Below, piece after piece: positions 1 to 64,000 of a stretch of DNA of 64,000 nucleotides. Numbering within the stretch: position 1 is the stretch's first letter; each line of letters opens with the position of its first letter. The notes below the pieces were generated by a model that saw nothing but the letters and a program-made list of their open reading frames with translations, ran no database searches and was not told the origin of the DNA. The position numbers and the translations under genes are program-made. The stretch is from positions 17,817-81,816 of IMG/VR virus record IMGVR_UViG_3300047496_000213, one strand, 5' to 3'. This stretch comes from a virus.

Positions 1-103
1 AATAATCAAAATTTGGCAAGCGATTTCTGGTGCATAAGACGCTAACATCAATATAATTAACTAAATACTTTATATATGGAGTTAATCCAAATATGGAGAA
101 GTT

Positions 104-569
104 ATGAGTAAAATTTCTGAAATGGAAACGGCGTTGGCCGAGTTGGAAAAAGAAAAAAATAGTAAAATTCATGAATTACCAGTAATTTTAGTTCCAGACA
201 AAATTGGATATGTTCGTAGAAATAATAGCGAAGCCATTTTTTGTAATTAAGTTGTCTGGAATAGAAAATATATACACATTTTTTCCTGTTGAAGAACAAT
301 ATGTTTCCAAGTTTACTATGGAACCTCAGAAATATGAATTTGAGTATGAAATGGAAACTTCGCGTTTCGCTGAAATAGTTCAATGGATTGATTCTCAATC
401 AGGAGCAGAAAAATGGTCAGTAAATCAAAAAGTTTTTAGAAAATTTGTGCAGTTTCATGGAAATATATGTGCTACTTCGTCAGTATTTTCAGAAATTGAA
501 AAAGTTTTAACTGTTTTTAGTTTTTCTTGTGATAAAGCAACTACATTATTTAAGATGTTTCAGACATGA
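104..569 (+). pseudogene. Frameshifted member of tandem 'LFKMF' C-terminal-motif paralogue family
   Basis: ATG at 104 (GGAG upstream) reads MSKISE...LPVILVPDKIGYVRR, matching LPVILTPEAVGYSR of 901..1353. One extra T in the T6 run at 237-242 shifts the frame into ORF 204..569, which ends ATTLFKMFQT. Confidence 0.7.
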
Positions 570-904
570 TCGATGATGTAATTGAAATGTTTCGGGCTAC
601 GCAAAAGGTCGAAGAAAAACAACATCTGATAGCGAACAATCCGATGGAAAGTAGATCATCGGTTGATCAACCGTTTGAGGTTCAATATGCAAATCTCCAT
701 GGGCTAACAGAGTATAGCAGCATACAAGAAACAATGTATCGTGCGGCTATTTGGATAACGGATCAATTGCCAACAGCAAAATGGTCTGTAAGAATTGAGG
801 AAATCAGAAACGCAAAAGTAGTAGACCGTATAGAACAAACGAATATTTACATAGCGTTTGATACCGCAGAAGCTGCCACTCTATTTAAGGTGTTTCAGAC
901 ATGA
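566..904 (+). CDS. Hypothetical protein, 'LFKMF' paralogue family
   Basis: Shares MID..I.MF.A.QK start, WI..Q...KWSV and AATLFKVFQT with its neighbours; ATGA overlap coupling. Confidence 0.8.
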   Translation: MIDDVIEMFRATQKVEEKQHLIANNPMESRSSVDQPFEVQYANLHGLTEYSSIQETMYRAAIWITDQLPTAKWSVRIEEIRNAKVVDRIEQTNIYIAFDTAEAATLFKVFQT

Positions 905-1353
905 TCGATGAAATTGCTAATATGTTTTCTGCTATGCAGAAAGCGGAAGAAAAAAAGAGATTACAGTTAGAACAAGAAAGCCGACTTCCGGTTATATTAA
1001 CACCAGAAGCAGTAGGTTATTCGCGAGATGGTGAAAATAATACTATATACATTATTAGACTTACTGGTAAAGGAAAACCTCCGAACCTGAAATCCAATCT
1101 AAAAATAGAAGAAAAATTAGCTCAACACTTTACTATTGAAGAACAAAATTTTGAAGTCGAGTATAAAACACAAATGTCTAACGAGCAGTTTTTAGAAGCA
1201 GTAGAATGGATAAATTCTCAATTAGCATCAAAGTGGTCGGTCTTACAAAAAACTTTCTTAAATCCTGGAAGAACTATGATAGAAAAAACAACAACATATT
1301 TTAGTTTTTCTACATCGAAGGATGCTGCTCTTTTCAAAATGTTTCATACCTGA
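901..1353 (+). CDS. Hypothetical protein, 'LFKMF' paralogue family
   Basis: Ends FSFSTSKDAALFKMFHT; ATGA-coupled to the previous ORF. Confidence 0.8.
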   Translation: MIDEIANMFSAMQKAEEKKRLQLEQESRLPVILTPEAVGYSRDGENNTIYIIRLTGKGKPPNLKSNLKIEEKLAQHFTIEEQNFEVEYKTQMSNEQFLEAVEWINSQLASKWSVLQKTFLNPGRTMIEKTTTYFSFSTSKDAALFKMFHT

Positions 1354-1501
1354 GTGATATATTTAATTTAAGATAGAACAATATTTGTACATAGGATTCG
1401 ACACGGCCGTAGATGTATTATGTAGTTGTTCGTGGACAAGCCACTACGATTCTTAATTGAATGTCGCCCCACGAGGTGTACCTCTTGAGTTGCTTGGTCG
1501 T

Positions 1502-1541
1502 AAAAGGTCCCTGGTTCGCTAATGCGGATCAGGGACCTTTT
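1502..1541. terminator. Bidirectional intrinsic terminator-like hairpin
   Basis: AAAAGGTCCCTG...CAGGGACCTTTT perfect inverted repeat with A/T tails. Confidence 0.7.
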
Positions 1542-1543
1542 GT

Positions 1544-1572
1544 TTGACAACACAATTCGCCGCCTATAAGTG
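1544..1572 (+). promoter_or_regulatory. Sigma70-type early promoter. Similar TTGAC(A/T/G) boxes precede many + strand genes, e.g. near 2176, 6541, 10391, 11301, 13233, 15680, 28930, 35491, 36182, 44364, 54200, 60120.
   Basis: TTGACA at 1544 followed by CTATAAG, just upstream of ATG 1579. Confidence 0.65.
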
Positions 1573-1578
1573 GGTTTT

Positions 1579-2178
1579 ATGAGCAGAACAGAACTTTTCA
1601 TTCTAGGTGGACCCGAGCCGGGTGAACTTGGATCAACCAGCAACTCTTGGCGCGGTGGTATGTATGTCTGGAACGAGATAGCCAAAAAGTATTTTGGCCT
1701 TGAAGGTTTCCCGATGTTCGATCAGAGCAAACAAAATGCCATCTGGAATGCCTCTTTTCCTGAAATGACGTTGGCCGAACACATAGTTCTAATGACTACG
1801 ATGGATAGAGCAACTGTTAAGACTTCGGATTGTGAAGCAATTGCCGTCGCGTTTGAAGAATACTTCAATATGTATCCGTCCAGTAGTCTTTATGAGCAAG
1901 CTCAACTCTTGAGAAGTGTCGTCGTTCATCCTGAAGCAATTATCGCCTGGAATCAAACTTCTGTTTCAGAGTTTTGGGGGATGCGTTTTGAATATGATGA
2001 AGGCACTGATGACGAAGATGAGAATGCGGAAGGTGATTACGTCTTCTATGATCCTTCGACACAAGACAAACATTTTGATGCATACGCTGCTGCATTAACA
2101 AAATATAGGAAATGGCATGAACCAAAATCTGAGCCCGAACCCACACAATATATGGGGATTCTGCGAACTCTAATTTGA
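1579..2178 (+). CDS. Hypothetical protein (MSRTE paralogue 1)
   Basis: Start moved to MSRTE to match paralogue 2209..2742; shared blocks NSWRG, WNASFPEMTLAEHIVLMTTMD, IAWNQTSVSEFWG. Confidence 0.8.
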   Translation: MSRTELFILGGPEPGELGSTSNSWRGGMYVWNEIAKKYFGLEGFPMFDQSKQNAIWNASFPEMTLAEHIVLMTTMDRATVKTSDCEAIAVAFEEYFNMYPSSSLYEQAQLLRSVVVHPEAIIAWNQTSVSEFWGMRFEYDEGTDDEDENAEGDYVFYDPSTQDKHFDAYAAALTKYRKWHEPKSEPEPTQYMGILRTLI

Positions 2179-2208
2179 CAAAAAATCACTCATAGGTTAT
2201 AAAACAGT

Positions 2209-2742
2209 ATGAGCCGTACTGAAATTTATGCCCTTGGTGGAGCACACAATGGTCTTATTGACGAAGTAAGAAATAGCTGGCGAGGTGCAATGTATGTCTG
2301 GGATGACATCGCCAAACGCTACTTAGGATTTAAAACTTTCTTCTCTTTAAATGAAGAGGATCAAAAGAAAGTATGGAATGCATCATTTCCAGAGATGACT
2401 TTAGCAGAGCACATAGTTCTTATGACAACTATGGATAATGCAACCGTTAAAATTTATGATGTTGAGGCGGTTGCTTCCGCATTTGAAGAATATGGAAAAA
2501 ATCATCCCAATAGCAGTTTCGTTGAACAAGCTGAAATTTTAAGAAACTCTTTGCAAACTACATCATCAAATCCATTTCGAGTTATAGCTTGGAACCAGAC
2601 TTCGGTATCCGAGTTCTGGGGAGAAAAAAATGATGGAGATGGTAACTACACTTATTACGACCCAGATACACAAGATAAGCATTTTGATGCCTATACAGCA
2701 GCGATAGAAAATTATAAAAAATTACATGAAACAAAATCATAA
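2209..2742 (+). CDS. Hypothetical protein (MSRTE paralogue 2)
   Basis: Long identical blocks with 1579..2178; own TTGACA promoter at about 2176. Confidence 0.85.
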   Translation: MSRTEIYALGGAHNGLIDEVRNSWRGAMYVWDDIAKRYLGFKTFFSLNEEDQKKVWNASFPEMTLAEHIVLMTTMDNATVKIYDVEAVASAFEEYGKNHPNSSFVEQAEILRNSLQTTSSNPFRVIAWNQTSVSEFWGEKNDGDGNYTYYDPDTQDKHFDAYTAAIENYKKLHETKS

Positions 2743-2800
2743 AAAACACTAAATACAGGAATATATTGAACATTTAGTCTACATTTAGTATAAATACAGT

Positions 2801-4108
2801 ATGAAAATCTTCAACGCACTCCTTCTTTTGATCACGGCTGGTCTCATTTCGACTATTGCCGCATACATGTCCATTTATGGAATGTTGGCTCTTTTTCCTA
2901 CTGGTGGTCTCATCATCGCTTTGATGATGGGTTTCCTTGAATTTGGAAAACTGGTTAATGCCGCTTGGATTCACTCGAACTGGCGTAGCACAAACGTATC
3001 CAGATTGCATAAAACGTATCTGGTTGCCGCTGTCGCATCCTTGATGGTCATTACTTCCATGGGTATTTATGGCTTCCTGGCTAAATCTCATTTGGAGCAA
3101 ACCGGTCCAGAGGGTAATATTCAGGTTCAGATCGATCAAAAGAATCAAGAAATGGCTCCTTTGATCTCGCAGAGAGATCAATTGTTAAAAGAACAGCAAA
3201 GTTCTAATGCTGTTATAAATGGATTATTGCAGTCGAATCAGGCTAAAGGCGCCGGAAAATTCCTTAAGGGGCAGCAAAGCGCAAATTCTGGTTTGCAAGC
3301 CAAAATCGATGCTGTTGATGCTCAAATCAATCAGAAAAATACTGAACTTGTTCCCTTGAAGTTGAAGGTCAATGAAGTAGAGTCAAAGCTTGGGCCTATG
3401 AAATACGTGGGTAAATTATTTGGCTTCAAGGATTCTGAAAATGCTGTTCAGATGGTCATTGTAATTTTGATTTTCGTATTTGATCCCTTGGCTGTCGTCA
3501 TGCTTATTTCTGGCACAATTACATGGCATGAATTTTTGGAAGAACGCCGTAATAAAAAAAGTACAGCCACGTTGAACCAGTATGTTGTTCCTACCCAAAT
3601 TAATCCAGAAGTTACTTCAACACCAATCGAAGAGCCTTTTTGGAAAACTCTTGGCTTTGAAAGTGAAAAAGATAAACATGAATATGAAGAAAAACTTCGT
3701 GGTTCAAAAGTAGCACCAGAAATAGTTCCAGAAATAGTTCCAGAAGTGATTCCAGAAATAGTTCCAGAAGTGATTCCAGAAATAGTTCCAGAAGTGATTC
3801 CAGAAATAGTTCCAGAAGTGATTCCTGAAGTGGTAATTGAACCGGTTGCGCCTAAACCTTTATGGAATGCTGGTCGATCCGTTGCATCGGAAGTTCCTGA
3901 AACTCGAATTGTTGATTATGGTCCAGTTTCTACTAAAACCGATGATCGTAAATACGCTACTTTACAAACAGAGGCGGAACTTGAAGAAAAGAAAAACCCT
4001 GTTGATTTGAGAGATCAGTTGGTTGCTCTTCTAGAAAAGAATCCAGCACTATTAGCAGATATTATGGCGGCTATTGACGAAGCCAAAACAGCTAGGGAAT
4101 CAATCTGA
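2801..4108 (+). CDS. Membrane protein with coiled coil and PEIV/PEVI repeats (late gene)
   Basis: Three N-terminal hydrophobic segments, a Gln-rich coiled coil and a fourth TM (VIVILIFVFDPLAV); TATAAATA 4 nt before ATG. Confidence 0.8.
   Translation: MKIFNALLLLITAGLISTIAAYMSIYGMLALFPTGGLIIALMMGFLEFGKLVNAAWIHSNWRSTNVSRLHKTYLVAAVASLMVITSMGIYGFLAKSHLEQTGPEGNIQVQIDQKNQEMAPLISQRDQLLKEQQSSNAVINGLLQSNQAKGAGKFLKGQQSANSGLQAKIDAVDAQINQKNTELVPLKLKVNEVESKLGPMKYVGKLFGFKDSENAVQMVIVILIFVFDPLAVVMLISGTITWHEFLEERRNKKSTATLNQYVVPTQINPEVTSTPIEEPFWKTLGFESEKDKHEYEEKLRGSKVAPEIVPEIVPEVIPEIVPEVIPEIVPEVIPEIVPEVIPEVVIEPVAPKPLWNAGRSVASEVPETRIVDYGPVSTKTDDRKYATLQTEAELEEKKNPVDLRDQLVALLEKNPALLADIMAAIDEAKTARESI
3716..3830 (+). 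repeat. 12-bp tandem coding repeat (CCAGAAATAGTT/CCAGAAGTGATT)
   Basis: About 9-10 PE(I/V)(V/I) units visible in DNA and protein. Confidence 0.9.
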
Positions 4109-4681
4109 AGATGACCCTCGTTGAAGAAATGGATCATTAATCACAAATTCATTTCCTCGTTTCATGTAATTTTTTTCATGTAAATCGAAACCGATACTGT
4201 CATTTTTGTTAGCATAATCGATCAATCCTCTAAAGGTCATCAGTAGATTCTTCAAATCTGGATTCTTTTCTATAAATTTGTCAATTTTTGGATTGTTTAT
4301 ATCGTGATACATGAATAATAATGGAGCAATTCGGCGCCATTCTTGAGACGTAAGTGGTGTTAGTTCTTCTGCTCGCACCATTCGATAGTCTTTATTGATT
4401 TTTACGCTGTTTCCTCTAAACTTCGGAAGACATGGGCTTTTATGCGTCTGACAATAATTCAAAAAATATTGAAATGGTGTATCAGAAGCTAAGAAAATTT
4501 TGACTACTAAATTGGGGTTGGTTTTATACGCAAACAATCTGCTCTGTGATCCCATGCCTATATACTCAAAACCTTTTTCTTCCATGTATTCAACTATACT
4601 TGTATCCCATGGCATTGGAGCGACCATAGCTAATTTTCTAGCACGATCACTTTTTATTCCGTAAAGTTCATGAAGTTTCAT
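4100..4681 (-). CDS. Small protein kinase-like protein
   Basis: IGMGSQS Gly-loop, VVKIF Lys, FDLHEKNYM catalytic loop, VINDP metal-binding Asp. Confidence 0.75.
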   Translation of the reverse strand: MKLHELYGIKSDRARKLAMVAPMPWDTSIVEYMEEKGFEYIGMGSQSRLFAYKTNPNLVVKIFLASDTPFQYFLNYCQTHKSPCLPKFRGNSVKINKDYRMVRAEELTPLTSQEWRRIAPLLFMYHDINNPKIDKFIEKNPDLKNLLMTFRGLIDYANKNDSIGFDLHEKNYMKRGNEFVINDPFLQRGSSSD

Positions 4682-4693
4682 ATGATTATTTAA

Positions 4694-5518
4694 TTATTTA
4701 CTTATAATTGCGCGCGGAAATGAAATTCCTTCTAAATTGAATATTTTTTCTTTTCGCTCAAGATGAATAGTAGAATCTTTGTAAAGCCATTTTTTAAATT
4801 CTTGAATATCTTGTTGTTTTCCTATACGTAAATCACTCATTTCTGTATATTTTCTGTCTCGTATGAATGTTTTACACGGCAAATATTTTGCCATTTCATC
4901 TAAAAAAGTCCTCGTTCCTATTATAGAAATGCCCAATCGTTCAGTTCTCTTTACTTTAAATATGCTCCCGTCCGCATCAAAATATCCTCTCACAAAATGA
5001 TTTATCAAATGTTTTGGAACGGTATTTTGAGAAGGCATCGTAAGCGTTTTGCTTTTAGCTTGTGGACACCCTTTTTCTGCTAATGCTTGACTAATGTGTT
5101 TACCAAATAGTGCGAATACATAGGTTTCAGAACGTGCATAACCATCGGCTGTTCGTTTTTTCTGATTTAATATGTGAAATGGATGATTACTTTCCATAGC
5201 TGTTCTGATTTTATCAAGAATTTCGTAATCAGTAATTCTTATGGCTATATTGTTCTTGTTTTCATAATTATAACCATCTCCGTAATAAAATCCAAGAACA
5301 TATGCTTTTTGTTCGGTATCTATATTATCAAAAAAATGTATATTATACTTATAAGTTGAACAAGATTCACTCAAAGTTCTACGATTTACTGATAATATAT
5401 CTAAACATCTGCCTACGGTAGGAGAAGATACATTAAATTTTTCAGATATTTCGGCTAATGTTGATCCATTTTTATACATTTGGACAACTTCGTTAGTATG
5501 TTTTTCTAATTTACGCAT
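4694..5518 (-). CDS. Free-standing LAGLIDADG homing endonuclease with N-terminal HTH
   Basis: AYVLGFYYGDG and HFVRGYFDADG motifs; YKDSTIHLERK C-terminal motif. Confidence 0.85.
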   Translation of the reverse strand: MRKLEKHTNEVVQMYKNGSTLAEISEKFNVSSPTVGRCLDILSVNRRTLSESCSTYKYNIHFFDNIDTEQKAYVLGFYYGDGYNYENKNNIAIRITDYEILDKIRTAMESNHPFHILNQKKRTADGYARSETYVFALFGKHISQALAEKGCPQAKSKTLTMPSQNTVPKHLINHFVRGYFDADGSIFKVKRTERLGISIIGTRTFLDEMAKYLPCKTFIRDRKYTEMSDLRIGKQQDIQEFKKWLYKDSTIHLERKEKIFNLEGISFPRAIISK

Positions 5519-5551
5519 AATGTATTTATCTAAACCATACTGGACCGGCGT

Positions 5552-6079
5552 TTATAACGATTTTCGTTGTTCTTTTATGGCTGCACTCATGTCACTTAAA
5601 TGCCATGCAGTCACCTTGATGGATCGATTTAAATGCTTGCACACTATTCCTTTAAGATGCGGATTTCTTATATGAGGAAATCTAACTTCTGGAATGATCG
5701 CGGCATCAAGTTGAGTTAAGATATACTGTGAGCCCCAAAATTTAAAACTAGGGCACGGACAGTGGACACGTATGTTCGACCCCCAAAGTAACAATCTTGC
5801 GACTTCTGGTGCCGTTAAAGATAAATCTCGTTTTTGCTCTTCCCAATCTACCCATTGAATATAAGTATTCCATCCGTTATAAGAATTTGGAACAAAATAC
5901 TTCATTGTGTCACCTTTAATGCCAACAATTTTTACATATTTTATTAGCGGAGCATAGTCACGGTGAGGAAGATTATTCGGATTGATTTCCGCCATGAAAT
6001 CTTTATAGGTTGCCTCATCCAAGATCGGAGGAACGTGATCCTCAAAATAGGCATGTAGGTGGGGATGAATATGATCCAT
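5552..6079 (-). CDS. SWIM-type zinc-finger protein
   Basis: VHCPCPSF...VCKHL (CxC...CxH); TAAATA 4 nt before ATG. Confidence 0.7.
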   Translation of the reverse strand: MDHIHPHLHAYFEDHVPPILDEATYKDFMAEINPNNLPHRDYAPLIKYVKIVGIKGDTMKYFVPNSYNGWNTYIQWVDWEEQKRDLSLTAPEVARLLLWGSNIRVHCPCPSFKFWGSQYILTQLDAAIIPEVRFPHIRNPHLKGIVCKHLNRSIKVTAWHLSDMSAAIKEQRKSL

Positions 6080-6090
6080 CGACTATTTAT

Positions 6091-6515
6091 TCAATCTTCA
6101 TCTGATTCATCGCCAAACCAATCTTCATCTGATTCATCGCCAAACTTTGAATAGTTTGAATCTGTTACATCTACGGTTGATTCATCATCTCGTTGTGCTA
6201 AAATACGAAACTCGCCGAGTCTTTGTATATTTTGATTATGATAAATTGCTGGAATTATTTCATCATTTATATATGTTTCATCGTATTCATAAGCATGATG
6301 TAACATAAGGTAAACTCTTACATTATATCTCTTGCCAGAATATTGTGCTCCGATAAAAGCGGTTGGATATTTCGGATCGATTTCATTAACATAGGCTTGA
6401 TTTATTTGTTCGTGCGTCGCTAAATTAGACTTCCGTGATAATAACCGTCATTGAAACCTTTTGGTAAAGAAACTCTATTTCTCAACGTTTCTACAAGGTT
6501 GATCCACTCGCGCAT
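6091..6515 (-). pseudogene. Frameshifted leader-bearing (MREWINLVE) putative head-cargo gene
   Basis: TATAAATA (6520-6527) then ATG 6515 MREWINLVETLRNRVSLPKGFNDGYYHGSLI-stop. A -1 shift near 6420-6450 continues (LATHEQINQAYV...) into ORF 6091..6306. Confidence 0.7.
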
Positions 6516-6602
6516 CCACTATTTATAATGATAAAAACTCTTGACTAAAAATCTTTCTTGAGATAGCCTTGGATTATCGAAACCATTTTAAAGGAGATAA
6601 AA

Positions 6603-6944
6603 ATGCGCAATAGTTTGAATCGTAAGCCTTCGCCGCTTAGTGTTTGGCGGGCTCAATATAACTATGTCAGTTCCCAGATTCGCAAGACGAAGGATGCGAA
6701 TAAGTCTGGAAGCAAGGCAGTGGCCAATTTGGAATGTTTCATTAATCTGGAAGTTGGTGGTGGTTATACGCCTGCTCAAATTGAACTCTTCTTGCGCTTG
6801 ATTCGCCTTGTGAAGGACAATGCCACCAATCAACGAAATGTTATCTATCTTCGCAAGGAAGCTCGTCGCTTGATGGGAACGCGCGCGTCGGCTCGCGATC
6901 TTGCCCGCGCTATGTGGCAATCAAACCAGCGCGGTTCTATTTAA
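6603..6944 (+). CDS. Hypothetical basic protein (early)
   Basis: AAGGAG SD, TTGACT promoter, downstream terminator. Confidence 0.75.
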   Translation: MRNSLNRKPSPLSVWRAQYNYVSSQIRKTKDANKSGSKAVANLECFINLEVGGGYTPAQIELFLRLIRLVKDNATNQRNVIYLRKEARRLMGTRASARDLARAMWQSNQRGSI

Positions 6945-6946
6945 AT

Positions 6947-6980
6947 TTCTGGGGCCGGTAATACGGCCCCAGAACCTTTT
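6947..6980 (+). terminator. Intrinsic terminator
   Basis: TTCTGGGGCCG-loop-CGGCCCCAGAA followed by a T-run. Confidence 0.75.
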
Positions 6981-7004
6981 ATTATTGAAATCGTTCGTAT
7001 GCAT

Positions 7005-7012
7005 TATAAATA
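7005..7012 (+). promoter_or_regulatory. T4-type late promoter TATAAATA (representative of about 15 TAAATA sites directly before ATGs)
   Basis: Exact TATAAATA 4 nt before ATG 7017. Confidence 0.8.
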
Positions 7013-7016
7013 ATGA

Positions 7017-7580
7017 ATGCGCGAGTGGATTAATCTTTTCGAAGACCCAAGGATCAATCATCCTAAGAGAATTAATACGGCTGAATCCGAAGGTTTTGAC
7101 ACTAGCAAAATTTGGTATCATGGCTCTGGTAAAACTTTCACTAAGTTCAAAGAACCTGACGATAAAGGGATAAATGAGCTTGGTATTGGTGTTTATCTTA
7201 CCAGCGAAAAATATTTAGCTAATACATGGGCTCGCCGAGGCGGAAAAATATACGAATGTTTCATAAAGCCAGGAGATATTTACGATTTCTCTAAACCATT
7301 GACTCCCGCAGTTATAAATCGTCTTCATACGGGTCATTCAAAATTCATGGAAAATCGTTATGGACCCAAATCCGCATATTCTCTTAAATCTTTTATGAAT
7401 ATTTTGAGAAATAAAACCGACCGTCAAACAAACAAAACTTATCTGCATCCTGATGCCAATAAATTATTGAATTTGTCTGGTTATATCGGAGCTATCGATC
7501 ATCGTAGTCAGATACCGGGCCAAATTGTCATTTTTGATCCACGAAATGTTTTCATATTACGTCGGCTTCCCGGTGAATAA
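7017..7580 (+). CDS. ADP-ribosyltransferase-like (PolyVal-type) protein with N-terminal MREWINLFE leader
   Basis: GFDT..WYHGS...F..F, LGIGVYLT...A..WA, G.IYECF and QIVIFDP motif series. Confidence 0.65.
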   Translation: MREWINLFEDPRINHPKRINTAESEGFDTSKIWYHGSGKTFTKFKEPDDKGINELGIGVYLTSEKYLANTWARRGGKIYECFIKPGDIYDFSKPLTPAVINRLHTGHSKFMENRYGPKSAYSLKSFMNILRNKTDRQTNKTYLHPDANKLLNLSGYIGAIDHRSQIPGQIVIFDPRNVFILRRLPGE

Positions 7581-7646
7581 TCGTTTGATAAACTAAAAAT
7601 TGATGATATATGTAGGGTCAATTTTTTGTCCAACAAGGGTTTTGAA

Positions 7647-8321
7647 ATGTCTTCCGAAGCGGTTATTGTTCTAGAAGCTGGAACGGTCGTAGATCGTTCA
7701 AAGCTAGCATCTATGTCGAATGAAAAAATTGCTGAGATTATGGCTGATCTGTATAAGACTCCCGATGCCCGCGTCGTTTTCACGGATAACGCTGCTCGTT
7801 TTTTCAGCGTTGATTCGGTGTTGGCCGCATTGGAGACTGATACTGCGCCGCATCTTGATTTGTTGCTTGCATATAATTCTTTGCAACTGGCTTCCGAAGA
7901 TTTGGCGGCCGTTGAGCGTTCCATGCGTGTTAAGAAATATGTCAGAGATACTATCAAGGAACGTATAAAGTCTAGTTTGCCTCTTTACGTTTTTGAGACT
8001 GTTCCTTCTGATTGGAATATTGATACGAACCTCACGATTACATCGAGAATCATTCGTCGAGTCAACAGAGGGGAATGGGAATCTTATTCCATCGGCGTGA
8101 AAACTTGTGAATCTCTGTGGCTGCATGTTGCTCCGCTTTGGGCAAAGCAAGTTCGCCACTTGGATACGTATTATGTTCGCGCCAGCGGTTATAATGAATC
8201 GACTCGCGCCACCGATACCAATGTTCAAATCGGTTGCCAAACGGTGCAACGCTATGAATTAGAGCAAGTAGCTCTCAAATTCGGCTGGGCCTTCCCAACG
8301 ACTGCAACAACGGAGCAATAA
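7647..8321 (+). CDS. Hypothetical protein
   Basis: Long ORF; C-terminal IGCQT motif; no family recognised. Confidence 0.65.
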   Translation: MSSEAVIVLEAGTVVDRSKLASMSNEKIAEIMADLYKTPDARVVFTDNAARFFSVDSVLAALETDTAPHLDLLLAYNSLQLASEDLAAVERSMRVKKYVRDTIKERIKSSLPLYVFETVPSDWNIDTNLTITSRIIRRVNRGEWESYSIGVKTCESLWLHVAPLWAKQVRHLDTYYVRASGYNESTRATDTNVQIGCQTVQRYELEQVALKFGWAFPTTATTEQ

Positions 8322-8322
8322 T

Positions 8323-8613
8323 ATGAAGAAATTCTGGCTTTGGTCAAGTGTCGGTGTTGGTTCTATCGCTGTCTTTCTTTGGATGACGGGAATTATCGGA
8401 TGGACCGACAATGGTGCCACCAGACGAGCCCTGGCAGGGTCAGGATATACCAATGTCCAAATTAAGGGTTATCCCTTGTTTGGAATTGGTTGTGATCATA
8501 CTGACACCGTTCGAACCAAGTTCGAAGCTACTTCCTCTACCGGTGTCAAGATCACTGGTGTCGTTTGTAAGGGTTGGGGTTTTGGTAAAGCTTCAACCAT
8601 TCGCACGTTCTGA
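8323..8613 (+). CDS. Small membrane-anchored phage protein
   Basis: N-terminal TM; GYTNVQIKGY..GC and TGVVCKG motifs. Confidence 0.7.
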   Translation: MKKFWLWSSVGVGSIAVFLWMTGIIGWTDNGATRRALAGSGYTNVQIKGYPLFGIGCDHTDTVRTKFEATSSTGVKITGVVCKGWGFGKASTIRTF

Positions 8614-8624
8614 TCTATCGCGTA

Positions 8625-9236
8625 ATGTTCAGATGTAAGGAGAATGGGAGTGCTCCCTTTTCTAACATGCAAACAACTTCTGAAAAAGTAATTGAAATAT
8701 TAAAAAACAAACATCGGTTGGATACACGATATTTTTTTGGTAATTCAACAATAAATAAATCCTCAATTCAATATGCGGAAAAAATAGCTGACGATTTGGC
8801 TAGAAACTGGAAACATTCATATGATAAAATCAAAAGAAGAACTTCGGTCCAACGAAATATTCGTATGATTTTATCAGAAGCGCAAAACCACAGATGTTGC
8901 TATTGTGGTTTTGCGTTTTCATATAGAGACATTTATGATAGTCGAGGAAAAAATAATATTAGAACCGCAACTTATGAACATGTAATAAATGTATCAGATA
9001 TTGAGTGCTCCAAAAATCAAAAACGAAAGTATCTCGATTTTTCTAATATAGCTATAGCCTGTAATTTATGTAACTCGATTAGAGCTAAAACGACGTTCGA
9101 TGCCTATCAATTTTATGATTGGGTTCAAAATCATTTAGACATCATCCAATATATCGCAGATGGTAAAATTAAAGCAAATCGGAAAACAATGCTGCCATAT
9201 TTTGGAAAAGAGTATTGTCGGCCAGGATTTAAGTGA
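8625..9236 (+). CDS. HNH endonuclease-like protein
   Basis: EAQNHRCCYCG...TYEH...IACNLCN. Confidence 0.75.
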   Translation: MFRCKENGSAPFSNMQTTSEKVIEILKNKHRLDTRYFFGNSTINKSSIQYAEKIADDLARNWKHSYDKIKRRTSVQRNIRMILSEAQNHRCCYCGFAFSYRDIYDSRGKNNIRTATYEHVINVSDIECSKNQKRKYLDFSNIAIACNLCNSIRAKTTFDAYQFYDWVQNHLDIIQYIADGKIKANRKTMLPYFGKEYCRPGFK

Positions 9237-10168
9237 TGACCGATACTTATAAAATAGCGAAAACGCGTAAAAGATTGTTGGAATCTCAAAATCATAGATG
9301 TGCTACCTGCACTAAATCTATAGAGTTTGATACATCTGGATGTATTGTTTTTAATAGACTGCAACCACGGACATATAATAATAGTGTTGCGTTATGTTTA
9401 GAATGCTCAAGTCGTCAAGGAATATATTCATCCTTGATGGAATATTATAATGATATGAATCGGTATAGTCAAAAAATAAAACCTGAGCAAAAAATATATC
9501 CAGATCATCCGAAGATAGTTATAACTAAATTAGCGAATTTGTGTTTAAAAAATAATATTCATTTTCAATATTGGGTTTTTAATATGGAGAATTATAAGTA
9601 TTGTCCACCTGAGTTTTTAGACGCGGTAGTTGAAGCATTATTCAGAAGACTTCAAAATAAATTAAGTATTGATGACGCTCTGTCAAAACGACGGAAAATG
9701 ACTGTTTCTGAAGCACAAAATCATCGTTGTTGTTATTGTGGATATCGTTTCACACATGAAGAACCAGAAAATTCAGTAAGAAGTTGGTCATGGGAACATG
9801 TCGTTGATCGCAATGACAAAGAACGTGAACGCACACATGAATATGATAATTTGGTTATCGCTTGCCATTTGTGTAATTCTCTGAGAGGGAAAACACATTG
9901 GTCTGTCGAGATTTTTTATGATTGGATAAAAAATAATTTAGAATTTTTATATTCCTCGGCGGAAAATGAATGGAAAAATTTTGCTGATTTAGTTCATATA
10001 ACTCAAATATACGCTATTGATAATGGACTTAACTGGGGAACTGAACGATTTTCTACTCAAGAATTATGGGTTCCTTGGCGGATAAGAAACTTGATTAATG
10101 CAGAAAGTCCTGATATAGAATGTCCAAGTTCCTCCATTCCAGGGGTGGATATGGAAGAGCCCGCGTAA
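9233..10168 (+). CDS. HNH endonuclease-like protein (two HNH-like repeats)
   Basis: ESQNHRCATC...LCLEC and EAQNHRCCYCG...WEH...IACHLCN. Confidence 0.75.
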   Translation: MMTDTYKIAKTRKRLLESQNHRCATCTKSIEFDTSGCIVFNRLQPRTYNNSVALCLECSSRQGIYSSLMEYYNDMNRYSQKIKPEQKIYPDHPKIVITKLANLCLKNNIHFQYWVFNMENYKYCPPEFLDAVVEALFRRLQNKLSIDDALSKRRKMTVSEAQNHRCCYCGYRFTHEEPENSVRSWSWEHVVDRNDKERERTHEYDNLVIACHLCNSLRGKTHWSVEIFYDWIKNNLEFLYSSAENEWKNFADLVHITQIYAIDNGLNWGTERFSTQELWVPWRIRNLINAESPDIECPSSSIPGVDMEEPA

Positions 10169-10170
10169 TG

Positions 10171-10203
10171 GAAAACCCTCATTTTAACGAATGAGGGTTT
10201 TCT
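10171..10203. terminator. Intrinsic terminator-like hairpin
   Basis: GAAAACCCTCATT...AATGAGGGTTTTC. Confidence 0.65.
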
Positions 10204-10428
10204 GTTGAATATTGAGTTATAATTCTAAAATATTATCGCTACCATAGTAATCAATGCGCCAAGCTATAATTTTATCTCCTTTTTCTAAGTTATCTTTTGC
10301 GGTAATTACATACATAATTTCTGCCTATGGCAAAATGTTTAACTACGATGGTTGTGCTCATCGTTTGAATCTTTATTTATCTTATCTCTCTTGACAAGTC
10401 AATATATTGCTGATATTAATAAAATAAA

Positions 10429-10707
10429 ATGAAAAATGAAAATGAAATACAGATGGATTTTTATCAAAAATGTGCTAATCTCTTCGGGCTCGAAAGCGAT
10501 TATAAGCCATTTCCCTACAGAAAAAGAACTCGCTGGAACAATCGTTCCGCTGGTAATGGCCGCTACGAAGGTAGAGGATTGATCAGAATGTTCTCTCCAA
10601 CACTAATTATCGTCACTCTGCATAATCCAAAATTGACCGGACAATTCAAGTCTGGTGACGAAGCCTTATTGGCTATTGAACAAGCATTGGTAATAGCCAA
10701 TGGCTAA
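10429..10707 (+). CDS. Hypothetical protein
   Basis: TTGACA promoter upstream; RTRWNNR..GNGRY.G.GLIR motif. Confidence 0.7.
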   Translation: MKNENEIQMDFYQKCANLFGLESDYKPFPYRKRTRWNNRSAGNGRYEGRGLIRMFSPTLIIVTLHNPKLTGQFKSGDEALLAIEQALVIANG

Positions 10708-11279
10708 GCCCAGCTAACTCCCATATTGTTCTGCTGAGCATAGTCTAATATTTTCATTAAAGTGCTGATGTATCGAGTAATTTGAGTGTCATCAACACCA
10801 AAATCTAGCATTTGCGGCCCTGTTGTTATTCTTGGAATATCACCGCTTCGATCAACTTTACGTTCGCCTTTGAATTCGGTTGGTTCTATTTGATAGGATT
10901 TAGTATCACCATTCATCAACCGGATTAGTCGTCTCTTAATGGTTGGTATTTCATTCGGCGGAATCCATCCCGAGTAGTCATCACACTCCACTCCCAACAA
11001 ACTACATACGACTTGCATATTTCTATTGGAAACATTCATCATCGGAAAATTATATATTGTTTCTGTTTCAATTCCGGTTCCTTGACAATACGGGCAAATA
11101 TTTTTTCTACCGTAGAATTCACCATATTTTGTATCAGAGCACTCTGAACAAGGCTTTTCCATTTTCTCGGAACCATTTGGTGGAAAGTCGATATATTTTT
11201 CCCCATCTCTTATAGATAGCACGGCGGGATGAAAGTCTACACTTTCAGTTATCTGGATCGCATCAATAAAGTTTCTCAT
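10704..11279 (-). CDS. Zn-finger (DnaJ-like CxxC) protein with MRNFIDAIQITE leader
   Basis: CSEC...CPYCQGTG; TAAATA 6 nt before ATG. Confidence 0.7.
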   Translation of the reverse strand: MRNFIDAIQITESVDFHPAVLSIRDGEKYIDFPPNGSEKMEKPCSECSDTKYGEFYGRKNICPYCQGTGIETETIYNFPMMNVSNRNMQVVCSLLGVECDDYSGWIPPNEIPTIKRRLIRLMNGDTKSYQIEPTEFKGERKVDRSGDIPRITTGPQMLDFGVDDTQITRYISTLMKILDYAQQNNMGVSWA

Positions 11280-11377
11280 AAAAATTATTTATCTTATGCC
11301 TTGACGAATAATCGATTCGTGGTATCTTACAAATATAAGCGATCAACGGTATCGCATTCGCAAAGGAGATCAACATC

Positions 11378-12727
11378 ATGGAAACCGAGACCCGTAGCAT
11401 TTTCGAAATTCCCGCCGAGAATATGTCAAAGTTTCAAGAGCAAATGGTGAAGTTGTCAAAGAAATCAGTTCGTCTCATTGGCCTTCCCATCGCTCCCCTG
11501 GTCTTCAGCCACGAGACCCGCGAGATGGCGGACGGTCAAAAGCATCGCGTTTATAGTGTCATGCTGACTGCCCAAGTCCCTCAACTGGAAGGCTGGACTT
11601 TCGTCGCTCGTCTCGATCACGCCAATGAAACCGGGACTGTTATTCGGATGGTTCCCAATACGGGCGTTGAACTTCCTGAACAATATCGCCACGCTAAGAA
11701 TACCACGTGCGATCATTGCCGTGTTAATCGTTACCGGCGCGACACTTTTGTCATTCGTAATGATGAGACTGGTATCTTTAAGCAAGTCGGAAGCCAATGT
11801 CTGAAGGATTTCTTCGGTCATGACCCCTACAAGATTGCCAAGCTAGCCGAATTGCTTGGTTATGCCGATGAATGCGCTCGGGGCGCCACGCATTTCGATG
11901 GTCACGCCGACCTTCGTTTCATCGATCTGGAAGATTTTCTTAACTACGCCGCCCATTCTGTTCTTACTAACGGTTGGGTTTCTGGAAAGGCCGCTTTCGA
12001 AAATGAACGGCTGACTTCGACTCGGGAAAATGCTTCAATCATGATGCACATTGATTCCGAAGCTCGTCTTCGTGGCCGCTCTGCTGAAACTATCATCACC
12101 GAAGCTGACCGCGCTCTTGCCGCCGCCGCTCTGGAATGGGCACAAAGCCTTGGTGAAAAGTCTTCTCTGAACGATTACGAGCATAACGTTCTCGTGATTG
12201 CCAATGCGACCATGATCGAGCCTCGCTCTATGGGTATCGCTGCTTCCATCGTCGGCGTTCATTACATGAATGTTCAACGGAGCCAACCTACGGTTTCTCG
12301 CACCGCCGAAATCAATAGTTTTCACAAGGTTGCAGAATTTCTCGCCGCCGCCAAGCCTAAGTTTCCGAAGATTCGCCTTCAACTGGAAGACAAGCGTCCT
12401 ATCGTCCTTTCGGTGGCCGGTCCCGATGCTTCGTGCCCTGGTACGATCAACATCACTGATGGCGGTCCTTACGGATCGAATATTTGGTATGGCCGCGTTT
12501 CTCGGGATGGTAAGTGGACTCGCAGCAACAAGGTGGATCAATCCACAATGACCAGTCTCGTCACTCTCTTGACGGCTCTGGGTAATGATCCGGCTGGCGT
12601 GGCCGCGTCTTACGGACATCTTACCGGCCATTGTTGCATGTGTAATAGGCCGTTGAGTGACGAGCGTAGCACCCGCATGGGTTATGGGTCTACTTGTGCT
12701 AAGAAATGGAATTTGCCATATAATTAA
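11378..12727 (+). CDS. Hypothetical early protein with Zn-binding motifs (C-terminal DUF6011-like)
   Basis: CDHC...VGSQC; C-terminal CCMCNRPLSDERS..MGYGSTC; AAGGAG SD; GC-richer codon usage. Confidence 0.75.
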   Translation: METETRSIFEIPAENMSKFQEQMVKLSKKSVRLIGLPIAPLVFSHETREMADGQKHRVYSVMLTAQVPQLEGWTFVARLDHANETGTVIRMVPNTGVELPEQYRHAKNTTCDHCRVNRYRRDTFVIRNDETGIFKQVGSQCLKDFFGHDPYKIAKLAELLGYADECARGATHFDGHADLRFIDLEDFLNYAAHSVLTNGWVSGKAAFENERLTSTRENASIMMHIDSEARLRGRSAETIITEADRALAAAALEWAQSLGEKSSLNDYEHNVLVIANATMIEPRSMGIAASIVGVHYMNVQRSQPTVSRTAEINSFHKVAEFLAAAKPKFPKIRLQLEDKRPIVLSVAGPDASCPGTINITDGGPYGSNIWYGRVSRDGKWTRSNKVDQSTMTSLVTLLTALGNDPAGVAASYGHLTGHCCMCNRPLSDERSTRMGYGSTCAKKWNLPYN

Positions 12728-13248
12728 CTACGAGAAATATGTTTCCAAGTTCTGTTATTTCTTATGTCACAGACAGAACTTGGAGATATTCCGTATAGCT
12801 TGGCTGTTTCTGTGGTAGAAATTTCCATTTTTAAAATATTTATAACATCTTTTTCGGACAATTTGGCATGACCGCCTCTTTCGCCTCGCGCCCAATTTGG
12901 TTCCTTATAAGGACGTATTATTCTTCTTCTTTCTGGAACCTGTAAAAATTTTAATTTTTTTCTTTCCAAAAATATTATGGCTCCGTCGTAAAGATAATTG
13001 TAGAATTGAATGGTAGTTTCCTTAGAAGTAAAATTAATATAATACGCTCTGTTGCCACATTTAATAGAATTTTTCATTGGTAGAATACATTGTAAATCTT
13101 CAGCAAACTCCAAACTTGCCGTACAAATATTAGCTTTGCATAAAGGTTTTCCATCCATACGCCAAAACACACAACCATCGGCATCAAACACGCCTCGTAT
13201 AAAATGTTTCACTACCATATAAAATAAAATGCTTGACTTAATCCTCAC
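12724..13248 (-). pseudogene. N-terminally truncated LAGLIDADG endonuclease with C-terminal HTH
   Basis: Only the second motif HFIRGVFDADG is present; RGERGGHAKL...TWKHI DNA-binding tail; no convincing start. Confidence 0.6.
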
Positions 13249-13249
13249 G

Positions 13250-13297
13250 CATGATAATATTTTCTTATAATTTCATGATAATATTTTCTTATAATTT
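13250..13297. repeat. 24-bp perfect tandem duplication
   Basis: CATGATAATATTTTCTTATAATTT x2, overlapping a promoter -10 region. Confidence 0.9.
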
Positions 13298-13507
13298 ATG
13301 GAGAAACGTATGTCCAAGAAAACTCTGAATGAAAGAATTCTTGAGGCCGATTTTTGGGGCAACAAATACCTTGGGGATTTCAACGAACTGGTTGAATCTG
13401 GCTATCCTGAATCTGGTTCTAAAGCGCAAAAGCTTTACGGTAAGGGTCAATTCTGGCTTGATCGATATAACCTTCTCACTGGAAATGGCGAGAAGGAGCC
13501 AAAGTAA
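13298..13507 (+). CDS. Hypothetical protein
   Basis: First of a coupled early operon; the start may be 13310, after GGAG. Confidence 0.65.
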   Translation: MEKRMSKKTLNERILEADFWGNKYLGDFNELVESGYPESGSKAQKLYGKGQFWLDRYNLLTGNGEKEPK

Positions 13508-14142
13508 TGACCGCGCAAATCATTGATCAGGAAACTATCGACAAGGTAATCAACGGCGTAGACTATGGTAAGAAGCCACGGTTGCTCGCCCGCTCTCCGG
13601 AATATATTTTGATTTGGATTCCCACCCAGATGATAGCAATCAAGCGTAAGATTACCCGCGAGACAATTACTATTTGTGCGGTCGCGAGGCTGTCAGGAGC
13701 GGTCTTTTTAAACCATGCTACCGCGATAGATAAAATCTTTGGAAAGGGTTCCTACGTCCTTCTGGCGCCGAATAAAACGGTAGTTTTTGACGACTGCAAG
13801 CCATGGTCGATTTATGGAAATGAAGTTCCGATTGGCCCCCACAATTTCGGATATTCGGCCGAGATGGAAAAGAAAGTCATTCGTGACCGGCTGAAGGCTG
13901 AAGGTATAACAGATGAAACCGCGCTGCATTTTGCCGTGGAAACCGCCTATATCGAGGCTCATAAAAACGACTTAACCCTTCGTGAGCGTCAGGATATTTG
14001 GATGGCTAACTTTGTTAAAAAATCCCAAGAACCTAAACCGGTTATTTTCACAAAAGAAGAAATTGAATTTCTAAAAGATCATTTTGATATGGCGAATGAT
14101 CCGACAGCACAAAGCATTTTGGCCAAAGTTAGGAAGCTATGA
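13507..14142 (+). CDS. Hypothetical protein
   Basis: TAATG coupling to the upstream ORF. Confidence 0.7.
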   Translation: MTAQIIDQETIDKVINGVDYGKKPRLLARSPEYILIWIPTQMIAIKRKITRETITICAVARLSGAVFLNHATAIDKIFGKGSYVLLAPNKTVVFDDCKPWSIYGNEVPIGPHNFGYSAEMEKKVIRDRLKAEGITDETALHFAVETAYIEAHKNDLTLRERQDIWMANFVKKSQEPKPVIFTKEEIEFLKDHFDMANDPTAQSILAKVRKL

Positions 14143-14507
14143 TGGACACAAAAGCGGGTTATCTTCTCAAGATCAATACATGGGAAAATGATCTTGACTA
14201 CGAAACCACCACCGAACTTAATGGTTTAACGGCTGATGAGGTTAATTTCTATCTCGATATTGCCTTTTTATTTCATAAGAACAAAAATCATAGACCGGGT
14301 GGATATGGTAATAGCGACATAAGTTCCAATTCGGATAATCTTTACGAAGAGATTGACGCTATAATCGAACTTGCCAAGGTTAAAGGTGTAACCATTCCTA
14401 AGAAGTGGGTAGTTGATCCGGAATTTGATTATCGAGTGTTCGATAGTTTCCAAGTTCTGTTTTCTCCAGAACCGATTAAGGACGTAACCGAAACTTTTTT
14501 CAGATAA
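14139..14507 (+). CDS. Hypothetical protein
   Basis: GYLLKINTWEND motif; ATGA coupling. Confidence 0.65.
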   Translation: MMDTKAGYLLKINTWENDLDYETTTELNGLTADEVNFYLDIAFLFHKNKNHRPGGYGNSDISSNSDNLYEEIDAIIELAKVKGVTIPKKWVVDPEFDYRVFDSFQVLFSPEPIKDVTETFFR

Positions 14508-14588
14508 TATGAACCTGTGTCACGATATAAAGTCTAAATTGTGTGATACAATCAAGCTATAATAACCAATCTTACATAGGAGAATATA

Positions 14589-15278
14589 ATGAACAATCTT
14601 GAAAACATTAAGAACCGCATTCGTGCTCTTAGTGAGATGACTGTAACCAATGGTTGTTCTGAAGCGGAATCCTTGACTGCCATTAATATGGTGGGAAAAT
14701 TGCTTGCCAAATATAATTTGAGCATGACGGAATGTGAACTTCGCGAAGAACTTTGTGAAACTTCATCAATTCATACTGGGTCCAAGCATTCTACGGGTAT
14801 TGCTTTTGCTGTCGTTGGAATTGGAGAATTCACGGACTGCAAGGTTTGGACTTCTCGATCTTCTACGCAAGTTTCCTATAATTTTTTTGGACAAAAGTCT
14901 GATGTAGAAATGGCGTTGTATCTTTATCGTGTCATGGTCATGGCCATGACGACAGAACTTATGGCATTTAAAATGTCTTCTATTTACAATGGGTCAAAAA
15001 GTAAGAGGGGAGCATCATCTAATTTTTTGAAGGGTATGGGTATTCGAATTTCCAATCGTTTGAAGGAAATGAAGAATCAAACGACGTTCAATGAAATTGA
15101 CTCTCGCGGCAATGCTCTTATGGTTCTCAAAAGCCAACTGGTTAATCAGCAATTTTCCACGTTAGATTTAAAACTTCGTAGCAATAAGTCAATTTTGGTT
15201 GGTAATGATGCGTTCTTTGCTGGTAGTTCTGCCGGAAATCGAGTAAACATTTCTAGGCCCATTGATAATAGAGGATGA
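14589..15278 (+). CDS. DUF2786-like protein
   Basis: IKNRIRAL......GCSEAE..A...KLLAKYNLS N-terminus; FFG..SDVE.A.Y. Confidence 0.7.
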   Translation: MNNLENIKNRIRALSEMTVTNGCSEAESLTAINMVGKLLAKYNLSMTECELREELCETSSIHTGSKHSTGIAFAVVGIGEFTDCKVWTSRSSTQVSYNFFGQKSDVEMALYLYRVMVMAMTTELMAFKMSSIYNGSKSKRGASSNFLKGMGIRISNRLKEMKNQTTFNEIDSRGNALMVLKSQLVNQQFSTLDLKLRSNKSILVGNDAFFAGSSAGNRVNISRPIDNRG

Positions 15279-15284
15279 ATTCGA

Positions 15285-15683
15285 ATGAATCTTGTCGGCG
15301 CGAAAATTGAAGAAATTGTTGGTATTATCAACTACATTTCCAAAAATGGAGAATGGAAAAAAGTTAATGAATATTGGTTAATGACTGGTTCTATTGCCGG
15401 AATAAATTTAACAGTAAGACAAAAATATTATGACACAAGACTTATTAGTATTTCTATATTAGGCAGCGGATGGTTAGTTTCTTTTGCCGTAAACAAACGA
15501 AGACCACATACCTTTCCCGCTGATAAAATTTCAGTAGATTGTTTCCTTGTTCTCCCCCTCGTATCCTTTACGGACGAGACGTATCTCGAAAAATTTTGTT
15601 TACATTCTGAATGCGTATTAAGTCCAGAACTGTTTAAAACACAAATGTCATTATTAAGGCTGTTTAATAGCGAATGGAGTTGA
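15285..15683 (+). CDS. Hypothetical protein
   Basis: ORF ending MSLLRLFNSEWS. Confidence 0.55.
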   Translation: MNLVGAKIEEIVGIINYISKNGEWKKVNEYWLMTGSIAGINLTVRQKYYDTRLISISILGSGWLVSFAVNKRRPHTFPADKISVDCFLVLPLVSFTDETYLEKFCLHSECVLSPELFKTQMSLLRLFNSEWS

Positions 15684-15732
15684 CTTATTTTCGAATTATG
15701 ATAAATTATATCATATTCGAAGGAGAAATATT

Positions 15733-15921
15733 ATGTCCAAACGCTCCAATGCTCAAGATAAACGCCGCCAAGTCCGCCGGGCTTTGAACTCTGCCCCTGA
15801 ATTCTTCGGTCGTCTCGGAAATAGTCGTGCTCGAAATATCGGTTATGGTTCTGGCCTGTCATCGTCTTACATCAAAGATACTTCTAAACGTAAGTATAAT
15901 GATCATCTTGGTGACAACTAA
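15733..15921 (+). CDS. Small basic hypothetical protein
   Basis: AAGGAG SD and TTGACT promoter. Confidence 0.65.
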   Translation: MSKRSNAQDKRRQVRRALNSAPEFFGRLGNSRARNIGYGSGLSSSYIKDTSKRKYNDHLGDN

Positions 15922-16292
15922 TGGCTTTTTCATGCTGGCTAATTTCTGAAGAAAGTCGCGCGATGCTGTTGGCGCGCTTTCCTCCTAAGTTTCCTGATGT
16001 GATCGCTCATCACATCACTTCGTCTATTGGGAACATCAAGTTCCTTAACCCGCCTCCCGAAGCCACAATCAAGGTCATCGGGTATTCTACGGATGACGAA
16101 GGTTTGGAAGCGTTGGTAGTCAGTATTGATGACACCCAAGTAAATTCTAATGGAAAGATATTTCATATCACTTGGTCATTGGATCGAAATCTTGGGTATA
16201 AGCCTATGCATTCCGCCAATATCATTGCTGAATTTGGTTGGCAACCAATTGATCCTATTCAAATAAAAGGGATACCATCAGTATTCAATTAA
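15921..16292 (+). CDS. 2H phosphoesterase-like protein
   Basis: Two HxT motifs (AHHIT, FHITW) about 50 aa apart in a 123-aa protein. Confidence 0.6.
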   Translation: MAFSCWLISEESRAMLLARFPPKFPDVIAHHITSSIGNIKFLNPPPEATIKVIGYSTDDEGLEALVVSIDDTQVNSNGKIFHITWSLDRNLGYKPMHSANIIAEFGWQPIDPIQIKGIPSVFN

Positions 16293-16297
16293 CATAG

Positions 16298-16331
16298 CTT
16301 ATCGTAGAAATCTACTTATCGTAGAAATCTA
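16298..16331. repeat. 17-bp tandem duplication
   Basis: CTTATCGTAGAAATCTA x2. Confidence 0.85.
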
Positions 16332-16364
16332 CTTGGATAAATACTATTTTTAAAGTAGGTTTTT

Positions 16365-16856
16365 ATGAGCGGACCCTATAATTTTTTGACTGGATGCCCA
16401 CCTGGATTATTCACTGGTTATAAGCTTGATGATACTAATTCTGGGCTAACGACCGTTACGCCTCCTGGATCGTTAGATATTGATAATGGTCCAATTCCTG
16501 GCTACGTGATTAGCATTCCAGGCCGATACTTCTTTCATGCACAAGTAAGTTTTTTCGCTAATGTGGGAGAACCATTTGCTATATCGGCGCAAGTTTCGAT
16601 CATTATGGTTCGAGACGGTAGTTTACTTCGAAGAGTAGCAGCATGTAATTCTGGTTTCATGGTTGGAAATTCTATAAATGATATTTCATTATATACCAAT
16701 TTCACAGTTGAAGCGAGCACATATCAACTCATGGAAGTTGGCGATATGGTTTTTGTTCATGTTCTTGATTTGTTCCCTGATACTGGACCATCAAGCTACA
16801 TCAAAGTCAATCTAGCCGATCCTGAAAATAGTTTTTTTGAAGGGTATAAGGTTTAA
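16365..16856 (+). CDS. C1q/TNF-like beta-sandwich protein, putative virion protein
   Basis: IPGRYFFHAQV, L.VGD.V.V and SFFEGYKV pattern; TAAATA upstream. Confidence 0.55.
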   Translation: MSGPYNFLTGCPPGLFTGYKLDDTNSGLTTVTPPGSLDIDNGPIPGYVISIPGRYFFHAQVSFFANVGEPFAISAQVSIIMVRDGSLLRRVAACNSGFMVGNSINDISLYTNFTVEASTYQLMEVGDMVFVHVLDLFPDTGPSSYIKVNLADPENSFFEGYKV

Positions 16857-16858
16857 TT

Positions 16859-17887
16859 ATGGTTGATAACATTTATATTACAAATAATGGACCAGATATG
16901 GCCAATTCTGGTAGTATTTACATACCTCCGAATGAAGTGGGTAGTAATGCAATAAATTATTCTTATGTTTTAAAGTCTGGTTCTACGATGACTGGTCCAT
17001 TGCATCTTAATGCGGACCCTACATATTCAGATGAAGCCGCAACTAAGAATTATGTAGATAATGCGGTATCAAATGCCAGTTCTAATTCTAATGTAACTTC
17101 TGTTGCATTTAAAATTCAGTCTCTATACAGAACTTCTTCTCTACTATTTGATGGCAATTCCAGTGTTTATATATCTAATTTAAATGCAAATGATACAAAT
17201 TTTTATACTTTTTCTGCATGGTATCAGCAATTTGAGGATTTAACCAATAGCACATCCAATGTTCTTTTTACTTCTGGACCAACCGGAACAGAGCAATATG
17301 GAGAAGATGCCATGGATTTAAATTTCTTAGCATTAGCTCCACCAGAAGAAGGTTGGACCGCGTATGCTGGAAATTATAGTGGATATTTGGATTCATATAT
17401 TCAGATGGATAATGCTGGTTCTTTTCAAGGAAATTCGGGAGTATGGCATCACGTTTTTCTTGCTGCCGATTTGACGGGGATGCACAATTTAAAAATATAT
17501 GTTGATGGTGTCGATGAAACTCAATCCATTAGCGGCGGGGGTTCTACGGCTACCATCAATATTAATGGTAATAAATTTCAAGTAGGTAGTGATGATTTCG
17601 GAAATAATTTTAATGGATTATTAGCAGAAGTATGGTTTGATACGAGCAGTTTTTTTGAAGAGGATGGAACTATTTCTCCATATACTCTCTCGTTATTCAG
17701 AGACCCGACTCTTAATATTCCAGTTTATCTTGGTCCAGATGGCTCATATCCAAGTGGTTTGCAACCTGCTGTATATCTTAGATGTGAAAATTGTAATCTT
17801 GGAACATTTTTATTAAATTTGGGTTATGGTGGCAATTTTGTTTCTAGTGGTAGTTTAGAAACTAGAAACGGTCCAACTTCTTTTTAA
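16859..17887 (+). CDS. Putative virion protein with LamG/concanavalin-like domain
   Basis: GSTMTGPL.L.ADPT...AATKNYVD fibre motif; FSAW, WHHV, IYVDG, FNGLLAEV. Confidence 0.65.
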   Translation: MVDNIYITNNGPDMANSGSIYIPPNEVGSNAINYSYVLKSGSTMTGPLHLNADPTYSDEAATKNYVDNAVSNASSNSNVTSVAFKIQSLYRTSSLLFDGNSSVYISNLNANDTNFYTFSAWYQQFEDLTNSTSNVLFTSGPTGTEQYGEDAMDLNFLALAPPEEGWTAYAGNYSGYLDSYIQMDNAGSFQGNSGVWHHVFLAADLTGMHNLKIYVDGVDETQSISGGGSTATININGNKFQVGSDDFGNNFNGLLAEVWFDTSSFFEEDGTISPYTLSLFRDPTLNIPVYLGPDGSYPSGLQPAVYLRCENCNLGTFLLNLGYGGNFVSSGSLETRNGPTSF

Positions 17888-17896
17888 GGAACTAAT

Positions 17897-18724
17897 ATGA
17901 TACCAATAGTGACAGCATTTTTTGATATTGGACGAGGAACTTGGCCTAATGGTGGTGGTCGATACGGAACTGCCGATTCTCTTCGACTAAATGTTCCTAC
18001 TTCAGAATATATAGAAAGATTTACCTATCTATGCAAATTGCAAAATGACATAGTAATTTATACCTCTTCCGATTTGGCTCCTCGTATTAAAGCTATATGT
18101 GATGCTTCTATTGGTAAACGCACGATCATAGAGGTAGATTTTCATAATGATTTTGCTGTTAATAGGCAACAAATTCAGCAAGTAATGGATGCACCTACGT
18201 TTAAGGATAAGATTAATCCTTTGAAATTATTCAAGCCAGAATATTGGAGTGCTGATTACGTATTGGTTACAATGTTAAAGGCACATTTTGTTGCTGATGC
18301 TGTTAGTAAAAATTTGGTTCAGGGTGATAATATTGCTTGGATTGATTTTGGGTATTGTCGTTCTGAAAAAACTATAAATGGTTTGACTTCTTGGAATCAT
18401 GCCTTTGATCCGACAAAAATTCATATGTTTAATTGTTTAGATGTTAAGGCAGAGGCAACTCTTGATGAAGCGGAAGCACATGTTCTTGAGATGGCTGCAA
18501 ATGACTATGTAGCTATTTTTGGAGCCGCTGTCATAGCACCAGCAGATAAATGGACAGTATTAGAATTAGATATGATTCAATCTTTGGGCTGGTTGATGTC
18601 TAATGGTCTTGTGGATGATGATCAGTCTCTCTGGTTAAATGCTTATTATCGTCATCAGGAAGATTTCGAATTGCATAAAATTTCATTTATTCGTCCGTTT
18701 AGACTGTTTATCGATTTCGATTAA
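17897..18724 (+). CDS. HtrL/YibB (WlaTC)-family glycosyltransferase-like protein
   Basis: IVTAFFDIGRG.W, PEYWSADYVLV..LK, AWIDFGYCR, VDDDQ. Confidence 0.75.
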   Translation: MIPIVTAFFDIGRGTWPNGGGRYGTADSLRLNVPTSEYIERFTYLCKLQNDIVIYTSSDLAPRIKAICDASIGKRTIIEVDFHNDFAVNRQQIQQVMDAPTFKDKINPLKLFKPEYWSADYVLVTMLKAHFVADAVSKNLVQGDNIAWIDFGYCRSEKTINGLTSWNHAFDPTKIHMFNCLDVKAEATLDEAEAHVLEMAANDYVAIFGAAVIAPADKWTVLELDMIQSLGWLMSNGLVDDDQSLWLNAYYRHQEDFELHKISFIRPFRLFIDFD

Positions 18725-18748
18725 GTTGATAATATCTATAAATACGTC

Positions 18749-19414
18749 ATGCGCTATGTTGAAATAATTTCCGAAGGCCGCGATGCTCCGTTATTTCGTG
18801 GGTATAAAGATAAAGAATTCGCCATCAAGGCTATTGAAGATAATGAAATAGTTGGATCAACTACTCAAAGATTTTGGCCAGACGGAAAACGTAGAAAAGA
18901 TAATGAACCGGATTATCAGAGTTCTTATTGGATGAAGGGCGCCAGTTTCACCAGAGATTTTAATTATGCGGCTTCTTGGGGTTGTGTCGTATTAGAAATA
19001 GATCAAATAATACTTACACAACGAACAAAAATTATGCCTTTAAATTGGGGTTATAGTATCCCTAGTGGTAATGATCATAAAAGAGAGCGGGAAGAATTCG
19101 CTATAACAAAGAAAACACCAGACACATACAATGATATAGATGCAGATGGGGAAGAAATTCCGACAAAGTTCAACTACAAAAGGTTCTCCAAACCAGAAGG
19201 CGCGATTAAAAATCTTGATAAGATGCTTTTGGGAATATATGTTGATTGGCGAAAAATGGATCATCCAGAGAAAATAAAAATTTTACTCGATCACCCAAAA
19301 TTTAAAGGATTATACAAAATACGCGACAAAACCGCCATTTTACTTCCTAGAAACATAGTAATTACTCCAGAAGATGTTAAGAAATACTGGGATACATGGA
19401 AACTAGGCGATTAG
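18749..19414 (+). CDS. Putative R-S-E ADP-ribosyltransferase with MRYVEIISE leader
   Basis: PLFRG, GASFTRD, EREEF; TATAAATA at 18737-18744. Confidence 0.55.
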   Translation: MRYVEIISEGRDAPLFRGYKDKEFAIKAIEDNEIVGSTTQRFWPDGKRRKDNEPDYQSSYWMKGASFTRDFNYAASWGCVVLEIDQIILTQRTKIMPLNWGYSIPSGNDHKREREEFAITKKTPDTYNDIDADGEEIPTKFNYKRFSKPEGAIKNLDKMLLGIYVDWRKMDHPEKIKILLDHPKFKGLYKIRDKTAILLPRNIVITPEDVKKYWDTWKLGD

Positions 19415-19645
19415 TCAATGCGGCGCGCCGTAGGCTAGGCGCGACATTGCTGTAGTTACCGGGATAATGGTCCAGCACATCCTTTCGTTTAAGTTTCTAA
19501 AGGTTGTTGTTAAATAAAGCGTGTGTTTAATTCCAGTTCGTTGTGTTTCTAGTCGGGCGGATATTTGCGCCGCTCTTTTATTAGAAAATTGCCACCCGTG
19601 TTCCTCTGTTTTATTTATCATCGTAAAAAATGGCGCGTTGCTCAT
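19415..19645 (-). CDS. Hypothetical protein
   Basis: GGGAGAG SD and TTGACG...TATAAC promoter on the minus strand. Confidence 0.6.
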   Translation of the reverse strand: MSNAPFFTMINKTEEHGWQFSNKRAAQISARLETQRTGIKHTLYLTTTFRNLNERMCWTIIPVTTAMSRLAYGAPH

Positions 19646-19735
19646 AGTTTAAACTCTCCCTGTTTAACTCTCAAAACGTTATAGCGGTGGGGCTATCAGC
19701 CGTCAAGACGCATTTCGCCATGACGGAGTAATGCA

Positions 19736-20044
19736 TTACGGCAGGGTTCTGGATTGCAGGCTCACAAAATGAGTCATCGGGAAAAACAATCGCATTAACG
19801 TCCTGTCTCTTTCCAAGTCAAATGTAAAAGAACCGTATTTTTCACTGAAAACCATGATACCTTTACAATTAATCTCACACCATTTCCGTATCTCTTCGAG
19901 AGATTCACGAGTATAGAATTTTTCATTCAATAATTTTTGATGCTCTGGGTTATATGTTCCCAACCAATATAGACGCGCATTCGGATACATTCCATATCTC
20001 TGTTCAAGTTCTATAATGGGATGCTCATACCAAAATTTAGCCAT
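19736..20044 (-). CDS. Hypothetical protein, possible distant 'LFKMF'-family member
   Basis: IRKWCE...FTFDLERDRTLMRLFF. Confidence 0.6.
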   Translation of the reverse strand: MAKFWYEHPIIELEQRYGMYPNARLYWLGTYNPEHQKLLNEKFYTRESLEEIRKWCEINCKGIMVFSEKYGSFTFDLERDRTLMRLFFPMTHFVSLQSRTLP

Positions 20045-20621
20045 TCAAAAAGTCCAGTTCCCATTCAATGTTAAAAATAGCTTGGTCATTCATTTTGGTC
20101 ATAACGTTGAAGATTGGGTTCTTCTTGAAGTTTTTCAAAAAAGTTGACCTACCAATCACAAATGCTTCTCGTCCGTAATGAGAATATTCTTTCCAAATAT
20201 CGCCACTATATTTCTGATAGGTTTCTAGAGGCTTAGAAAAGATCGCTAAATCAGCATCATTCATGAAAGGCCAAAGAGGGTCGCCACTTACGTAATTTTG
20301 ATGGTCTTTTGTGCCCAATACAAGCCCTACAGGGCGCGTCATCCGAGAATGAGCCATCAGAGCCTCGGCACTTTTTTCTTCGCCCCCTGGTCCCATTAAA
20401 TAATCATGTAGAAAAAATGCCAGCTTGAGAATGGATCGTTCTTTTTCAGTTAATGAACTACCTAGAATATCAATAGTCTCAAAGCCTAACCGCAAATGTG
20501 AAAGATCATGATAGAAACGATTTTTTTCAGAATACGCCGCGACTACTTTATGAAATAAAGGCCAATTGAACGGCAAGCATAGCTCTATATGAATATCTCT
20601 CCATTGATGTAAAAAATACAT
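20037..20621 (-). CDS. HD-domain metal-dependent phosphohydrolase
   Basis: YSEKNRFYH...H, LAFFLHD, DADLAI, EYSH...GR..FL. Confidence 0.8.
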   Translation of the reverse strand: MYFLHQWRDIHIELCLPFNWPLFHKVVAAYSEKNRFYHDLSHLRLGFETIDILGSSLTEKERSILKLAFFLHDYLMGPGGEEKSAEALMAHSRMTRPVGLVLGTKDHQNYVSGDPLWPFMNDADLAIFSKPLETYQKYSGDIWKEYSHYGREAFVIGRSTFLKNFKKNPIFNVMTKMNDQAIFNIEWELDFLNG

Positions 20622-20905
20622 TAACGTTTCCTGCGATTACTTAGGCGACTACTGTCAACGAAATCTAATGGTTTATTTTTTACCCATTTGACGAAATTTT
20701 GAATATCAGGATGACATAAAAGCTTGTCAATCGTGTTATAAATTCTCGCCAGTTCGTTTTCAGAAAAGGTAGAATGAATTTTCTTGTGGCAAACCGTATG
20801 AAGATTTACCGTTGGTCCATTTTTACCACCTTTTAATTTTGGGATCAAATGATGTTTGTCGGCTGATCCAGGCACGATGTCTCGTTCACAAAGAGGGCAA
20901 TTCAT
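20621..20905 (-). CDS. Small HNH-family protein
   Basis: CPLC..HHLIPK.KGG...CHKKIH. Confidence 0.8.
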   Translation of the reverse strand: MNCPLCERDIVPGSADKHHLIPKLKGGKNGPTVNLHTVCHKKIHSTFSENELARIYNTIDKLLCHPDIQNFVKWVKNKPLDFVDSSRLSNRRKR

Positions 20906-20928
20906 GTCTGTGTTTCTCTATTTTCATG

Positions 20929-21657
20929 TCAAGCGTGTTTTGTTCTTCCGACATATTTCTCTATCATAGCCAAAGCCAATTCCATGTTGTAACGAGCGTC
21001 ATTACCCCCACAATGAGGGTTAGGCGCCGCTACACCAAAAGAAGCCGCTAAATCGCTCAAAGATTTCCCTTCCATATCATCGGTTACGACCGAAACTAAG
21101 TGTGTATCCAGCACCGGTTTTTCCGGGATATCTGCGCCAAGAATTTGCAAATATCCAATGTCATATTTAATACTATGGCCGACATAATAATGGCATTTAT
21201 TTGCCATATCATGCACTTTTTGCAATAAAATATTTAGCGGAAGATTTTTAGTTCGACCGAAATCAAACTTTATCCTTCTAGCTTCAGCATCAATTCGCTT
21301 TAAATTGACACTTACAAAACCATCGGCAATACTATAAGTCGTCAATCCAACTTCTTGGAAACCATGTCGAGCGTTTTGTTCAACGTCAAAAGAAAGAATC
21401 ATCATACCATCATTTAAAATCTGAGCAATATTGCTCAGACGGTTATGCTGGTCAGCGATCCTATCGAGACGCGCTTGACGTTTCTTCATGAACGTAGCAT
21501 GAAGACGCAAAACTCCTAGAAATTTGTCAATTCTAGCTTTCTTTTCGTAATATTCAGGGTAATCAAGTTCGATCCCATGCGGCCCTTCAGGGAACTTCGC
21601 ACGAAACATCACACCTAAAACCTTCTTAGCCCGACTCTCAATAGCAGCGAGATTCAT
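20929..21657 (-). CDS. DEDDh 3'-5' exonuclease-like protein
   Basis: SFDVE, VGHSIKYD, LDT, PHCGGNDA. Confidence 0.75.
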   Translation of the reverse strand: MNLAAIESRAKKVLGVMFRAKFPEGPHGIELDYPEYYEKKARIDKFLGVLRLHATFMKKRQARLDRIADQHNRLSNIAQILNDGMMILSFDVEQNARHGFQEVGLTTYSIADGFVSVNLKRIDAEARRIKFDFGRTKNLPLNILLQKVHDMANKCHYYVGHSIKYDIGYLQILGADIPEKPVLDTHLVSVVTDDMEGKSLSDLAASFGVAAPNPHCGGNDARYNMELALAMIEKYVGRTKHA

Positions 21658-21920
21658 AATATTATATCCTTTCTATTAAGAAATTAACATAATACTATAA
21701 GTTGTCAAGAGATTGTATTAGAAAAATGCTCTGTAAATAAGTATGAAGAGTATTTACATTGCGAAAAGCTTTAACTTTTTTGGAATCTTGCTTAGTATGA
21801 TTAGATGAAGCACTTAAAAGTTATATTCAAATCGGGAGAAAAATCTCATTTTGATTAGGATATTAAGCTTGTCAACGTAATTTGATTCTTCGGAAGTCAT
21901 CTCTATTTGGTTTGATGGCA

Positions 21921-22292
21921 TCAGAACCTTTCTTGTTGTTTGATTAATAAGCTCTGAACGTATGAATGTGCTTTATCTATTGTTCGGAAATGTCTTGTAT
22001 TCATCTGAATTTTATATGTTTCTAATTTCCAGTATATATTGTATCTATTCTCAAATCTAATTTTGGCAACGTGAAAGGGCTTTCTTCCAGGTTCGAATAA
22101 GACTTCATAATTTTTGTCAAGATCATACATTTTCAAAAACAGATTCAAATTTTTTACCTGATTTTCCTCACGCTTCGTCATCGCCGTCTTGGCGTGCGTC
22201 TTTACACGTGGAAACTCTGGCTCATCGTCTATTTCTGAGAGATGGATGTCATAAACCGCTTTTTTGTATGAAAGATTAAGGGACTTGCTCAT
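21921..22292 (-). CDS. Hypothetical protein
   Basis: ORF in a minus-strand run. Confidence 0.55.
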   Translation of the reverse strand: MSKSLNLSYKKAVYDIHLSEIDDEPEFPRVKTHAKTAMTKREENQVKNLNLFLKMYDLDKNYEVLFEPGRKPFHVAKIRFENRYNIYWKLETYKIQMNTRHFRTIDKAHSYVQSLLIKQQERF

Positions 22293-22694
22293 TGGTTTGA
22301 TTTTGATAGAATATGCAAATTCTATTCACATGATCTTCTAATTTAGGTAAATCCTCGTAAGAATATAAAACGAATCTGATCATTAATTGGTAATGATAGA
22401 TAAAATCTATTCCAGCAGTTCGTCTACTAACAGACTTTAAAAGTATTCCAGCAGTTCGTCTACTGGTAACAGACTTTAAAAGTAAACTTTCAGTCAAGTT
22501 ATGATTATGCAAGTCAAATATAACCGCTTGCACATCATACGACATTTAACTAATACACTTGCTGGTGAATATAAAGAAAATGGACCCCGTAGGCCCCCAA
22601 AAATTCTTGTTTCCTTGATCAGCATAAAGCGAACATCGGAAAACTCAGGGACCGGCAAATTTGAAAATCCGCAAGTTTCGTTCCAGCTACCCAT
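22276..22694 (-). pseudogene. Probable degraded gene (MGSWNETCGFSNLP start) split over two short ORFs
   Basis: Overlapping ORFs 22494..22694 and 22276..22545; internal ~36-bp duplication (LLKSV(T)SRRTAGI x2). Confidence 0.4.
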
Positions 22695-22717
22695 TTTCGT
22701 TCTCTTTTCGAATCATG

Positions 22718-23776
22718 TCATTTCACCAACTTGTTAGGGATAACCTCTTGGAAAGTCCAATGCCCAACGCTACCTTTACCATGCGGAGCGGTTTGAACGT
22801 GACCTTTACGGACGAACTTGCCAACTGACGTTCTGAATTTTCCATAAGGAAACTCTTCAGCCAAACGAACGACATAGCCTTCGCGCGTATGCCAATCTTT
22901 TTTGCTATCATACAATTTGCGAATGATAACTTCATCCCAAATTCCATCATACAGCACAGGAACCGGCGTGATCCCTAAAAGATCAAACCAAACCAGTGTT
23001 TCATCCCATGAAAGGCATATATTCTTTTCGTTCCAGATTGAGAAACCCATGAAATAGGTTGTTAGATTGTCGTAGCCAATTGAATGCTTGGCAAAGAGAT
23101 TTTCGCCACACACTCGAAATCCGCCTGGAATATCTCCACAAATCTGACCCCAGAAATTTTTAACCCAAGCACGAGATGGATGACTTTTTCCGTCAATTGA
23201 CCGAGCATGGAAATAATCGGTATAAAGAGACGAATTTTCTCCATCCATTTTTTCTGTTACGATCACGCGCTTACCAACAAAAGTTTCAACCGATTCCAAC
23301 TTGCGGTCGTCATCGGTAAGACCTTCACTCCAAGGCAAATGCATAGAACGTGGATATTTGGTGTAGGGGCTGTAAAGATCAAGAACGTTACCTTGTTCCA
23401 AAACCTTTTGAACGCTTTCATCGAAAAACAGTGGACCCTTCAGCCGCCTCCCATCGGCAAGAACAACGTCTCCCCATTTGGTATAAATTTGATCATCGTA
23501 AAGATGACTTGGGAGAACAATTTTTGTGATACCAGCGGCGGCGCGAGCCTCTTCAACTGAAATATTCGTTTGTTCACATAAAATATGACAAAGCTCACAG
23601 ACAGATATTCCAACATTTTCGAAATAACCACCGAATTCGTGTTCTGCCTGAAACAAGCGACGTTCAATCACATGGTGGACGACAATATTTTCTATTGATT
23701 TACAAAAGACACACTTATACCCATCCCGTTTAAGGCAGGTTTCTCTAAAAACATCTCTGGTCAAAAGCTTGTTCAT
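22718..23776 (-). CDS. RNA ligase-family nucleotidyltransferase with N-terminal HNH-like domain
   Basis: TEKMDGEN (motif I), GENL, EGYVVR, KFVR; N-terminal RDGYKCVFC...HH...CELCH. Confidence 0.8.
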   Translation of the reverse strand: MNKLLTRDVFRETCLKRDGYKCVFCKSIENIVVHHVIERRLFQAEHEFGGYFENVGISVCELCHILCEQTNISVEEARAAAGITKIVLPSHLYDDQIYTKWGDVVLADGRRLKGPLFFDESVQKVLEQGNVLDLYSPYTKYPRSMHLPWSEGLTDDDRKLESVETFVGKRVIVTEKMDGENSSLYTDYFHARSIDGKSHPSRAWVKNFWGQICGDIPGGFRVCGENLFAKHSIGYDNLTTYFMGFSIWNEKNICLSWDETLVWFDLLGITPVPVLYDGIWDEVIIRKLYDSKKDWHTREGYVVRLAEEFPYGKFRTSVGKFVRKGHVQTAPHGKGSVGHWTFQEVIPNKLVK

Positions 23777-23790
23777 ATTAGCATTGTATA

Positions 23791-24951
23791 TTAGTTTTTA
23801 TTTTCTGCAAGGATTTTTTGGTGCCGTACCAAAATCGTTGCCCATTCAATAAATGTGTTCTCGTCAAAATTCATTTTCATTTTGTTTATATTTTTATGAA
23901 TCCATTGAACATTTCCTTCAATATATCCGATTGATGAGTCGATTCTATCTAATGAAGCGGTATATCTGTCTCTACAAGTTTTTCCAAAATTAAGTTCAAC
24001 ACCACTTAAATTACATAATCGTTTTTGCGCTTCAAATAAATCCCAAGCATATTCTATGGAAATATCAAAATCTAACTTTCTATTGAGAGCACTAATTTTA
24101 GTAAGGTCCCATCTACTACCATAAATCTCTCTATAACCAGTAAATGTTTTTAGTCCGCCCTTGTTAACATTAGCTAATAAGTGTGGTGATATTCTTGTTT
24201 CATAGTCAATATGTTTTATAATAATTTGTGGTTTCTTATAATTAGAGATCAAACTACACCATTCAATAAATGTGTTCTCGTCCAAATTCATTTTCATTTT
24301 GTTTATATTTTTATGAATCCATTGAACATTTCCTTCAATATATCCGATTGATGAGTCGATTCTATCTAAGGACGCTGTTTTAATATCATTATCTCTTATA
24401 TTAAAAAATAGTTCTTTATTTGTATAAACACATTTTCTGTTTTGTGCTTCAAATAAATTCCAAGCATATTCTATGGAAATATCAAAATCTATATTTCTCT
24501 TTTTTGCTCCAAATATAATTCTACTCCAATCTCCAGCATATATCTCTTTATATCCCTTTTTGGTCCCAACCATAGGAGAATAAAGCTCTTTGTGAAATAA
24601 ACAATCTCTTTTACCACAGGTTTTTGTTTCACCATTTTTTAAGGCGTTATAACCAACGTTGAATATGTTCCCACAATTACATTTTGCCGTAGCCTCCCAT
24701 CTTCTATACTTTTCATTATATACACATCCCAAAATAAAAGAATGCGGCAAATCTATTTTTATTTCAGGACAATTTCTATTTTTCAAAAATTTTCGTCTTT
24801 GTGATGTATCTATTTCAAGTATTTCTAATGATCTTTTTAAAGTAGTCCATCGAATTTTCATTATCTTACAGATTTCTTGTTGACTGCATTCTTTATTATA
24901 TAAATCTTTAATTTCCTCTAATTCTCTTTCCGATATTTCTCTGACTGGCAT
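23791..24951 (-). CDS. HNH-type homing endonuclease-like protein with internal duplication
   Basis: Two near-identical ASLDRIDSSIGYIEGNVQWIHKNINKMK units; CNCG Zn motif. Confidence 0.8.
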   Translation of the reverse strand: MPVREISERELEEIKDLYNKECSQQEICKIMKIRWTTLKRSLEILEIDTSQRRKFLKNRNCPEIKIDLPHSFILGCVYNEKYRRWEATAKCNCGNIFNVGYNALKNGETKTCGKRDCLFHKELYSPMVGTKKGYKEIYAGDWSRIIFGAKKRNIDFDISIEYAWNLFEAQNRKCVYTNKELFFNIRDNDIKTASLDRIDSSIGYIEGNVQWIHKNINKMKMNLDENTFIEWCSLISNYKKPQIIIKHIDYETRISPHLLANVNKGGLKTFTGYREIYGSRWDLTKISALNRKLDFDISIEYAWDLFEAQKRLCNLSGVELNFGKTCRDRYTASLDRIDSSIGYIEGNVQWIHKNINKMKMNFDENTFIEWATILVRHQKILAENKN

Positions 24952-25086
24952 ACGTATTCCTTTCCTTAAAAGGTTATTTATCTAAAATGACAAAAATGTT
25001 TGCAACTACTATCATCTGGTTTTAATGTAAAAAATTTCTGCATATAAATACTTTGTGGATGATCCACTGTTCAGGCAAGAAAACTA

Positions 25087-25326
25087 ATGGAGATAATTGA
25101 TTTCCCAGGTTCGGCACCAAAAGCAATCCAGATTTCGGATCATAAACTATCTGTCGGTCCTTTAAAATTTTCTTGTGATTGTGGTAGCGTTGCTCACCTA
25201 AGTTTTTCTGGGACAATAATTTATCGGTATATAGATTTTTATTGCTCTTCATGTGGAACAAACTATAAAATTACAAATCCAGCGTTTAAGAGACCGGAGC
25301 CCACACGCCCCGGTAAGGCTAAATAA
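25087..25326 (+). CDS. Small zinc-ribbon protein
   Basis: CDCG...CSSCG; TATAAATA upstream. Confidence 0.65.
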   Translation: MEIIDFPGSAPKAIQISDHKLSVGPLKFSCDCGSVAHLSFSGTIIYRYIDFYCSSCGTNYKITNPAFKRPEPTRPGKAK

Positions 25327-25354
25327 TATAAAGTAATACAGGAAAAAATGTATA

Positions 25355-25708
25355 ATGTTTGATGTGCCAGGGTTTAATACATCGTCTATGACAGATGATG
25401 AATTGATGACTAAGCAACTTCTTTTAAGTCAAAGATTAGTTGTAGCAAATAGATTTGGCTCTGGTGATATGATTATGCAATTATCAAACCTAATTCAATC
25501 TGTTGAAGCAGAACGCAGAGATCGTATGCTTCACAATATATTTAAATATCAACAAAAAATATTTCCGGAAATTATTGAAACTGAACCTGATCTTGTTGTG
25601 GTTCCTGTAGATACCGACGAGGAATCTCATAAAAAGATGATTCAACGAAAGCGAATTGTAAAAGAACGAATTGTTAAAAGTTCTATGCCTACTAGAAACG
25701 AAGGATAA
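25355..25708 (+). CDS. Hypothetical protein
   Basis: ORF in the late operon. Confidence 0.7.
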   Translation: MFDVPGFNTSSMTDDELMTKQLLLSQRLVVANRFGSGDMIMQLSNLIQSVEAERRDRMLHNIFKYQQKIFPEIIETEPDLVVVPVDTDEESHKKMIQRKRIVKERIVKSSMPTRNEG

Positions 25709-25713
25709 TCCCT

Positions 25714-26391
25714 ATGATAGATGATGAAGATGACGATGATTCTGAAATTTTTTCCCATTTTGTTTTTTCGGTTAAATTGATAAGAATGATAGACAACATG
25801 TTATTTCCCTCCAAAATTAGATTTAAAATGGAAATAATCCCAATGGGCACTGATGATATTGACAAAATATTTAACAAAATGAAATTTTGGATCGATAAAG
25901 TAGCTAATAATAGTATTGTATTTTCTAATATAAATGCTAACGCTATAGAAATGTTCATAAATCAAACAGCATCTAAACCTCGTATAAACAATTCAATAAT
26001 TTTAACACCCGAAGAACCTAATGATCAGCATTTGGCCGTTATTTTTCAAGCAAAGATGCAAGCATTGGCTGGTCAAAATTTAATTTTTGGACCAGTAGAA
26101 ATTCGTTCAGATAATCAGTTAGGGCTAGAATTTACATTTGTGGGCAATGCGAATCATGTTTTGCCGACAATGGATAAATGGGTCGGGGAACGTAGCTATT
26201 TTGCAGAGCCATGGTGGAATAGGGATGATGGTTCATCCTTAGATGTATTACCAACGCCTGATGCCGATTTAAATGACAAACCATCTTTCGCATTTAATTT
26301 TGATTTCCTAGACAAAAAGTCTATACCCTTCAAGGATGTAGTCGTGCGTCCGGTTTTCAAACCGGTGGTCATCGATGGAGGCAAGGCTTGA
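25714..26391 (+). CDS. Hypothetical protein
   Basis: PEEPNDQ and PWWNRDD motifs; ends PVVIDGGKA. Confidence 0.75.
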   Translation: MIDDEDDDDSEIFSHFVFSVKLIRMIDNMLFPSKIRFKMEIIPMGTDDIDKIFNKMKFWIDKVANNSIVFSNINANAIEMFINQTASKPRINNSIILTPEEPNDQHLAVIFQAKMQALAGQNLIFGPVEIRSDNQLGLEFTFVGNANHVLPTMDKWVGERSYFAEPWWNRDDGSSLDVLPTPDADLNDKPSFAFNFDFLDKKSIPFKDVVVRPVFKPVVIDGGKA

Positions 26392-26915
26392 CATTACGTC
26401 ATGTTGATCAATGGGGGCGGACCAGTTTTGACCCAAATACTATTATCGATCTTCTGTTTAAAGGCGTTGATATATCGTCAGTGTTAGCTATAGATGATCC
26501 TCTAATCACTGAATACAATAAATGGTGTGAATATTTCGATAAAAAAGATTATTTGATTGAAAAACCAGCCATAATCGATAGGACACCAGAAGAAGAACAT
26601 GAGTTACGATCTTCTCAATGGAATATTGATGATGATATCAAACAAATCGACGTGCGGAAATTTCTTTTGTCCGAGTTTTGTAAAACTCAAGAGCAAATAG
26701 ATCGCGTAAACCTAGAAATGGATTTGTATGAAGAAAGGGAACTTATCCCATTACTTCAGTTAATGATGTTTTTGGTAGATCGTTTTCGCCAAAATAACGT
26801 AATTTGGGGAGTTGGTAGAGGGTCGAGTGTAGCTTCCTATGTTCTTTTTCTTATACGTGTTCACCATATAGATAGTCTCAAATATAAATTGGATGTTCTT
26901 GACTTTTTGAAATAA
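26388..26915 (+). CDS. Short DNA polymerase III alpha (DnaE)-like protein
   Basis: VIWGVGRGSSVASYVLFLI.VH.IDSLKY DnaE palm motif in a 175-aa ORF. Confidence 0.75.
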   Translation: MTLRHVDQWGRTSFDPNTIIDLLFKGVDISSVLAIDDPLITEYNKWCEYFDKKDYLIEKPAIIDRTPEEEHELRSSQWNIDDDIKQIDVRKFLLSEFCKTQEQIDRVNLEMDLYEERELIPLLQLMMFLVDRFRQNNVIWGVGRGSSVASYVLFLIRVHHIDSLKYKLDVLDFLK

Positions 26916-26922
26916 ATAATTG

Positions 26923-27609
26923 ATGCGCGAGTTTATTGATATTGTTGAAAGCCTGAATGAAGACTTTGAAGTCAATCATCCTCTGATTGCTTATCATGCT
27001 ACTCATGAGCCACAAGGCTTAATTCTAAAAAACCGAATGGTCAGAAGTATGGATAGCATGGGAACATGGCTTTGTTCCAGTAAAGAAATGGTAACATATA
27101 CTTTTGGTCCAAATGTCGAAGCCTATGAGCTTCCTCACGGAAGATATTTACATGCTAGACAAAACCAATCCATAGAAGTTCTTCTTACTTGTCTACCTAT
27201 AATCGAAAAAGTATTTGGTAAAGAGGTATCCGATCATTTGATGCAATATCCTTTTACGCCAGAAAACAGAAAATTCTTTTATCAAACAAATCGACGCGCA
27301 AGAGAATACGAAAAAATGGCTAAAAAAAAATCAGGAGTATTGAGTTATAGCCATAAAGAATATTTGAAATATAAATATCCAGATCAGTTTATAAGATGGA
27401 AAAATCTTGAAAAGACCTATCAGTATAATAGCGAAATAGCACGTTCTAAAGAATATTGTTCAGCATTTAGAGCTTTTATTTCTCAACATTATAAAGGAAT
27501 TGCATGGATTGGGAATGTTGGTTGGGATAGTTGGCCAAAAGCAGTCAATATATATTTGGTATTTCATGATGAAGACTTGACACCAATTATTCAAGAACCA
27601 ATAAAATAA
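26923..27609 (+). CDS. ADP-ribosyltransferase-like protein with MREFIDIVE leader
   Basis: AYHAT, MGTWL, YKGI, IYLVF; TAAATA 4 nt before ATG 26923. Confidence 0.5.
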   Translation: MREFIDIVESLNEDFEVNHPLIAYHATHEPQGLILKNRMVRSMDSMGTWLCSSKEMVTYTFGPNVEAYELPHGRYLHARQNQSIEVLLTCLPIIEKVFGKEVSDHLMQYPFTPENRKFFYQTNRRAREYEKMAKKKSGVLSYSHKEYLKYKYPDQFIRWKNLEKTYQYNSEIARSKEYCSAFRAFISQHYKGIAWIGNVGWDSWPKAVNIYLVFHDEDLTPIIQEPIK

Positions 27610-28136
27610 TGCGCCAGTTTATGAAAATCGTTGAAAGTAATGTAAATCTTGAAACAGTCGCTCGAATGTTAAACAAAGATTTAGAAGGCGGCGGTTATGA
27701 TGTGGTAATGCAATACATTCGAATGGATAATGATCGTGATCCATATGATGATACTGAAATACCAGACGAAGACGCGTTAGTTGCAGCGTGGTGTGAAGAA
27801 AAAGTCGCACAAGAATATCGTAATTTGCAATGGATGTTTCAGCAAAATGGAGGCAAGTTGAAGGTTTGGCGAGAGATTACTGCGCCGGAAGATTGGAAAA
27901 TTGATTCGAGACATCCTGGAATATTTTGGTCTTGGGACAAAGCAGCGGCAGAAGCCCATTGGGGTGATTTTGGTAATAATCATGTAAGATGGCTCATTGA
28001 AGCTATCGTTGCGGTTAATGATGTAGATTGGCCACATACAATTGTTCAGAATGCTAATCCAGATTATTCAGATGAATGTGAAATTCGATTAATTCCTAAT
28101 AGACCAATTAATATTATTTCATATTGGCAAGACTAA
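27609..28136 (+). CDS. Putative R-S-E ADP-ribosyltransferase with MRQFMKIVE leader
   Basis: KVWREI, GIFWSWD, DECEIRL (ExE). Confidence 0.55.
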   Translation: MRQFMKIVESNVNLETVARMLNKDLEGGGYDVVMQYIRMDNDRDPYDDTEIPDEDALVAAWCEEKVAQEYRNLQWMFQQNGGKLKVWREITAPEDWKIDSRHPGIFWSWDKAAAEAHWGDFGNNHVRWLIEAIVAVNDVDWPHTIVQNANPDYSDECEIRLIPNRPINIISYWQD

Positions 28137-28225
28137 ATCACGAAGATAGTAAAAACACGGCGAAAAAATTGGATTACTTGAAGTGGAAGATAAATAACAT
28201 TGGATATAAAGTTCAGGAGAACACA

Positions 28226-28558
28226 ATGATAGTAAAGACAATGCGGGGTAAGACTCTGGATATGGGGCGTTTAATTGCTCAAAACGATACTGCTATTGCC
28301 CTTGGAAATGCTAACATGAATGCTCGGGGCGATATCATAGACAGAAAAGGGCAAGTTGTTAGGAAACGCGAAGATACGGCCCATGAATATTTTAAGGGAA
28401 ATCCAAACTCAGTTAAACAGGTTGCTCTTCGTGATATTTCATCGGAAGTTTTCGTGACGCCCGCACAAGCTGCTGCCAATTTACAAGCTCAACAAAATGT
28501 AACTTCCGTGGTACTATCCCCGCCGAAGAAAAGAAAAATAGAGGATAGAGAACTATAA
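28226..28558 (+). CDS. Hypothetical protein
   Basis: CAGGAG SD before MIVKTMRGKTLDM; ALGNANMNARGD motif. Confidence 0.75.
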   Translation: MIVKTMRGKTLDMGRLIAQNDTAIALGNANMNARGDIIDRKGQVVRKREDTAHEYFKGNPNSVKQVALRDISSEVFVTPAQAAANLQAQQNVTSVVLSPPKKRKIEDREL

Positions 28559-28581
28559 ACAAGAATTAAGGAGATTTCTAA

Positions 28582-28896
28582 ATGAATTTAACATCTATTC
28601 TAAGTTGGTTGGAGACAAGGCTTGCAGAACGATCCACTTGGGTCGGCCTTATTACGCTTGCGGCTTCTTTTGGCGTATCAATCAGTCCTGCTAATGCTCA
28701 ACTGATCGAAGTTGTTGGTGCTGCTATTGCTGGTGGTATCATGGTATTTTCCAAAGACAAAAATATTGACGCTGCTATCGCGGCTGCTTTAGAAGAATTT
28801 GCAAAAAACTTAACGGATTCTTCTTCACCTTCGAAAAATTCTGTAATTACTGCACCTGCCGTTGAAGCTGCCGTTGCCAAAACGAATGCTAAGTAA
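28582..28896 (+). CDS. Two-TM membrane protein, holin-like
   Basis: RLAERSTWVGL, two hydrophobic helices; AAGGAG SD. Confidence 0.55.
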   Translation: MNLTSILSWLETRLAERSTWVGLITLAASFGVSISPANAQLIEVVGAAIAGGIMVFSKDKNIDAAIAAALEEFAKNLTDSSSPSKNSVITAPAVEAAVAKTNAK

Positions 28897-28899
28897 AAG

Positions 28900-28931
28900 A
28901 AAAAGGATCGGTTCTCCGGTCCTTTTTTTTT
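28900..28931 (+). terminator. Intrinsic terminator
   Basis: AGGATCGG-TTCT-CCGGTCCT followed by a T-run. Confidence 0.75.
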
Positions 28932-28988
28932 GACATTTTGATCCCCCGCCATGTAAGATACGGAATAATAAGTTTTTAGGTATAAATT

Positions 28989-29363
28989 ATGGCGTTGACT
29001 TCGATTAAAGGTAATTTTACACCAATCGGTGATAAAGTTCTTGTTTCTAATCTTGAACATGGCGATACAGTCACGAAAGCTGGTATCATTATTACTGATG
29101 ACAATCTTACTAATAGAGGTATCCGTTCCAGATGGGGCAAAGTATGGGCGATTGGTCCAAAGGTTAAAGATATTGCAGTTGGCCAATGGATTCTTATAGA
29201 ACATGGTCGATGGACTCAAAAAATTAAAATTGAGACTGCTGAAGAAAACGTAGACGTTTGGAGCGTTGAATATCCTAAAAGTGTTTTGGCTGTCAGTGAT
29301 GAAAAACCAGACTCTACCGCCACTTCCATTCCGGGTTTAGAATTCCAAACTCGTAAACGATAA
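28989..29363 (+). CDS. groES: GroES-like co-chaperonin
   Basis: PIGDKVLV, TKAGIII, GKVWAIGP, IAVGQWIL. Confidence 0.85.
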   Translation: MALTSIKGNFTPIGDKVLVSNLEHGDTVTKAGIIITDDNLTNRGIRSRWGKVWAIGPKVKDIAVGQWILIEHGRWTQKIKIETAEENVDVWSVEYPKSVLAVSDEKPDSTATSIPGLEFQTRKR

Positions 29364-29521
29364 TGTTGCTTTATTTATTGCCTTATCGAGTGGTTTCTTT
29401 CTATGGAGAACCTACGAGCGAAATGGGAATACGCTCCAAGCGAAACTAATTGCTAACGGCTCCCAAGAGCACAATAACTGACTTAACGTGCTCTTGAGAG
29501 CACATCACATTAGGAAAATAT

Positions 29522-31582
29522 ATGACCGTTGAGTTATGGTACGAAAAATATCGTCCTAAAACAATTGATGAATATGTATGGAAAGACCTCAACCAAAAAC
29601 ACAAAGTTGAAGAATGGATTGCTGCTGGAGCTACCCCGCATGTTCTATTTTCTGGTAGTACCGGAACCGGAAAAGCCCAACCTTTAAGCAGTAAAGTTCT
29701 TACACCTAAAGGATGGGTATTGATGCAAGATTTACAATTAGGAGATATTGTAGTAACTCCTTCTGGTAGAAACGCACCAATTATAGGTATTTTTCCACAA
29801 GGGTTAAAAACGGTTTACCAAATAGTTTTTGATGATGGTAAAACGACGCAAGCATGTGCGGAGCACTTGTGGGAAGTAAAACATAGTGATTGGAGAAAAA
29901 AATCAAAAAACGAAAACTATGGTATTAGAGTATTACCTACAGATAGTTTAGAAGACAAACTACAAAAATTAAGTTTAATAAAAACTAATCACCGTTTAGG
30001 TATTAGATTATGTGAACCTGTTGATTTTAGTACGGAAAACAATCTTCCTATTCATCCATATGTATTAGGTTGTCTACTTGGTGACGGTTGTTTAACCGAA
30101 GAAGGTTCTATAAGAATTTCAAGTGCAGATGAAGAATTATTAACTAAATTTGAAAGTCTGCTTCCAGAAGGATTGAGATTAAGCCAATGTGGGCAATATG
30201 ATTATCGTATAATCGGCAAAAATGGTTTTAATTTTCTCCGGAAAAACAAGAAAGGTATTTTTTGCAATCCGTTAAAAATAGCATTGAACGATTTAGGGCT
30301 TATTGGTACATATTCTCATACCAAATTCATTCCAGAAGGGTATAAATATGCACCACTTAATGCCCGAAAAGAGCTACTTATGGGCTTAATGGATACTGAT
30401 GGTACGGTTTGTTCTGACAATTCTATAACTCATAGAGGCGGCGGCGCACTGTCGTATTGTTCAGTCAGCCAAACATTGAGTAAAGATGTTCAAGAATTGG
30501 TTTGGTCTCTTGGCGGAATCGCTAAAATCACTATCAAAACACCAAGTTATACATATAAAAAAGAAAAAAAACTTGGGCGTCTAGCGTATTCGGTTAATAT
30601 TAGAATGAAAAATCCAGAACAAGTCTTTTCGCTATCGAGAAAAATAAAGAAATGTCCCGAAAAATATCAATATAAAGGATCGATTTGTAATAATATTAAA
30701 AGCATTACGGCTCTTGATGAAAAAGTGGAAATGCAGTGTATAATGATAGATGATCCAGAACATTTATATATTACAGATGACTATATTCCCACTCATAATA
30801 CGGCATTGGCCGAACTTTTAATGAAGGAACTTGGTATTCCTAAAGGCGATATTCTTAAAAAGAATGCTAGTAAAGAACGTCGTATTGATGATTTACAAAA
30901 TTCAATAGTAAATTTTGCTTCTACTTGGGCTTTAAATGATACAGGTTTTAAATATGTAATTTTGGATGAAGCCGATACTCTTTCTCCACTTTCACAGAAA
31001 TTTCTCCGTGGGGAAATGGATAAATTTGAAGCAAGTTGTAGGTTTATTTTTACTTGCAATTATCCAAAAGATATTACCGATCCTATTCTTGGTCGGGTTC
31101 AAGAAATGAAGTTTCATGCTCTAGATCGTAATGAATGTATTGTTCGGGCTGGAGAAATTCTTACTGTAGAAAATGTAGAATTTGATATAGAAGATTTAAT
31201 GAAGTATGTTGAGATAACTTATCCAAATCTTCGAAAATGTATTGGGCTTCTTCAGCAAAATACCGTTAGAGGAAAACTCAATCCACCCCCACCCCCAGAA
31301 GAAATAACTACGAATAAAGATTATCTTCTAGAAGCTATTGTATGTTTTCGCCAAAACAAAATTTTAGAAGGACGGAAACTTATAATAGAAAAAGCTAAAT
31401 TTGAAGAATATCCAGACATCTATAGGTATTTCTATAAAAATTTAGATTTATGGGGCGATCAAAAACTACAAGATGAAGCTCTATTAATTATTAGTAGAGG
31501 GTTGATAGATCATAGCATTTGTGCCGATAGCGAAATAAATTTGAGTGCAACGTTATGTCGTTTAGGTAGATTATTAAGGTAA
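29522..31582 (+). CDS. Clamp loader AAA+ subunit (RFC/gp44-like) containing an intein
   Basis: LWYEKYRP, GSTGTGK|T Walker A split by the intein, ILDEAD Walker B, RFIFTCN. Confidence 0.92.
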   Translation: MTVELWYEKYRPKTIDEYVWKDLNQKHKVEEWIAAGATPHVLFSGSTGTGKAQPLSSKVLTPKGWVLMQDLQLGDIVVTPSGRNAPIIGIFPQGLKTVYQIVFDDGKTTQACAEHLWEVKHSDWRKKSKNENYGIRVLPTDSLEDKLQKLSLIKTNHRLGIRLCEPVDFSTENNLPIHPYVLGCLLGDGCLTEEGSIRISSADEELLTKFESLLPEGLRLSQCGQYDYRIIGKNGFNFLRKNKKGIFCNPLKIALNDLGLIGTYSHTKFIPEGYKYAPLNARKELLMGLMDTDGTVCSDNSITHRGGGALSYCSVSQTLSKDVQELVWSLGGIAKITIKTPSYTYKKEKKLGRLAYSVNIRMKNPEQVFSLSRKIKKCPEKYQYKGSICNNIKSITALDEKVEMQCIMIDDPEHLYITDDYIPTHNTALAELLMKELGIPKGDILKKNASKERRIDDLQNSIVNFASTWALNDTGFKYVILDEADTLSPLSQKFLRGEMDKFEASCRFIFTCNYPKDITDPILGRVQEMKFHALDRNECIVRAGEILTVENVEFDIEDLMKYVEITYPNLRKCIGLLQQNTVRGKLNPPPPPEEITTNKDYLLEAIVCFRQNKILEGRKLIIEKAKFEEYPDIYRYFYKNLDLWGDQKLQDEALLIISRGLIDHSICADSEINLSATLCRLGRLLR
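29675..30799 (+). mobile_element. Class 3 (Ala1, WCT) intein with LAGLIDADG endonuclease, 375 aa
   Basis: Starts AQPL..KVLTP.GW; block B HLW; block F MQCI; ends PTHN before T+1; LGCLLGDG and LMGLMDTDG motifs. Confidence 0.88.
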
Positions 31583-31587
31583 TTATT

Positions 31588-32019
31588 ATGAATTTTTTCA
31601 AGTTATTCAGAAGACCACCAGACTACATTGTAGGTGATATATCTGATCCTTATTTGAAGCGTTGGTGGATAGTTCCTCGAAACAAATATTTAAATATTTA
31701 TTTGCACCATTTTTTAAGATCAGATGATGATAGAGCCTTACACGATCATATGTACGATAATGTAAGCATTTTGCTACATGGAGCATATAATGAGCAAAAG
31801 ACTAACGGAAAACGATATATTAAAGCTCCTAATATTATTTTCAGAAAAGCGGCAACTTTACATCGTATAGAATTGATTGATAACTGTTCTACTTGGACTC
31901 TTTTCATTACCGGACCAAGATATAGAGAATGGGGATTTTCTTGTCCTCAAGGATGGAGGCCATGGCAAAAATTTGTGGACATGAATAATCCCGGTCTGCG
32001 AGGCCCTGGATGCGATTAA
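31588..32019 (+). CDS. Cupin-like protein
   Basis: YLHHFLRSDDDRALHDH, HRIEL, WTLFITG. Confidence 0.7.
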   Translation: MNFFKLFRRPPDYIVGDISDPYLKRWWIVPRNKYLNIYLHHFLRSDDDRALHDHMYDNVSILLHGAYNEQKTNGKRYIKAPNIIFRKAATLHRIELIDNCSTWTLFITGPRYREWGFSCPQGWRPWQKFVDMNNPGLRGPGCD

Positions 32020-32071
32020 TATAGTAAGTTCAATTTAGCTTTGATATATTTTAGAAAATAAGGAAAATAAA

Positions 32072-32455
32072 ATGACAAATTTAATTGATAAATATAATCG
32101 CAATCGTCCGTTTTTGATGATTACTCGGTTAGCTCATGTGGCTAAAGGCGTAAGAACAGAAATTCGTGGATGGGATAAGAAATCTGAGAACACTAGAATT
32201 GAAGAAAATCATAGAATTATTGATCGCGTTAACGATACACACATGCGAGATGCCGTAGTAATTATAGATGTTGTTAAGAATGTTTGTGTTAAAAATGCGA
32301 TGACAGATTCTCCAGATAATGAAGTTATATCGTATTTTTTACAAAAATATAAAGAAGATGTCTCCAAATCATTGAATTCATGGGCAACATTAAAGGCACA
32401 GGAAAAAGCCAAACAAATTCCGGAACCATCTATTGATGGTGTTTATGGTGTGTAA
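32072..32455 (+). CDS. Hypothetical protein
   Basis: AAGGA SD; coupled to the next gene. Confidence 0.7.
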   Translation: MTNLIDKYNRNRPFLMITRLAHVAKGVRTEIRGWDKKSENTRIEENHRIIDRVNDTHMRDAVVIIDVVKNVCVKNAMTDSPDNEVISYFLQKYKEDVSKSLNSWATLKAQEKAKQIPEPSIDGVYGV

Positions 32456-33144
32456 TGAAAGTTATATTGACAGATATTGATGATACAATTCTGCAATTTT
32501 CACATCATTTTGAGAATTGGGCGCGTAATAAAAAAGGTTATAATCTAAATAGTAGAATGAGAGAAATTGGTAGTTTATCGGATGCTATAGGATGTGACCG
32601 AGAAACTATTGATGATCTTATATTAGAATTTTCTGAAGATCATAGCGAGTTTGGTATTTTGACGCCTGAAAAAGACGCTCTTTATATATTACCTATCTTG
32701 CATAAAATGGGATATCAATTTGTCGCTATTTCTGCTTGTATTCATGGGCCTGAAGTTACCGCCATAAGGCGTAAAAATCTAGAAACAGCCTTCGGTTTCA
32801 AGTGGCTCGGAATCCACTGTGTGGGCCTTAAACAATCAAAAGAAATACAATTAAGCGCCCATGATACAGCTTATTGGGTTGAAGATAATTTGGCGCACGC
32901 CTTAGTTGGTGCTCAAGTTGGCCACAAGACTTTCTTACTGGATCGTCCGTATAATCAAGGTGAATTACCAGACGGTAATCCGATGAGAGTGAAATCTTGG
33001 CACAACATTTTCGAAGAAATCGTTAGGAACGAACCTAAGATAAGTATTACTGATACGGATTTGGTTATTACTAATCCGGTTCCTCATGCATCCGTTCCAA
33101 CGATGCCGACAGGAAAATATAAGACGTTTAATATTAGGAGCTAA
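32455..33144 (+). CDS. HAD-superfamily hydrolase (T4 gp30.2-like)
   Basis: ILTDIDD, WVEDN, LDRPYN. Confidence 0.8.
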   Translation: MKVILTDIDDTILQFSHHFENWARNKKGYNLNSRMREIGSLSDAIGCDRETIDDLILEFSEDHSEFGILTPEKDALYILPILHKMGYQFVAISACIHGPEVTAIRRKNLETAFGFKWLGIHCVGLKQSKEIQLSAHDTAYWVEDNLAHALVGAQVGHKTFLLDRPYNQGELPDGNPMRVKSWHNIFEEIVRNEPKISITDTDLVITNPVPHASVPTMPTGKYKTFNIRS

Positions 33145-33148
33145 GGCG

Positions 33149-33334
33149 ATGAAAAGAATGAGTATTGATCAACAACTTCTAGAAAATGAACGAAGACTAC
33201 GAAAAGTCAGAGACAATAATTATGTTCAAATCCATATCAAAAAAGCATTACAGCATCTTGATTCCGATAAAGTTATGGTGAAAACAAAGCTATTGGAAGC
33301 ATTAGAAGAGTTAGAAAAATGTATGGTGAACTAA
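33149..33334 (+). CDS. Hypothetical protein
   Basis: AGGAG SD before MKRMS. Confidence 0.5.
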   Translation: MKRMSIDQQLLENERRLRKVRDNNYVQIHIKKALQHLDSDKVMVKTKLLEALEELEKCMVN

Positions 33335-33885
33335 CTGTCATTACAGGTCCGATGTTCAGTTCTAAGACCACAGAACTTTTGAAAAGAATATTGTGGGCTA
33401 AAAATGGTGAAAATAAAGAAGTCTTAGTAATCAAACCAGCTTTTGATGATCGTTATTCTATAACTAAAATAGTTTCACACGATGGTTTAAGTGTTGATGC
33501 AGAATCAATTACATCATGGGCAAATATTTATGAATCCGCTTTATTTGCGGATATGATTTTTATCGATGAACTTCAGTTTTTTTGCGAACCATATTTTTCT
33601 GGAGATATAATTCAAGAAGTAATTAATCTTTTGAAGCAAGGTAAAACTGTTATAGCTAACGGACTAGATATGGATTTTGAAGGAAATGCTTTTCCTATAA
33701 CAAAAACACTATTTACTATGGCTGATAATGCAATAAAACTTAGGTCTAATTGTGTTATTTGTGGTAAAAATGCAACAAAAACTTATAAGAAGAAACTTTC
33801 ATATGAACAGCAAGTTGAATTAGGTTCTAGTGATTTGTATGAGGCCCGCTGCAATAAACATTGGTATGGTATAGTCGAGTTTTGA
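33319..33885 (+). CDS. tdk: Thymidine kinase
   Basis: GPMFSSKT, IDELQF, GLDMDF, CVIC, YEARC..H. Confidence 0.92.
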   Translation: MYGELTVITGPMFSSKTTELLKRILWAKNGENKEVLVIKPAFDDRYSITKIVSHDGLSVDAESITSWANIYESALFADMIFIDELQFFCEPYFSGDIIQEVINLLKQGKTVIANGLDMDFEGNAFPITKTLFTMADNAIKLRSNCVICGKNATKTYKKKLSYEQQVELGSSDLYEARCNKHWYGIVEF

Positions 33886-33974
33886 GACAATAAAACACCA
33901 TATATGAAAGTTTTTTGGTGATCCTAAATACTTTTCGAGAGCGGTTAAATTAACTCTAACTCGGAGATCACACA

Positions 33975-34757
33975 GTGGCAAGAAACATTGCTAAACGGGC
34001 ATCAAGACCTAACCCAAGAGAAGAACGAAACACACCAGAATATAGAAGAAAGCGAGACAATATAGTCAACTTTGACGAAGCCGCCTCAAAAAGCTACCGT
34101 CGCAAAAAAGTTGAACTACTTCCACGAAATCTCGCTCAAGAAAATTACCTTGATTTATTAGAAAATCCTGACAAAAATATCGTCATAGCAATGGGTCCTG
34201 CTGGAACCGGTAAAACTTTATTGGCAACATTATTTGCCATTCAAGAACTTCAAGCTGGAAATGTAGAAAAAATTATTGTTACCCGCCCTTTGGTGGCAAC
34301 TGGAGAAAACATTGGGGCTCTTCCTGGTGACCTAATTGCAAAACTTTCGGTCTGGGCAATTCCGATTTTAGATATATTCAAGGAATACTATTCTATTGCT
34401 ACTGTAAAAAAACTTTTAGAAGATGAAACTCTTGAGTTAGCTTCACTAGGTTTGATGAGAGGTAGATCACTAAAAAACGCAATTGTGATAGGGGATGAAA
34501 TGCAAAATGGAACTCCAGATCAATTTAAAAATCTGTTGACTCGTATTTCTGATGTAGGAAATACAAAAATGATTATAACAGGTGATATAAATCAGCATGA
34601 TCGTGGTTTTGCTGAAAACGGTCTGAAGGATTTCGTAGAACGTTTAGAAAAAAATCCGAATTGTGCAAATAGAATTGGTTTAGTTAAATTTTCTACAGGT
34701 GATGTAGAACGGCATCCTGTTATTGCTCAAGTATTGAAATTATATGGAGAAAATTAA
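33975..34757 (+). CDS. phoH: PhoH-family ATPase
   Basis: GPAGTGKT, TRP, MRGRS, DEMQN, TGD..Q.D, RHP. Confidence 0.92.
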   Translation: MARNIAKRASRPNPREERNTPEYRRKRDNIVNFDEAASKSYRRKKVELLPRNLAQENYLDLLENPDKNIVIAMGPAGTGKTLLATLFAIQELQAGNVEKIIVTRPLVATGENIGALPGDLIAKLSVWAIPILDIFKEYYSIATVKKLLEDETLELASLGLMRGRSLKNAIVIGDEMQNGTPDQFKNLLTRISDVGNTKMIITGDINQHDRGFAENGLKDFVERLEKNPNCANRIGLVKFSTGDVERHPVIAQVLKLYGEN

Positions 34758-34907
34758 GCTCTCGTAAGTATCAAAATACAAATAAAATACTACTTTACAG
34801 GCCATAATGATTCTTTAGGTAATTACTTATTGATTAGAAAGAACCATTATGGCTGGAAGAAAAACAAAAATTACTGTCGTTATTACTGATCCGGTTTCAT
34901 TCGGAAT

Positions 34908-35378
34908 TTAAAGTTCTTGATGGGCTCGCGCCCTTAGACGATAAATTTCGTGAATGTATTCCCATTCTGTCAGAGTTGTATTCGTTGGATCGTGTTTTCC
35001 GATTTTGTGCGTCAGCACCGCAACCCCTGTATCATAAAGAGCCTTTCGAAATGCTTCGTTCTGGTCGAAGCATGCGTCATACGCCTTCGAAATGAGGTTG
35101 TGATATTTCTTGGACAAGCGCGGGTAGGGTTTCCCCCGCCAATATAAGGTTTGCGTCTCCTTCCAGGCATTTCCGAGTTGGCCGACCTTAAATGCGTCGT
35201 AGCCATGGAGGGCCGCAATCATTTCCTGTTCCTCAAGCCCTTCTTGCTTAATCGACTGAATCCACCCTTCAAAAGCACCGCACTGGACACCATCTAACTT
35301 GAATGGATATGGAAACAGGTTTGAAAGGGCGGTTCCGAGACCACCATTTTTATAACCCAGATCGATGATTTCGGTCAT
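34908..35378 (-). CDS. NADAR-superfamily protein (T4 gp30.3-like)
   Basis: ALSNLFPYPF..DG, EGWIQSIK, LYWRG..Y.R.S..Y, QN..F..AL..T, LTH.IG, LTE.E. Confidence 0.75.
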   Translation of the reverse strand: MTEIIDLGYKNGGLGTALSNLFPYPFKLDGVQCGAFEGWIQSIKQEGLEEQEMIAALHGYDAFKVGQLGNAWKETQTLYWRGKPYPRLSKKYHNLISKAYDACFDQNEAFRKALYDTGVAVLTHKIGKHDPTNTTLTEWEYIHEIYRLRARAHQEL

Positions 35379-35557
35379 TATAATATCTTTCTTGCTTGGT
35401 TAGAGAGGGGTTAGACGGCTCTTCGCAGAGAGGAACAAGAGAGATTATATCCTTTTTTCAACTTTTTTCAACTTTTTTTCGTTTGTGCTGTTGACTTATC
35501 ATAGGGAGAGAGTATTTAGGAATCTCTCCCTGTAGCTGCTTAACAAAAGGAACCTTC

Positions 35558-36115
35558 ATGACGCAGCCAAACGAAGGCGGAAACGCCGAATCTACCCACC
35601 TTGATCGGGTGGTTACGCTAACAGCGGCTTATGTCGCTGGGAATACCGTTCGGGCTGGTGAACTTGGCGAAATTGTCGCTTTGTTCGCTACGGCTCTACG
35701 TGGCCTGGACGCGCCCATCGTTCCGGAAGTTATTCCGGAAGAGCCTAAGGTATCGATCAAGAAGTCGATTACACCCGACTATCTGATCTGCCTGGATGAC
35801 GGAATGCGCTTCAAGTCGCTGAAGCGTCACCTGTCCACACTCGGTATGACTCCGGACGAATATCGTGCGAAGTGGGGCCTGGACAAGGACTATCCGATGG
35901 TTGCTCCATCTTACAGTGAAGCTCGGTCCACTCTCGCAAAGACGGCTGGCCTGGGTCGCAAGCGTTCGGATGAAACCGTTGCTCCTGCCGTAGCGGAAAC
36001 TCCCGCTGCCGCCGTAGCGGAAACTTCCGCGCCGGTGACTGAGACGGTTGCTGAAACCCCGGCGCCCAAGGCTCCGAAGGGTAAGAAGGCCGCCAAGGAA
36101 ACGGTTGAAGCGTAA
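35558..36115 (+). CDS. mucR: Ros/MucR-family transcriptional regulator with Ala/Pro/Lys-rich tail
   Basis: SITPDYLICLDDG..FKSLKRHL, YRAKWGL..DYPMVAP.YS..RS.LAK..GLG. Confidence 0.92.
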   Translation: MTQPNEGGNAESTHLDRVVTLTAAYVAGNTVRAGELGEIVALFATALRGLDAPIVPEVIPEEPKVSIKKSITPDYLICLDDGMRFKSLKRHLSTLGMTPDEYRAKWGLDKDYPMVAPSYSEARSTLAKTAGLGRKRSDETVAPAVAETPAAAVAETSAPVTETVAETPAPKAPKGKKAAKETVEA

Positions 36116-36133
36116 TTTACGCTTCAATTTCCT

Positions 36134-36168
36134 AAAAAAAGGGTCGCTGGAAACAGCGACCCTTTTTT
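36134..36168. terminator. Bidirectional intrinsic terminator
   Basis: AAAAAAAGGGTCGCTG-GAAA-CAGCGACCCTTTTTT. Confidence 0.85.
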
Positions 36169-36181
36169 ATTTCTTTTCATA

Positions 36182-36210
36182 TTGACAAAAACTTCAAAAA
36201 GATATAAATA
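36182..36210 (+). promoter_or_regulatory. Composite early/late promoter of the NAD cluster
   Basis: TTGACA at 36182 and TATAAATA at 36203-36210. Confidence 0.65.
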
Positions 36211-36268
36211 GATTTTAACGGTTACGGGATAGACCCATTTACCGGCCATAGCATCTGTAGGAGCTACG

Positions 36269-37522
36269 ATGACCATTAATGAAGCGCAATTGCGCTATGA
36301 TCTTGCGGTATTTATCGGGAGATTTCAAATTTTTCATAATGGTCATCTTCATGTAATCGAAGAAGCTCTACAAAAAGCTCGAACAGTTCTAATCATTATC
36401 GGTTCTGCCAACGAAGCACGGAAGCCTGACCGTTTGCCTTTTACGGCTGATGAACGTCGGGAAATGATTATTAATAGTATTTCAGATACGAAATATCAGT
36501 GGCGATCTGTCACCGAAACGGAAAAAACCGTTTACGCGCAATCTATAGATATTTCGGATCGTGAGCGCGTCTTTATAAAGTATGCCGAAGATTTTAGTAA
36601 TATGACGCTTTGGACAGAGCAAATTCAACGACTGGTAGAAGAAACAGTTAATAATTTGACTGATTCTAGATTGTTTGAAAAAGCAAAGATTACTTTGATT
36701 GGTCATGCTAAGGATAATTCAAGTTTTTATTTGAAGGCTTTCCCTCAATGGGATTCCATAAATGTTGAACAAAAACATATTCTTTCGGCCACGGATATTC
36801 GAAATGATTATTTCAAAGATTGGAACAATATCGATGAATATTGGAATCGATGGTATACATATGTTGTTCCAACTATCCCAAAAGGAACTCTGAGTTTTCT
36901 TAATAAATTCAGATCGACTGAATTTTATACAGAAATTTGCAAAGAACTTCGTTTCATGGAAACCTACTTGGCTCAATGGGATTCCGTTCCTTATAAGCCA
37001 AATTTCCTCACTGTGGATAATGTTGTTATCCAAAGCGGATTTATCCTTTTGATTCAGCGAAAGTCTTATCCTGGCAAAGATTTGTGGGCACTTCCTGGTG
37101 GACATCTGGAACAAGATGAAACTGTCGAGCAAGGAACTCTTCGTGAATTGAGAGAAGAAACAAAGCTGAAAGTACCGGAATCAGTCCTAAAAGGCAGTAT
37201 TGTCGCCACAAAATATTTCGATAATCCTTATCGGTCTACGCGGCGTAGAACACTAACGTTTGCCACTTTATTTCATCTTAACCCAAAGGTTCCGGAACGT
37301 ATCTTAAGCGTGAAGACGGATGGAACACCAAATACATTTTCTGAGACGGAAGAAGCTTATCGGAAGCGTGTAAAGGAAGCTTTACGCTTGCCTCGTGTTA
37401 CTGCGGCGGATGATGCTAAAAAAGCTAAATGGGTTCGTTTGGACGAGATTCGTCGGGATCAAATGATGGAAGATCATTTTTCCATCATTCAAACAATGAA
37501 GGCAATGATTAAAGAAGATTGA
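36269..37522 (+). CDS. nadM: Bifunctional NMN/NaMN adenylyltransferase - ADP-ribose pyrophosphatase (NadM-Nudix)
   Basis: FIGRFQIFHNGH, IGSAN, SSFYL..FPQW, LSATDIR; Nudix box GGHLEQDE......RELREET; ADDAKKA.W; EDH. Confidence 0.92.
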   Translation: MTINEAQLRYDLAVFIGRFQIFHNGHLHVIEEALQKARTVLIIIGSANEARKPDRLPFTADERREMIINSISDTKYQWRSVTETEKTVYAQSIDISDRERVFIKYAEDFSNMTLWTEQIQRLVEETVNNLTDSRLFEKAKITLIGHAKDNSSFYLKAFPQWDSINVEQKHILSATDIRNDYFKDWNNIDEYWNRWYTYVVPTIPKGTLSFLNKFRSTEFYTEICKELRFMETYLAQWDSVPYKPNFLTVDNVVIQSGFILLIQRKSYPGKDLWALPGGHLEQDETVEQGTLRELREETKLKVPESVLKGSIVATKYFDNPYRSTRRRTLTFATLFHLNPKVPERILSVKTDGTPNTFSETEEAYRKRVKEALRLPRVTAADDAKKAKWVRLDEIRRDQMMEDHFSIIQTMKAMIKED

Positions 37523-37610
37523 CAAATTTTTCTGGATTAACCTCTGGACAAATACGAAATATGTTGTATAAAGAATGTAAGAAATCCCGTCATGGATGGA
37601 GAGTTATTAA

Positions 37611-38936
37611 ATGAATATAGATTTTGCTTATAGGGCTCATTCGCACTCATATAAAATTGATCCGATTATTCGATCACTTCTCGATGTTGATTTCTATAAG
37701 TTGCTTATGCAGCAATTGGTTTATACCAATCATTATTTTACACGAGTTGAATACGCAATTATTAATCGCACTCTATCTGTTGATTTGGCACAGGAAATTA
37801 ATCGCGCGGAATTGCGGGAACAACTTGAATACTGTCGCACTCTTCGTTTTACTCCTTCTGAATTAATTTGGCTTACGGGTCAAACTTTCTATGGACAAAT
37901 GGGTATTTTTCACAAGAGTTATATTGATTATCTTAGAACTTTTCAGCTTCCTGAATTTGAATTGAGTAATGATCAAAATGTGTTTGATTTGAGATTTTCT
38001 GGAAGCTGGGTAGAAGTCAAGCTTTGGGAAATATTTGCAATTTCAATTATTAACGAAATGCGATATCGTGAAATTATGAAGAAAATGTCCAAATCTCAAC
38101 TAGACATTATGTATGCTCGTGCCAAAGTTAGACTTTATGACAAGCTCGAAATTCTTTCTAATATTGAAGGGCTTAACCTAACCGATTTTGGAACGCGCCG
38201 CCGTCATAGTTTTCTGTGGCAAGAACATTGTGTCCTAACAGCAATGGAAGTTTTGGGTGATAAATTTACTGGAACTTCAAATGTTCACTTAGCAATGAAA
38301 CATAATTTGGAAGCAAAGGGAACTAATGCTCATTCGCTTCCGATGGTTTTTGCCGCTTTGGCTAAAAATGATGAAGAACTGAAGCAATCTCAATACAAGG
38401 TTCTTCGTGAATGGGAAGAATTTTACAGAGGTAATATGTTGGTTTTCCTTCCCGATACCTTTGGAACGACTCAATTTCTTAGAAATGCGCCGCCAATTTT
38501 AGCTCAAACTTGGGCTGGAGCTAGACCAGATTCAAAAGACCCAATTGTAGGTGGAGAAGAATTGATCAATTGGTGGAAGATGCATGGCGTTAACCCACAA
38601 GAGAAACTTATAATTTTTTCGGATGGTCTAGATGTTAATCTTGATCGTCGTGATGCAATCAATATGGATAATGATATTCCAACTATCCAAGAACATTTCA
38701 AAGATAGAGTTAAAGTTGGTTTTGGATGGGGGACAAATCTGACTAATGACTTTCGTTTTAATTCAGAAATGAAACCTATCAGCCTTGTCTGTAAAGTCGC
38801 CTCCGTTAACGGCAAACCGGCAGTTAAACTTTCTGACGTAAAATCAAAGGCTACGGGTGAAGCCGAAGAAGTTAAGCGATATCAAAGAGTCTTCGGAGAA
38901 GAGGGAATTGAGATAGGTCCAGTTCTTATTGTGTAA
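37611..38936 (+). CDS. pncB: Nicotinate phosphoribosyltransferase
   Basis: LLDVDFYKLLMQQ, DFGTRRRHS, GTSNV, GTNAH (phospho-His), PDTFG, RPDS, FSDGL, GWGTNLTND, VKLSD. Confidence 0.93.
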   Translation: MNIDFAYRAHSHSYKIDPIIRSLLDVDFYKLLMQQLVYTNHYFTRVEYAIINRTLSVDLAQEINRAELREQLEYCRTLRFTPSELIWLTGQTFYGQMGIFHKSYIDYLRTFQLPEFELSNDQNVFDLRFSGSWVEVKLWEIFAISIINEMRYREIMKKMSKSQLDIMYARAKVRLYDKLEILSNIEGLNLTDFGTRRRHSFLWQEHCVLTAMEVLGDKFTGTSNVHLAMKHNLEAKGTNAHSLPMVFAALAKNDEELKQSQYKVLREWEEFYRGNMLVFLPDTFGTTQFLRNAPPILAQTWAGARPDSKDPIVGGEELINWWKMHGVNPQEKLIIFSDGLDVNLDRRDAINMDNDIPTIQEHFKDRVKVGFGWGTNLTNDFRFNSEMKPISLVCKVASVNGKPAVKLSDVKSKATGEAEEVKRYQRVFGEEGIEIGPVLIV

Positions 38937-38960
38937 ATTTCAGGACTGAAGGAATGGAAA

Positions 38961-39374
38961 ATGCCCCGACGCTCGTCTAATGTTCCTGTTATCAGTGAAA
39001 CGAATGATGCCGTATTTTACGTCGTTCGGTTCATTGATGATGTATGGGATAGTGAATCCGAGATAGCCAATTATGCAGACGCGCTGGAAAAACAAGCTGC
39101 TGGCAAAAATCCATGGTTTCCAGCCAAAATTTCTCGGGTATTTGTAGAAAATGATATTAGAAAGATTGAATTCCAAAATGGATATGCTCAACAAGACAAT
39201 GATCGATCATTTCGTTTTGCTGAAATGTTCGTCAACTTTAAACAATTAAAGAAAATGTCATTCGGAGCAATTTTCCGAAATCTTTATTTTTTAAATTGGA
39301 AATTTTTACTATTACCATACCAGAACCACCACAAACCCTTGATGTATCATCTAAATCGTCATATCAAATCGTAG
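38961..39374 (+). CDS. Hypothetical protein inside the NAD cluster
   Basis: ORF with GAAGGA SD between pncB and pncA. Confidence 0.55.
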   Translation: MPRRSSNVPVISETNDAVFYVVRFIDDVWDSESEIANYADALEKQAAGKNPWFPAKISRVFVENDIRKIEFQNGYAQQDNDRSFRFAEMFVNFKQLKKMSFGAIFRNLYFLNWKFLLLPYQNHHKPLMYHLNRHIKS

Positions 39375-39409
39375 ATCAACAAAAACTATTAAGTTAAGGA
39401 AAAAAGAAA

Positions 39410-40048
39410 ATGAAAACTGAAATTAAAGAAAACGATATTCTACTCATTATCGATCCGCAAATTGATTTTTGCGAAGGTGGAAATCTGGCGGTGATTGGCG
39501 GCAATGCTATCATGTCGCTTATTGTGAAGATCGCTAAGAAATTCAAGAATGTGATCATCACTCAGGATTGGCACCCGGCGAATGCCAAGCAATTTGCAAC
39601 AAACAATCCGGGTTCTACCGCGTTTTCGGTTCTCGAAAACTTTTATGGTCCTGGCACTGTGCAAGTTCTCTGGCCTCCGCATTGTATTCAAGGCTCTAAG
39701 GGCGCCGATTTCCATAAGATTCTGAACGCGGTTGTTCGCAAGGCGCAAGCTATCATTCGTAAGGGATATGATCCTGACATTGATAGTCACTCGGCTTTCT
39801 TTGCCAATGACAAGAAGACGTCTACTGGTCTTGACGGCTACATTCGCAGTCGTGGTCTCACCGGTCGAATTTATATTGTCGGTCTGGCGTTTGATTATTG
39901 TGTTGGATATTCCGCGATTGATGCTCGCAATCTCGGATACGAAGTCACGGTGATCAAAAATGCTACGGCTTCGATTGCTCCGGAAACTGAAGCGGAAACG
40001 TTGAAGAAGTTCGCGGAACTTGGTATCGAAGTTATCGATTGGGAATAA
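39410..40048 (+). CDS. pncA: Nicotinamidase/pyrazinamidase
   Basis: IDPQIDFC.GG.LAV, TQDWHP, WPPHCIQG..GA, RKG.D..IDS.SAF, GLAFDYCV. Confidence 0.93.
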   Translation: MKTEIKENDILLIIDPQIDFCEGGNLAVIGGNAIMSLIVKIAKKFKNVIITQDWHPANAKQFATNNPGSTAFSVLENFYGPGTVQVLWPPHCIQGSKGADFHKILNAVVRKAQAIIRKGYDPDIDSHSAFFANDKKTSTGLDGYIRSRGLTGRIYIVGLAFDYCVGYSAIDARNLGYEVTVIKNATASIAPETEAETLKKFAELGIEVIDWE

Positions 40049-40440
40049 AAAACGTGAAAAAGCCAGTTTCAAAGAATTATCTCTATAAATATTATGAGAA
40101 AGAAACTTTTAGATTGACAAACATACCATACATGACGTTTATTCCAGAAAACGATCTCCTTCATACAACACCTCAATTTAAGTTTTATGAACTATGGAGA
40201 ACTCGTGCTGATTTCATAGAATTGGAAATGAACTACAATTATGATCGTTATGTAATGCGTAATAAATCTCAAGAAAAAAGAGATGAAATTGAAGAATATT
40301 ATGCAAATAAAGTTAAGAAGTGGAAAATGAAAATTGGTACAACTGATGAAATGAAGAAGCAATTCGTTATTTATAAAATGTTCGAGGGAAGATCAGCGGC
40401 AGGTAATGCCGTTCTTGAGCAGGATGCTAAAGATGTTTGA
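40039..40440 (+). CDS. Hypothetical protein inside the NAD cluster
   Basis: ORF between pncA and nadE; contains FVIYKMF. Confidence 0.55.
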   Translation: MGIKNVKKPVSKNYLYKYYEKETFRLTNIPYMTFIPENDLLHTTPQFKFYELWRTRADFIELEMNYNYDRYVMRNKSQEKRDEIEEYYANKVKKWKMKIGTTDEMKKQFVIYKMFEGRSAAGNAVLEQDAKDV

Positions 40441-40596
40441 TAGCGGAGAAAATAGTCCAGAATGTTTCCACTGCGGCGATGCAGTCTGTGGAGGAAAAGA
40501 ACGTGGTTGTGATGATTATTGGCTCTACCAGCTAATAAATCGTTGGAATATATTCAAATCAAGAGTATGGTTATTTTTAAAGAAAAGAGGGATGTA

Positions 40597-42435
40597 ATGA
40601 CAAAAATTGCAATTCTACAACTTAATCCCATTGTGGGAGACCTTGCCGCGAACAAGGAGATGATTCTTGCATCTTATATTGAAGCAGCCAATTCCGGAGC
40701 CGATCTAGCAATTGCACCTGAATGTGTGCTGACCGGCTATCCAATTGAAGACCTAGTTCTTCGGTATTCGTTTATTACAGCGGCCCAAAAATTTTCTGAT
40801 GAATTGTGCCAAGATGTTCTTGATAGTGGCTATTCAACTACTTTGATTTTCGGAACACCTCTTACGAGCGGAGATATCCGTAATCGGTTCAATGCAGCAA
40901 TTCTCATCGATCCACTTTCCAAGTCTTCGCCGGTCGATCCTCTGAATTTCTATCAAAGACAAACCGTCTACAAATATGAATTGCCGAACTATGGTGTATT
41001 CGATGAAAAGCGGGTCTTTCAACCCGGTCCACATTCACCATATACTGTTAGTTGGCGTGGGTATGTACTTGGTCTGATGATCTGTGAAGATTGTTGGTTT
41101 CCGGCTGTCACTCGTGAACTGTATGATCAGGGCGCCACAATACTGATCGCTATTAACGGTTCTCCTTTCGAATCTGGGAAGAATCTTACTCGTCAAACGG
41201 TTGTAGCTGACCGTATCAAAGAAACCGGCTTACCCTTCGTATACGTCAATTTGGTTGGCGGACAAGATGAACTGGTTTTTGATGGTGGTTCTTTTGTGTA
41301 TGATGGAAAACGGATCAATCAATTTCCATTCTTTGAAGAAGGAAATTTCTATTTTGATATCGAATTAGTTAAAGACACTCGCCGTTCGGACGGCGAACGC
41401 CTAATATTTCGTGATGATGGAATTTCGGTGGGTTGGATTAATCCTCCCATTCCTTTAGTCACGCTGGACAACTATATCTTTAGCGAACCATCTGGAATTG
41501 GCTCTATCTATAGAGCAACTGTTCTTGGAACACGAGATTACATGAGAAAGCAAGGCTTCAAGTCTGCTGTTATTGGTATGAGTGGTGGTATAGATAGTGC
41601 TATTGTGGCGGGGATTGCTTGTGATGCCATCGGGCCGGAAAACGTCCACCTTGTCCGATTGCCATCGAAATATTCCTCTCAACATTCTTTAGATGACGCC
41701 TCAACGGCCACTGACAGGCTTGGCGCGTTGATGCGGACCATCACTATAGAACCGGTCGTAGATGCCCTCAGAGAGGCTTATGCGAACTCCTCAGACCATG
41801 GTTATTATCCGGAGTTCAATACCTATGATGGGGGCAATATCCCTACCAAAATTCGTAAATTGGCTGGCATTGCCGATGAAAACATTCAAGCGCGTGCTCG
41901 TGGAACTATTTTAATGGCTATCTCAAATCAAGAGGGCCATTTGCTTTTAACTACGGGCAATCGTTCTGAAGTGTCGGTTGGATATTCCACCCTTTATGGA
42001 GATATGAGTGGGGGTTTCAATCCAATTAAGGATTGCTATAAAACTACGGTTTGGGACCTTTGCCGCTGGCGCAATAATCTGACCACATTGGAATTGCATG
42101 ATTATAATTTTCTTGGCCATGCAGTTGATGTGGTTCCCGAAAGTATTATAGTAAAACCTCCATCGGCTGAACTTCGTCCTGATCAAAAAGACGAAGATAG
42201 TCTTCCTGCTTATCCGATTTTGGATGCTATTCTTAGTGGTATTCTTGACCAAGAACTTAGTTCGAAAGAAATTTCAGCAAATCTCAATTTAGACATCAAT
42301 ACAGTACAAAGGATTCGCAATTTGGTCGATCAAGCAGAATATAAGCGGAGACAAGCTGCGCCTGGAATCAAAATCAGTGGGAAGTTGTTTGGTCGTGAGC
42401 GTCGGTATCCTATTGTTAATAAATGGCGAGATTGA
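40597..42435 (+). CDS. nadE: Glutamine-dependent NAD+ synthetase
   Basis: Nitrilase domain (QLNPIVGD, PE, KYELPNYGVFDEKR, ICED) plus synthetase domain (SGGIDS, ENIQARARG, GYSTLYGD, PSAEL..DQ.D, EYKRRQ); start at MTKIA. Confidence 0.93.
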   Translation: MTKIAILQLNPIVGDLAANKEMILASYIEAANSGADLAIAPECVLTGYPIEDLVLRYSFITAAQKFSDELCQDVLDSGYSTTLIFGTPLTSGDIRNRFNAAILIDPLSKSSPVDPLNFYQRQTVYKYELPNYGVFDEKRVFQPGPHSPYTVSWRGYVLGLMICEDCWFPAVTRELYDQGATILIAINGSPFESGKNLTRQTVVADRIKETGLPFVYVNLVGGQDELVFDGGSFVYDGKRINQFPFFEEGNFYFDIELVKDTRRSDGERLIFRDDGISVGWINPPIPLVTLDNYIFSEPSGIGSIYRATVLGTRDYMRKQGFKSAVIGMSGGIDSAIVAGIACDAIGPENVHLVRLPSKYSSQHSLDDASTATDRLGALMRTITIEPVVDALREAYANSSDHGYYPEFNTYDGGNIPTKIRKLAGIADENIQARARGTILMAISNQEGHLLLTTGNRSEVSVGYSTLYGDMSGGFNPIKDCYKTTVWDLCRWRNNLTTLELHDYNFLGHAVDVVPESIIVKPPSAELRPDQKDEDSLPAYPILDAILSGILDQELSSKEISANLNLDINTVQRIRNLVDQAEYKRRQAAPGIKISGKLFGRERRYPIVNKWRD

Positions 42436-42515
42436 AGAATGCGAACGTATTCGGTTGAATCAGGAGATGCCAGACCTTTGGTTTGTGTTTGAGGACTACA
42501 ACGATTTTTTCATGT

Positions 42516-44351
42516 TTAAGATGATGTATTAGGGCTTGATGATTTATTTTCAATACGATCAATTATATGTTTACAGTATTTTGTAAAATAGCTTTTTTCA
42601 AAATTTTTCATAAATTCTATTAGTTTTGGTTTTAGTATTAAAATAGATTCTAATATCTTATCATTTGGAAAATCTCTAAAATAAGTGTCTATATAATTAT
42701 AAAATTCTACGTCATCTATACTATTTATACACGCTTCAAATGATTCATTTGGATACAAAGAACATAAGTAACTTGAAAGAAAATGACCGAATTGAATACG
42801 GAATTCCCTATCATTAACCTGAAACATCAACCATTTCGTTAGTTTTACTGCTCGTTCTGGTGTCATAATTTCTATTTGGACATGCCTGCCAAGAGACAAA
42901 TATATGTTGACAAAATAATGAATATTGATATCGAATAGATAGACGGCAGCTTTCGGCATTTGCCTAATAAAGTAGTAAGAAAACACATCATATCTAGCTG
43001 GATTTAATCTTATTCCTTCAATAACTTCATCTTCTGTAAATTGAATATGTCGAATAGTATAACTATTAGGATAATTTTCTGAAGTACCGATGGCGTTTAT
43101 AATTATTTTTCTAATTTCTGGAGTTGAACTAAAATCTAAATAAGGGGTAGCCTCAACTAAAGATGATATTTGCTCTGTTTTTGCACTCTTAAATAATTGA
43201 GTTAGTTCTTCCTCATCTAATGGTATGCAAGATATAAAATTCCGATCATAATTTAAAATAATTGAAATATAGTTTTTCTTAAAATAATCTTTAACATAAT
43301 CTGGCATTTTCTCCCAATTCCAATTGTATACATCAGGAAACTTTTCCATTAATGCGAGTATTTCTTCTATTGTTAATTTTCCAGCATTAACAAATTTCAT
43401 AAAAAAGTTAGGATTTTTCTCAACAAACGTAAAACTATTTGATGGTTTTGGGTTTATATTACGAATAGTCTCTAAAGGTTTAATACCTTTTATACTGAAA
43501 AATACTGCTTGAGTAGGCTCGTTAACATGAATTATGCCTTCATCGGCTCTATCTACGGCTCCCTCATATCCTAACATTCGAAACAATTTTGCCCATTGAA
43601 CGATATGATTGGTTTTCAATCCTTCAGACAAAATAGATTTTTTTGAAGTAAATCCTTCATAATACTCGTCTTCTTCGTCATTTGTATTTTCATAAGGATC
43701 GAAATGATTATCTACTGTGTTTTCTTGCGTATTGTTAATTATATTTTCCATGAAGAAAGCGGCGACGCGCGTAATATTCCAAATCATTCCTCCATATGTT
43801 TGAACTAATGCGCGTTTAGAAATCTTTATAGGATCAAAAACCGGAATATTGTCAGCATATTTCAAGCCCATATTTTTCAGTATATCAAAAATTTTAGCTA
43901 TATCAGAAGTCATATCACTTCGAGAATAATTTTCTAAATCCAACATTCTTCCGGTTTCTTGAAAGACTTGAAGATACGGCTCGTCGCCAGAAAAAGGTAC
44001 TTTACCATTATGCTCTAAAACATATTCAACTGGATAAGAATATATACCCAATGGGGTATTATCCCATGATGATTTAGGATTAATACCTAATTTCGCTCCT
44101 TTAGTATTTTTATCTTTAAAGCGAGATGGATCAATATATGTGTTCCCATATTGATGATTTTTCTGAAGATGTGTGTATTGGGCGTCTTCATGAGATTGTT
44201 TTCCTACATCTGTAGTATATGATACATATACATCTAAACGATTTTTATATTTTTGTAATTCTTCAAGGGCTGAACGTTTATAGTTAACGGAATTATTTCG
44301 TCTTAACTCCGTTAAGAATTTAGAACTTTCGAATAATTCAGACAAAAACAT
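42516..44351 (-). CDS. Large late protein with MFLSELFE leader and weak ART-like N-terminal domain
   Basis: TAAATA 4 nt before ATG; PLGIYSYP, GYEGAVD, EPTQAVFF; helical C-terminal half. Confidence 0.6.
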   Translation of the reverse strand: MFLSELFESSKFLTELRRNNSVNYKRSALEELQKYKNRLDVYVSYTTDVGKQSHEDAQYTHLQKNHQYGNTYIDPSRFKDKNTKGAKLGINPKSSWDNTPLGIYSYPVEYVLEHNGKVPFSGDEPYLQVFQETGRMLDLENYSRSDMTSDIAKIFDILKNMGLKYADNIPVFDPIKISKRALVQTYGGMIWNITRVAAFFMENIINNTQENTVDNHFDPYENTNDEEDEYYEGFTSKKSILSEGLKTNHIVQWAKLFRMLGYEGAVDRADEGIIHVNEPTQAVFFSIKGIKPLETIRNINPKPSNSFTFVEKNPNFFMKFVNAGKLTIEEILALMEKFPDVYNWNWEKMPDYVKDYFKKNYISIILNYDRNFISCIPLDEEELTQLFKSAKTEQISSLVEATPYLDFSSTPEIRKIIINAIGTSENYPNSYTIRHIQFTEDEVIEGIRLNPARYDVFSYYFIRQMPKAAVYLFDINIHYFVNIYLSLGRHVQIEIMTPERAVKLTKWLMFQVNDREFRIQFGHFLSSYLCSLYPNESFEACINSIDDVEFYNYIDTYFRDFPNDKILESILILKPKLIEFMKNFEKSYFTKYCKHIIDRIENKSSSPNTSS

Positions 44352-44417
44352 TATGTATTTATCTTGACTATATCATATAATTTGTTATCTTAATTTTAAG
44401 CTATTTGGTGATGGATT

Positions 44418-44651
44418 ATGACAAATGAAAAACTAAATGCTCTTGTGATGCATCTCATGAGTATCCTCGACTCTAATTCTAATATAGGAATTACCGCACG
44501 AGCTACCCCAGAAGCAATAGAGCTATTGAAGGGAAGTGATAGTCCCTTTGCTGGTTATGTAATATCTTGTCTTGTTGAAAACGATGAAGCTTCTCTTCAT
44601 TATGATGATTGGGTTAAAAGAACAATTACTCGTTCTTTTAAGGAAGATTGA
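44418..44651 (+). CDS. Hypothetical protein
   Basis: TTGACT promoter upstream. Confidence 0.6.
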   Translation: MTNEKLNALVMHLMSILDSNSNIGITARATPEAIELLKGSDSPFAGYVISCLVENDEASLHYDDWVKRTITRSFKED

Positions 44652-44656
44652 ATTTG

Positions 44657-46762
44657 TTACTTAAAATCTAAAACAAATTTTCGACTTCCGCAGTCATAAA
44701 TTCGATCATAACCTAATTGTTTCATGATTTCATGCCCTAGCATATTCTCTCCGTTTTCTACCAAATGTTGTATCTTATATTTTTGATATTTTTGACGGCT
44801 TTCTCTTTTTATTGCTTTATTTTGATTAAAATAGAAAAAACCAGCTTCAGATTTTTCAACTTCGGTAAAACCCATTTGTCTATAAAGATTACCTTTAGAC
44901 CACCTTCTATCAGCATATGTAATTATTTTTTCTGGAGAATAATCTCTGATAAACTCTTTCATTATTTTGGACGCTAATCCAGCATATGTTCTACCATCAG
45001 TAGAAAATCTATATATTTCAAATCCACTTTTATCATATCTTCCCTTTCCAAAAGTCATACTCCCAATCAAATTATTATTATGAAATGCTCCATAATTAAC
45101 AATTCCATATTGCCCCATTCCTTGAATATGAGTTTTTTCATAAAACCCTCGTGCCATATTTGACGGAATTTTGCGAATATCACATTTACGCGCTCCAACA
45201 CCTTTTTCTGATAATCCCAGTAAATGTTTTAGACGAGAGATAACGATTTCTTTTTTATAAAGCCATTCATCTTCAAATATAGTGATAAGCTGATAACCAG
45301 CGTCTTCTACCATATTAATTTTATTATAGTGATAATTTTTATCTTTCTTTTGATCTGAATGCCAATAAAGTCCACAAAATTCTATACCTATCTTTTTACT
45401 TTCTATTAAAATATCTATTTCTAATGGTTTTATTAACGTTCTATCAGACCCTTTATAATCAATTCCCCAAGTGTCAAGATACGCGCCGATTGCAGTTTCA
45501 TATGATGATCTTGGTCGTTTTATGCCATACTTATCACAATATTTTCTAACAGTATCATATCCCATTTTCAAATCAATTGAGGCATCTCTAATACTTGTTT
45601 TACACATATATTTTATGAATTCTTCTTTACTCTCTAAAAATTTACATAGTTCTAAAGAAAAATGTATTTGATTAAAATCTTTTCTTCCATATTTCCTAAA
45701 ATTGGTATCAAGTATTTTTCTTTTTACTTCTGGATTTTTAGCAGGATTAGAATATCCAGTTTTTTCAAAATACTCTTTTGTCATAGCTGCAAGTATCTCT
45801 GGATTTTCTAATGCTTTTTTTACACCATATTTCTCCAACAATGTTTCGGTAGCTTTATCTTGATACCTTTTAATTAAAAATGGATTAGATATACCTGTTT
45901 GTTTTTCGAAGGCGGCCCGAGCTATATGCGTAGTATGTTCCACTCCGTATTTTTCTATATTAGTAGTTTTTATTTGTTCTTTAATTTCTGGATCAGAAAG
46001 AGGGGAATAATATCCAGTTCTGTTAAACAACGTATTTTTGGCTTTCTCTTGAATTTCCTTAGACCCAAAAGGCGATTTTACGCCATGATTTTTTAGATTC
46101 GTATTTTCTATTTTTTCTCTAATTTCAGGAATAGCCATAATATTTGATGCACCATATTTGGTGAGCAAAGTTTGTTCAGCCTTTTTATTTATTTCTTTTC
46201 GTTGTTGCATAGAAAGCGTTGCGTGAAAATCTCGCATTTTTTCTTTTGAGGATTCTGATTTGATAGTTCCTATCTGACTCAATCCAATAGCCATATTGTG
46301 TTCTGCTGAGTTTGGACGGCCACGTTTTGATTTACCAATTTTGACTTTTGTTTCTTCACTTAAAACTCTACCTTCGCAATATTTGTTTCCAGTATTGGCT
46401 TTAGAAACAGCATCTCGCGTTTCCTGTGAAACATTATGTCCCATTTTAGATTTGGATATTTTATCACCTACACTTTTGACGATTAACGGAGCATCTGGAT
46501 ATTGTGCTCTATATTCAGATAAAGTCATATCATGTAATTTGACATGTCGTTCTGCAATTTGCTGGAAACGCTTCCCACACACCATACAAGAAATAGTGTC
46601 ATCTTCAGGTGGTTTATAATCTTCTGGAATAAGATAATCCTTACCCCTTCCGGTTATTTTAATTTCTAATCCGGGGCATTTTAAAGTTGTAGCAAGTTTT
46701 TTTGCTCGTGTAAAAGGAATACCGTTTAGAGCAGCCCATTCAGGTAAAGAAAGCTTTTTCAT
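44657..46762 (-). CDS. Multi-domain homing-endonuclease-like protein (Zn finger, NUMOD3-like and EKYG repeats, PD-(D/E)xK nuclease, Mom/GNAT-like C-terminus)
   Basis: CMVC..H..H; repeats; EIDI...IEFCGLYWH...FEDEW; YRF, ITYADRRWS.GNLY..GF, RIYDCG. Start moved to MKKLS after TATAAATA. Confidence 0.75.
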   Translation of the reverse strand: MKKLSLPEWAALNGIPFTRAKKLATTLKCPGLEIKITGRGKDYLIPEDYKPPEDDTISCMVCGKRFQQIAERHVKLHDMTLSEYRAQYPDAPLIVKSVGDKISKSKMGHNVSQETRDAVSKANTGNKYCEGRVLSEETKVKIGKSKRGRPNSAEHNMAIGLSQIGTIKSESSKEKMRDFHATLSMQQRKEINKKAEQTLLTKYGASNIMAIPEIREKIENTNLKNHGVKSPFGSKEIQEKAKNTLFNRTGYYSPLSDPEIKEQIKTTNIEKYGVEHTTHIARAAFEKQTGISNPFLIKRYQDKATETLLEKYGVKKALENPEILAAMTKEYFEKTGYSNPAKNPEVKRKILDTNFRKYGRKDFNQIHFSLELCKFLESKEEFIKYMCKTSIRDASIDLKMGYDTVRKYCDKYGIKRPRSSYETAIGAYLDTWGIDYKGSDRTLIKPLEIDILIESKKIGIEFCGLYWHSDQKKDKNYHYNKINMVEDAGYQLITIFEDEWLYKKEIVISRLKHLLGLSEKGVGARKCDIRKIPSNMARGFYEKTHIQGMGQYGIVNYGAFHNNNLIGSMTFGKGRYDKSGFEIYRFSTDGRTYAGLASKIMKEFIRDYSPEKIITYADRRWSKGNLYRQMGFTEVEKSEAGFFYFNQNKAIKRESRQKYQKYKIQHLVENGENMLGHEIMKQLGYDRIYDCGSRKFVLDFK

Positions 46763-46777
46763 ACCTTTATTTATATC

Positions 46778-47470
46778 ATGTACGAGTATATTAGAATAAA
46801 AAACAAAAATTATCATAAGAAAAAAATGGAAGAATGTAATGAATTAGGCATTCAGTTATTGATGATAAACGAAGACGAATGGAATGAACGACCAAATATA
46901 ATAAAAAATAAAATTCTAAATCTATGTGGATTATCTGAAAAAGGTAGTGGTGCTAGAAAACTTATAGTAAAACAAATTCCAAATTCAGAAGCACGACAAT
47001 TTCTTGAAATATTTCATATTCAAGGAAAACCAACATGTTCTCTATCAATAGGAGCATTTGAATGTGATAAATTAGTATCCGTTATGACGTTTTTTCCGCA
47101 ACGGGGAACAAATATGATGGAATTAAATCGTTTTGCTACTAATGGTAAAATATTTGCAGGAATATTTAGTAAAATGTTAAAATATTCTCGTCAGTTTATT
47201 TCAAAGCAAATAGTAACATTTGCTGATTTAAGATATAGTAATGGTAATCTATATGAAAAAACTGGATTTAAAAAAATAACAATTATACGAGCAGATTATC
47301 GTTACAGTAAAAGAATGAAAACATATCATAAAAGAAGTTTTACTAAAAATAGAATAGCTAAAAAATTTGGAATTGATATGTCTAACAGAACTGAAAAAGA
47401 AACTATGGCATCTCTTGGATACTATCGAATATATGATTGTGGTAAAATAAAATATATTTTAGATAACTAA
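46778..47470 (+). pseudogene. C-terminal fragment of the same endonuclease family (Mom/GNAT-like domain only)
   Basis: Begins mid-domain (NYHKKKM...LMINEDEW); contains ELNRFA, VTFADLRYS.GNLY, RIYDCG. Confidence 0.6.
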
Positions 47471-47471
47471 C

Positions 47472-47499
47472 AAAAAATGGCGGGTTTCCCCGCCATTTT
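47472..47499. terminator. Bidirectional terminator downstream of the capsid gene
   Basis: AAAAAATGGCGGG-TTTC-CCCGCCATTTT. Confidence 0.8.
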
Positions 47500-47542
47500 A
47501 AGTATAATCACTCAACTCTTTACTATATTTTCAAGTATAGAA

Positions 47543-48757
47543 TTAAATAAAGCTCAACGTTGTGGTATCAATACTTACAAGACCGAGGAAATCCGCTGCG
47601 TTTCCGAGAGAGCTGGAAGTGTTGCTCAATTCGATGTAGCCGTATCTAGTAAGGAACGACACAACTGGCTCGAAGGTGTTAGGATCGATAACAATTCCGG
47701 AAGAAGTCAGAGGAACGTAAGGGCAGTAGAAGGCTGCTGCATCCATTTCGTTGCCTTTGTATCCAATGAGAACTGGCGTACCATCAGAAGCATACTGGTC
47801 AACATAAACGCGCATAGCGTTGTTCAGAGTTCCAACAAACTTGGTGTTAGTTGGAGCTTCGAAAACACCTTCGGTGGTGCGAGCAAATGCCGAAGTCGTA
47901 GCTGATTGCAAAATCGTAAGAGCAGTTGGGGAAACAACGACCCAGTTACCAGCACCACGACGGGTACGGGAAGCAATCAGGTTTGCTTGACGGTTGATCA
48001 AGATAGCAAGAGCAGCGTGAACGTCGCCAACGAAGGTTGGTGTACCGGTTACGGTGTCTTGTTTGAAAATCGAAGTAGCTGCGCCTGGAAGAGCACGCAG
48101 GGAGACCAAGATTTCCTGATCGATTTCTGCGGTGATTTCTTGAGCCAGAGCGGCCATGATTTCAGCTTCAATGTCAATACCTTGTTGAGCTTGAGCATCT
48201 TGGGCCGCTTCGAAAGTCCAGCGAGCCGACAGCTTACGCGTCTTGGCTTCTACGACTTCCTTCAGGATTTGAATGCTCAAACGGTTACCAGGAAGACCTT
48301 CTAACGAAGGCGTTGCGGCACCCTTTGGAGTAGTAACATTTTGGTTACCAGAGTAGAAACGAGCAATATCGAAAGGAGACAATGCTTCAGTACCAGCAGA
48401 AACACCACCACCAGCGGTTGGAATAGTATCCGCATAACGGACACGCAGGGTGTGGATTTGTGCAACTGGCCCAGTCATTGGCTGCACGCCGATGATTTCG
48501 TTTGCGATAACCGTTGGCATGACACGACGAATTACTGGCAGGATGACCTTGTTAAGGGTAGCAACGCTGGCAGCATTGGTGGCACCGGAAGTAGCCGATT
48601 CCATCAATCGCAGTTCACGACGAGTATTTTCAAGAACAGTTTCCATGACCTTTTGTTTGGTCGAGTTTGGTGAACCGTCTGCATTCTTCTTTAGGTCTGC
48701 GCCTTCACACAGAGCCTTCTTGGTGGCTTGCCACTGAGATTCAAAAAGTTTATTCAT
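47543..48757 (-). CDS. Major capsid protein (T4 gp23-like)
   Basis: IIGVQPMTGP..QI..LR, AKTRKL.A.WT.E.AQD, EI..EIDQE, RRGAGN, YCPYVPL, DP.TFEP...F.TRYG. Confidence 0.95.
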   Translation of the reverse strand: MNKLFESQWQATKKALCEGADLKKNADGSPNSTKQKVMETVLENTRRELRLMESATSGATNAASVATLNKVILPVIRRVMPTVIANEIIGVQPMTGPVAQIHTLRVRYADTIPTAGGGVSAGTEALSPFDIARFYSGNQNVTTPKGAATPSLEGLPGNRLSIQILKEVVEAKTRKLSARWTFEAAQDAQAQQGIDIEAEIMAALAQEITAEIDQEILVSLRALPGAATSIFKQDTVTGTPTFVGDVHAALAILINRQANLIASRTRRGAGNWVVVSPTALTILQSATTSAFARTTEGVFEAPTNTKFVGTLNNAMRVYVDQYASDGTPVLIGYKGNEMDAAAFYCPYVPLTSSGIVIDPNTFEPVVSFLTRYGYIELSNTSSSLGNAADFLGLVSIDTTTLSFI

Positions 48758-48776
48758 TTTGATAGTCTCCTATTTC

Positions 48777-50021
48777 TTATTTTATGCCTGCAAGTCTAAC
48801 GACTTGGGCGAGTTCTAAATTATGTTCTACTTCTGATTCTGCTTGCGCAGTTTCAAAAAGTCTGTTCACACGGTCACCCGTATGAGTAACGGTGTTATGA
48901 TCTTCTTTTTCTATTAACTTCTTACCTTGTGGGGCAGATGGTTTACGGTTGCCTTCATTGACGACAACTGGAAGAAGCTTATTGAATGCTGCGCGGAGAT
49001 TTGCAGTTTTAGTGGTCTCCAGCATTCCTTCCATTACTTGTCGTTTATCACCACGAAGGTTGGAAAGAAGTTCATTCATTATTTGCGAACGAGCAGCACG
49101 TTCTTCTGCAAGAACTGCCTTGCGGCGAGCAATTTCAGATTTTTGTTCTACTTCATTCAGCTTGGACTTTACTTCGGTCAGTTCAGAAGACTTGCTTTCC
49201 AGCATCTTTTGTAACTTACGAACTTCAGTACCTTCCGCGAGGTAGCTGGTCATATATTCGGCAGCTACCGCTTCGAAAATTCTACGACCAAACATGTTTT
49301 CGCGATTACGCTCAAGGTCTTCATGAAGTTGTGACATCTCACGCTTCAAGGATTCATTTACCATTCCCTCGACTTTAGCAGCCGATGCTTTGACAAACTT
49401 ACTCTGCATTTCCTTAAGTTTTTTTCGACCTTCAGTTACCAGTTTGATACGGGTTTCAACTAAAGCACGCTGATCTTGTCCAAATTCCTTGAGTTCTTTG
49501 CCAACCTGACGGACGACAAATTCATCAATTTTCTTCAGACGATCTTTTTGTTGTGTGGCAAGATTCTCTTTAAGAGCTTTCAATTCATTTTTAATTTGAA
49601 CTTTAGCTTCAGCGAGTTTCTTTTTTTCTGCACGAAGGGCAGATGCTTCGGTGACCAATTGCTCATTCGCAAAGCGGCGAGTAAGTGAAAGGTGTTCACG
49701 AAGCTTTGTCTTGTAGCTCAGGCGCGATTCCTTAGCGGCAGAACGAAATGCATCGCGTGCCTCTGAAAGTTTAGCGAATTCAGCAGCCTTGGTTTCTTCT
49801 TGTTTAGCAACAACATCCGTAAGCATACGGTCCATAGCTTCAACAAGATTAGATTTATCATTCTCGTAACGACGAGCAAATTCTTCACGCAAAGTCATTT
49901 CTGCTTGTTCGCGCGCTTCTAATACTTTCTTATCAAATGCTTCTTGAAGTGCTTGAGTAATCTCTGTTGGGAGACCAGCCGCACCAAGAATATTCTCCAA
50001 TGTTTTATCCATAGGATTCAT
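48777..50021 (-). CDS. Prohead core scaffolding protein (gp22-like)
   Basis: Long coiled coil directly upstream of the capsid gene; GRRIFEA motif; AAGGAG SD. Confidence 0.8.
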   Translation of the reverse strand: MNPMDKTLENILGAAGLPTEITQALQEAFDKKVLEAREQAEMTLREEFARRYENDKSNLVEAMDRMLTDVVAKQEETKAAEFAKLSEARDAFRSAAKESRLSYKTKLREHLSLTRRFANEQLVTEASALRAEKKKLAEAKVQIKNELKALKENLATQQKDRLKKIDEFVVRQVGKELKEFGQDQRALVETRIKLVTEGRKKLKEMQSKFVKASAAKVEGMVNESLKREMSQLHEDLERNRENMFGRRIFEAVAAEYMTSYLAEGTEVRKLQKMLESKSSELTEVKSKLNEVEQKSEIARRKAVLAEERAARSQIMNELLSNLRGDKRQVMEGMLETTKTANLRAAFNKLLPVVVNEGNRKPSAPQGKKLIEKEDHNTVTHTGDRVNRLFETAQAESEVEHNLELAQVVRLAGIK

Positions 50022-50171
50022 CTCCTTTGGGTTCCTAAATCTTTGAAATCAATGTGATCTCAAATAATATTTAGAACGGAACGGAAATATTGTCCGTTTG
50101 AAGATGATTTTTTTGATAAATACAAAAAAAGAACGAAAATACAATTTATCACTGTATATCTAAATAATATT

Positions 50172-50885
50172 ATGGAAAATAAAATGATTAAATGTTTAGT
50201 TGAGAATTGTTATAATAAAGTAAAAGTAAAAAATCTTTGTAAAAATCACTATTATTCTTTACGAAGAAAAAATAGCGACATATTTTCAGGAAAAATAAAA
50301 ATGTGCTCAATAGATGAATGTAGTAATCCAGTAGAGGCAAACAATATTTGTCGAAAACATTATGATAGATTTAAAAAATATGGAAAATATACTCTTTCGG
50401 AAACTACTATTCCTTTTGTAAAATCCCATCACCCTCTATATAACGTGTGGACTTATGTCAAAAAATCCGGTTGTTGCCAAAGATGGAATGATTTTACAAA
50501 TTTTTCTACTGATGTTGGTAATAACCCTAATAATACTAATAGCGAAGTAGTATATAGATTTGGAAGAAAAACCAAAGAAACTCCATTTGGTCCTGAAAAT
50601 TGGGAGTGGAAAACAAAAAGTTTAGGTTATGGTTTAACCGCCAAAGATTACAAATTATTGTATGAAAATCAAAACAAAGTATGTTGTATATGTAAACATC
50701 CGGAAACTGCGGTCTCCCGAAATGGAAAAATTAAAAAATTAGCAATAGATCATTGCCATATTACTGGAAAAGTTCGTGGACTTTTATGTTTTAACTGTAA
50801 TACTTCTTTAGGTTTTATCAAAGATGATAAAAATATTTTAGAAAGAATGATAGAATATATAAATTATTTTGGAGAAAATAAATGA
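50172..50885 (+). CDS. Endonuclease VII-like homing endonuclease
   Basis: QNKVCCIC...LAIDHCH.TGKVRGLLC..CN; N-terminal C..H Zn repeats. Confidence 0.85.
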   Translation: MENKMIKCLVENCYNKVKVKNLCKNHYYSLRRKNSDIFSGKIKMCSIDECSNPVEANNICRKHYDRFKKYGKYTLSETTIPFVKSHHPLYNVWTYVKKSGCCQRWNDFTNFSTDVGNNPNNTNSEVVYRFGRKTKETPFGPENWEWKTKSLGYGLTAKDYKLLYENQNKVCCICKHPETAVSRNGKIKKLAIDHCHITGKVRGLLCFNCNTSLGFIKDDKNILERMIEYINYFGENK

Positions 50886-51439
50886 ATTGTAGCATTGATG
50901 GTTGCGGAAATGTGGTAGTTAATATAGCTAATCAGTTATGCGGAAAGCACTACTCACAAATATATAGAAATGGAAAAATAAACACGCGAGGAAAAAAACA
51001 AGATAACCCGTTGTATGGTGCATGGAGTCGTGTTAAGACCGACTCATGTGAAAGATGGAGATATTTTTGGAATTTTGTGGATGATATTACTATACCACAA
51101 GATTATGAGAACTATATATTTAAGAAAAAAAACAAATCTTTGCCGTTTAGTCTGGAAAATTGGAGTTGGAAAAAAAGAGATTTTACGAAACTTGTAAGAA
51201 CTAAAAGAAAATATAATTACGATACAATGTATGGAGAACAAAACGGTTGCTGTGCTATTTGTCAAAAATATTTTAATGCTTTGATTTTAGATCACTGTCA
51301 TACGTCAGGTAATATTAGAAAATTACTCTGTAACGGTTGTAATACTTGTTTAGGAAAATTAAAAGAGGATGTTGAAATAATAAAATCTATGATTTCTTAT
51401 CTACAGATATGTAACGTAACAGATAAAGAGATTGGTTAG
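50882..51439 (+). CDS. Endonuclease VII-like homing endonuclease (paralogue)
   Basis: QNGCCAIC...LDHCH.SG.IR.LLC.GCN. Confidence 0.85.
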   Translation: MNCSIDGCGNVVVNIANQLCGKHYSQIYRNGKINTRGKKQDNPLYGAWSRVKTDSCERWRYFWNFVDDITIPQDYENYIFKKKNKSLPFSLENWSWKKRDFTKLVRTKRKYNYDTMYGEQNGCCAICQKYFNALILDHCHTSGNIRKLLCNGCNTCLGKLKEDVEIIKSMISYLQICNVTDKEIG

Positions 51440-51498
51440 TTGAAATGTTCAAAAATTAGTTATGACTTTAAATTCTATGGAATTAGATTAAAAAATCT

Positions 51499-53076
51499 CT
51501 AGTCCCTAACGAAATTAGAAAATATTTTACTGAACAATCCAGCGTAAGTTTTGCCATCAGTGCAAAATCTTATCAATTCAAGCCTTTGAGTATTTCTTTG
51601 CTGATTGAAAAGCATGACTCCCACTAACTCTTTATTATTGAACGCACCATACGCGTATTTTACGGTGGCCGGTTTTCCCTGAATGTGATAAATCTCACAA
51701 AAATCTTGTCCTTCACGATTGTTTATTTTGCGTATAGAAAGTTTTCGTGCACCAACCCCTCTTTCAGACCTTCCGCACACATTAAGTATTTTTCGTTTTA
51801 TACTGTCCGCGCGATTATTCCATTCGTCCTCGTTGATCATCAGCAATCGTACACCTGCTTCATTGCACATCTTCCACTTATTGTAGTGGTAATCGTTCTC
51901 TTTCTTCTTGTCAGAATGCCAATAGAGTCCGTTGAATTCTATTGCTAGATTGTGCTCTGGAAGATAGAAATCTAATTCCAATGGTTTTATTAATGTTCTG
52001 TCGCGTTCTATAAATTGTATATTATTTTCAGTTAAGAATACCGCAATTTCACGCTCGTAAGAGCTTGATTTATATTCAAAATTTATGTCCAAATTATTAA
52101 TATAATTACCGATAGTAGAGGTGCTGACCTGCAATTCCTTAGCAGCGGTAGACATTGATCGATGTTCCATAAAAATTTTGAATTTTTGCTTGTCAGATAA
52201 TATTTCTCTAGCCAGAGGGGATAGCTGTATTTGCGAAATATTAGAAACACCATATCTTACGATACATGTCTGTTTTCCAGATTCAGATATCTTCTCTTTA
52301 ATATTTGAATTCATACTTGGAGTGTGAAATCCATATCGTTCTATATTTGTTTTTTTAATTTCTTCTCTAATTTCTGATAATGACAACGTGTAATTTGTCC
52401 CATATTTTTCATTATTAGTAGATATTCTTTTATTTTTTACTTGTTCTGATGATCCAACATAATCCGTTCCATATTTTTCATTATTGGTTTTTTGTAGTTT
52501 ACTAATTATTTCAGGGCATCGCAATGGTATCTTATTTCCATAGAGTTTAATCATAGTTTCATCTCGTTTCCTGAATCCTTTTTTATAATCTTCTGATGAA
52601 GGTCGATTTATACTTAAAGGATGAGAGATATATCCTGTATTTTTTGTGTATGTATCTTGTTTTTTTTGTAGTAATACTTTCCATTCTGCTTCTGATAAAT
52701 TATCGAAATAATTCTTACGATGCTTTACATTATCAGAAATACTGCATTGACAATTTTTCGTGCAGTAGGAACTATATCCATCTGTAATTCCACTAAATTT
52801 TTTGAAATTGCCGTTATCACAAGAAATTGGTTTGTTTTTAGTATAAAGCTGGTAAATTTTTTCGTTAATTGACAAGGATGTGTTATCAATAGAATTTATG
52901 AAATCTTTAAATTCTTTATATCGTGTTAAATATACAGCAACATAGAATAGTTTTTCATCAAGAGAGAATTCTCTCTTAGTATTCTTTCGCTTATATTTTT
53001 CAAACAAGAAATCAATATGTTTTTGATGATCAATTAATTTAATTTGGCTCAGCAATATCTTCTTGACAATCTCCAT
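51499..53076 (-). CDS. Homing-endonuclease-like protein (EKYG repeats plus PD-(D/E)xK), C-terminally truncated
   Basis: ELDFY...IEFNGLYWH...INEDEW; stops after YAGLFSK, lacking the ADxR/GNLY/RIYDCG end seen in its paralogues. Confidence 0.75.
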   Translation of the reverse strand: MEIVKKILLSQIKLIDHQKHIDFLFEKYKRKNTKREFSLDEKLFYVAVYLTRYKEFKDFINSIDNTSLSINEKIYQLYTKNKPISCDNGNFKKFSGITDGYSSYCTKNCQCSISDNVKHRKNYFDNLSEAEWKVLLQKKQDTYTKNTGYISHPLSINRPSSEDYKKGFRKRDETMIKLYGNKIPLRCPEIISKLQKTNNEKYGTDYVGSSEQVKNKRISTNNEKYGTNYTLSLSEIREEIKKTNIERYGFHTPSMNSNIKEKISESGKQTCIVRYGVSNISQIQLSPLAREILSDKQKFKIFMEHRSMSTAAKELQVSTSTIGNYINNLDINFEYKSSSYEREIAVFLTENNIQFIERDRTLIKPLELDFYLPEHNLAIEFNGLYWHSDKKKENDYHYNKWKMCNEAGVRLLMINEDEWNNRADSIKRKILNVCGRSERGVGARKLSIRKINNREGQDFCEIYHIQGKPATVKYAYGAFNNKELVGVMLFNQQRNTQRLELIRFCTDGKTYAGLFSKIFSNFVRD

Positions 53077-53108
53077 ATTTCAGATCTTACTAAAAAAGAT
53101 AAAAATAA

Positions 53109-53744
53109 TCAATATTTTAGGTTATTAATCCAATTTAATAATTCTTCTTTGAGATACTTTTGGGCTTTGGGATCGTGAATAACCGATCTTGCCAAGTCTT
53201 CAATGACATGTCCACGACGACTGTTAAGTGATTCGTAAGTAGGTTTAGGATAAGCATTGGGGGCTGACGGCCTAGCCACAATATCCACTGTAATGATTTC
53301 AAAGGAATCTACAGTTCCATCATCATTTACGTTTCCCGATCCTCGTGAAGATACACCAAGCTTTACTTCATTTTCTATAAAAGTTCTTGCAATTTCACCT
53401 AATGGTGTCGGAAGAATCTGTAGTTTTCCCATACCGGAATTACCATCCATCCACATCTTAGTAATTTTGTGGGCGACTCTATCCAAATTTATAGTCAACT
53501 CTTCAGGATGATCTAGTTCTCCAAGGACACTTTCGCCTTTTCTAATAATTTCATTGATATTTTCTACTGCATTAGTTATTTCTTTTACTGGGTAGATTCT
53601 TTGATTAAGATTTTTAATACCACCCTGAATAAAAATTCCAGAAAGAAATAGCTTTTTCTTTTTTAAATCACCTTCACCTTCAGTGATGCGTTCAATCTGT
53701 ATACCAGCTTCATCAAAGGTTAATCTCTCGTTTAGAATAATCAT
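53109..53744 (-). CDS. Prohead maturation protease (T4 gp21-like)
   Basis: GIFIQ...N.NQRIYP, LGELDHP, GVSSRGSG, TVDIVA.PSAP.AY. Confidence 0.93.
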   Translation of the reverse strand: MIILNERLTFDEAGIQIERITEGEGDLKKKKLFLSGIFIQGGIKNLNQRIYPVKEITNAVENINEIIRKGESVLGELDHPEELTINLDRVAHKITKMWMDGNSGMGKLQILPTPLGEIARTFIENEVKLGVSSRGSGNVNDDGTVDSFEIITVDIVARPSAPNAYPKPTYESLNSRRGHVIEDLARSVIHDPKAQKYLKEELLNWINNLKY

Positions 53745-53808
53745 TATAATTCTCCAGTATAGGTTTCACGCCTACTCTTGTATATTTAGCAAAGAACATA
53801 AATAAAGG

Positions 53809-54195
53809 ATGAGAAAGTGGATTAATCTTGTTGAAAGCCTTAAAGAAGCCAAATAAAATGGAGGCGTATATTACAATCTATCGCGATCAGAATTCTTAAA
53901 AATGATATATAAAGAAGATATTCGTGGCGTAGCTTATAGAAATGAAGTATTTGTCGCCCCAGCTTACGAATTTAATCATTGGTAAATACGCCCAAAAAGT
54001 GGAATTCCACAACTCTATGGTGAAGATGGACATGGCGGCCCGTATGGGTTTGATTTTTATGCTACGACCAAAGAACGAAAATCAGAAGCAGACGATGATT
54101 GGATATATGGCACTCCAATAGAAATAGGAGATATTATTATTTGGGTCAGTGGTGATGATACTCCAAATAAAGAGTTTGATTATCTTACCAAATAG
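53809..54195 (+). pseudogene. Leader-bearing (MRKWINLVE) gene with two in-frame ochre stops
   Basis: TAAATA 4 nt before ATG; the frame continues through TAA at 53854 and 53983 to TAG at 54193-54195. Confidence 0.7.
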
Positions 54196-54258
54196 AGGAT
54201 TGACAGCATTCTTTTTTGTGGTAATGTAATTTCATAATCAATCGAAGGAGATAATCAC

Positions 54259-54714
54259 ATGGCCGTTCTCGGAATCAATTATTCGGACGTTTACAAGTCA
54301 GTTGTGATTAGGTTTTCTTCGGATGAGAAAATGGAGTTTGCAACGGGTAATCCCGTTGCTGATTTTGAATCGGCTATTGATTTTTTGTGTAAGGATGGTA
54401 ATGCGGCCGTTCTTTTCAGTTCGTCTGTTCATGATTTTGTCAGCGATATTCCCGGATATCGCTACGACGAAGATCATATGCTTGTGATCGATAATTCGAA
54501 GAGCTTCGAAACCGAAAGCGAAGCCGGGGATTGGATGGACAACTATTTGAAGGACGAAAACTGCAAGGACAACTATCGCTTTGCGTTCGCCGACAATTAT
54601 TGGGAAATGGTATACTACGAAGCCCAACAAGACGACGGTTGCTGCGGGTATTTTGATAAGAAAATCCTCGTTCAAGGCCGTCCCGCGTGGATCGGTTGTA
54701 ATTACGGCCATTAA
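54259..54714 (+). CDS. Hypothetical early protein
   Basis: TTGACA promoter, AAGGAG SD; GCCG...IGCNYGH. Confidence 0.75.
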   Translation: MAVLGINYSDVYKSVVIRFSSDEKMEFATGNPVADFESAIDFLCKDGNAAVLFSSSVHDFVSDIPGYRYDEDHMLVIDNSKSFETESEAGDWMDNYLKDENCKDNYRFAFADNYWEMVYYEAQQDDGCCGYFDKKILVQGRPAWIGCNYGH

Positions 54715-54715
54715 G

Positions 54716-54931
54716 ATGTTGTTAGAATCTGACAAATTGTTTTCTGTTCATTGTGGAATGAAAGCAATACAATGGGAACGAGCTAAAGGCGAACTGCGCG
54801 CTATGGTAGCTTTACAAGGAATTCCATCAACTAATCCTGCGTGTCTTTCCGATGAAATAGAAAATTGGAAGGTTTTTCACGAAAAAGTTGAAGCGTTTAT
54901 CAAAGAGATGGAAGATGAAGCATTGGTTTAA
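54716..54931 (+). CDS. Hypothetical protein
   Basis: WERAKGELRA motif. Confidence 0.6.
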   Translation: MLLESDKLFSVHCGMKAIQWERAKGELRAMVALQGIPSTNPACLSDEIENWKVFHEKVEAFIKEMEDEALV

Positions 54932-54939
54932 TAGACAAT

Positions 54940-54965
54940 AAAAAAGCCGCCCGAAAGCGGCTTTT
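54940..54965. terminator. Bidirectional terminator
   Basis: AAAAAGCCGC-CCGAAA-GCGGCTTTT. Confidence 0.75.
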
Positions 54966-54988
54966 CTAATTGTTTTATGAAAGGTTAA

Positions 54989-56008
54989 TTACTTAACCTT
55001 GCCACCATTCTTACCGTCGATAACCGAACCGGTTACTTTTTCACCGGCACGTGTTCCTGGCTTGTTTAGTTCAGCTTTTGCGCTTCCTTCTTTCGAAATC
55101 TTCTCAAGCTTTGGTCCGTTATTATTACGAGCCTTGATTTTTACTGGCGTTACAGTTGGAGCCGTTTCGCGGGCAAAACCCTTGTGAATGGATTGCTTAG
55201 ACATATTTGGACTGCCGCCTTGACGAGCAGTGATATTCTTTTGAAGACCGATAGACTTGCCATTGTGAGTTGGTTTATCGGTAGAACCCGTTCCAACTCC
55301 TGTACCATCACTCATTGTGACTTTTACTTTTTCAAGTTCGTCAATGATAGATTCGGAAATATCGTCAAATTCATCATCTTCTGATCCGAAATTGTCGTCT
55401 TCTTCTGAATCTTCCATGTCATCGGCAACATCGTCTGCCATTTCCATGTCATCGTCTGCCATTTCCATGTCATCGTCTGCCATTTCCATGTCATCGTCTG
55501 CCATTTCCATGTCATCGTCTGCCATTTCGTCATCACCAAGGCCGCCATCGAGTTCAGCCATTTTGGCTTCAAATTCAGCCATAAGTTCTTCCATACGATC
55601 TACAGCTTGTTCCATACGATCCGCTGGATCGCCAGCATCATCTTCAAGATCATCATCTTCAAAACCTTCGTCATCACCGAGACCATCAAGTTCGTCTTCT
55701 TCACCAGCTTCCATGTCTTCGTCGCCAGCTTCCATGTCACCGTCTTCGAATTCACTTTCAGCATCGGCAAATTCATCGCCCGCATCAGCATCATCGTCTT
55801 CAAGATCAGATAAATCTTCTTCGGTGAAGTAAGATTCCGTAGTGATTTCATCACTCCAGTTTTCGTCCAGAACGTAATCTTCTCCAGAACGATTGGATTC
55901 ATGAATCTGACGAGCACGTTCCACAATGAACTTGTGGAAAAGCTCTTCGGCCGCAGTTGTGTTCTCATTGAGAAGTTCGATAAAAGCACGCTCTAAAAGT
56001 GAACGCAT
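54989..56008 (-). CDS. Highly acidic prohead core/internal protein
   Basis: Lies between portal and protease; D/E-rich; several (I/L)xE sites; GGGAG SD. Confidence 0.75.
   Translation of the reverse strand: MRSLLERAFIELLNENTTAAEELFHKFIVERARQIHESNRSGEDYVLDENWSDEITTESYFTEEDLSDLEDDDADAGDEFADAESEFEDGDMEAGDEDMEAGEEDELDGLGDDEGFEDDDLEDDAGDPADRMEQAVDRMEELMAEFEAKMAELDGGLGDDEMADDDMEMADDDMEMADDDMEMADDDMEMADDVADDMEDSEEDDNFGSEDDEFDDISESIIDELEKVKVTMSDGTGVGTGSTDKPTHNGKSIGLQKNITARQGGSPNMSKQSIHKGFARETAPTVTPVKIKARNNNGPKLEKISKEGSAKAELNKPGTRAGEKVTGSVIDGKNGGKVK
55413..55533 (-). repeat. 21-bp tandem coding repeat (DDDMEMA)
   Basis: About 5 copies of GCAGACGATGACATGGAAATG. Confidence 0.9.
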
Positions 56009-56405
56009 GATGGTAATCTCCCTAATAAAGTTGTCGCGTGTTGCTCAAACACCTGATTATATTTAGTAAAAATGTTTCTTGACATGATTATAAGCTCAAA
56101 AATATGGCTTTTTAGTATGGTTTTATGGTAAATAAGACTATGAGAACAAAATGGAACAAAGAAAAGTTTGTTGAAAAAAGCAATCTAGTTCATTCCTCGG
56201 ACGATAATATTCCATAATTTCTTCGGTTTTTCGAACATCATCATCTTGAATATTCACATATCCATTTTTTTGAGGTTTAAGGGTAAATCCAATTCTGAAC
56301 TTTTTCTACTTCCATGAAATAACCGAAGAGAGTTTTCATTTATTATTGAAATAAATTGACGCATTATCGTATTTATAATTTACAAAACCAAAAACGCGCT
56401 TAAAT

Positions 56406-57038
56406 TCACGCATGGATATATTTATACTGACCTGCAAACTGACACCAAATTTCAACATTGACCAAGTGCTTATGCAATTCTTTTACGTTTCTTACTGTGA
56501 TCGCCCAATCATGATTACCTAATGCTATGGCGGCATCTCTGGCTAATGCTTGGGCTTCATTGAAAACCGGTAATTCAGAATGAGCCAAGGCATATTTCTG
56601 CGAGGCTTCTTTCCAACCGTTCACATAATCAGAAAAAATAATAGATTTTCCGTCTTTGATTGCACAATTAAAATTATTGCGAATGTTTACTTCCACCCTT
56701 TCTGTAAAAGATTTTCCCTGCCAATCTGGCTCATTCATGCAACCCAAAATACGATTGGTTTTTTCCGTCATGGTATTAAATCCACATCTACTATTGATTG
56801 GATTGGCGGCCATTCTGTTGGTTAAATCGCCAACTTGTTCACACATCCAAGTATACTGCCCTAATGCATAGAATAATTCAGGATTCGTCCTCATAGAATT
56901 ACCCATCATTTCCGGCTTTACTCTTTGAAGTTTGGCTAATTTTTCAAAATCATCTATTGCTTTTTTCTGAATTTCGCCTTCCATACTAAAAATATTTAGT
57001 TGAATAGCGTTTTCTATTAGAGTAATGTATTGGCGCAT
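56406..57038 (-). CDS. Hypothetical protein with MRQYITLIE leader
   Basis: TAAATA 4 nt before ATG. Confidence 0.75.
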   Translation of the reverse strand: MRQYITLIENAIQLNIFSMEGEIQKKAIDDFEKLAKLQRVKPEMMGNSMRTNPELFYALGQYTWMCEQVGDLTNRMAANPINSRCGFNTMTEKTNRILGCMNEPDWQGKSFTERVEVNIRNNFNCAIKDGKSIIFSDYVNGWKEASQKYALAHSELPVFNEAQALARDAAIALGNHDWAITVRNVKELHKHLVNVEIWCQFAGQYKYIHA

Positions 57039-57211
57039 CTCATATTTATGAATTAGGTTGACAGCAGATATAATTTGGGCGTGTTTTTCGCCTATGTATC
57101 AAACTTCAAGTTCACATCAGAGGCCACTGGAACTGTTCCACGTTGGGCAGCATGTTTGGGCTGGCCTTTGTGGCTATCTATCAAGTTGATTCGATTTATT
57201 TCTACTATGCG

Positions 57212-57649
57212 TTAACGACGTAAGTCGGATATCATTAAAGGTCCGCCGTGCGAAGTCGCATGTAAGACCTTGAAACCCCATGACTCATACCATTTAACTA
57301 GATAAAAATCGTTACGTTGGCTTTCTTCTGTGTCAGCAATCAAAAGAATCGCCTCGGCGCCGTAAGCATCAGATTCGCTTATAAAAGTCTCCAAAAGATG
57401 AGCACCGAAACCTTGTCCCTGATACTCTTCCTCGACATTTATATTGTTGAGGAATGCTATCCGACTATAAGTTTCTTTTAATTGTTCAACCAGTTCTGGT
57501 TCATTAATATGATGACGATACGAAAGCCAGTTGTCTAACTGTTCTTCTCCGCTATCAACTACGTATCCTTCAACTGATCCTTCATTAATAGAATAATCAA
57601 TCTCTCGGAAATAATTTACTGATTCGACTAATTTAATCCATTGACGCAT
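57212..57649 (-). CDS. GNAT acetyltransferase with MRQWIKLVE leader
   Basis: INVEEEYQGQGFG acetyl-CoA motif; LVKWYESWGF. Confidence 0.8.
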   Translation of the reverse strand: MRQWIKLVESVNYFREIDYSINEGSVEGYVVDSGEEQLDNWLSYRHHINEPELVEQLKETYSRIAFLNNINVEEEYQGQGFGAHLLETFISESDAYGAEAILLIADTEESQRNDFYLVKWYESWGFKVLHATSHGGPLMISDLRR

Positions 57650-57696
57650 CAATTATTTATGTTAATATACTTTCATAAGCAGCAAGGAGATATCTC

Positions 57697-57996
57697 ATGA
57701 CCGATATGACCGTTGCCAATACCATTCGTCAACAACTTGGTGGCAATCGTTTTTGCTTTATGACCGGCGCGAAACATTGGGTTGGAGATGATAACTCCGT
57801 CAGTTTCCAACTTCCGAAGGCAAACAAGGGCATCAAAGCTGTCACGATTATTTTGAACGCTCATGACTATTACGATGTCCTGTTCTTCAATCGGAAGAAT
57901 TTCAACATCGTGACCATCGCGGAAGTTACGGACGTTTCGTGTGATGATCTTCAATCTGTTTTCACGGCCAATACCGGCCTTTATACTCATCTGTAA
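57697..57996 (+). CDS. Hypothetical phage protein
   Basis: ANTIRQQLGG.RF..MTGAK; AAGGAG SD. Confidence 0.75.
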   Translation: MTDMTVANTIRQQLGGNRFCFMTGAKHWVGDDNSVSFQLPKANKGIKAVTIILNAHDYYDVLFFNRKNFNIVTIAEVTDVSCDDLQSVFTANTGLYTHL

Positions 57997-58085
57997 GGAG
58001 AACTATATTCCCTGGAAAAAATAAAAAGAGAATTTTCAGACTTTCTCATGAACCAGAATATGATGAGTTAGGCCGAAGAATTCGG

Positions 58086-58289
58086 TTGAAGCATCCACCA
58101 GAATTTAAAGAAAGACTGGCGGAATCTCAAAATTGGCGTTGCTGCCATTGTGGCGAACGCTTAAACGAACCTTTTGTTCAAGAAAATTTCGCTACTCTGG
58201 AACATGTCGTTCGTTTCAGAGACGGTGGTGCTGATGATGAAACCAATATGGCAGTCGCTCATAAAAAATGTAATGAAATTTACGGTTGA
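58086..58289 (+). CDS. Minimal HNH protein
   Basis: ESQNWRCCHCG...TLEH...GG....N..AH..CN. Confidence 0.65.
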   Translation: MKHPPEFKERLAESQNWRCCHCGERLNEPFVQENFATLEHVVRFRDGGADDETNMAVAHKKCNEIYG

Positions 58290-58340
58290 CATTTTCTCTT
58301 CCTTTTATTAAACAGAAAGAACAAAAGGAAAGGAAATGAA

Positions 58341-58934
58341 ATGATCAAACGCTCTATTGTCTTGGTAGCATCTTTGTGTATGTTGTCGTTCGCGGTTCCG
58401 GCATCAGCCCAAAGTCTGGATTGTCAAAAACTCGATTTGACAAGTATGACGCCCGATCAAATTAGAATGGCACAAACGTTCTGTGCATCTGCGGCGCCCG
58501 CTGCTCAGGCCGCTCAAACTGCCGCTCAAATTACTCCGGACAAGGTGCGAGAATGGGCCAGCATCGGTAAGGATTTCTCGACGGCTATTGTTGAGACTGC
58601 CAATGGTCTAGGCCAGACTGCAAACCAATTTCTATTTACTCCAGTAGGCATCATGATTGCCTTCTACTTCATGTGGGGCAAGATTGGTGGAATAATCATT
58701 GGCATTCCTTTGCTAATTTCTTTGTGGTTTCTTTATGCATTCATTTGTGGTCGCTTCGGAAAAGCCTCAATAGAGTATGAGAATATTCCAATTTTTGGTG
58801 GAGTTTTTACCACCAGAAAAATCAAAAAAATTGAATATGACAAAGAAAGCGAAGAAATTACACGGCTTTGGGGGTTAATGGCTATTCCCACTTTGGGTAT
58901 AAGTGCGCTTATTATATTCAACCTGATCTTTTAA
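58341..58934 (+). CDS. Secreted/membrane protein
   Basis: Signal peptide (..PASA) plus 2-3 TM segments. Confidence 0.75.
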   Translation: MIKRSIVLVASLCMLSFAVPASAQSLDCQKLDLTSMTPDQIRMAQTFCASAAPAAQAAQTAAQITPDKVREWASIGKDFSTAIVETANGLGQTANQFLFTPVGIMIAFYFMWGKIGGIIIGIPLLISLWFLYAFICGRFGKASIEYENIPIFGGVFTTRKIKKIEYDKESEEITRLWGLMAIPTLGISALIIFNLIF

Positions 58935-59294
58935 ATGTCTACCTTCAAGCAACGCGAAGAAGTAAGCCGCGAACCAGATGCTATGTCTGATTCATATGAA
59001 TTCGTTAAGGTTGATCCTGACGATTTTATAGCTTTTTTGCATAGCCCGTCGATTGCACGGATGTGGAATATCGAAAAATCTCCTATTGAGTGGTATTTGG
59101 AAGACAGATTCCCAGAATATCGTTGGTCTGTATCTGGTTTGTCTATCTATAAATCTAATAGTGAATGCATTTCGCGATCCGAATTTCAAAAATGGGTCCA
59201 AAAATTCGAGACTACGTTGCTGAACTTTACTCCTGGGTATAATATATCTACAGCGGAAGTTCGAAAAATTTTGAAAGGAATTCTTGGAAAATGA
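58935..59294 (+). CDS. Hypothetical protein
   Basis: Adjacent ORF in the operon. Confidence 0.6.
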   Translation: MSTFKQREEVSREPDAMSDSYEFVKVDPDDFIAFLHSPSIARMWNIEKSPIEWYLEDRFPEYRWSVSGLSIYKSNSECISRSEFQKWVQKFETTLLNFTPGYNISTAEVRKILKGILGK

Positions 59295-59454
59295 TTACTG
59301 ACACTGATATCGATAGGGCCGCCGAAGTCATTTATAATGATTTCTTTGGTGCTCGTGTAGGTGAACTCTGGGAAACCCTACCCGACGACGCAATCATAAA
59401 GATACAGTGTCGTGCAACAGCTAAAGCCGCTGTAAATGCGGCATTGAAGTCAAC

Positions 59455-59868
59455 ATGAATAATATAATTGATATTTCAAAAATTCGAAAAGAAAAAGAAG
59501 ATAATGATCTTCAAAAAGAACTTAACGATATTTGGGATGCGGCGGTAAATAGCGGGATAATTTATACGAATACAGATGCAGATAATCTCTTCCAGGCGCG
59601 CTTAAGAGATAAAGTAGTTAGTATTTTAGAACAAAAAAATTTAATAAATGTCGAAGAAGCCTGTCAGGAAACAGTAATGAGAAAGTTATCAACTATATTG
59701 TATGATGAAGATGCTATTAAACCAGACTTAAACAAATTAGCAGAACTGATTGCTGAAGAATTCAATTTCAGTATAGGATATCTCATTTCTATTATGGCAA
59801 ATCGTAGATTAGATATAGAGAAACCGTGGATGAGTTTTATGATAAAACTACATTTAAAAACCGCCTAA
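59455..59868 (+). CDS. Hypothetical protein
   Basis: MNNIIDISK start. Confidence 0.6.
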   Translation: MNNIIDISKIRKEKEDNDLQKELNDIWDAAVNSGIIYTNTDADNLFQARLRDKVVSILEQKNLINVEEACQETVMRKLSTILYDEDAIKPDLNKLAELIAEEFNFSIGYLISIMANRRLDIEKPWMSFMIKLHLKTA

Positions 59869-60096
59869 ACCGCCGCCACCCGGTTCTTCTATTGGGCTGT
59901 ACATAATTCCCAAAAGGTCTTGACGCTTCAACGCTTCGGACTTTTTCAAAGATCGCATCAATTTTAATCTATTGAGAATAGCTAAAGTTAGAACTGGTTT
60001 GCGTGTATCGTCAAAGTGGCGAGCATTATACGAATCTTGAGACGGATTGTAATAACCTGTCGCTACTTGTGCTTGATCAAATTCTAAAAGTTTCAT
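59854..60096 (-). CDS. Small late protein of the head cluster
   Basis: TATAAATA 5 nt before ATG; DTRKP.LTL..LNRL...MY motif. Confidence 0.7.
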   Translation of the reverse strand: MKLLEFDQAQVATGYYNPSQDSYNARHFDDTRKPVLTLAILNRLKLMRSLKKSEALKRQDLLGIMYSPIEEPGGGGLGGF

Positions 60097-60262
60097 AATA
60101 TTATTTATACAAAAATCGCTTGACTACTTTAAGAACTATATTATAATGAACAAATAATCAGATGCATAGGAGATAAAATATGAAGTTCCTTAGAAATCCT
60201 TCTGTTATCGACTTTTCGAGTATTGTCAAGGTCGTCAGCAAGCCAAGCTAGGTCGTGATGAT

Positions 60263-60532
60263 ATGGAAATTAAAACCGTTGGGTATAGTTATGATGACAT
60301 GGACAATCGGACTGGTCGTATCTACGTTAACGGCGTAGAAATCGGCCATGTTTCACAGGAAGAAGCCACTTGGGCTGGTGTCGATGCTCTAAAGCGTGTG
60401 GCCAATGGTCTAGCGAAGCTCGCGGGTATCCAACTGGAAAATGTTGATGCTCCCTTTGAAGAGGAAGACGATGAAGAATGGCTTCTTCAATGGCGCTTCT
60501 TCAATGGCAATCCGGACAGCAATAGCGTGTGA
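60263..60532 (+). CDS. Hypothetical protein
   Basis: ORF downstream of a TTGACT..TATAAT promoter. Confidence 0.6.
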   Translation: MEIKTVGYSYDDMDNRTGRIYVNGVEIGHVSQEEATWAGVDALKRVANGLAKLAGIQLENVDAPFEEEDDEEWLLQWRFFNGNPDSNSV

Positions 60533-60540
60533 TACGACTG

Positions 60541-61005
60541 TTAAAACAAGGATGAGACTATATTCATTTTTATTCTCATTTCATTCATAGTTGATAATTT
60601 ATTTTTATAATCTTGATATTTTTTGAAACTATAATGAACATGCCCTTGTTTATTCAAAATTCGCAGTTCATCTAATAATTCTTTTTCTGTATGAGGAATA
60701 ATCAATGGGGTATTGAACTCTTTTATTACATCTTCTGGATTTACTTTTCCTCTAATATCATAAATATTTCCATTAGCCTCAACAGCAAAATGACTCCAAA
60801 GCCATTGAGTTGATTTATCGCGACTATATCTATTATGTGGTCCTGGTTCTTCGCAAAATGCTACAATTTCACAATTAATATTTCGTTTTTTAAGAAAGCG
60901 ATATAAAGACAACGCAAATGTTCCACAAAGACCACAAGTCGCATCCTCTACATCATCTCTACTATAAGAACAATTCTTAATCATTTCATCTATGCTATCG
61001 ATCAT
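60541..61005 (-). CDS. Putative papain/transglutaminase-like Cys-His-Asp protein
   Basis: GLCGTFA, WSHFAV, IYDIRG. Confidence 0.5.
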   Translation of the reverse strand: MIDSIDEMIKNCSYSRDDVEDATCGLCGTFALSLYRFLKKRNINCEIVAFCEEPGPHNRYSRDKSTQWLWSHFAVEANGNIYDIRGKVNPEDVIKEFNTPLIIPHTEKELLDELRILNKQGHVHYSFKKYQDYKNKLSTMNEMRIKMNIVSSLF

Positions 61006-61835
61006 ACTTCAACCAATACATAACCATTAAGATTATCAAACAATAACTTTATACGAGCGTTTAATTCTTTTTCTAATTGATCAGAAATAATAGAATTCTT
61101 AGGTAATTCAAGTATTACTTTGCCCTTTATCAAGTATTGAGCTATAAGTTCTGGAAAAACTTCAAACTCACCACTTACCCGATTGTTTCTAGCCGATGCA
61201 GAAGTCATTGGAATATCAACTGCATAAAACCCGCCTCCCCATTCCGTTTCATATTCATCGTCAGCAGTATCCGCTAAATAATCATCTTTTTCATCATCTA
61301 AAAATTCTGATCCACCTTGTTTTACGCAAGTTTTGTTTATATCTGATAGCATTTTTCCGAAGTTTGAAGATTCCCATTTACCAGCTATACCATCTTGCAG
61401 AGAATGTCCGATTTTATGAGCCAAAATCCAAGGTGTAAGAGCTATTTTGGCGTTTGTATTACCAGTAATATCAATAAAAGGCGAAAGATTTGAAAGTAAT
61501 AATACCTTAATCTTTCCGGGTTGACCAACATATTCCTGACCCATAAAAGTAAATTGGCGATGAAACCCGGCTCTTAATCTTATAGCCTCGTCATCAACTT
61601 CATCATTTATAGCTTCATCGTCTGCATCGGTAACATCAGAATTTATAATAAAAACTTCGAAAACATGCGGCGTTCTTGAAAAAGCTTTGAACATTCTTGG
61701 ACGAAAATCTGGTTTCTGCATTTTTATGCTATCGAACGACCCGAAACTGTTAGTTGTATTTGGATCGCCAACCACTGTTAGATCAGCCATAGGAGCTTCA
61801 TTGAGCCCTTCAACAATCTTGATAAATTCGCGCAT
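61002..61835 (-). CDS. Zincin-like protein (HKxxH) with MREFIKIVE leader
   Basis: WILAHKIGH and downstream EVFPELIAQY; TAAATA 6 nt before ATG. Confidence 0.6.
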   Translation of the reverse strand: MREFIKIVEGLNEAPMADLTVVGDPNTTNSFGSFDSIKMQKPDFRPRMFKAFSRTPHVFEVFIINSDVTDADDEAINDEVDDEAIRLRAGFHRQFTFMGQEYVGQPGKIKVLLLSNLSPFIDITGNTNAKIALTPWILAHKIGHSLQDGIAGKWESSNFGKMLSDINKTCVKQGGSEFLDDEKDDYLADTADDEYETEWGGGFYAVDIPMTSASARNNRVSGEFEVFPELIAQYLIKGKVILELPKNSIISDQLEKELNARIKLLFDNLNGYVLVEV

Positions 61836-61853
61836 CGATGATATTTATCAAAT

Positions 61854-62540
61854 ATGAAAACATTTCGGGTTTCAACTTCCTCATTCGCTGATGACTGGCC
61901 GCCTCATTATCCATCTATTACAGTAGAGATTGAAGCTAAATCTTATAGAGATGCTTTTGAAAAAAGTATTCCTCTGTTTATAAGTAATGACAATTTTCAT
62001 TACTCATATAATGATGAAATAATATTAGTCGTATATGGAACAACAAATTTTTTCCAAATATACAAAAAAGATAAAAATAACGTTACTACTTTTTTCCCTG
62101 ATTATCCTATAAAATATAATTATATAGTAAAACAAGAAATAGTTCATACATGTTCAGGTAAATTTAAACCTATTGGAGCCAAAAAAAGTAGAGCTTTTCA
62201 TTATCAAGTAATGAAAAGAACTTCCAGATTAGGTAAAGAATCTTTCACTATAATCAAAAAAATAGAAAATTACCGGCCTTTAGAAGATTTCATAGAATCC
62301 ATAAGTAAATCCGCATTCGATAAGTTTGTAAATCCAAATGATGTATGTTTCGATCATATGATATACTATGACGATATGGAAAAAAAGGATGATTTCTTTG
62401 CTTATTTCGATAAAGTAGTTCCATTAGGAAGATGGACAATGGTTCCATTTCCTTTTAGAGATGAAGGTATCGAGGATTGGAAAGTATATATCCTGTTTGA
62501 AAATGTTACCGATGCAATCATGGCTAAATTATCAGTGTGA
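61854..62540 (+). CDS. Hypothetical protein, possible distant 'LFKMF'-family member
   Basis: C-terminal GRWT...YILFENVTDAIMAKL. Confidence 0.6.
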   Translation: MKTFRVSTSSFADDWPPHYPSITVEIEAKSYRDAFEKSIPLFISNDNFHYSYNDEIILVVYGTTNFFQIYKKDKNNVTTFFPDYPIKYNYIVKQEIVHTCSGKFKPIGAKKSRAFHYQVMKRTSRLGKESFTIIKKIENYRPLEDFIESISKSAFDKFVNPNDVCFDHMIYYDDMEKKDDFFAYFDKVVPLGRWTMVPFPFRDEGIEDWKVYILFENVTDAIMAKLSV

Positions 62541-64000
62541 TTACATAGGTGGGGCCTGACCGCCAGCCGGTGGCGGTGCTGCTGGACCGGCGCCTGGACC
62601 TGGAGCTTGGCCGCCTTCTGGTGGTGGGCCGCCTTCTTCTCCACCCATATCTTCTCCACCAAACTCATCCATGTCTCCCATACCACCTTCTGGCATGTGA
62701 AATCCAACATCCCCGAGATCACCTTCTGGATTACTATCAGCGGGCGTTTCTCCGGTAACTTTCTTGAGTTTATCAGCATTTTCTTCTGCCCACATTCTTT
62801 CATTTTCCAAGATTTCATCTTCGGTCAAGTTTAAGAATCTCTTCAATTTGAAACGTTCAGATAGTTTTTTGTTTTCTGCTACCTGTTGATAGACACTGAC
62901 TTGTTGAGAATCCAATTCAATTTGACGATATTTGGTAAAGTTTTGTGGTGGATTGAAACGCAATTCGAACAAATTGCTTTCAATTTCAATACCATTACCT
63001 TTCAAAAATTCCTTGAACTTTTGATCAAAATTAGGAGAAAGCAAAGCTTGCAGACGCATACAATATTTGTTGAAACGGAATTCTTGAATAACAGCCGCCC
63101 CCAATTTTCCATCATTATATCCAGCACCTTGTGATCCTGTTTCTTCGTCTCCAAGGGACAAATATGACGTTGGGATACGAAGACCCCGAGCCATTTTTTT
63201 AGCAAACCAACTTAAATCGCCAATTTCTCCTAAATTATCACCACCCGGAAGAACTTCAACCGACGATCCACGACCCTCTAATCCAACGGCAAAGAAATAA
63301 TCATCGCAAATTGCAAGAGGATTATATGCAGCATCTATTATACTTCCTCCTGTTCCTGAGTTTTTTGTAAAAATTCCACCTTCTATTGCAAAAGTATGAA
63401 AATTATGAAATTCTTCTCTTCCATCAACAGTAATAGTTCCGGTATCTTCTAGTTCTTCACACCACTCCATTTTAACTAATTTGTGATTTAGTAAACTTTG
63501 TTTATTTTTGAAATCACTATAGCTGGAAAATCCATTATTTTTGATCATTGTTTTTATCAAATCTGGTCCGAATTTATTTTTCTTGGAGTTATTTGTGTCC
63601 TGAAACAATTTGATAAATTTTTCATCTTTTTGCATAGATTTGTAAATGAAACCAACTTCATGCTTATTAAACGGCAAGTTTTTTTCAACTTCAGTATAAT
63701 GATTTCGTAAAATATTAAACATTTCATGATTAAAATTGTATTTTACACATGAATTTCGATTTCCAAGAAACTTTTGATTAGGGTTTTTATTACAAAAATC
63801 TCTCCAATTTTTGTAACCTACCCATTTTAATAATTCATAAATATATCTATCACACACAAATAATTTTCTGGATGTGGGGTTATTTACATGAACCAAATCA
63901 AATTCTTTATTCCATTCTGGATTTATTTTTAGTTCTGCAATAAGTTTTCGCATCGTAGAAGCAGAAGAATTCATGTATTTTTGTAAAACTATGTCATATA
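62541..64000 (-). CDS. Portal protein (T4 gp20-like), 5' partial, intein-containing
   Basis: YNPL..DDYFF....GRGS.VE.LPGG.NLGEI.DL, LRIP.SYL, EFRFNKYC.RLQ; the frame is open to the window edge. Confidence 0.9.
   Translation of the reverse strand, partial: YDIVLQKYMNSSASTMRKLIAELKINPEWNKEFDLVHVNNPTSRKLFVCDRYIYELLKWVGYKNWRDFCNKNPNQKFLGNRNSCVKYNFNHEMFNILRNHYTEVEKNLPFNKHEVGFIYKSMQKDEKFIKLFQDTNNSKKNKFGPDLIKTMIKNNGFSSYSDFKNKQSLLNHKLVKMEWCEELEDTGTITVDGREEFHNFHTFAIEGGIFTKNSGTGGSIIDAAYNPLAICDDYFFAVGLEGRGSSVEVLPGGDNLGEIGDLSWFAKKMARGLRIPTSYLSLGDEETGSQGAGYNDGKLGAAVIQEFRFNKYCMRLQALLSPNFDQKFKEFLKGNGIEIESNLFELRFNPPQNFTKYRQIELDSQQVSVYQQVAENKKLSERFKLKRFLNLTEDEILENERMWAEENADKLKKVTGETPADSNPEGDLGDVGFHMPEGGMGDMDEFGGEDMGGEEGGPPPEGGQAPGPGAGPAAPPPAGGQAPPM
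63360..64000 (-). mobile_element. Intein (C-terminal part) in the portal gene
   Basis: Block F/G EDTGTITVDG...HTFAIEGGIFTKN followed by S+1 (SGTGG), where portal sequence resumes. Confidence 0.8.

Follow-up and report, generated by a model that had tools for sequence, protein, structure and literature searches.

A nine-residue leader shared by otherwise unrelated late genes of a T4-related giant phage: a candidate capsid-targeting propeptide

T4 Alt is an ADP-ribosyltransferase (ART) that is carried in the phage head with a short, gp21-cleaved propeptide and is ejected with the DNA; it begins MELITELFDE. The T4 internal proteins (IPs) IPII and IPIII begin MKTYQEFIAE/A in the T4 record (the stroke marks the cut), and within this capsid-targeting sequence (CTS) residues 4 and 7 are responsible for targeting, residues 8 and 10 for processing (PMC9026906). 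Unrelated cargo proteins that share only the CTS have already been described in T-even phages (PMC3012670, PMC9026906), and the phiKZ-like giants (201phi2-1, phiKZ, SPN3US) hold many head-internal proteins with propeptides (PMC5694885, PMC10052503). Here we analyse 64,000 nucleotides (the window) of an 81.8-kb contig, a fragment of an uncultured T4-related giant phage of ~580 kb that falls in the Rak2/PA5oct/Phosso branch of the T4-related jumbo phages, in which about a dozen otherwise unrelated late genes have a nine-residue start in common. An earlier note on this DNA had thought such an arrangement possibly undescribed at this scale; because CTS-sharing cargo is already known from T-even phages, what we describe extends a known principle to a larger scale, another clade and other types of cargo, and is not itself a new one.

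The leader, M-R-x-[WFY]-[IM]-x-[LI]-[IVF]-E, stands at nine ORF starts, all within the window. A motif search of the kind proposed in the earlier note was run in six frames over the whole 81.8-kb contig with the regular expression M[RK]x[WFYV][IMVL]x[ILMA][IVFL][EQ] and returned nine matches against 0.07 expected, the mean in block shuffles of the contig, whose maximum was one. Since each match lies 0-20 codons past a stop, all nine are ORF starts. Two divergent leaders, MRYVEIISE at 18749 and MFLSELFE at 44351, bring the total in the window to eleven, and six more loose variants occur in the 17.8 kb upstream of it. The start MHIIDLFE, also upstream of the window, resembles that of T4 Alt. All eleven N-termini to which the earlier note had assigned leaders are present, each at the position and on the strand where it had been placed, but two of them (6515 and 53809) belong to decayed remnants and not to intact genes. 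The leader codons vary synonymously (CGC/AGA/CGT, ATC/ATT, CTT/TTA/CTA, GTA/GTT/GTC), and conservation therefore lies at the level of the protein, not of the DNA. In a set of 46 non-redundant leaders, 44 have an aromatic residue at position 4, though the search pattern also permitted Cys and Leu there, 22 have Asn at position 6, and 45 have Leu or Ile at position 7; conservation extends to positions that the pattern did not force.

The window holds two remnants and nine apparently intact leader genes, several of whose products are probably of ART fold despite the lack of pairwise BLASTP similarity among the cargo proteins at E<1e-3. The leader MREWINLFE (7017..7580, plus strand), with TATAAATA 4 nt upstream of the ATG, precedes an ART of the ART-PolyVal family (Pfam PF18760, 1.2e-7); in its AF2 model pLDDT stays below 50 over residues 1-11 and folded structure begins at about residue 16, the top Foldseek matches are a chain of the cyanophage A4 pre-ejectosome and PARP catalytic domains, and its orthologues keep L-x-E at residues 6-9, the remaining N-terminus having diverged. 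At 6420..6515 (minus strand) lies a remnant ORF of 31 codons that starts MREWINLVE and has an ART-like YYHGS motif; stops and a frame change follow downstream, with a 71-aa ORF (6091-6306) in another frame. The leader variant MRNFIDAIQITE heads a protein with two CxxC motifs (CSEC, CPYCQGTG; 10704..11279, minus) that has no match in Pfam or PHROG. The divergent leader MRYVEIISE is followed by cargo with an LFRGY motif (18749..19414, plus), whose orthologue in the close relative G004 begins MRDLMNIVEGITPENVMIME, and the leader MREFIDIVESLNE, which has two tandem xxE sites, by cargo with an AYHAT motif (26923..27609, plus). The next leader gene, MRQFMKIVE with its cargo (27609..28136, plus), has no TAAATA of its own; it overlaps the stop codon of the 26923 gene, to which it is translationally coupled. 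MFLSELFE opens a 611-aa protein (42516..44351, minus) whose N-terminal part might, as a lead only, be ART-PolyVal-like and whose G004 homologue begins MRYRDIIKE; it belongs to a second, Alt-like flavour of leader, M-x-x-x-E/D-L-F-E.

The remaining leaders of the window lie around the head genes. At 53809..53856 (plus), divergent from the protease gene, a remnant ORF starts MRKWINLVESLKEAK and stops after 15 codons, and its coding-looking frame goes on with two in-frame TAA codons. MRQYITLIE with a 210-aa cargo (56406..57038, minus) and MRQWIKLVE with a GNAT acetyltransferase (57212..57649, minus; Pfam PF13508 8e-7, PF00583 2e-5) are both insertions in the head module relative to G004. The leader MREFIKIVEGLNE starts a 277-aa cargo protein (61002..61835, minus) with metallopeptidase-like leads in Atlas; in G004 the homologous domain sits within a protein of ~960 aa that starts MRDLMDLLNE. 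The diverse arsenal proposed earlier is borne out in its ART, its GNAT and its two-CxxC protein, a Zn-finger protein, which lack pairwise similarity, but not in the 61835 protein as zincin-like, from which the HExxH motif is absent.

The head module itself includes the major capsid protein (MCP; Gp23 family, 47543..48757, minus), which starts MNKLFE and has a likely maturation site at LME53/S, a coiled-coil, scaffold-like core protein (48777..50021, minus) with a 62% identical G004 orthologue beside the MCP, and a portal protein of the T4 type (gp20 family, 62541..63974, minus; Portal_T4 5.5e-40). With its 19 [LI]xE motifs, the core protein has 4.6 per 100 aa; the mean for the contig is 1.3. 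A second, prohead core-like protein, very acidic and with repeats (54989..56008, minus), starts MRSLLE...LLNE. The gp21-like protease that the earlier note had recognised is indeed a prohead maturation protease of the T4 gp21 family (53109..53744, minus; Peptidase_S77 9.4e-26, phrog_207 1e-57), present in 4 of 4 near-complete relatives; it starts MIILNE, and all three starts, of capsid, acidic core protein and protease, are as had been claimed.

Ten of the eleven leader genes have TAAATA 4-6 nt 5' of the ATG, in agreement with the late promoters proposed earlier for all except 27609; that the box abuts the ATG is a new detail, missed by the earlier note. The 18 genes with TAAATA at this distance have no Shine-Dalgarno sequence, which implies that their mRNAs would be leaderless. 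The strict leader occurs in 6 of these 18 genes, in 0 of 41 Shine-Dalgarno genes and in 1 of 58 others (Fisher p=4e-5), and so goes with the TAAATA-proximal class. Four complete relatives and Phosso encode a protein distantly homologous to gp55, the late sigma factor of T4. None of the RNA runs searched contains the sequence.

The cassette occurs in 102 IMG/VR loci, among them complete genomes of 415-608 kb, and across the clade the leader stands on at least 39 cargo families, including superoxide dismutase (SOD), HiPIP, ADP-ribosyltransferases and GNATs, as well as a nucleoside deoxyribosyltransferase in relatives. Each complete genome has 2-13 copies, where controls give 0-1, and the MCPs of these genomes are 70-89% identical to that of the contig; the leader is a clade trait. 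It is an add-on to its cargo, judging from the leader-bearing SOD, whose alignment with cellular SODs and with a Vibrio phage SOD starts only at residue 17-19, and from the predicted lack of structure in residues 1-11 of the ART model. Phosso, the closest isolate, and PA5oct have no leaders of the strict pattern, and leader recognition must therefore have diverged. The only PA5oct homologues of leader-bearing cargo, gp223 (SOD-like, starting MNDSIKKYISIAE) and gp135 (starting MHLFELFD), carry variant leaders and are both annotated 'ESI-MS/MS', that is, virion proteome, an annotation that distinguishes neither head from tail nor cleaved from uncleaved; the background of virion detection in PA5oct is 93 of 461 proteins (PMC7318152).

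We consider it fairly probable that a clade of T4-related jumbo phages of 400-600 kb uses this leader (M-R-x-(W/F/Y)-I-x-(L/I)-(V/I/F)-E, nine residues) as its capsid-targeting and cleavage propeptide. In the phage of the contig, leader genes would be transcribed late from a T4-type TAAATA box 4-6 nt 5' of the ATG, giving an essentially leaderless mRNA that would not need a ribosome-binding site. Through its amphipathic leader the new protein would dock on the scaffolding core of the assembling prohead and be packaged, the gp21-family (S77) protease would cut after the Glu and leave the mature enzyme free inside the head, and the enzyme would exit with the DNA at the next infection, perhaps as an anti-defence effector. 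Because promoter, start codon and tag together span ~45 bp, any ORF behind them would become late-expressed head cargo, which would account for the variety of the cargo and its rapid turnover. Several observations count against this reading. Leaders of the strict pattern are missing from Phosso and PA5oct, internal [LI]xE sites in the cargo show no clear depletion (observed/expected 0.90-0.94, against 1.10 in other proteins), with seven in the GNAT, and for some of the enzymes, SOD and HiPIP among them, it is not obvious what injection would be good for.

Among the alternatives, the one that survives best, though we regard it as unlikely, is that the leader is a docking or assembly propeptide of structural or virion-attached proteins of head, neck or tail, with no delivery of effectors. 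PA5oct gp135 is annotated 'structural protein', its mass spectrometry comes without localisation, and the MCP, protease and core proteins likewise start with xLxE; however, the cargo consists of soluble enzyme folds (ART, GNAT, SOD, HiPIP) and not of fibre or baseplate folds, the leader matches the CTS of T4 internal proteins and not any tail-assembly signal, and the 7017 ART resembles a pre-ejectosome component. We give even less credence to the idea that the leader directs proteins to another partner or place in the cell (for example a phage chaperone, a protease adaptor, the membrane or a replication compartment) or acts as an N-terminal regulatory degron, with no packaging. A short amphipathic helix could bind many partners, and the SOD-like gene of PA5oct adjoins ClpS- and ClpX-like genes, but the leader goes together with late promoters and with a location near head genes, including insertions within the head module, it ends in the motif of the S77 protease, and both PA5oct homologues were detected in virions.

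It is improbable that the first codons serve expression, through ribosome binding or transcript initiation on a leaderless mRNA, with the peptide as a by-product. In the 18 TAAATA-proximal genes that lack a Shine-Dalgarno sequence the ORF start would be the mRNA start and could therefore carry RNA-level signals; yet amino acids are kept where codons vary, 12 of the 18 are without the strict leader, and leaders also begin the coupled 27609 gene and a gene upstream of the window that has a Shine-Dalgarno sequence (MRAREIIVE), while in PA5oct an ordinary 5' UTR precedes the leader. Least credible of all is a functionless peptide left as the passive scar of a recombining segment of late promoter and first codons. 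Cassettes are 78-82% similar in DNA over stretches of 38-51 nt, leader genes stand out as insertions when the contig is compared with a close relative, and remnants exist; but the peptide is kept between genomes with MCP identity as low as 70% and on 39 cargo families with differing codons, and this calls for purifying selection at the amino-acid level.

The leader system, which we read as a capsid-targeting propeptide, is a large-scale variant of the T4 CTS/Alt principle. As with the T4 internal proteins, an N-terminal peptide of about ten residues is joined to otherwise unrelated, late-expressed proteins that form a diverse set with fast turnover, and the likeness to the T4 CTS suggested in the earlier note holds for IPII and IPIII at the functionally mapped positions, where residue 4 is aromatic, residues 7 and 8 are hydrophobic and a Glu falls at the cut site; residue 2 is basic in both, and both end in [LI]-x-E for a gp21-family protease. 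However, MRxWIxLVE is one residue shorter than MKTYQEFIAE and has another consensus. T4 has three IPs, small and basic, from one locus, whereas the 64 kb of the window contain about a dozen cargo genes (and the clade has at least 39 families), which encode enzymes of 80-611 aa and are dispersed, with insertions in the head module. A Shine-Dalgarno sequence precedes the T4 IP genes, whereas the promoters of the leader genes abut the ATG, which would make the mRNAs leaderless. T4 Alt, whose start resembles MFLSELFE (44351), MHIIDLFE and MHLFELFD of PA5oct gp135, is an ART enzyme, and several cargo proteins of the contig are ART-like; Alt has no detectable sequence similarity to any cargo of the contig, and its 682 aa contrast with ~190 aa for the contig's ARTs, which are of the ART-PolyVal / H-Y-E type.

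In the phiKZ-like giants, too, a gp21-related prohead protease cuts propeptides after Glu and a large protein cargo is ejected, but these phages form a different lineage, with a virion RNAP and a phage nucleus, and their propeptides are long and heterogeneous, with another cleavage motif, and not one short shared tag. The ART-PolyVal domain (PF18760) links the cargo to polyvalent proteins, in which it occurs in proteins delivered with phage DNA; the 7017 protein finds its best structural match in the solved pre-ejectosome of cyanophage A4 (PDB 9k3a), and the leader-bearing ~960-aa multidomain protein of G004 joins an ART-like start to a domain of the 61835 type. Polyvalent proteins are giant polypeptides, whereas the contig encodes mostly single-domain proteins, each with its own tag.

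All eleven N-termini listed in the earlier note were found on the contig, but they belong to nine intact genes and two remnants, at 6515 (-) and 53809 (+). Nine of the eleven fit the strict nine-residue leader, M-R-x-(W/F/Y)-(I/M)-x-(L/I)-(V/I/F)-E, the starts of 18749 and 44351 (-) are divergent, and six further loose variants lie upstream of the window on the same contig. A six-frame scan of the whole contig with M[RK]x[WFYV][IMVL]x[ILMA][IVFL][EQ] returned nine matches, every one of them at an ORF start, compared with a mean of 0.07 in shuffled sequence. The remnant at 6515 (-) is an ORF of 31 codons, after which come stops and a shift of frame. That at 53809 (+) is a 15-codon ORF whose frame runs on, coding-like, through two in-frame stops, both TAA (53809-54135, +); a recent pseudogene or an error of assembly is the likeliest explanation for it. 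The leader codons differ synonymously, so that what is conserved is the amino-acid sequence. Among 46 non-redundant leaders, conservation extends to positions that the search pattern left free. Position 4, where Cys and Leu were also allowed, is Phe, Trp or Tyr in 44; Asn stands at position 6 in 22 of the 46, Leu or Ile at position 7 in 45, and a small or polar residue at position 10. The [L/I]-x-E ending (L/I at 7, E at 9) is present in 45, with a second [LIVM]xE within residues 10-17 in 9. Internal [LI]xE motifs, whose depletion would point to exposure to the protease, occur in cargo, the protein bodies behind the leaders, at 0.90-0.94 of expectation, against 1.10 in other proteins, a gap too small to count in either direction.

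The whole contig measures 81.8 kb, for which CheckV estimates a completeness of 14%, implying a genome of about 580 kb. Its major capsid protein (MCP; 47543-48757, -; T4 Gp23 family) shares 78% identity with that of Sinorhizobium phage Phosso (469 kb) and about 66% with those of PA5oct, GAP32 and CBB; among large IMG/VR genomes, the MCPs of G004, G005 and G002 (561-608 kb, complete or near-complete) reach 87-89% and that of the 500-kb genome G001 reaches 70%. As the earlier note had stated, the contig carries a gene for a prohead protease of the gp21 family (Peptidase_S77, 9.4e-26), which is present in all four near-complete relatives. It also encodes a T4-type portal, a very acidic core-like protein and a coiled-coil scaffold-like protein with 19 [LI]xE motifs (4.6 per 100 aa versus a mean of 1.3). 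Because of the MCP identities, together with the S77 protease, the portal and the scaffold-like and core-like proteins, we assign the phage to the T4-related jumbo phages, on the Rak2/PA5oct/Phosso branch. The Pfam Gp23 profile begins at MCP residue 65, and RLME53/SATSG resembles the main maturation site; hence, the MCP propeptide is probably about 53 aa long, as in T4 gp23, and not only MNKLFE. No RNA runs containing the stretch were listed, the sole runs being two moss-metagenome DNA runs that may be the source sample, and a search for near-identical phage records returned none.

To survey IMG/VR, we scanned for TAAATA-N4-6-ATG followed by a degenerate leader and obtained 102 loci, nearly all of which start real ORFs of 80-520 aa. 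RusA and thymidylate synthase were rejected as leader cargo, as their natural N-termini probably match the degenerate pattern by chance (that of locus L051 and of E. coli-type ThyA fits it); with ThyA and one RusA matching in this way, a few of the 102 matches are false positives. The leader pattern alone occurs 2-13 times per genome in five large genomes (415-608 kb, four of them 97-100% complete), where control counts are 0-1. The strict DNA pattern has no match in Phosso or PA5oct, and a relaxed protein expression finds in PA5oct only gp223 and one unrelated ORF. The 89 complete leader ORFs fall into 39 cargo clusters, in which Pfam recognizes Fe/Mn superoxide dismutase (SOD), ART-PolyVal (three clusters), GNAT (two), DUF7178, DUF6934 and a nucleoside 2-deoxyribosyltransferase-like protein; a further large leader-bearing family is annotated as high-potential iron-sulfur protein (HiPIP) in other phage records. 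Two of these families, the 142-aa HiPIP-like protein (L083, L021 and eight other loci) and the 184-aa SOD (L095 and 25 other loci), are redox enzymes carrying an apparent capsid tag.

The cargo in the window is diverse as well, as had been claimed: pairwise BLASTP among the nine intact proteins gave no similarity, and Pfam and PHROG recognize only the ART encoded at 7017 and the GNAT encoded at 57649 (-). The 7017 protein scores 33 bits against ART-PolyVal (PF18760; cut-off 31.2), a domain that four of its homologues also carry. Its AlphaFold2 model (mean pLDDT 75.7) has residues 1-11 below 50 and a fold from about residue 16, and Foldseek ranks a chain from the pre-ejectosome structure of cyanophage A4 first among its PDB matches, with PARP catalytic domains next. 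The N-termini of its orthologues differ (MRLKELAP, MLCSELFE, MRYFELSE, MNIVELFE), and L-x-E at residues 6-9 is always kept. Atlas look-alikes, which serve as leads only, are ART-like for the 611-aa protein at 44351 (-) and metallopeptidase-like for the 277-aa protein at 61835 (-); the latter, the zincin-like cargo of the earlier note, lacks HExxH. In the leader-bearing SOD, similarity to cellular SODs begins only at residue 17-19, as does similarity to the SOD of the more distant Vibrio jumbo phage 2.275.O, a protein that has just seven residues before the domain. Judged from alignments and the model, the leader is an add-on to the cargo domain.

Searching PA5oct by tblastn with all leader-bearing ORFs yielded two cargo homologues, gp223 and gp135. 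The first is SOD-like and starts MNDSIKKYISIAE, with the aromatic+3/+5 spacing of the leader; the second starts MHLFELFD, and its IMG/VR homologue carries MRQWINLVE ahead of QQLNELF. In the PA5oct record the two carry the label 'ESI-MS/MS', which marks detection in purified virions, and 93 of the 461 proteins of this phage are virion-linked (PMC7318152). The presence of both homologues in the virion (about 0.04 by chance) is suggestive, if thin, evidence that leader-bearing cargo is packaged, evidence that applies to the particle and covers neither cleavage nor location in the head. We consider it reasonably probable that the leader is a packaging and cleavage tag of the capsid targeting sequence (CTS) type, used by a clade of giant phages on a much larger scale than in T4, on enzyme cargo and behind a promoter that abuts the start codon. 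That the leader docks proteins to another part of the virion we regard as unlikely; that it directs them to another cellular partner seems to us quite improbable.

The putative packaging tag is associated with a particular kind of gene start. TAAATA precedes the ATG of 18 genes, by 4 nt in 11, 5 nt in 5 and 6 nt in 2 (among them 2801, 4681, 5518, 6079, 7017, 11279, 18749, 26923, 44351, 50172, 57038, 57649, 60096 and 61835), and none of the 18 has a Shine-Dalgarno sequence. The TAAATA-ATG distance peaks sharply at 4 nt, the remaining distances being scattered singletons, and TAAATA-N4-6-ATG occurs 27 times versus 8.7 in shuffles. The box stands ahead of 10 of the 11 leader genes. A strict leader is found in 6 of the 18 TAAATA-proximal genes (plus the two remnants), in 0 of 41 genes with a Shine-Dalgarno sequence and in just one of the 58 others, 27609, whose start is translationally coupled (Fisher p=4e-5); on these counts the leader is not equally frequent at early genes, and the tie to a late-type promoter class drawn in the earlier note holds. 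In T4, late promoters consist of an 8-bp TATA box that lies roughly one turn of the helix ahead of the point where transcription starts (PMC2988020). If this geometry applies to a TAAATA placed 4-6 nt before the ATG, the mRNAs of the 18 genes should be leaderless, with the 5' end on the AUG or no more than one or two bases from it. Distant homologues of gp55, the late sigma factor, are encoded by the four complete relatives and by Phosso. Immediately ahead of several late TAAATA boxes (at 6515, 11279 and 44351, and at genes at contig 6720 and 11048, upstream of the window) stands GTCAAG, which on the other strand reads as a TTGAC -35 box and suggests that at these sites late promoters may overlap the -35 box of divergent early promoters. 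One could suppose that the first codons act at the RNA level, but this is very unlikely: codon choice varies, the peptide is missing from most genes of the leaderless type, and it is also found downstream of a coupled start, of a Shine-Dalgarno site and of an ordinary UTR.

Comparison with G004 points to the turnover of these genes. The head module (MCP, scaffold, protease, acidic protein, small protein and portal) spans 5.8 kb in G004 and 16.4 kb in the window, where the extra DNA consists of two homing-endonuclease blocks, the 53809 remnant, and leader genes 57038 (-), 57649 (-) and 61835 (-) with their neighbors. The two blocks, at 44657-47470 and 50172-53076, are an invasion of the head module that is missing from the compact G004 version; the homing-endonuclease genes comprise paralogues of 719 and 525 aa (phrog_3339/559), a further, fragment-like paralogue of 230 aa, and a pair of Endonuclease_7/HNH-like genes. 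The G004 orthologue of 18749 starts MRDLMNIVEGITPENVMIME, where the window version starts MRYVEIISE; the homologue of the 611-aa protein starts MRYRDIIKE in G004 and MFLSELFE in the window; and the domain of the 277-aa protein lies in G004 inside a protein of about 960 aa that opens with MRDLMDLLNE and then has an ART-like YHWTT motif. By these N-termini, leaders are swapped or stacked between the two phages. A shared start that was merely a passive recombination scar is extremely unlikely to have been kept in 39 cargo families and between genomes with MCP identities of only 70%. Elsewhere in the window, both 35558-36115 (+) and 36269-42435 (+) have homologues in G004, and a NAD synthetase is recognized by PHROG at 40567-42435. 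In the 686-aa protein at 29522-31582 (+), only residues 427-686 match the G004 clamp-loader homologue and the PHROG clamp-loader profile, and the first ~426 match terminase/helicase/primase-type PHROGs, which points to a possible N-terminal fusion or intein-like insertion specific to this phage.

Taking the packaging-tag reading further, we tentatively suggest, as a possibility that we rate below even, that a clade of soil and freshwater jumbo phages of 400-600 kb has turned the CTS into a general 45-bp cassette of leaderless late promoter, start codon and address tag, through which a captured ORF would become capsid-delivered cargo. The injected proteome would then be large and fast-changing, with many ARTs and acetyltransferases and, unexpectedly, redox enzymes (Fe/Mn superoxide dismutase, HiPIP) at work in the first seconds of infection, and engineers of these phages would have a packaging handle ready to use. 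Should the tag act in this way, the genome of a giant phage would directly reveal which proteins it injects, giving a list of candidate first-strike effectors (ARTs, GNATs, redox enzymes) to try against host defences, and a short tag for packaging foreign proteins into jumbo-phage capsids. It would also carry the CTS principle beyond the three small proteins of T4, to dozens of enzyme families in an uncultured clade. The promoter-abutting-ATG design predicts a leaderless class of late mRNA in T4-related phages, of which we found no description in the papers searched.

The claim of T4-like targeting at an undescribed scale stands in part. In the T4 record, internal proteins (IP) II and III start MKTYQEFIAE/A, IPI starts MKTFKEF...ITE/A and Alt starts MELITELFDE. 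Mutagenesis of the IPIII CTS assigned targeting to residues 4 and 7 and processing to residues 8 and 10 (PMC9026906), and the leader resembles the CTS in having an aromatic residue at position 4, hydrophobic ones at 7 and 8, and a Glu at position 9, so that the motif positions appear to correspond. The leader itself was described in no paper found in our literature search, and Iyer et al. 2021, on jumbo phages, do not mention it. The principle of a CTS on diverse cargo, however, is already known, because reviews describe the internal proteins of T-even phages as a varied set with nothing but the CTS in common, and suggest that the CTS may serve in evolution as a means of loading diverse proteins (PMC3012670; PMC9026906). 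The propeptide of T4 Alt resembles the second flavour of leader (MFLSELFE, MHIIDLFE), and a BLASTP search with Alt, covering every contig protein and every leader ORF, gave nothing below E=2. The T4 IP and alt genes have a spacer and a Shine-Dalgarno sequence, whereas the TAAATA-proximal genes of the contig have no Shine-Dalgarno sequence. The cargo differs as well: IPI-III are small, basic, DNA-associated proteins of about 8-20 kDa, while the proteins of the contig range from 145 to 611 aa and include ART and GNAT enzymes. As far as sequence allows us to say, these proteins are like CTS cargo, yet they are not IP homologues. A CTS of the T4 type is an N-terminal peptide of about 10-19 aa common to otherwise unrelated proteins, and the leader array fits this description.
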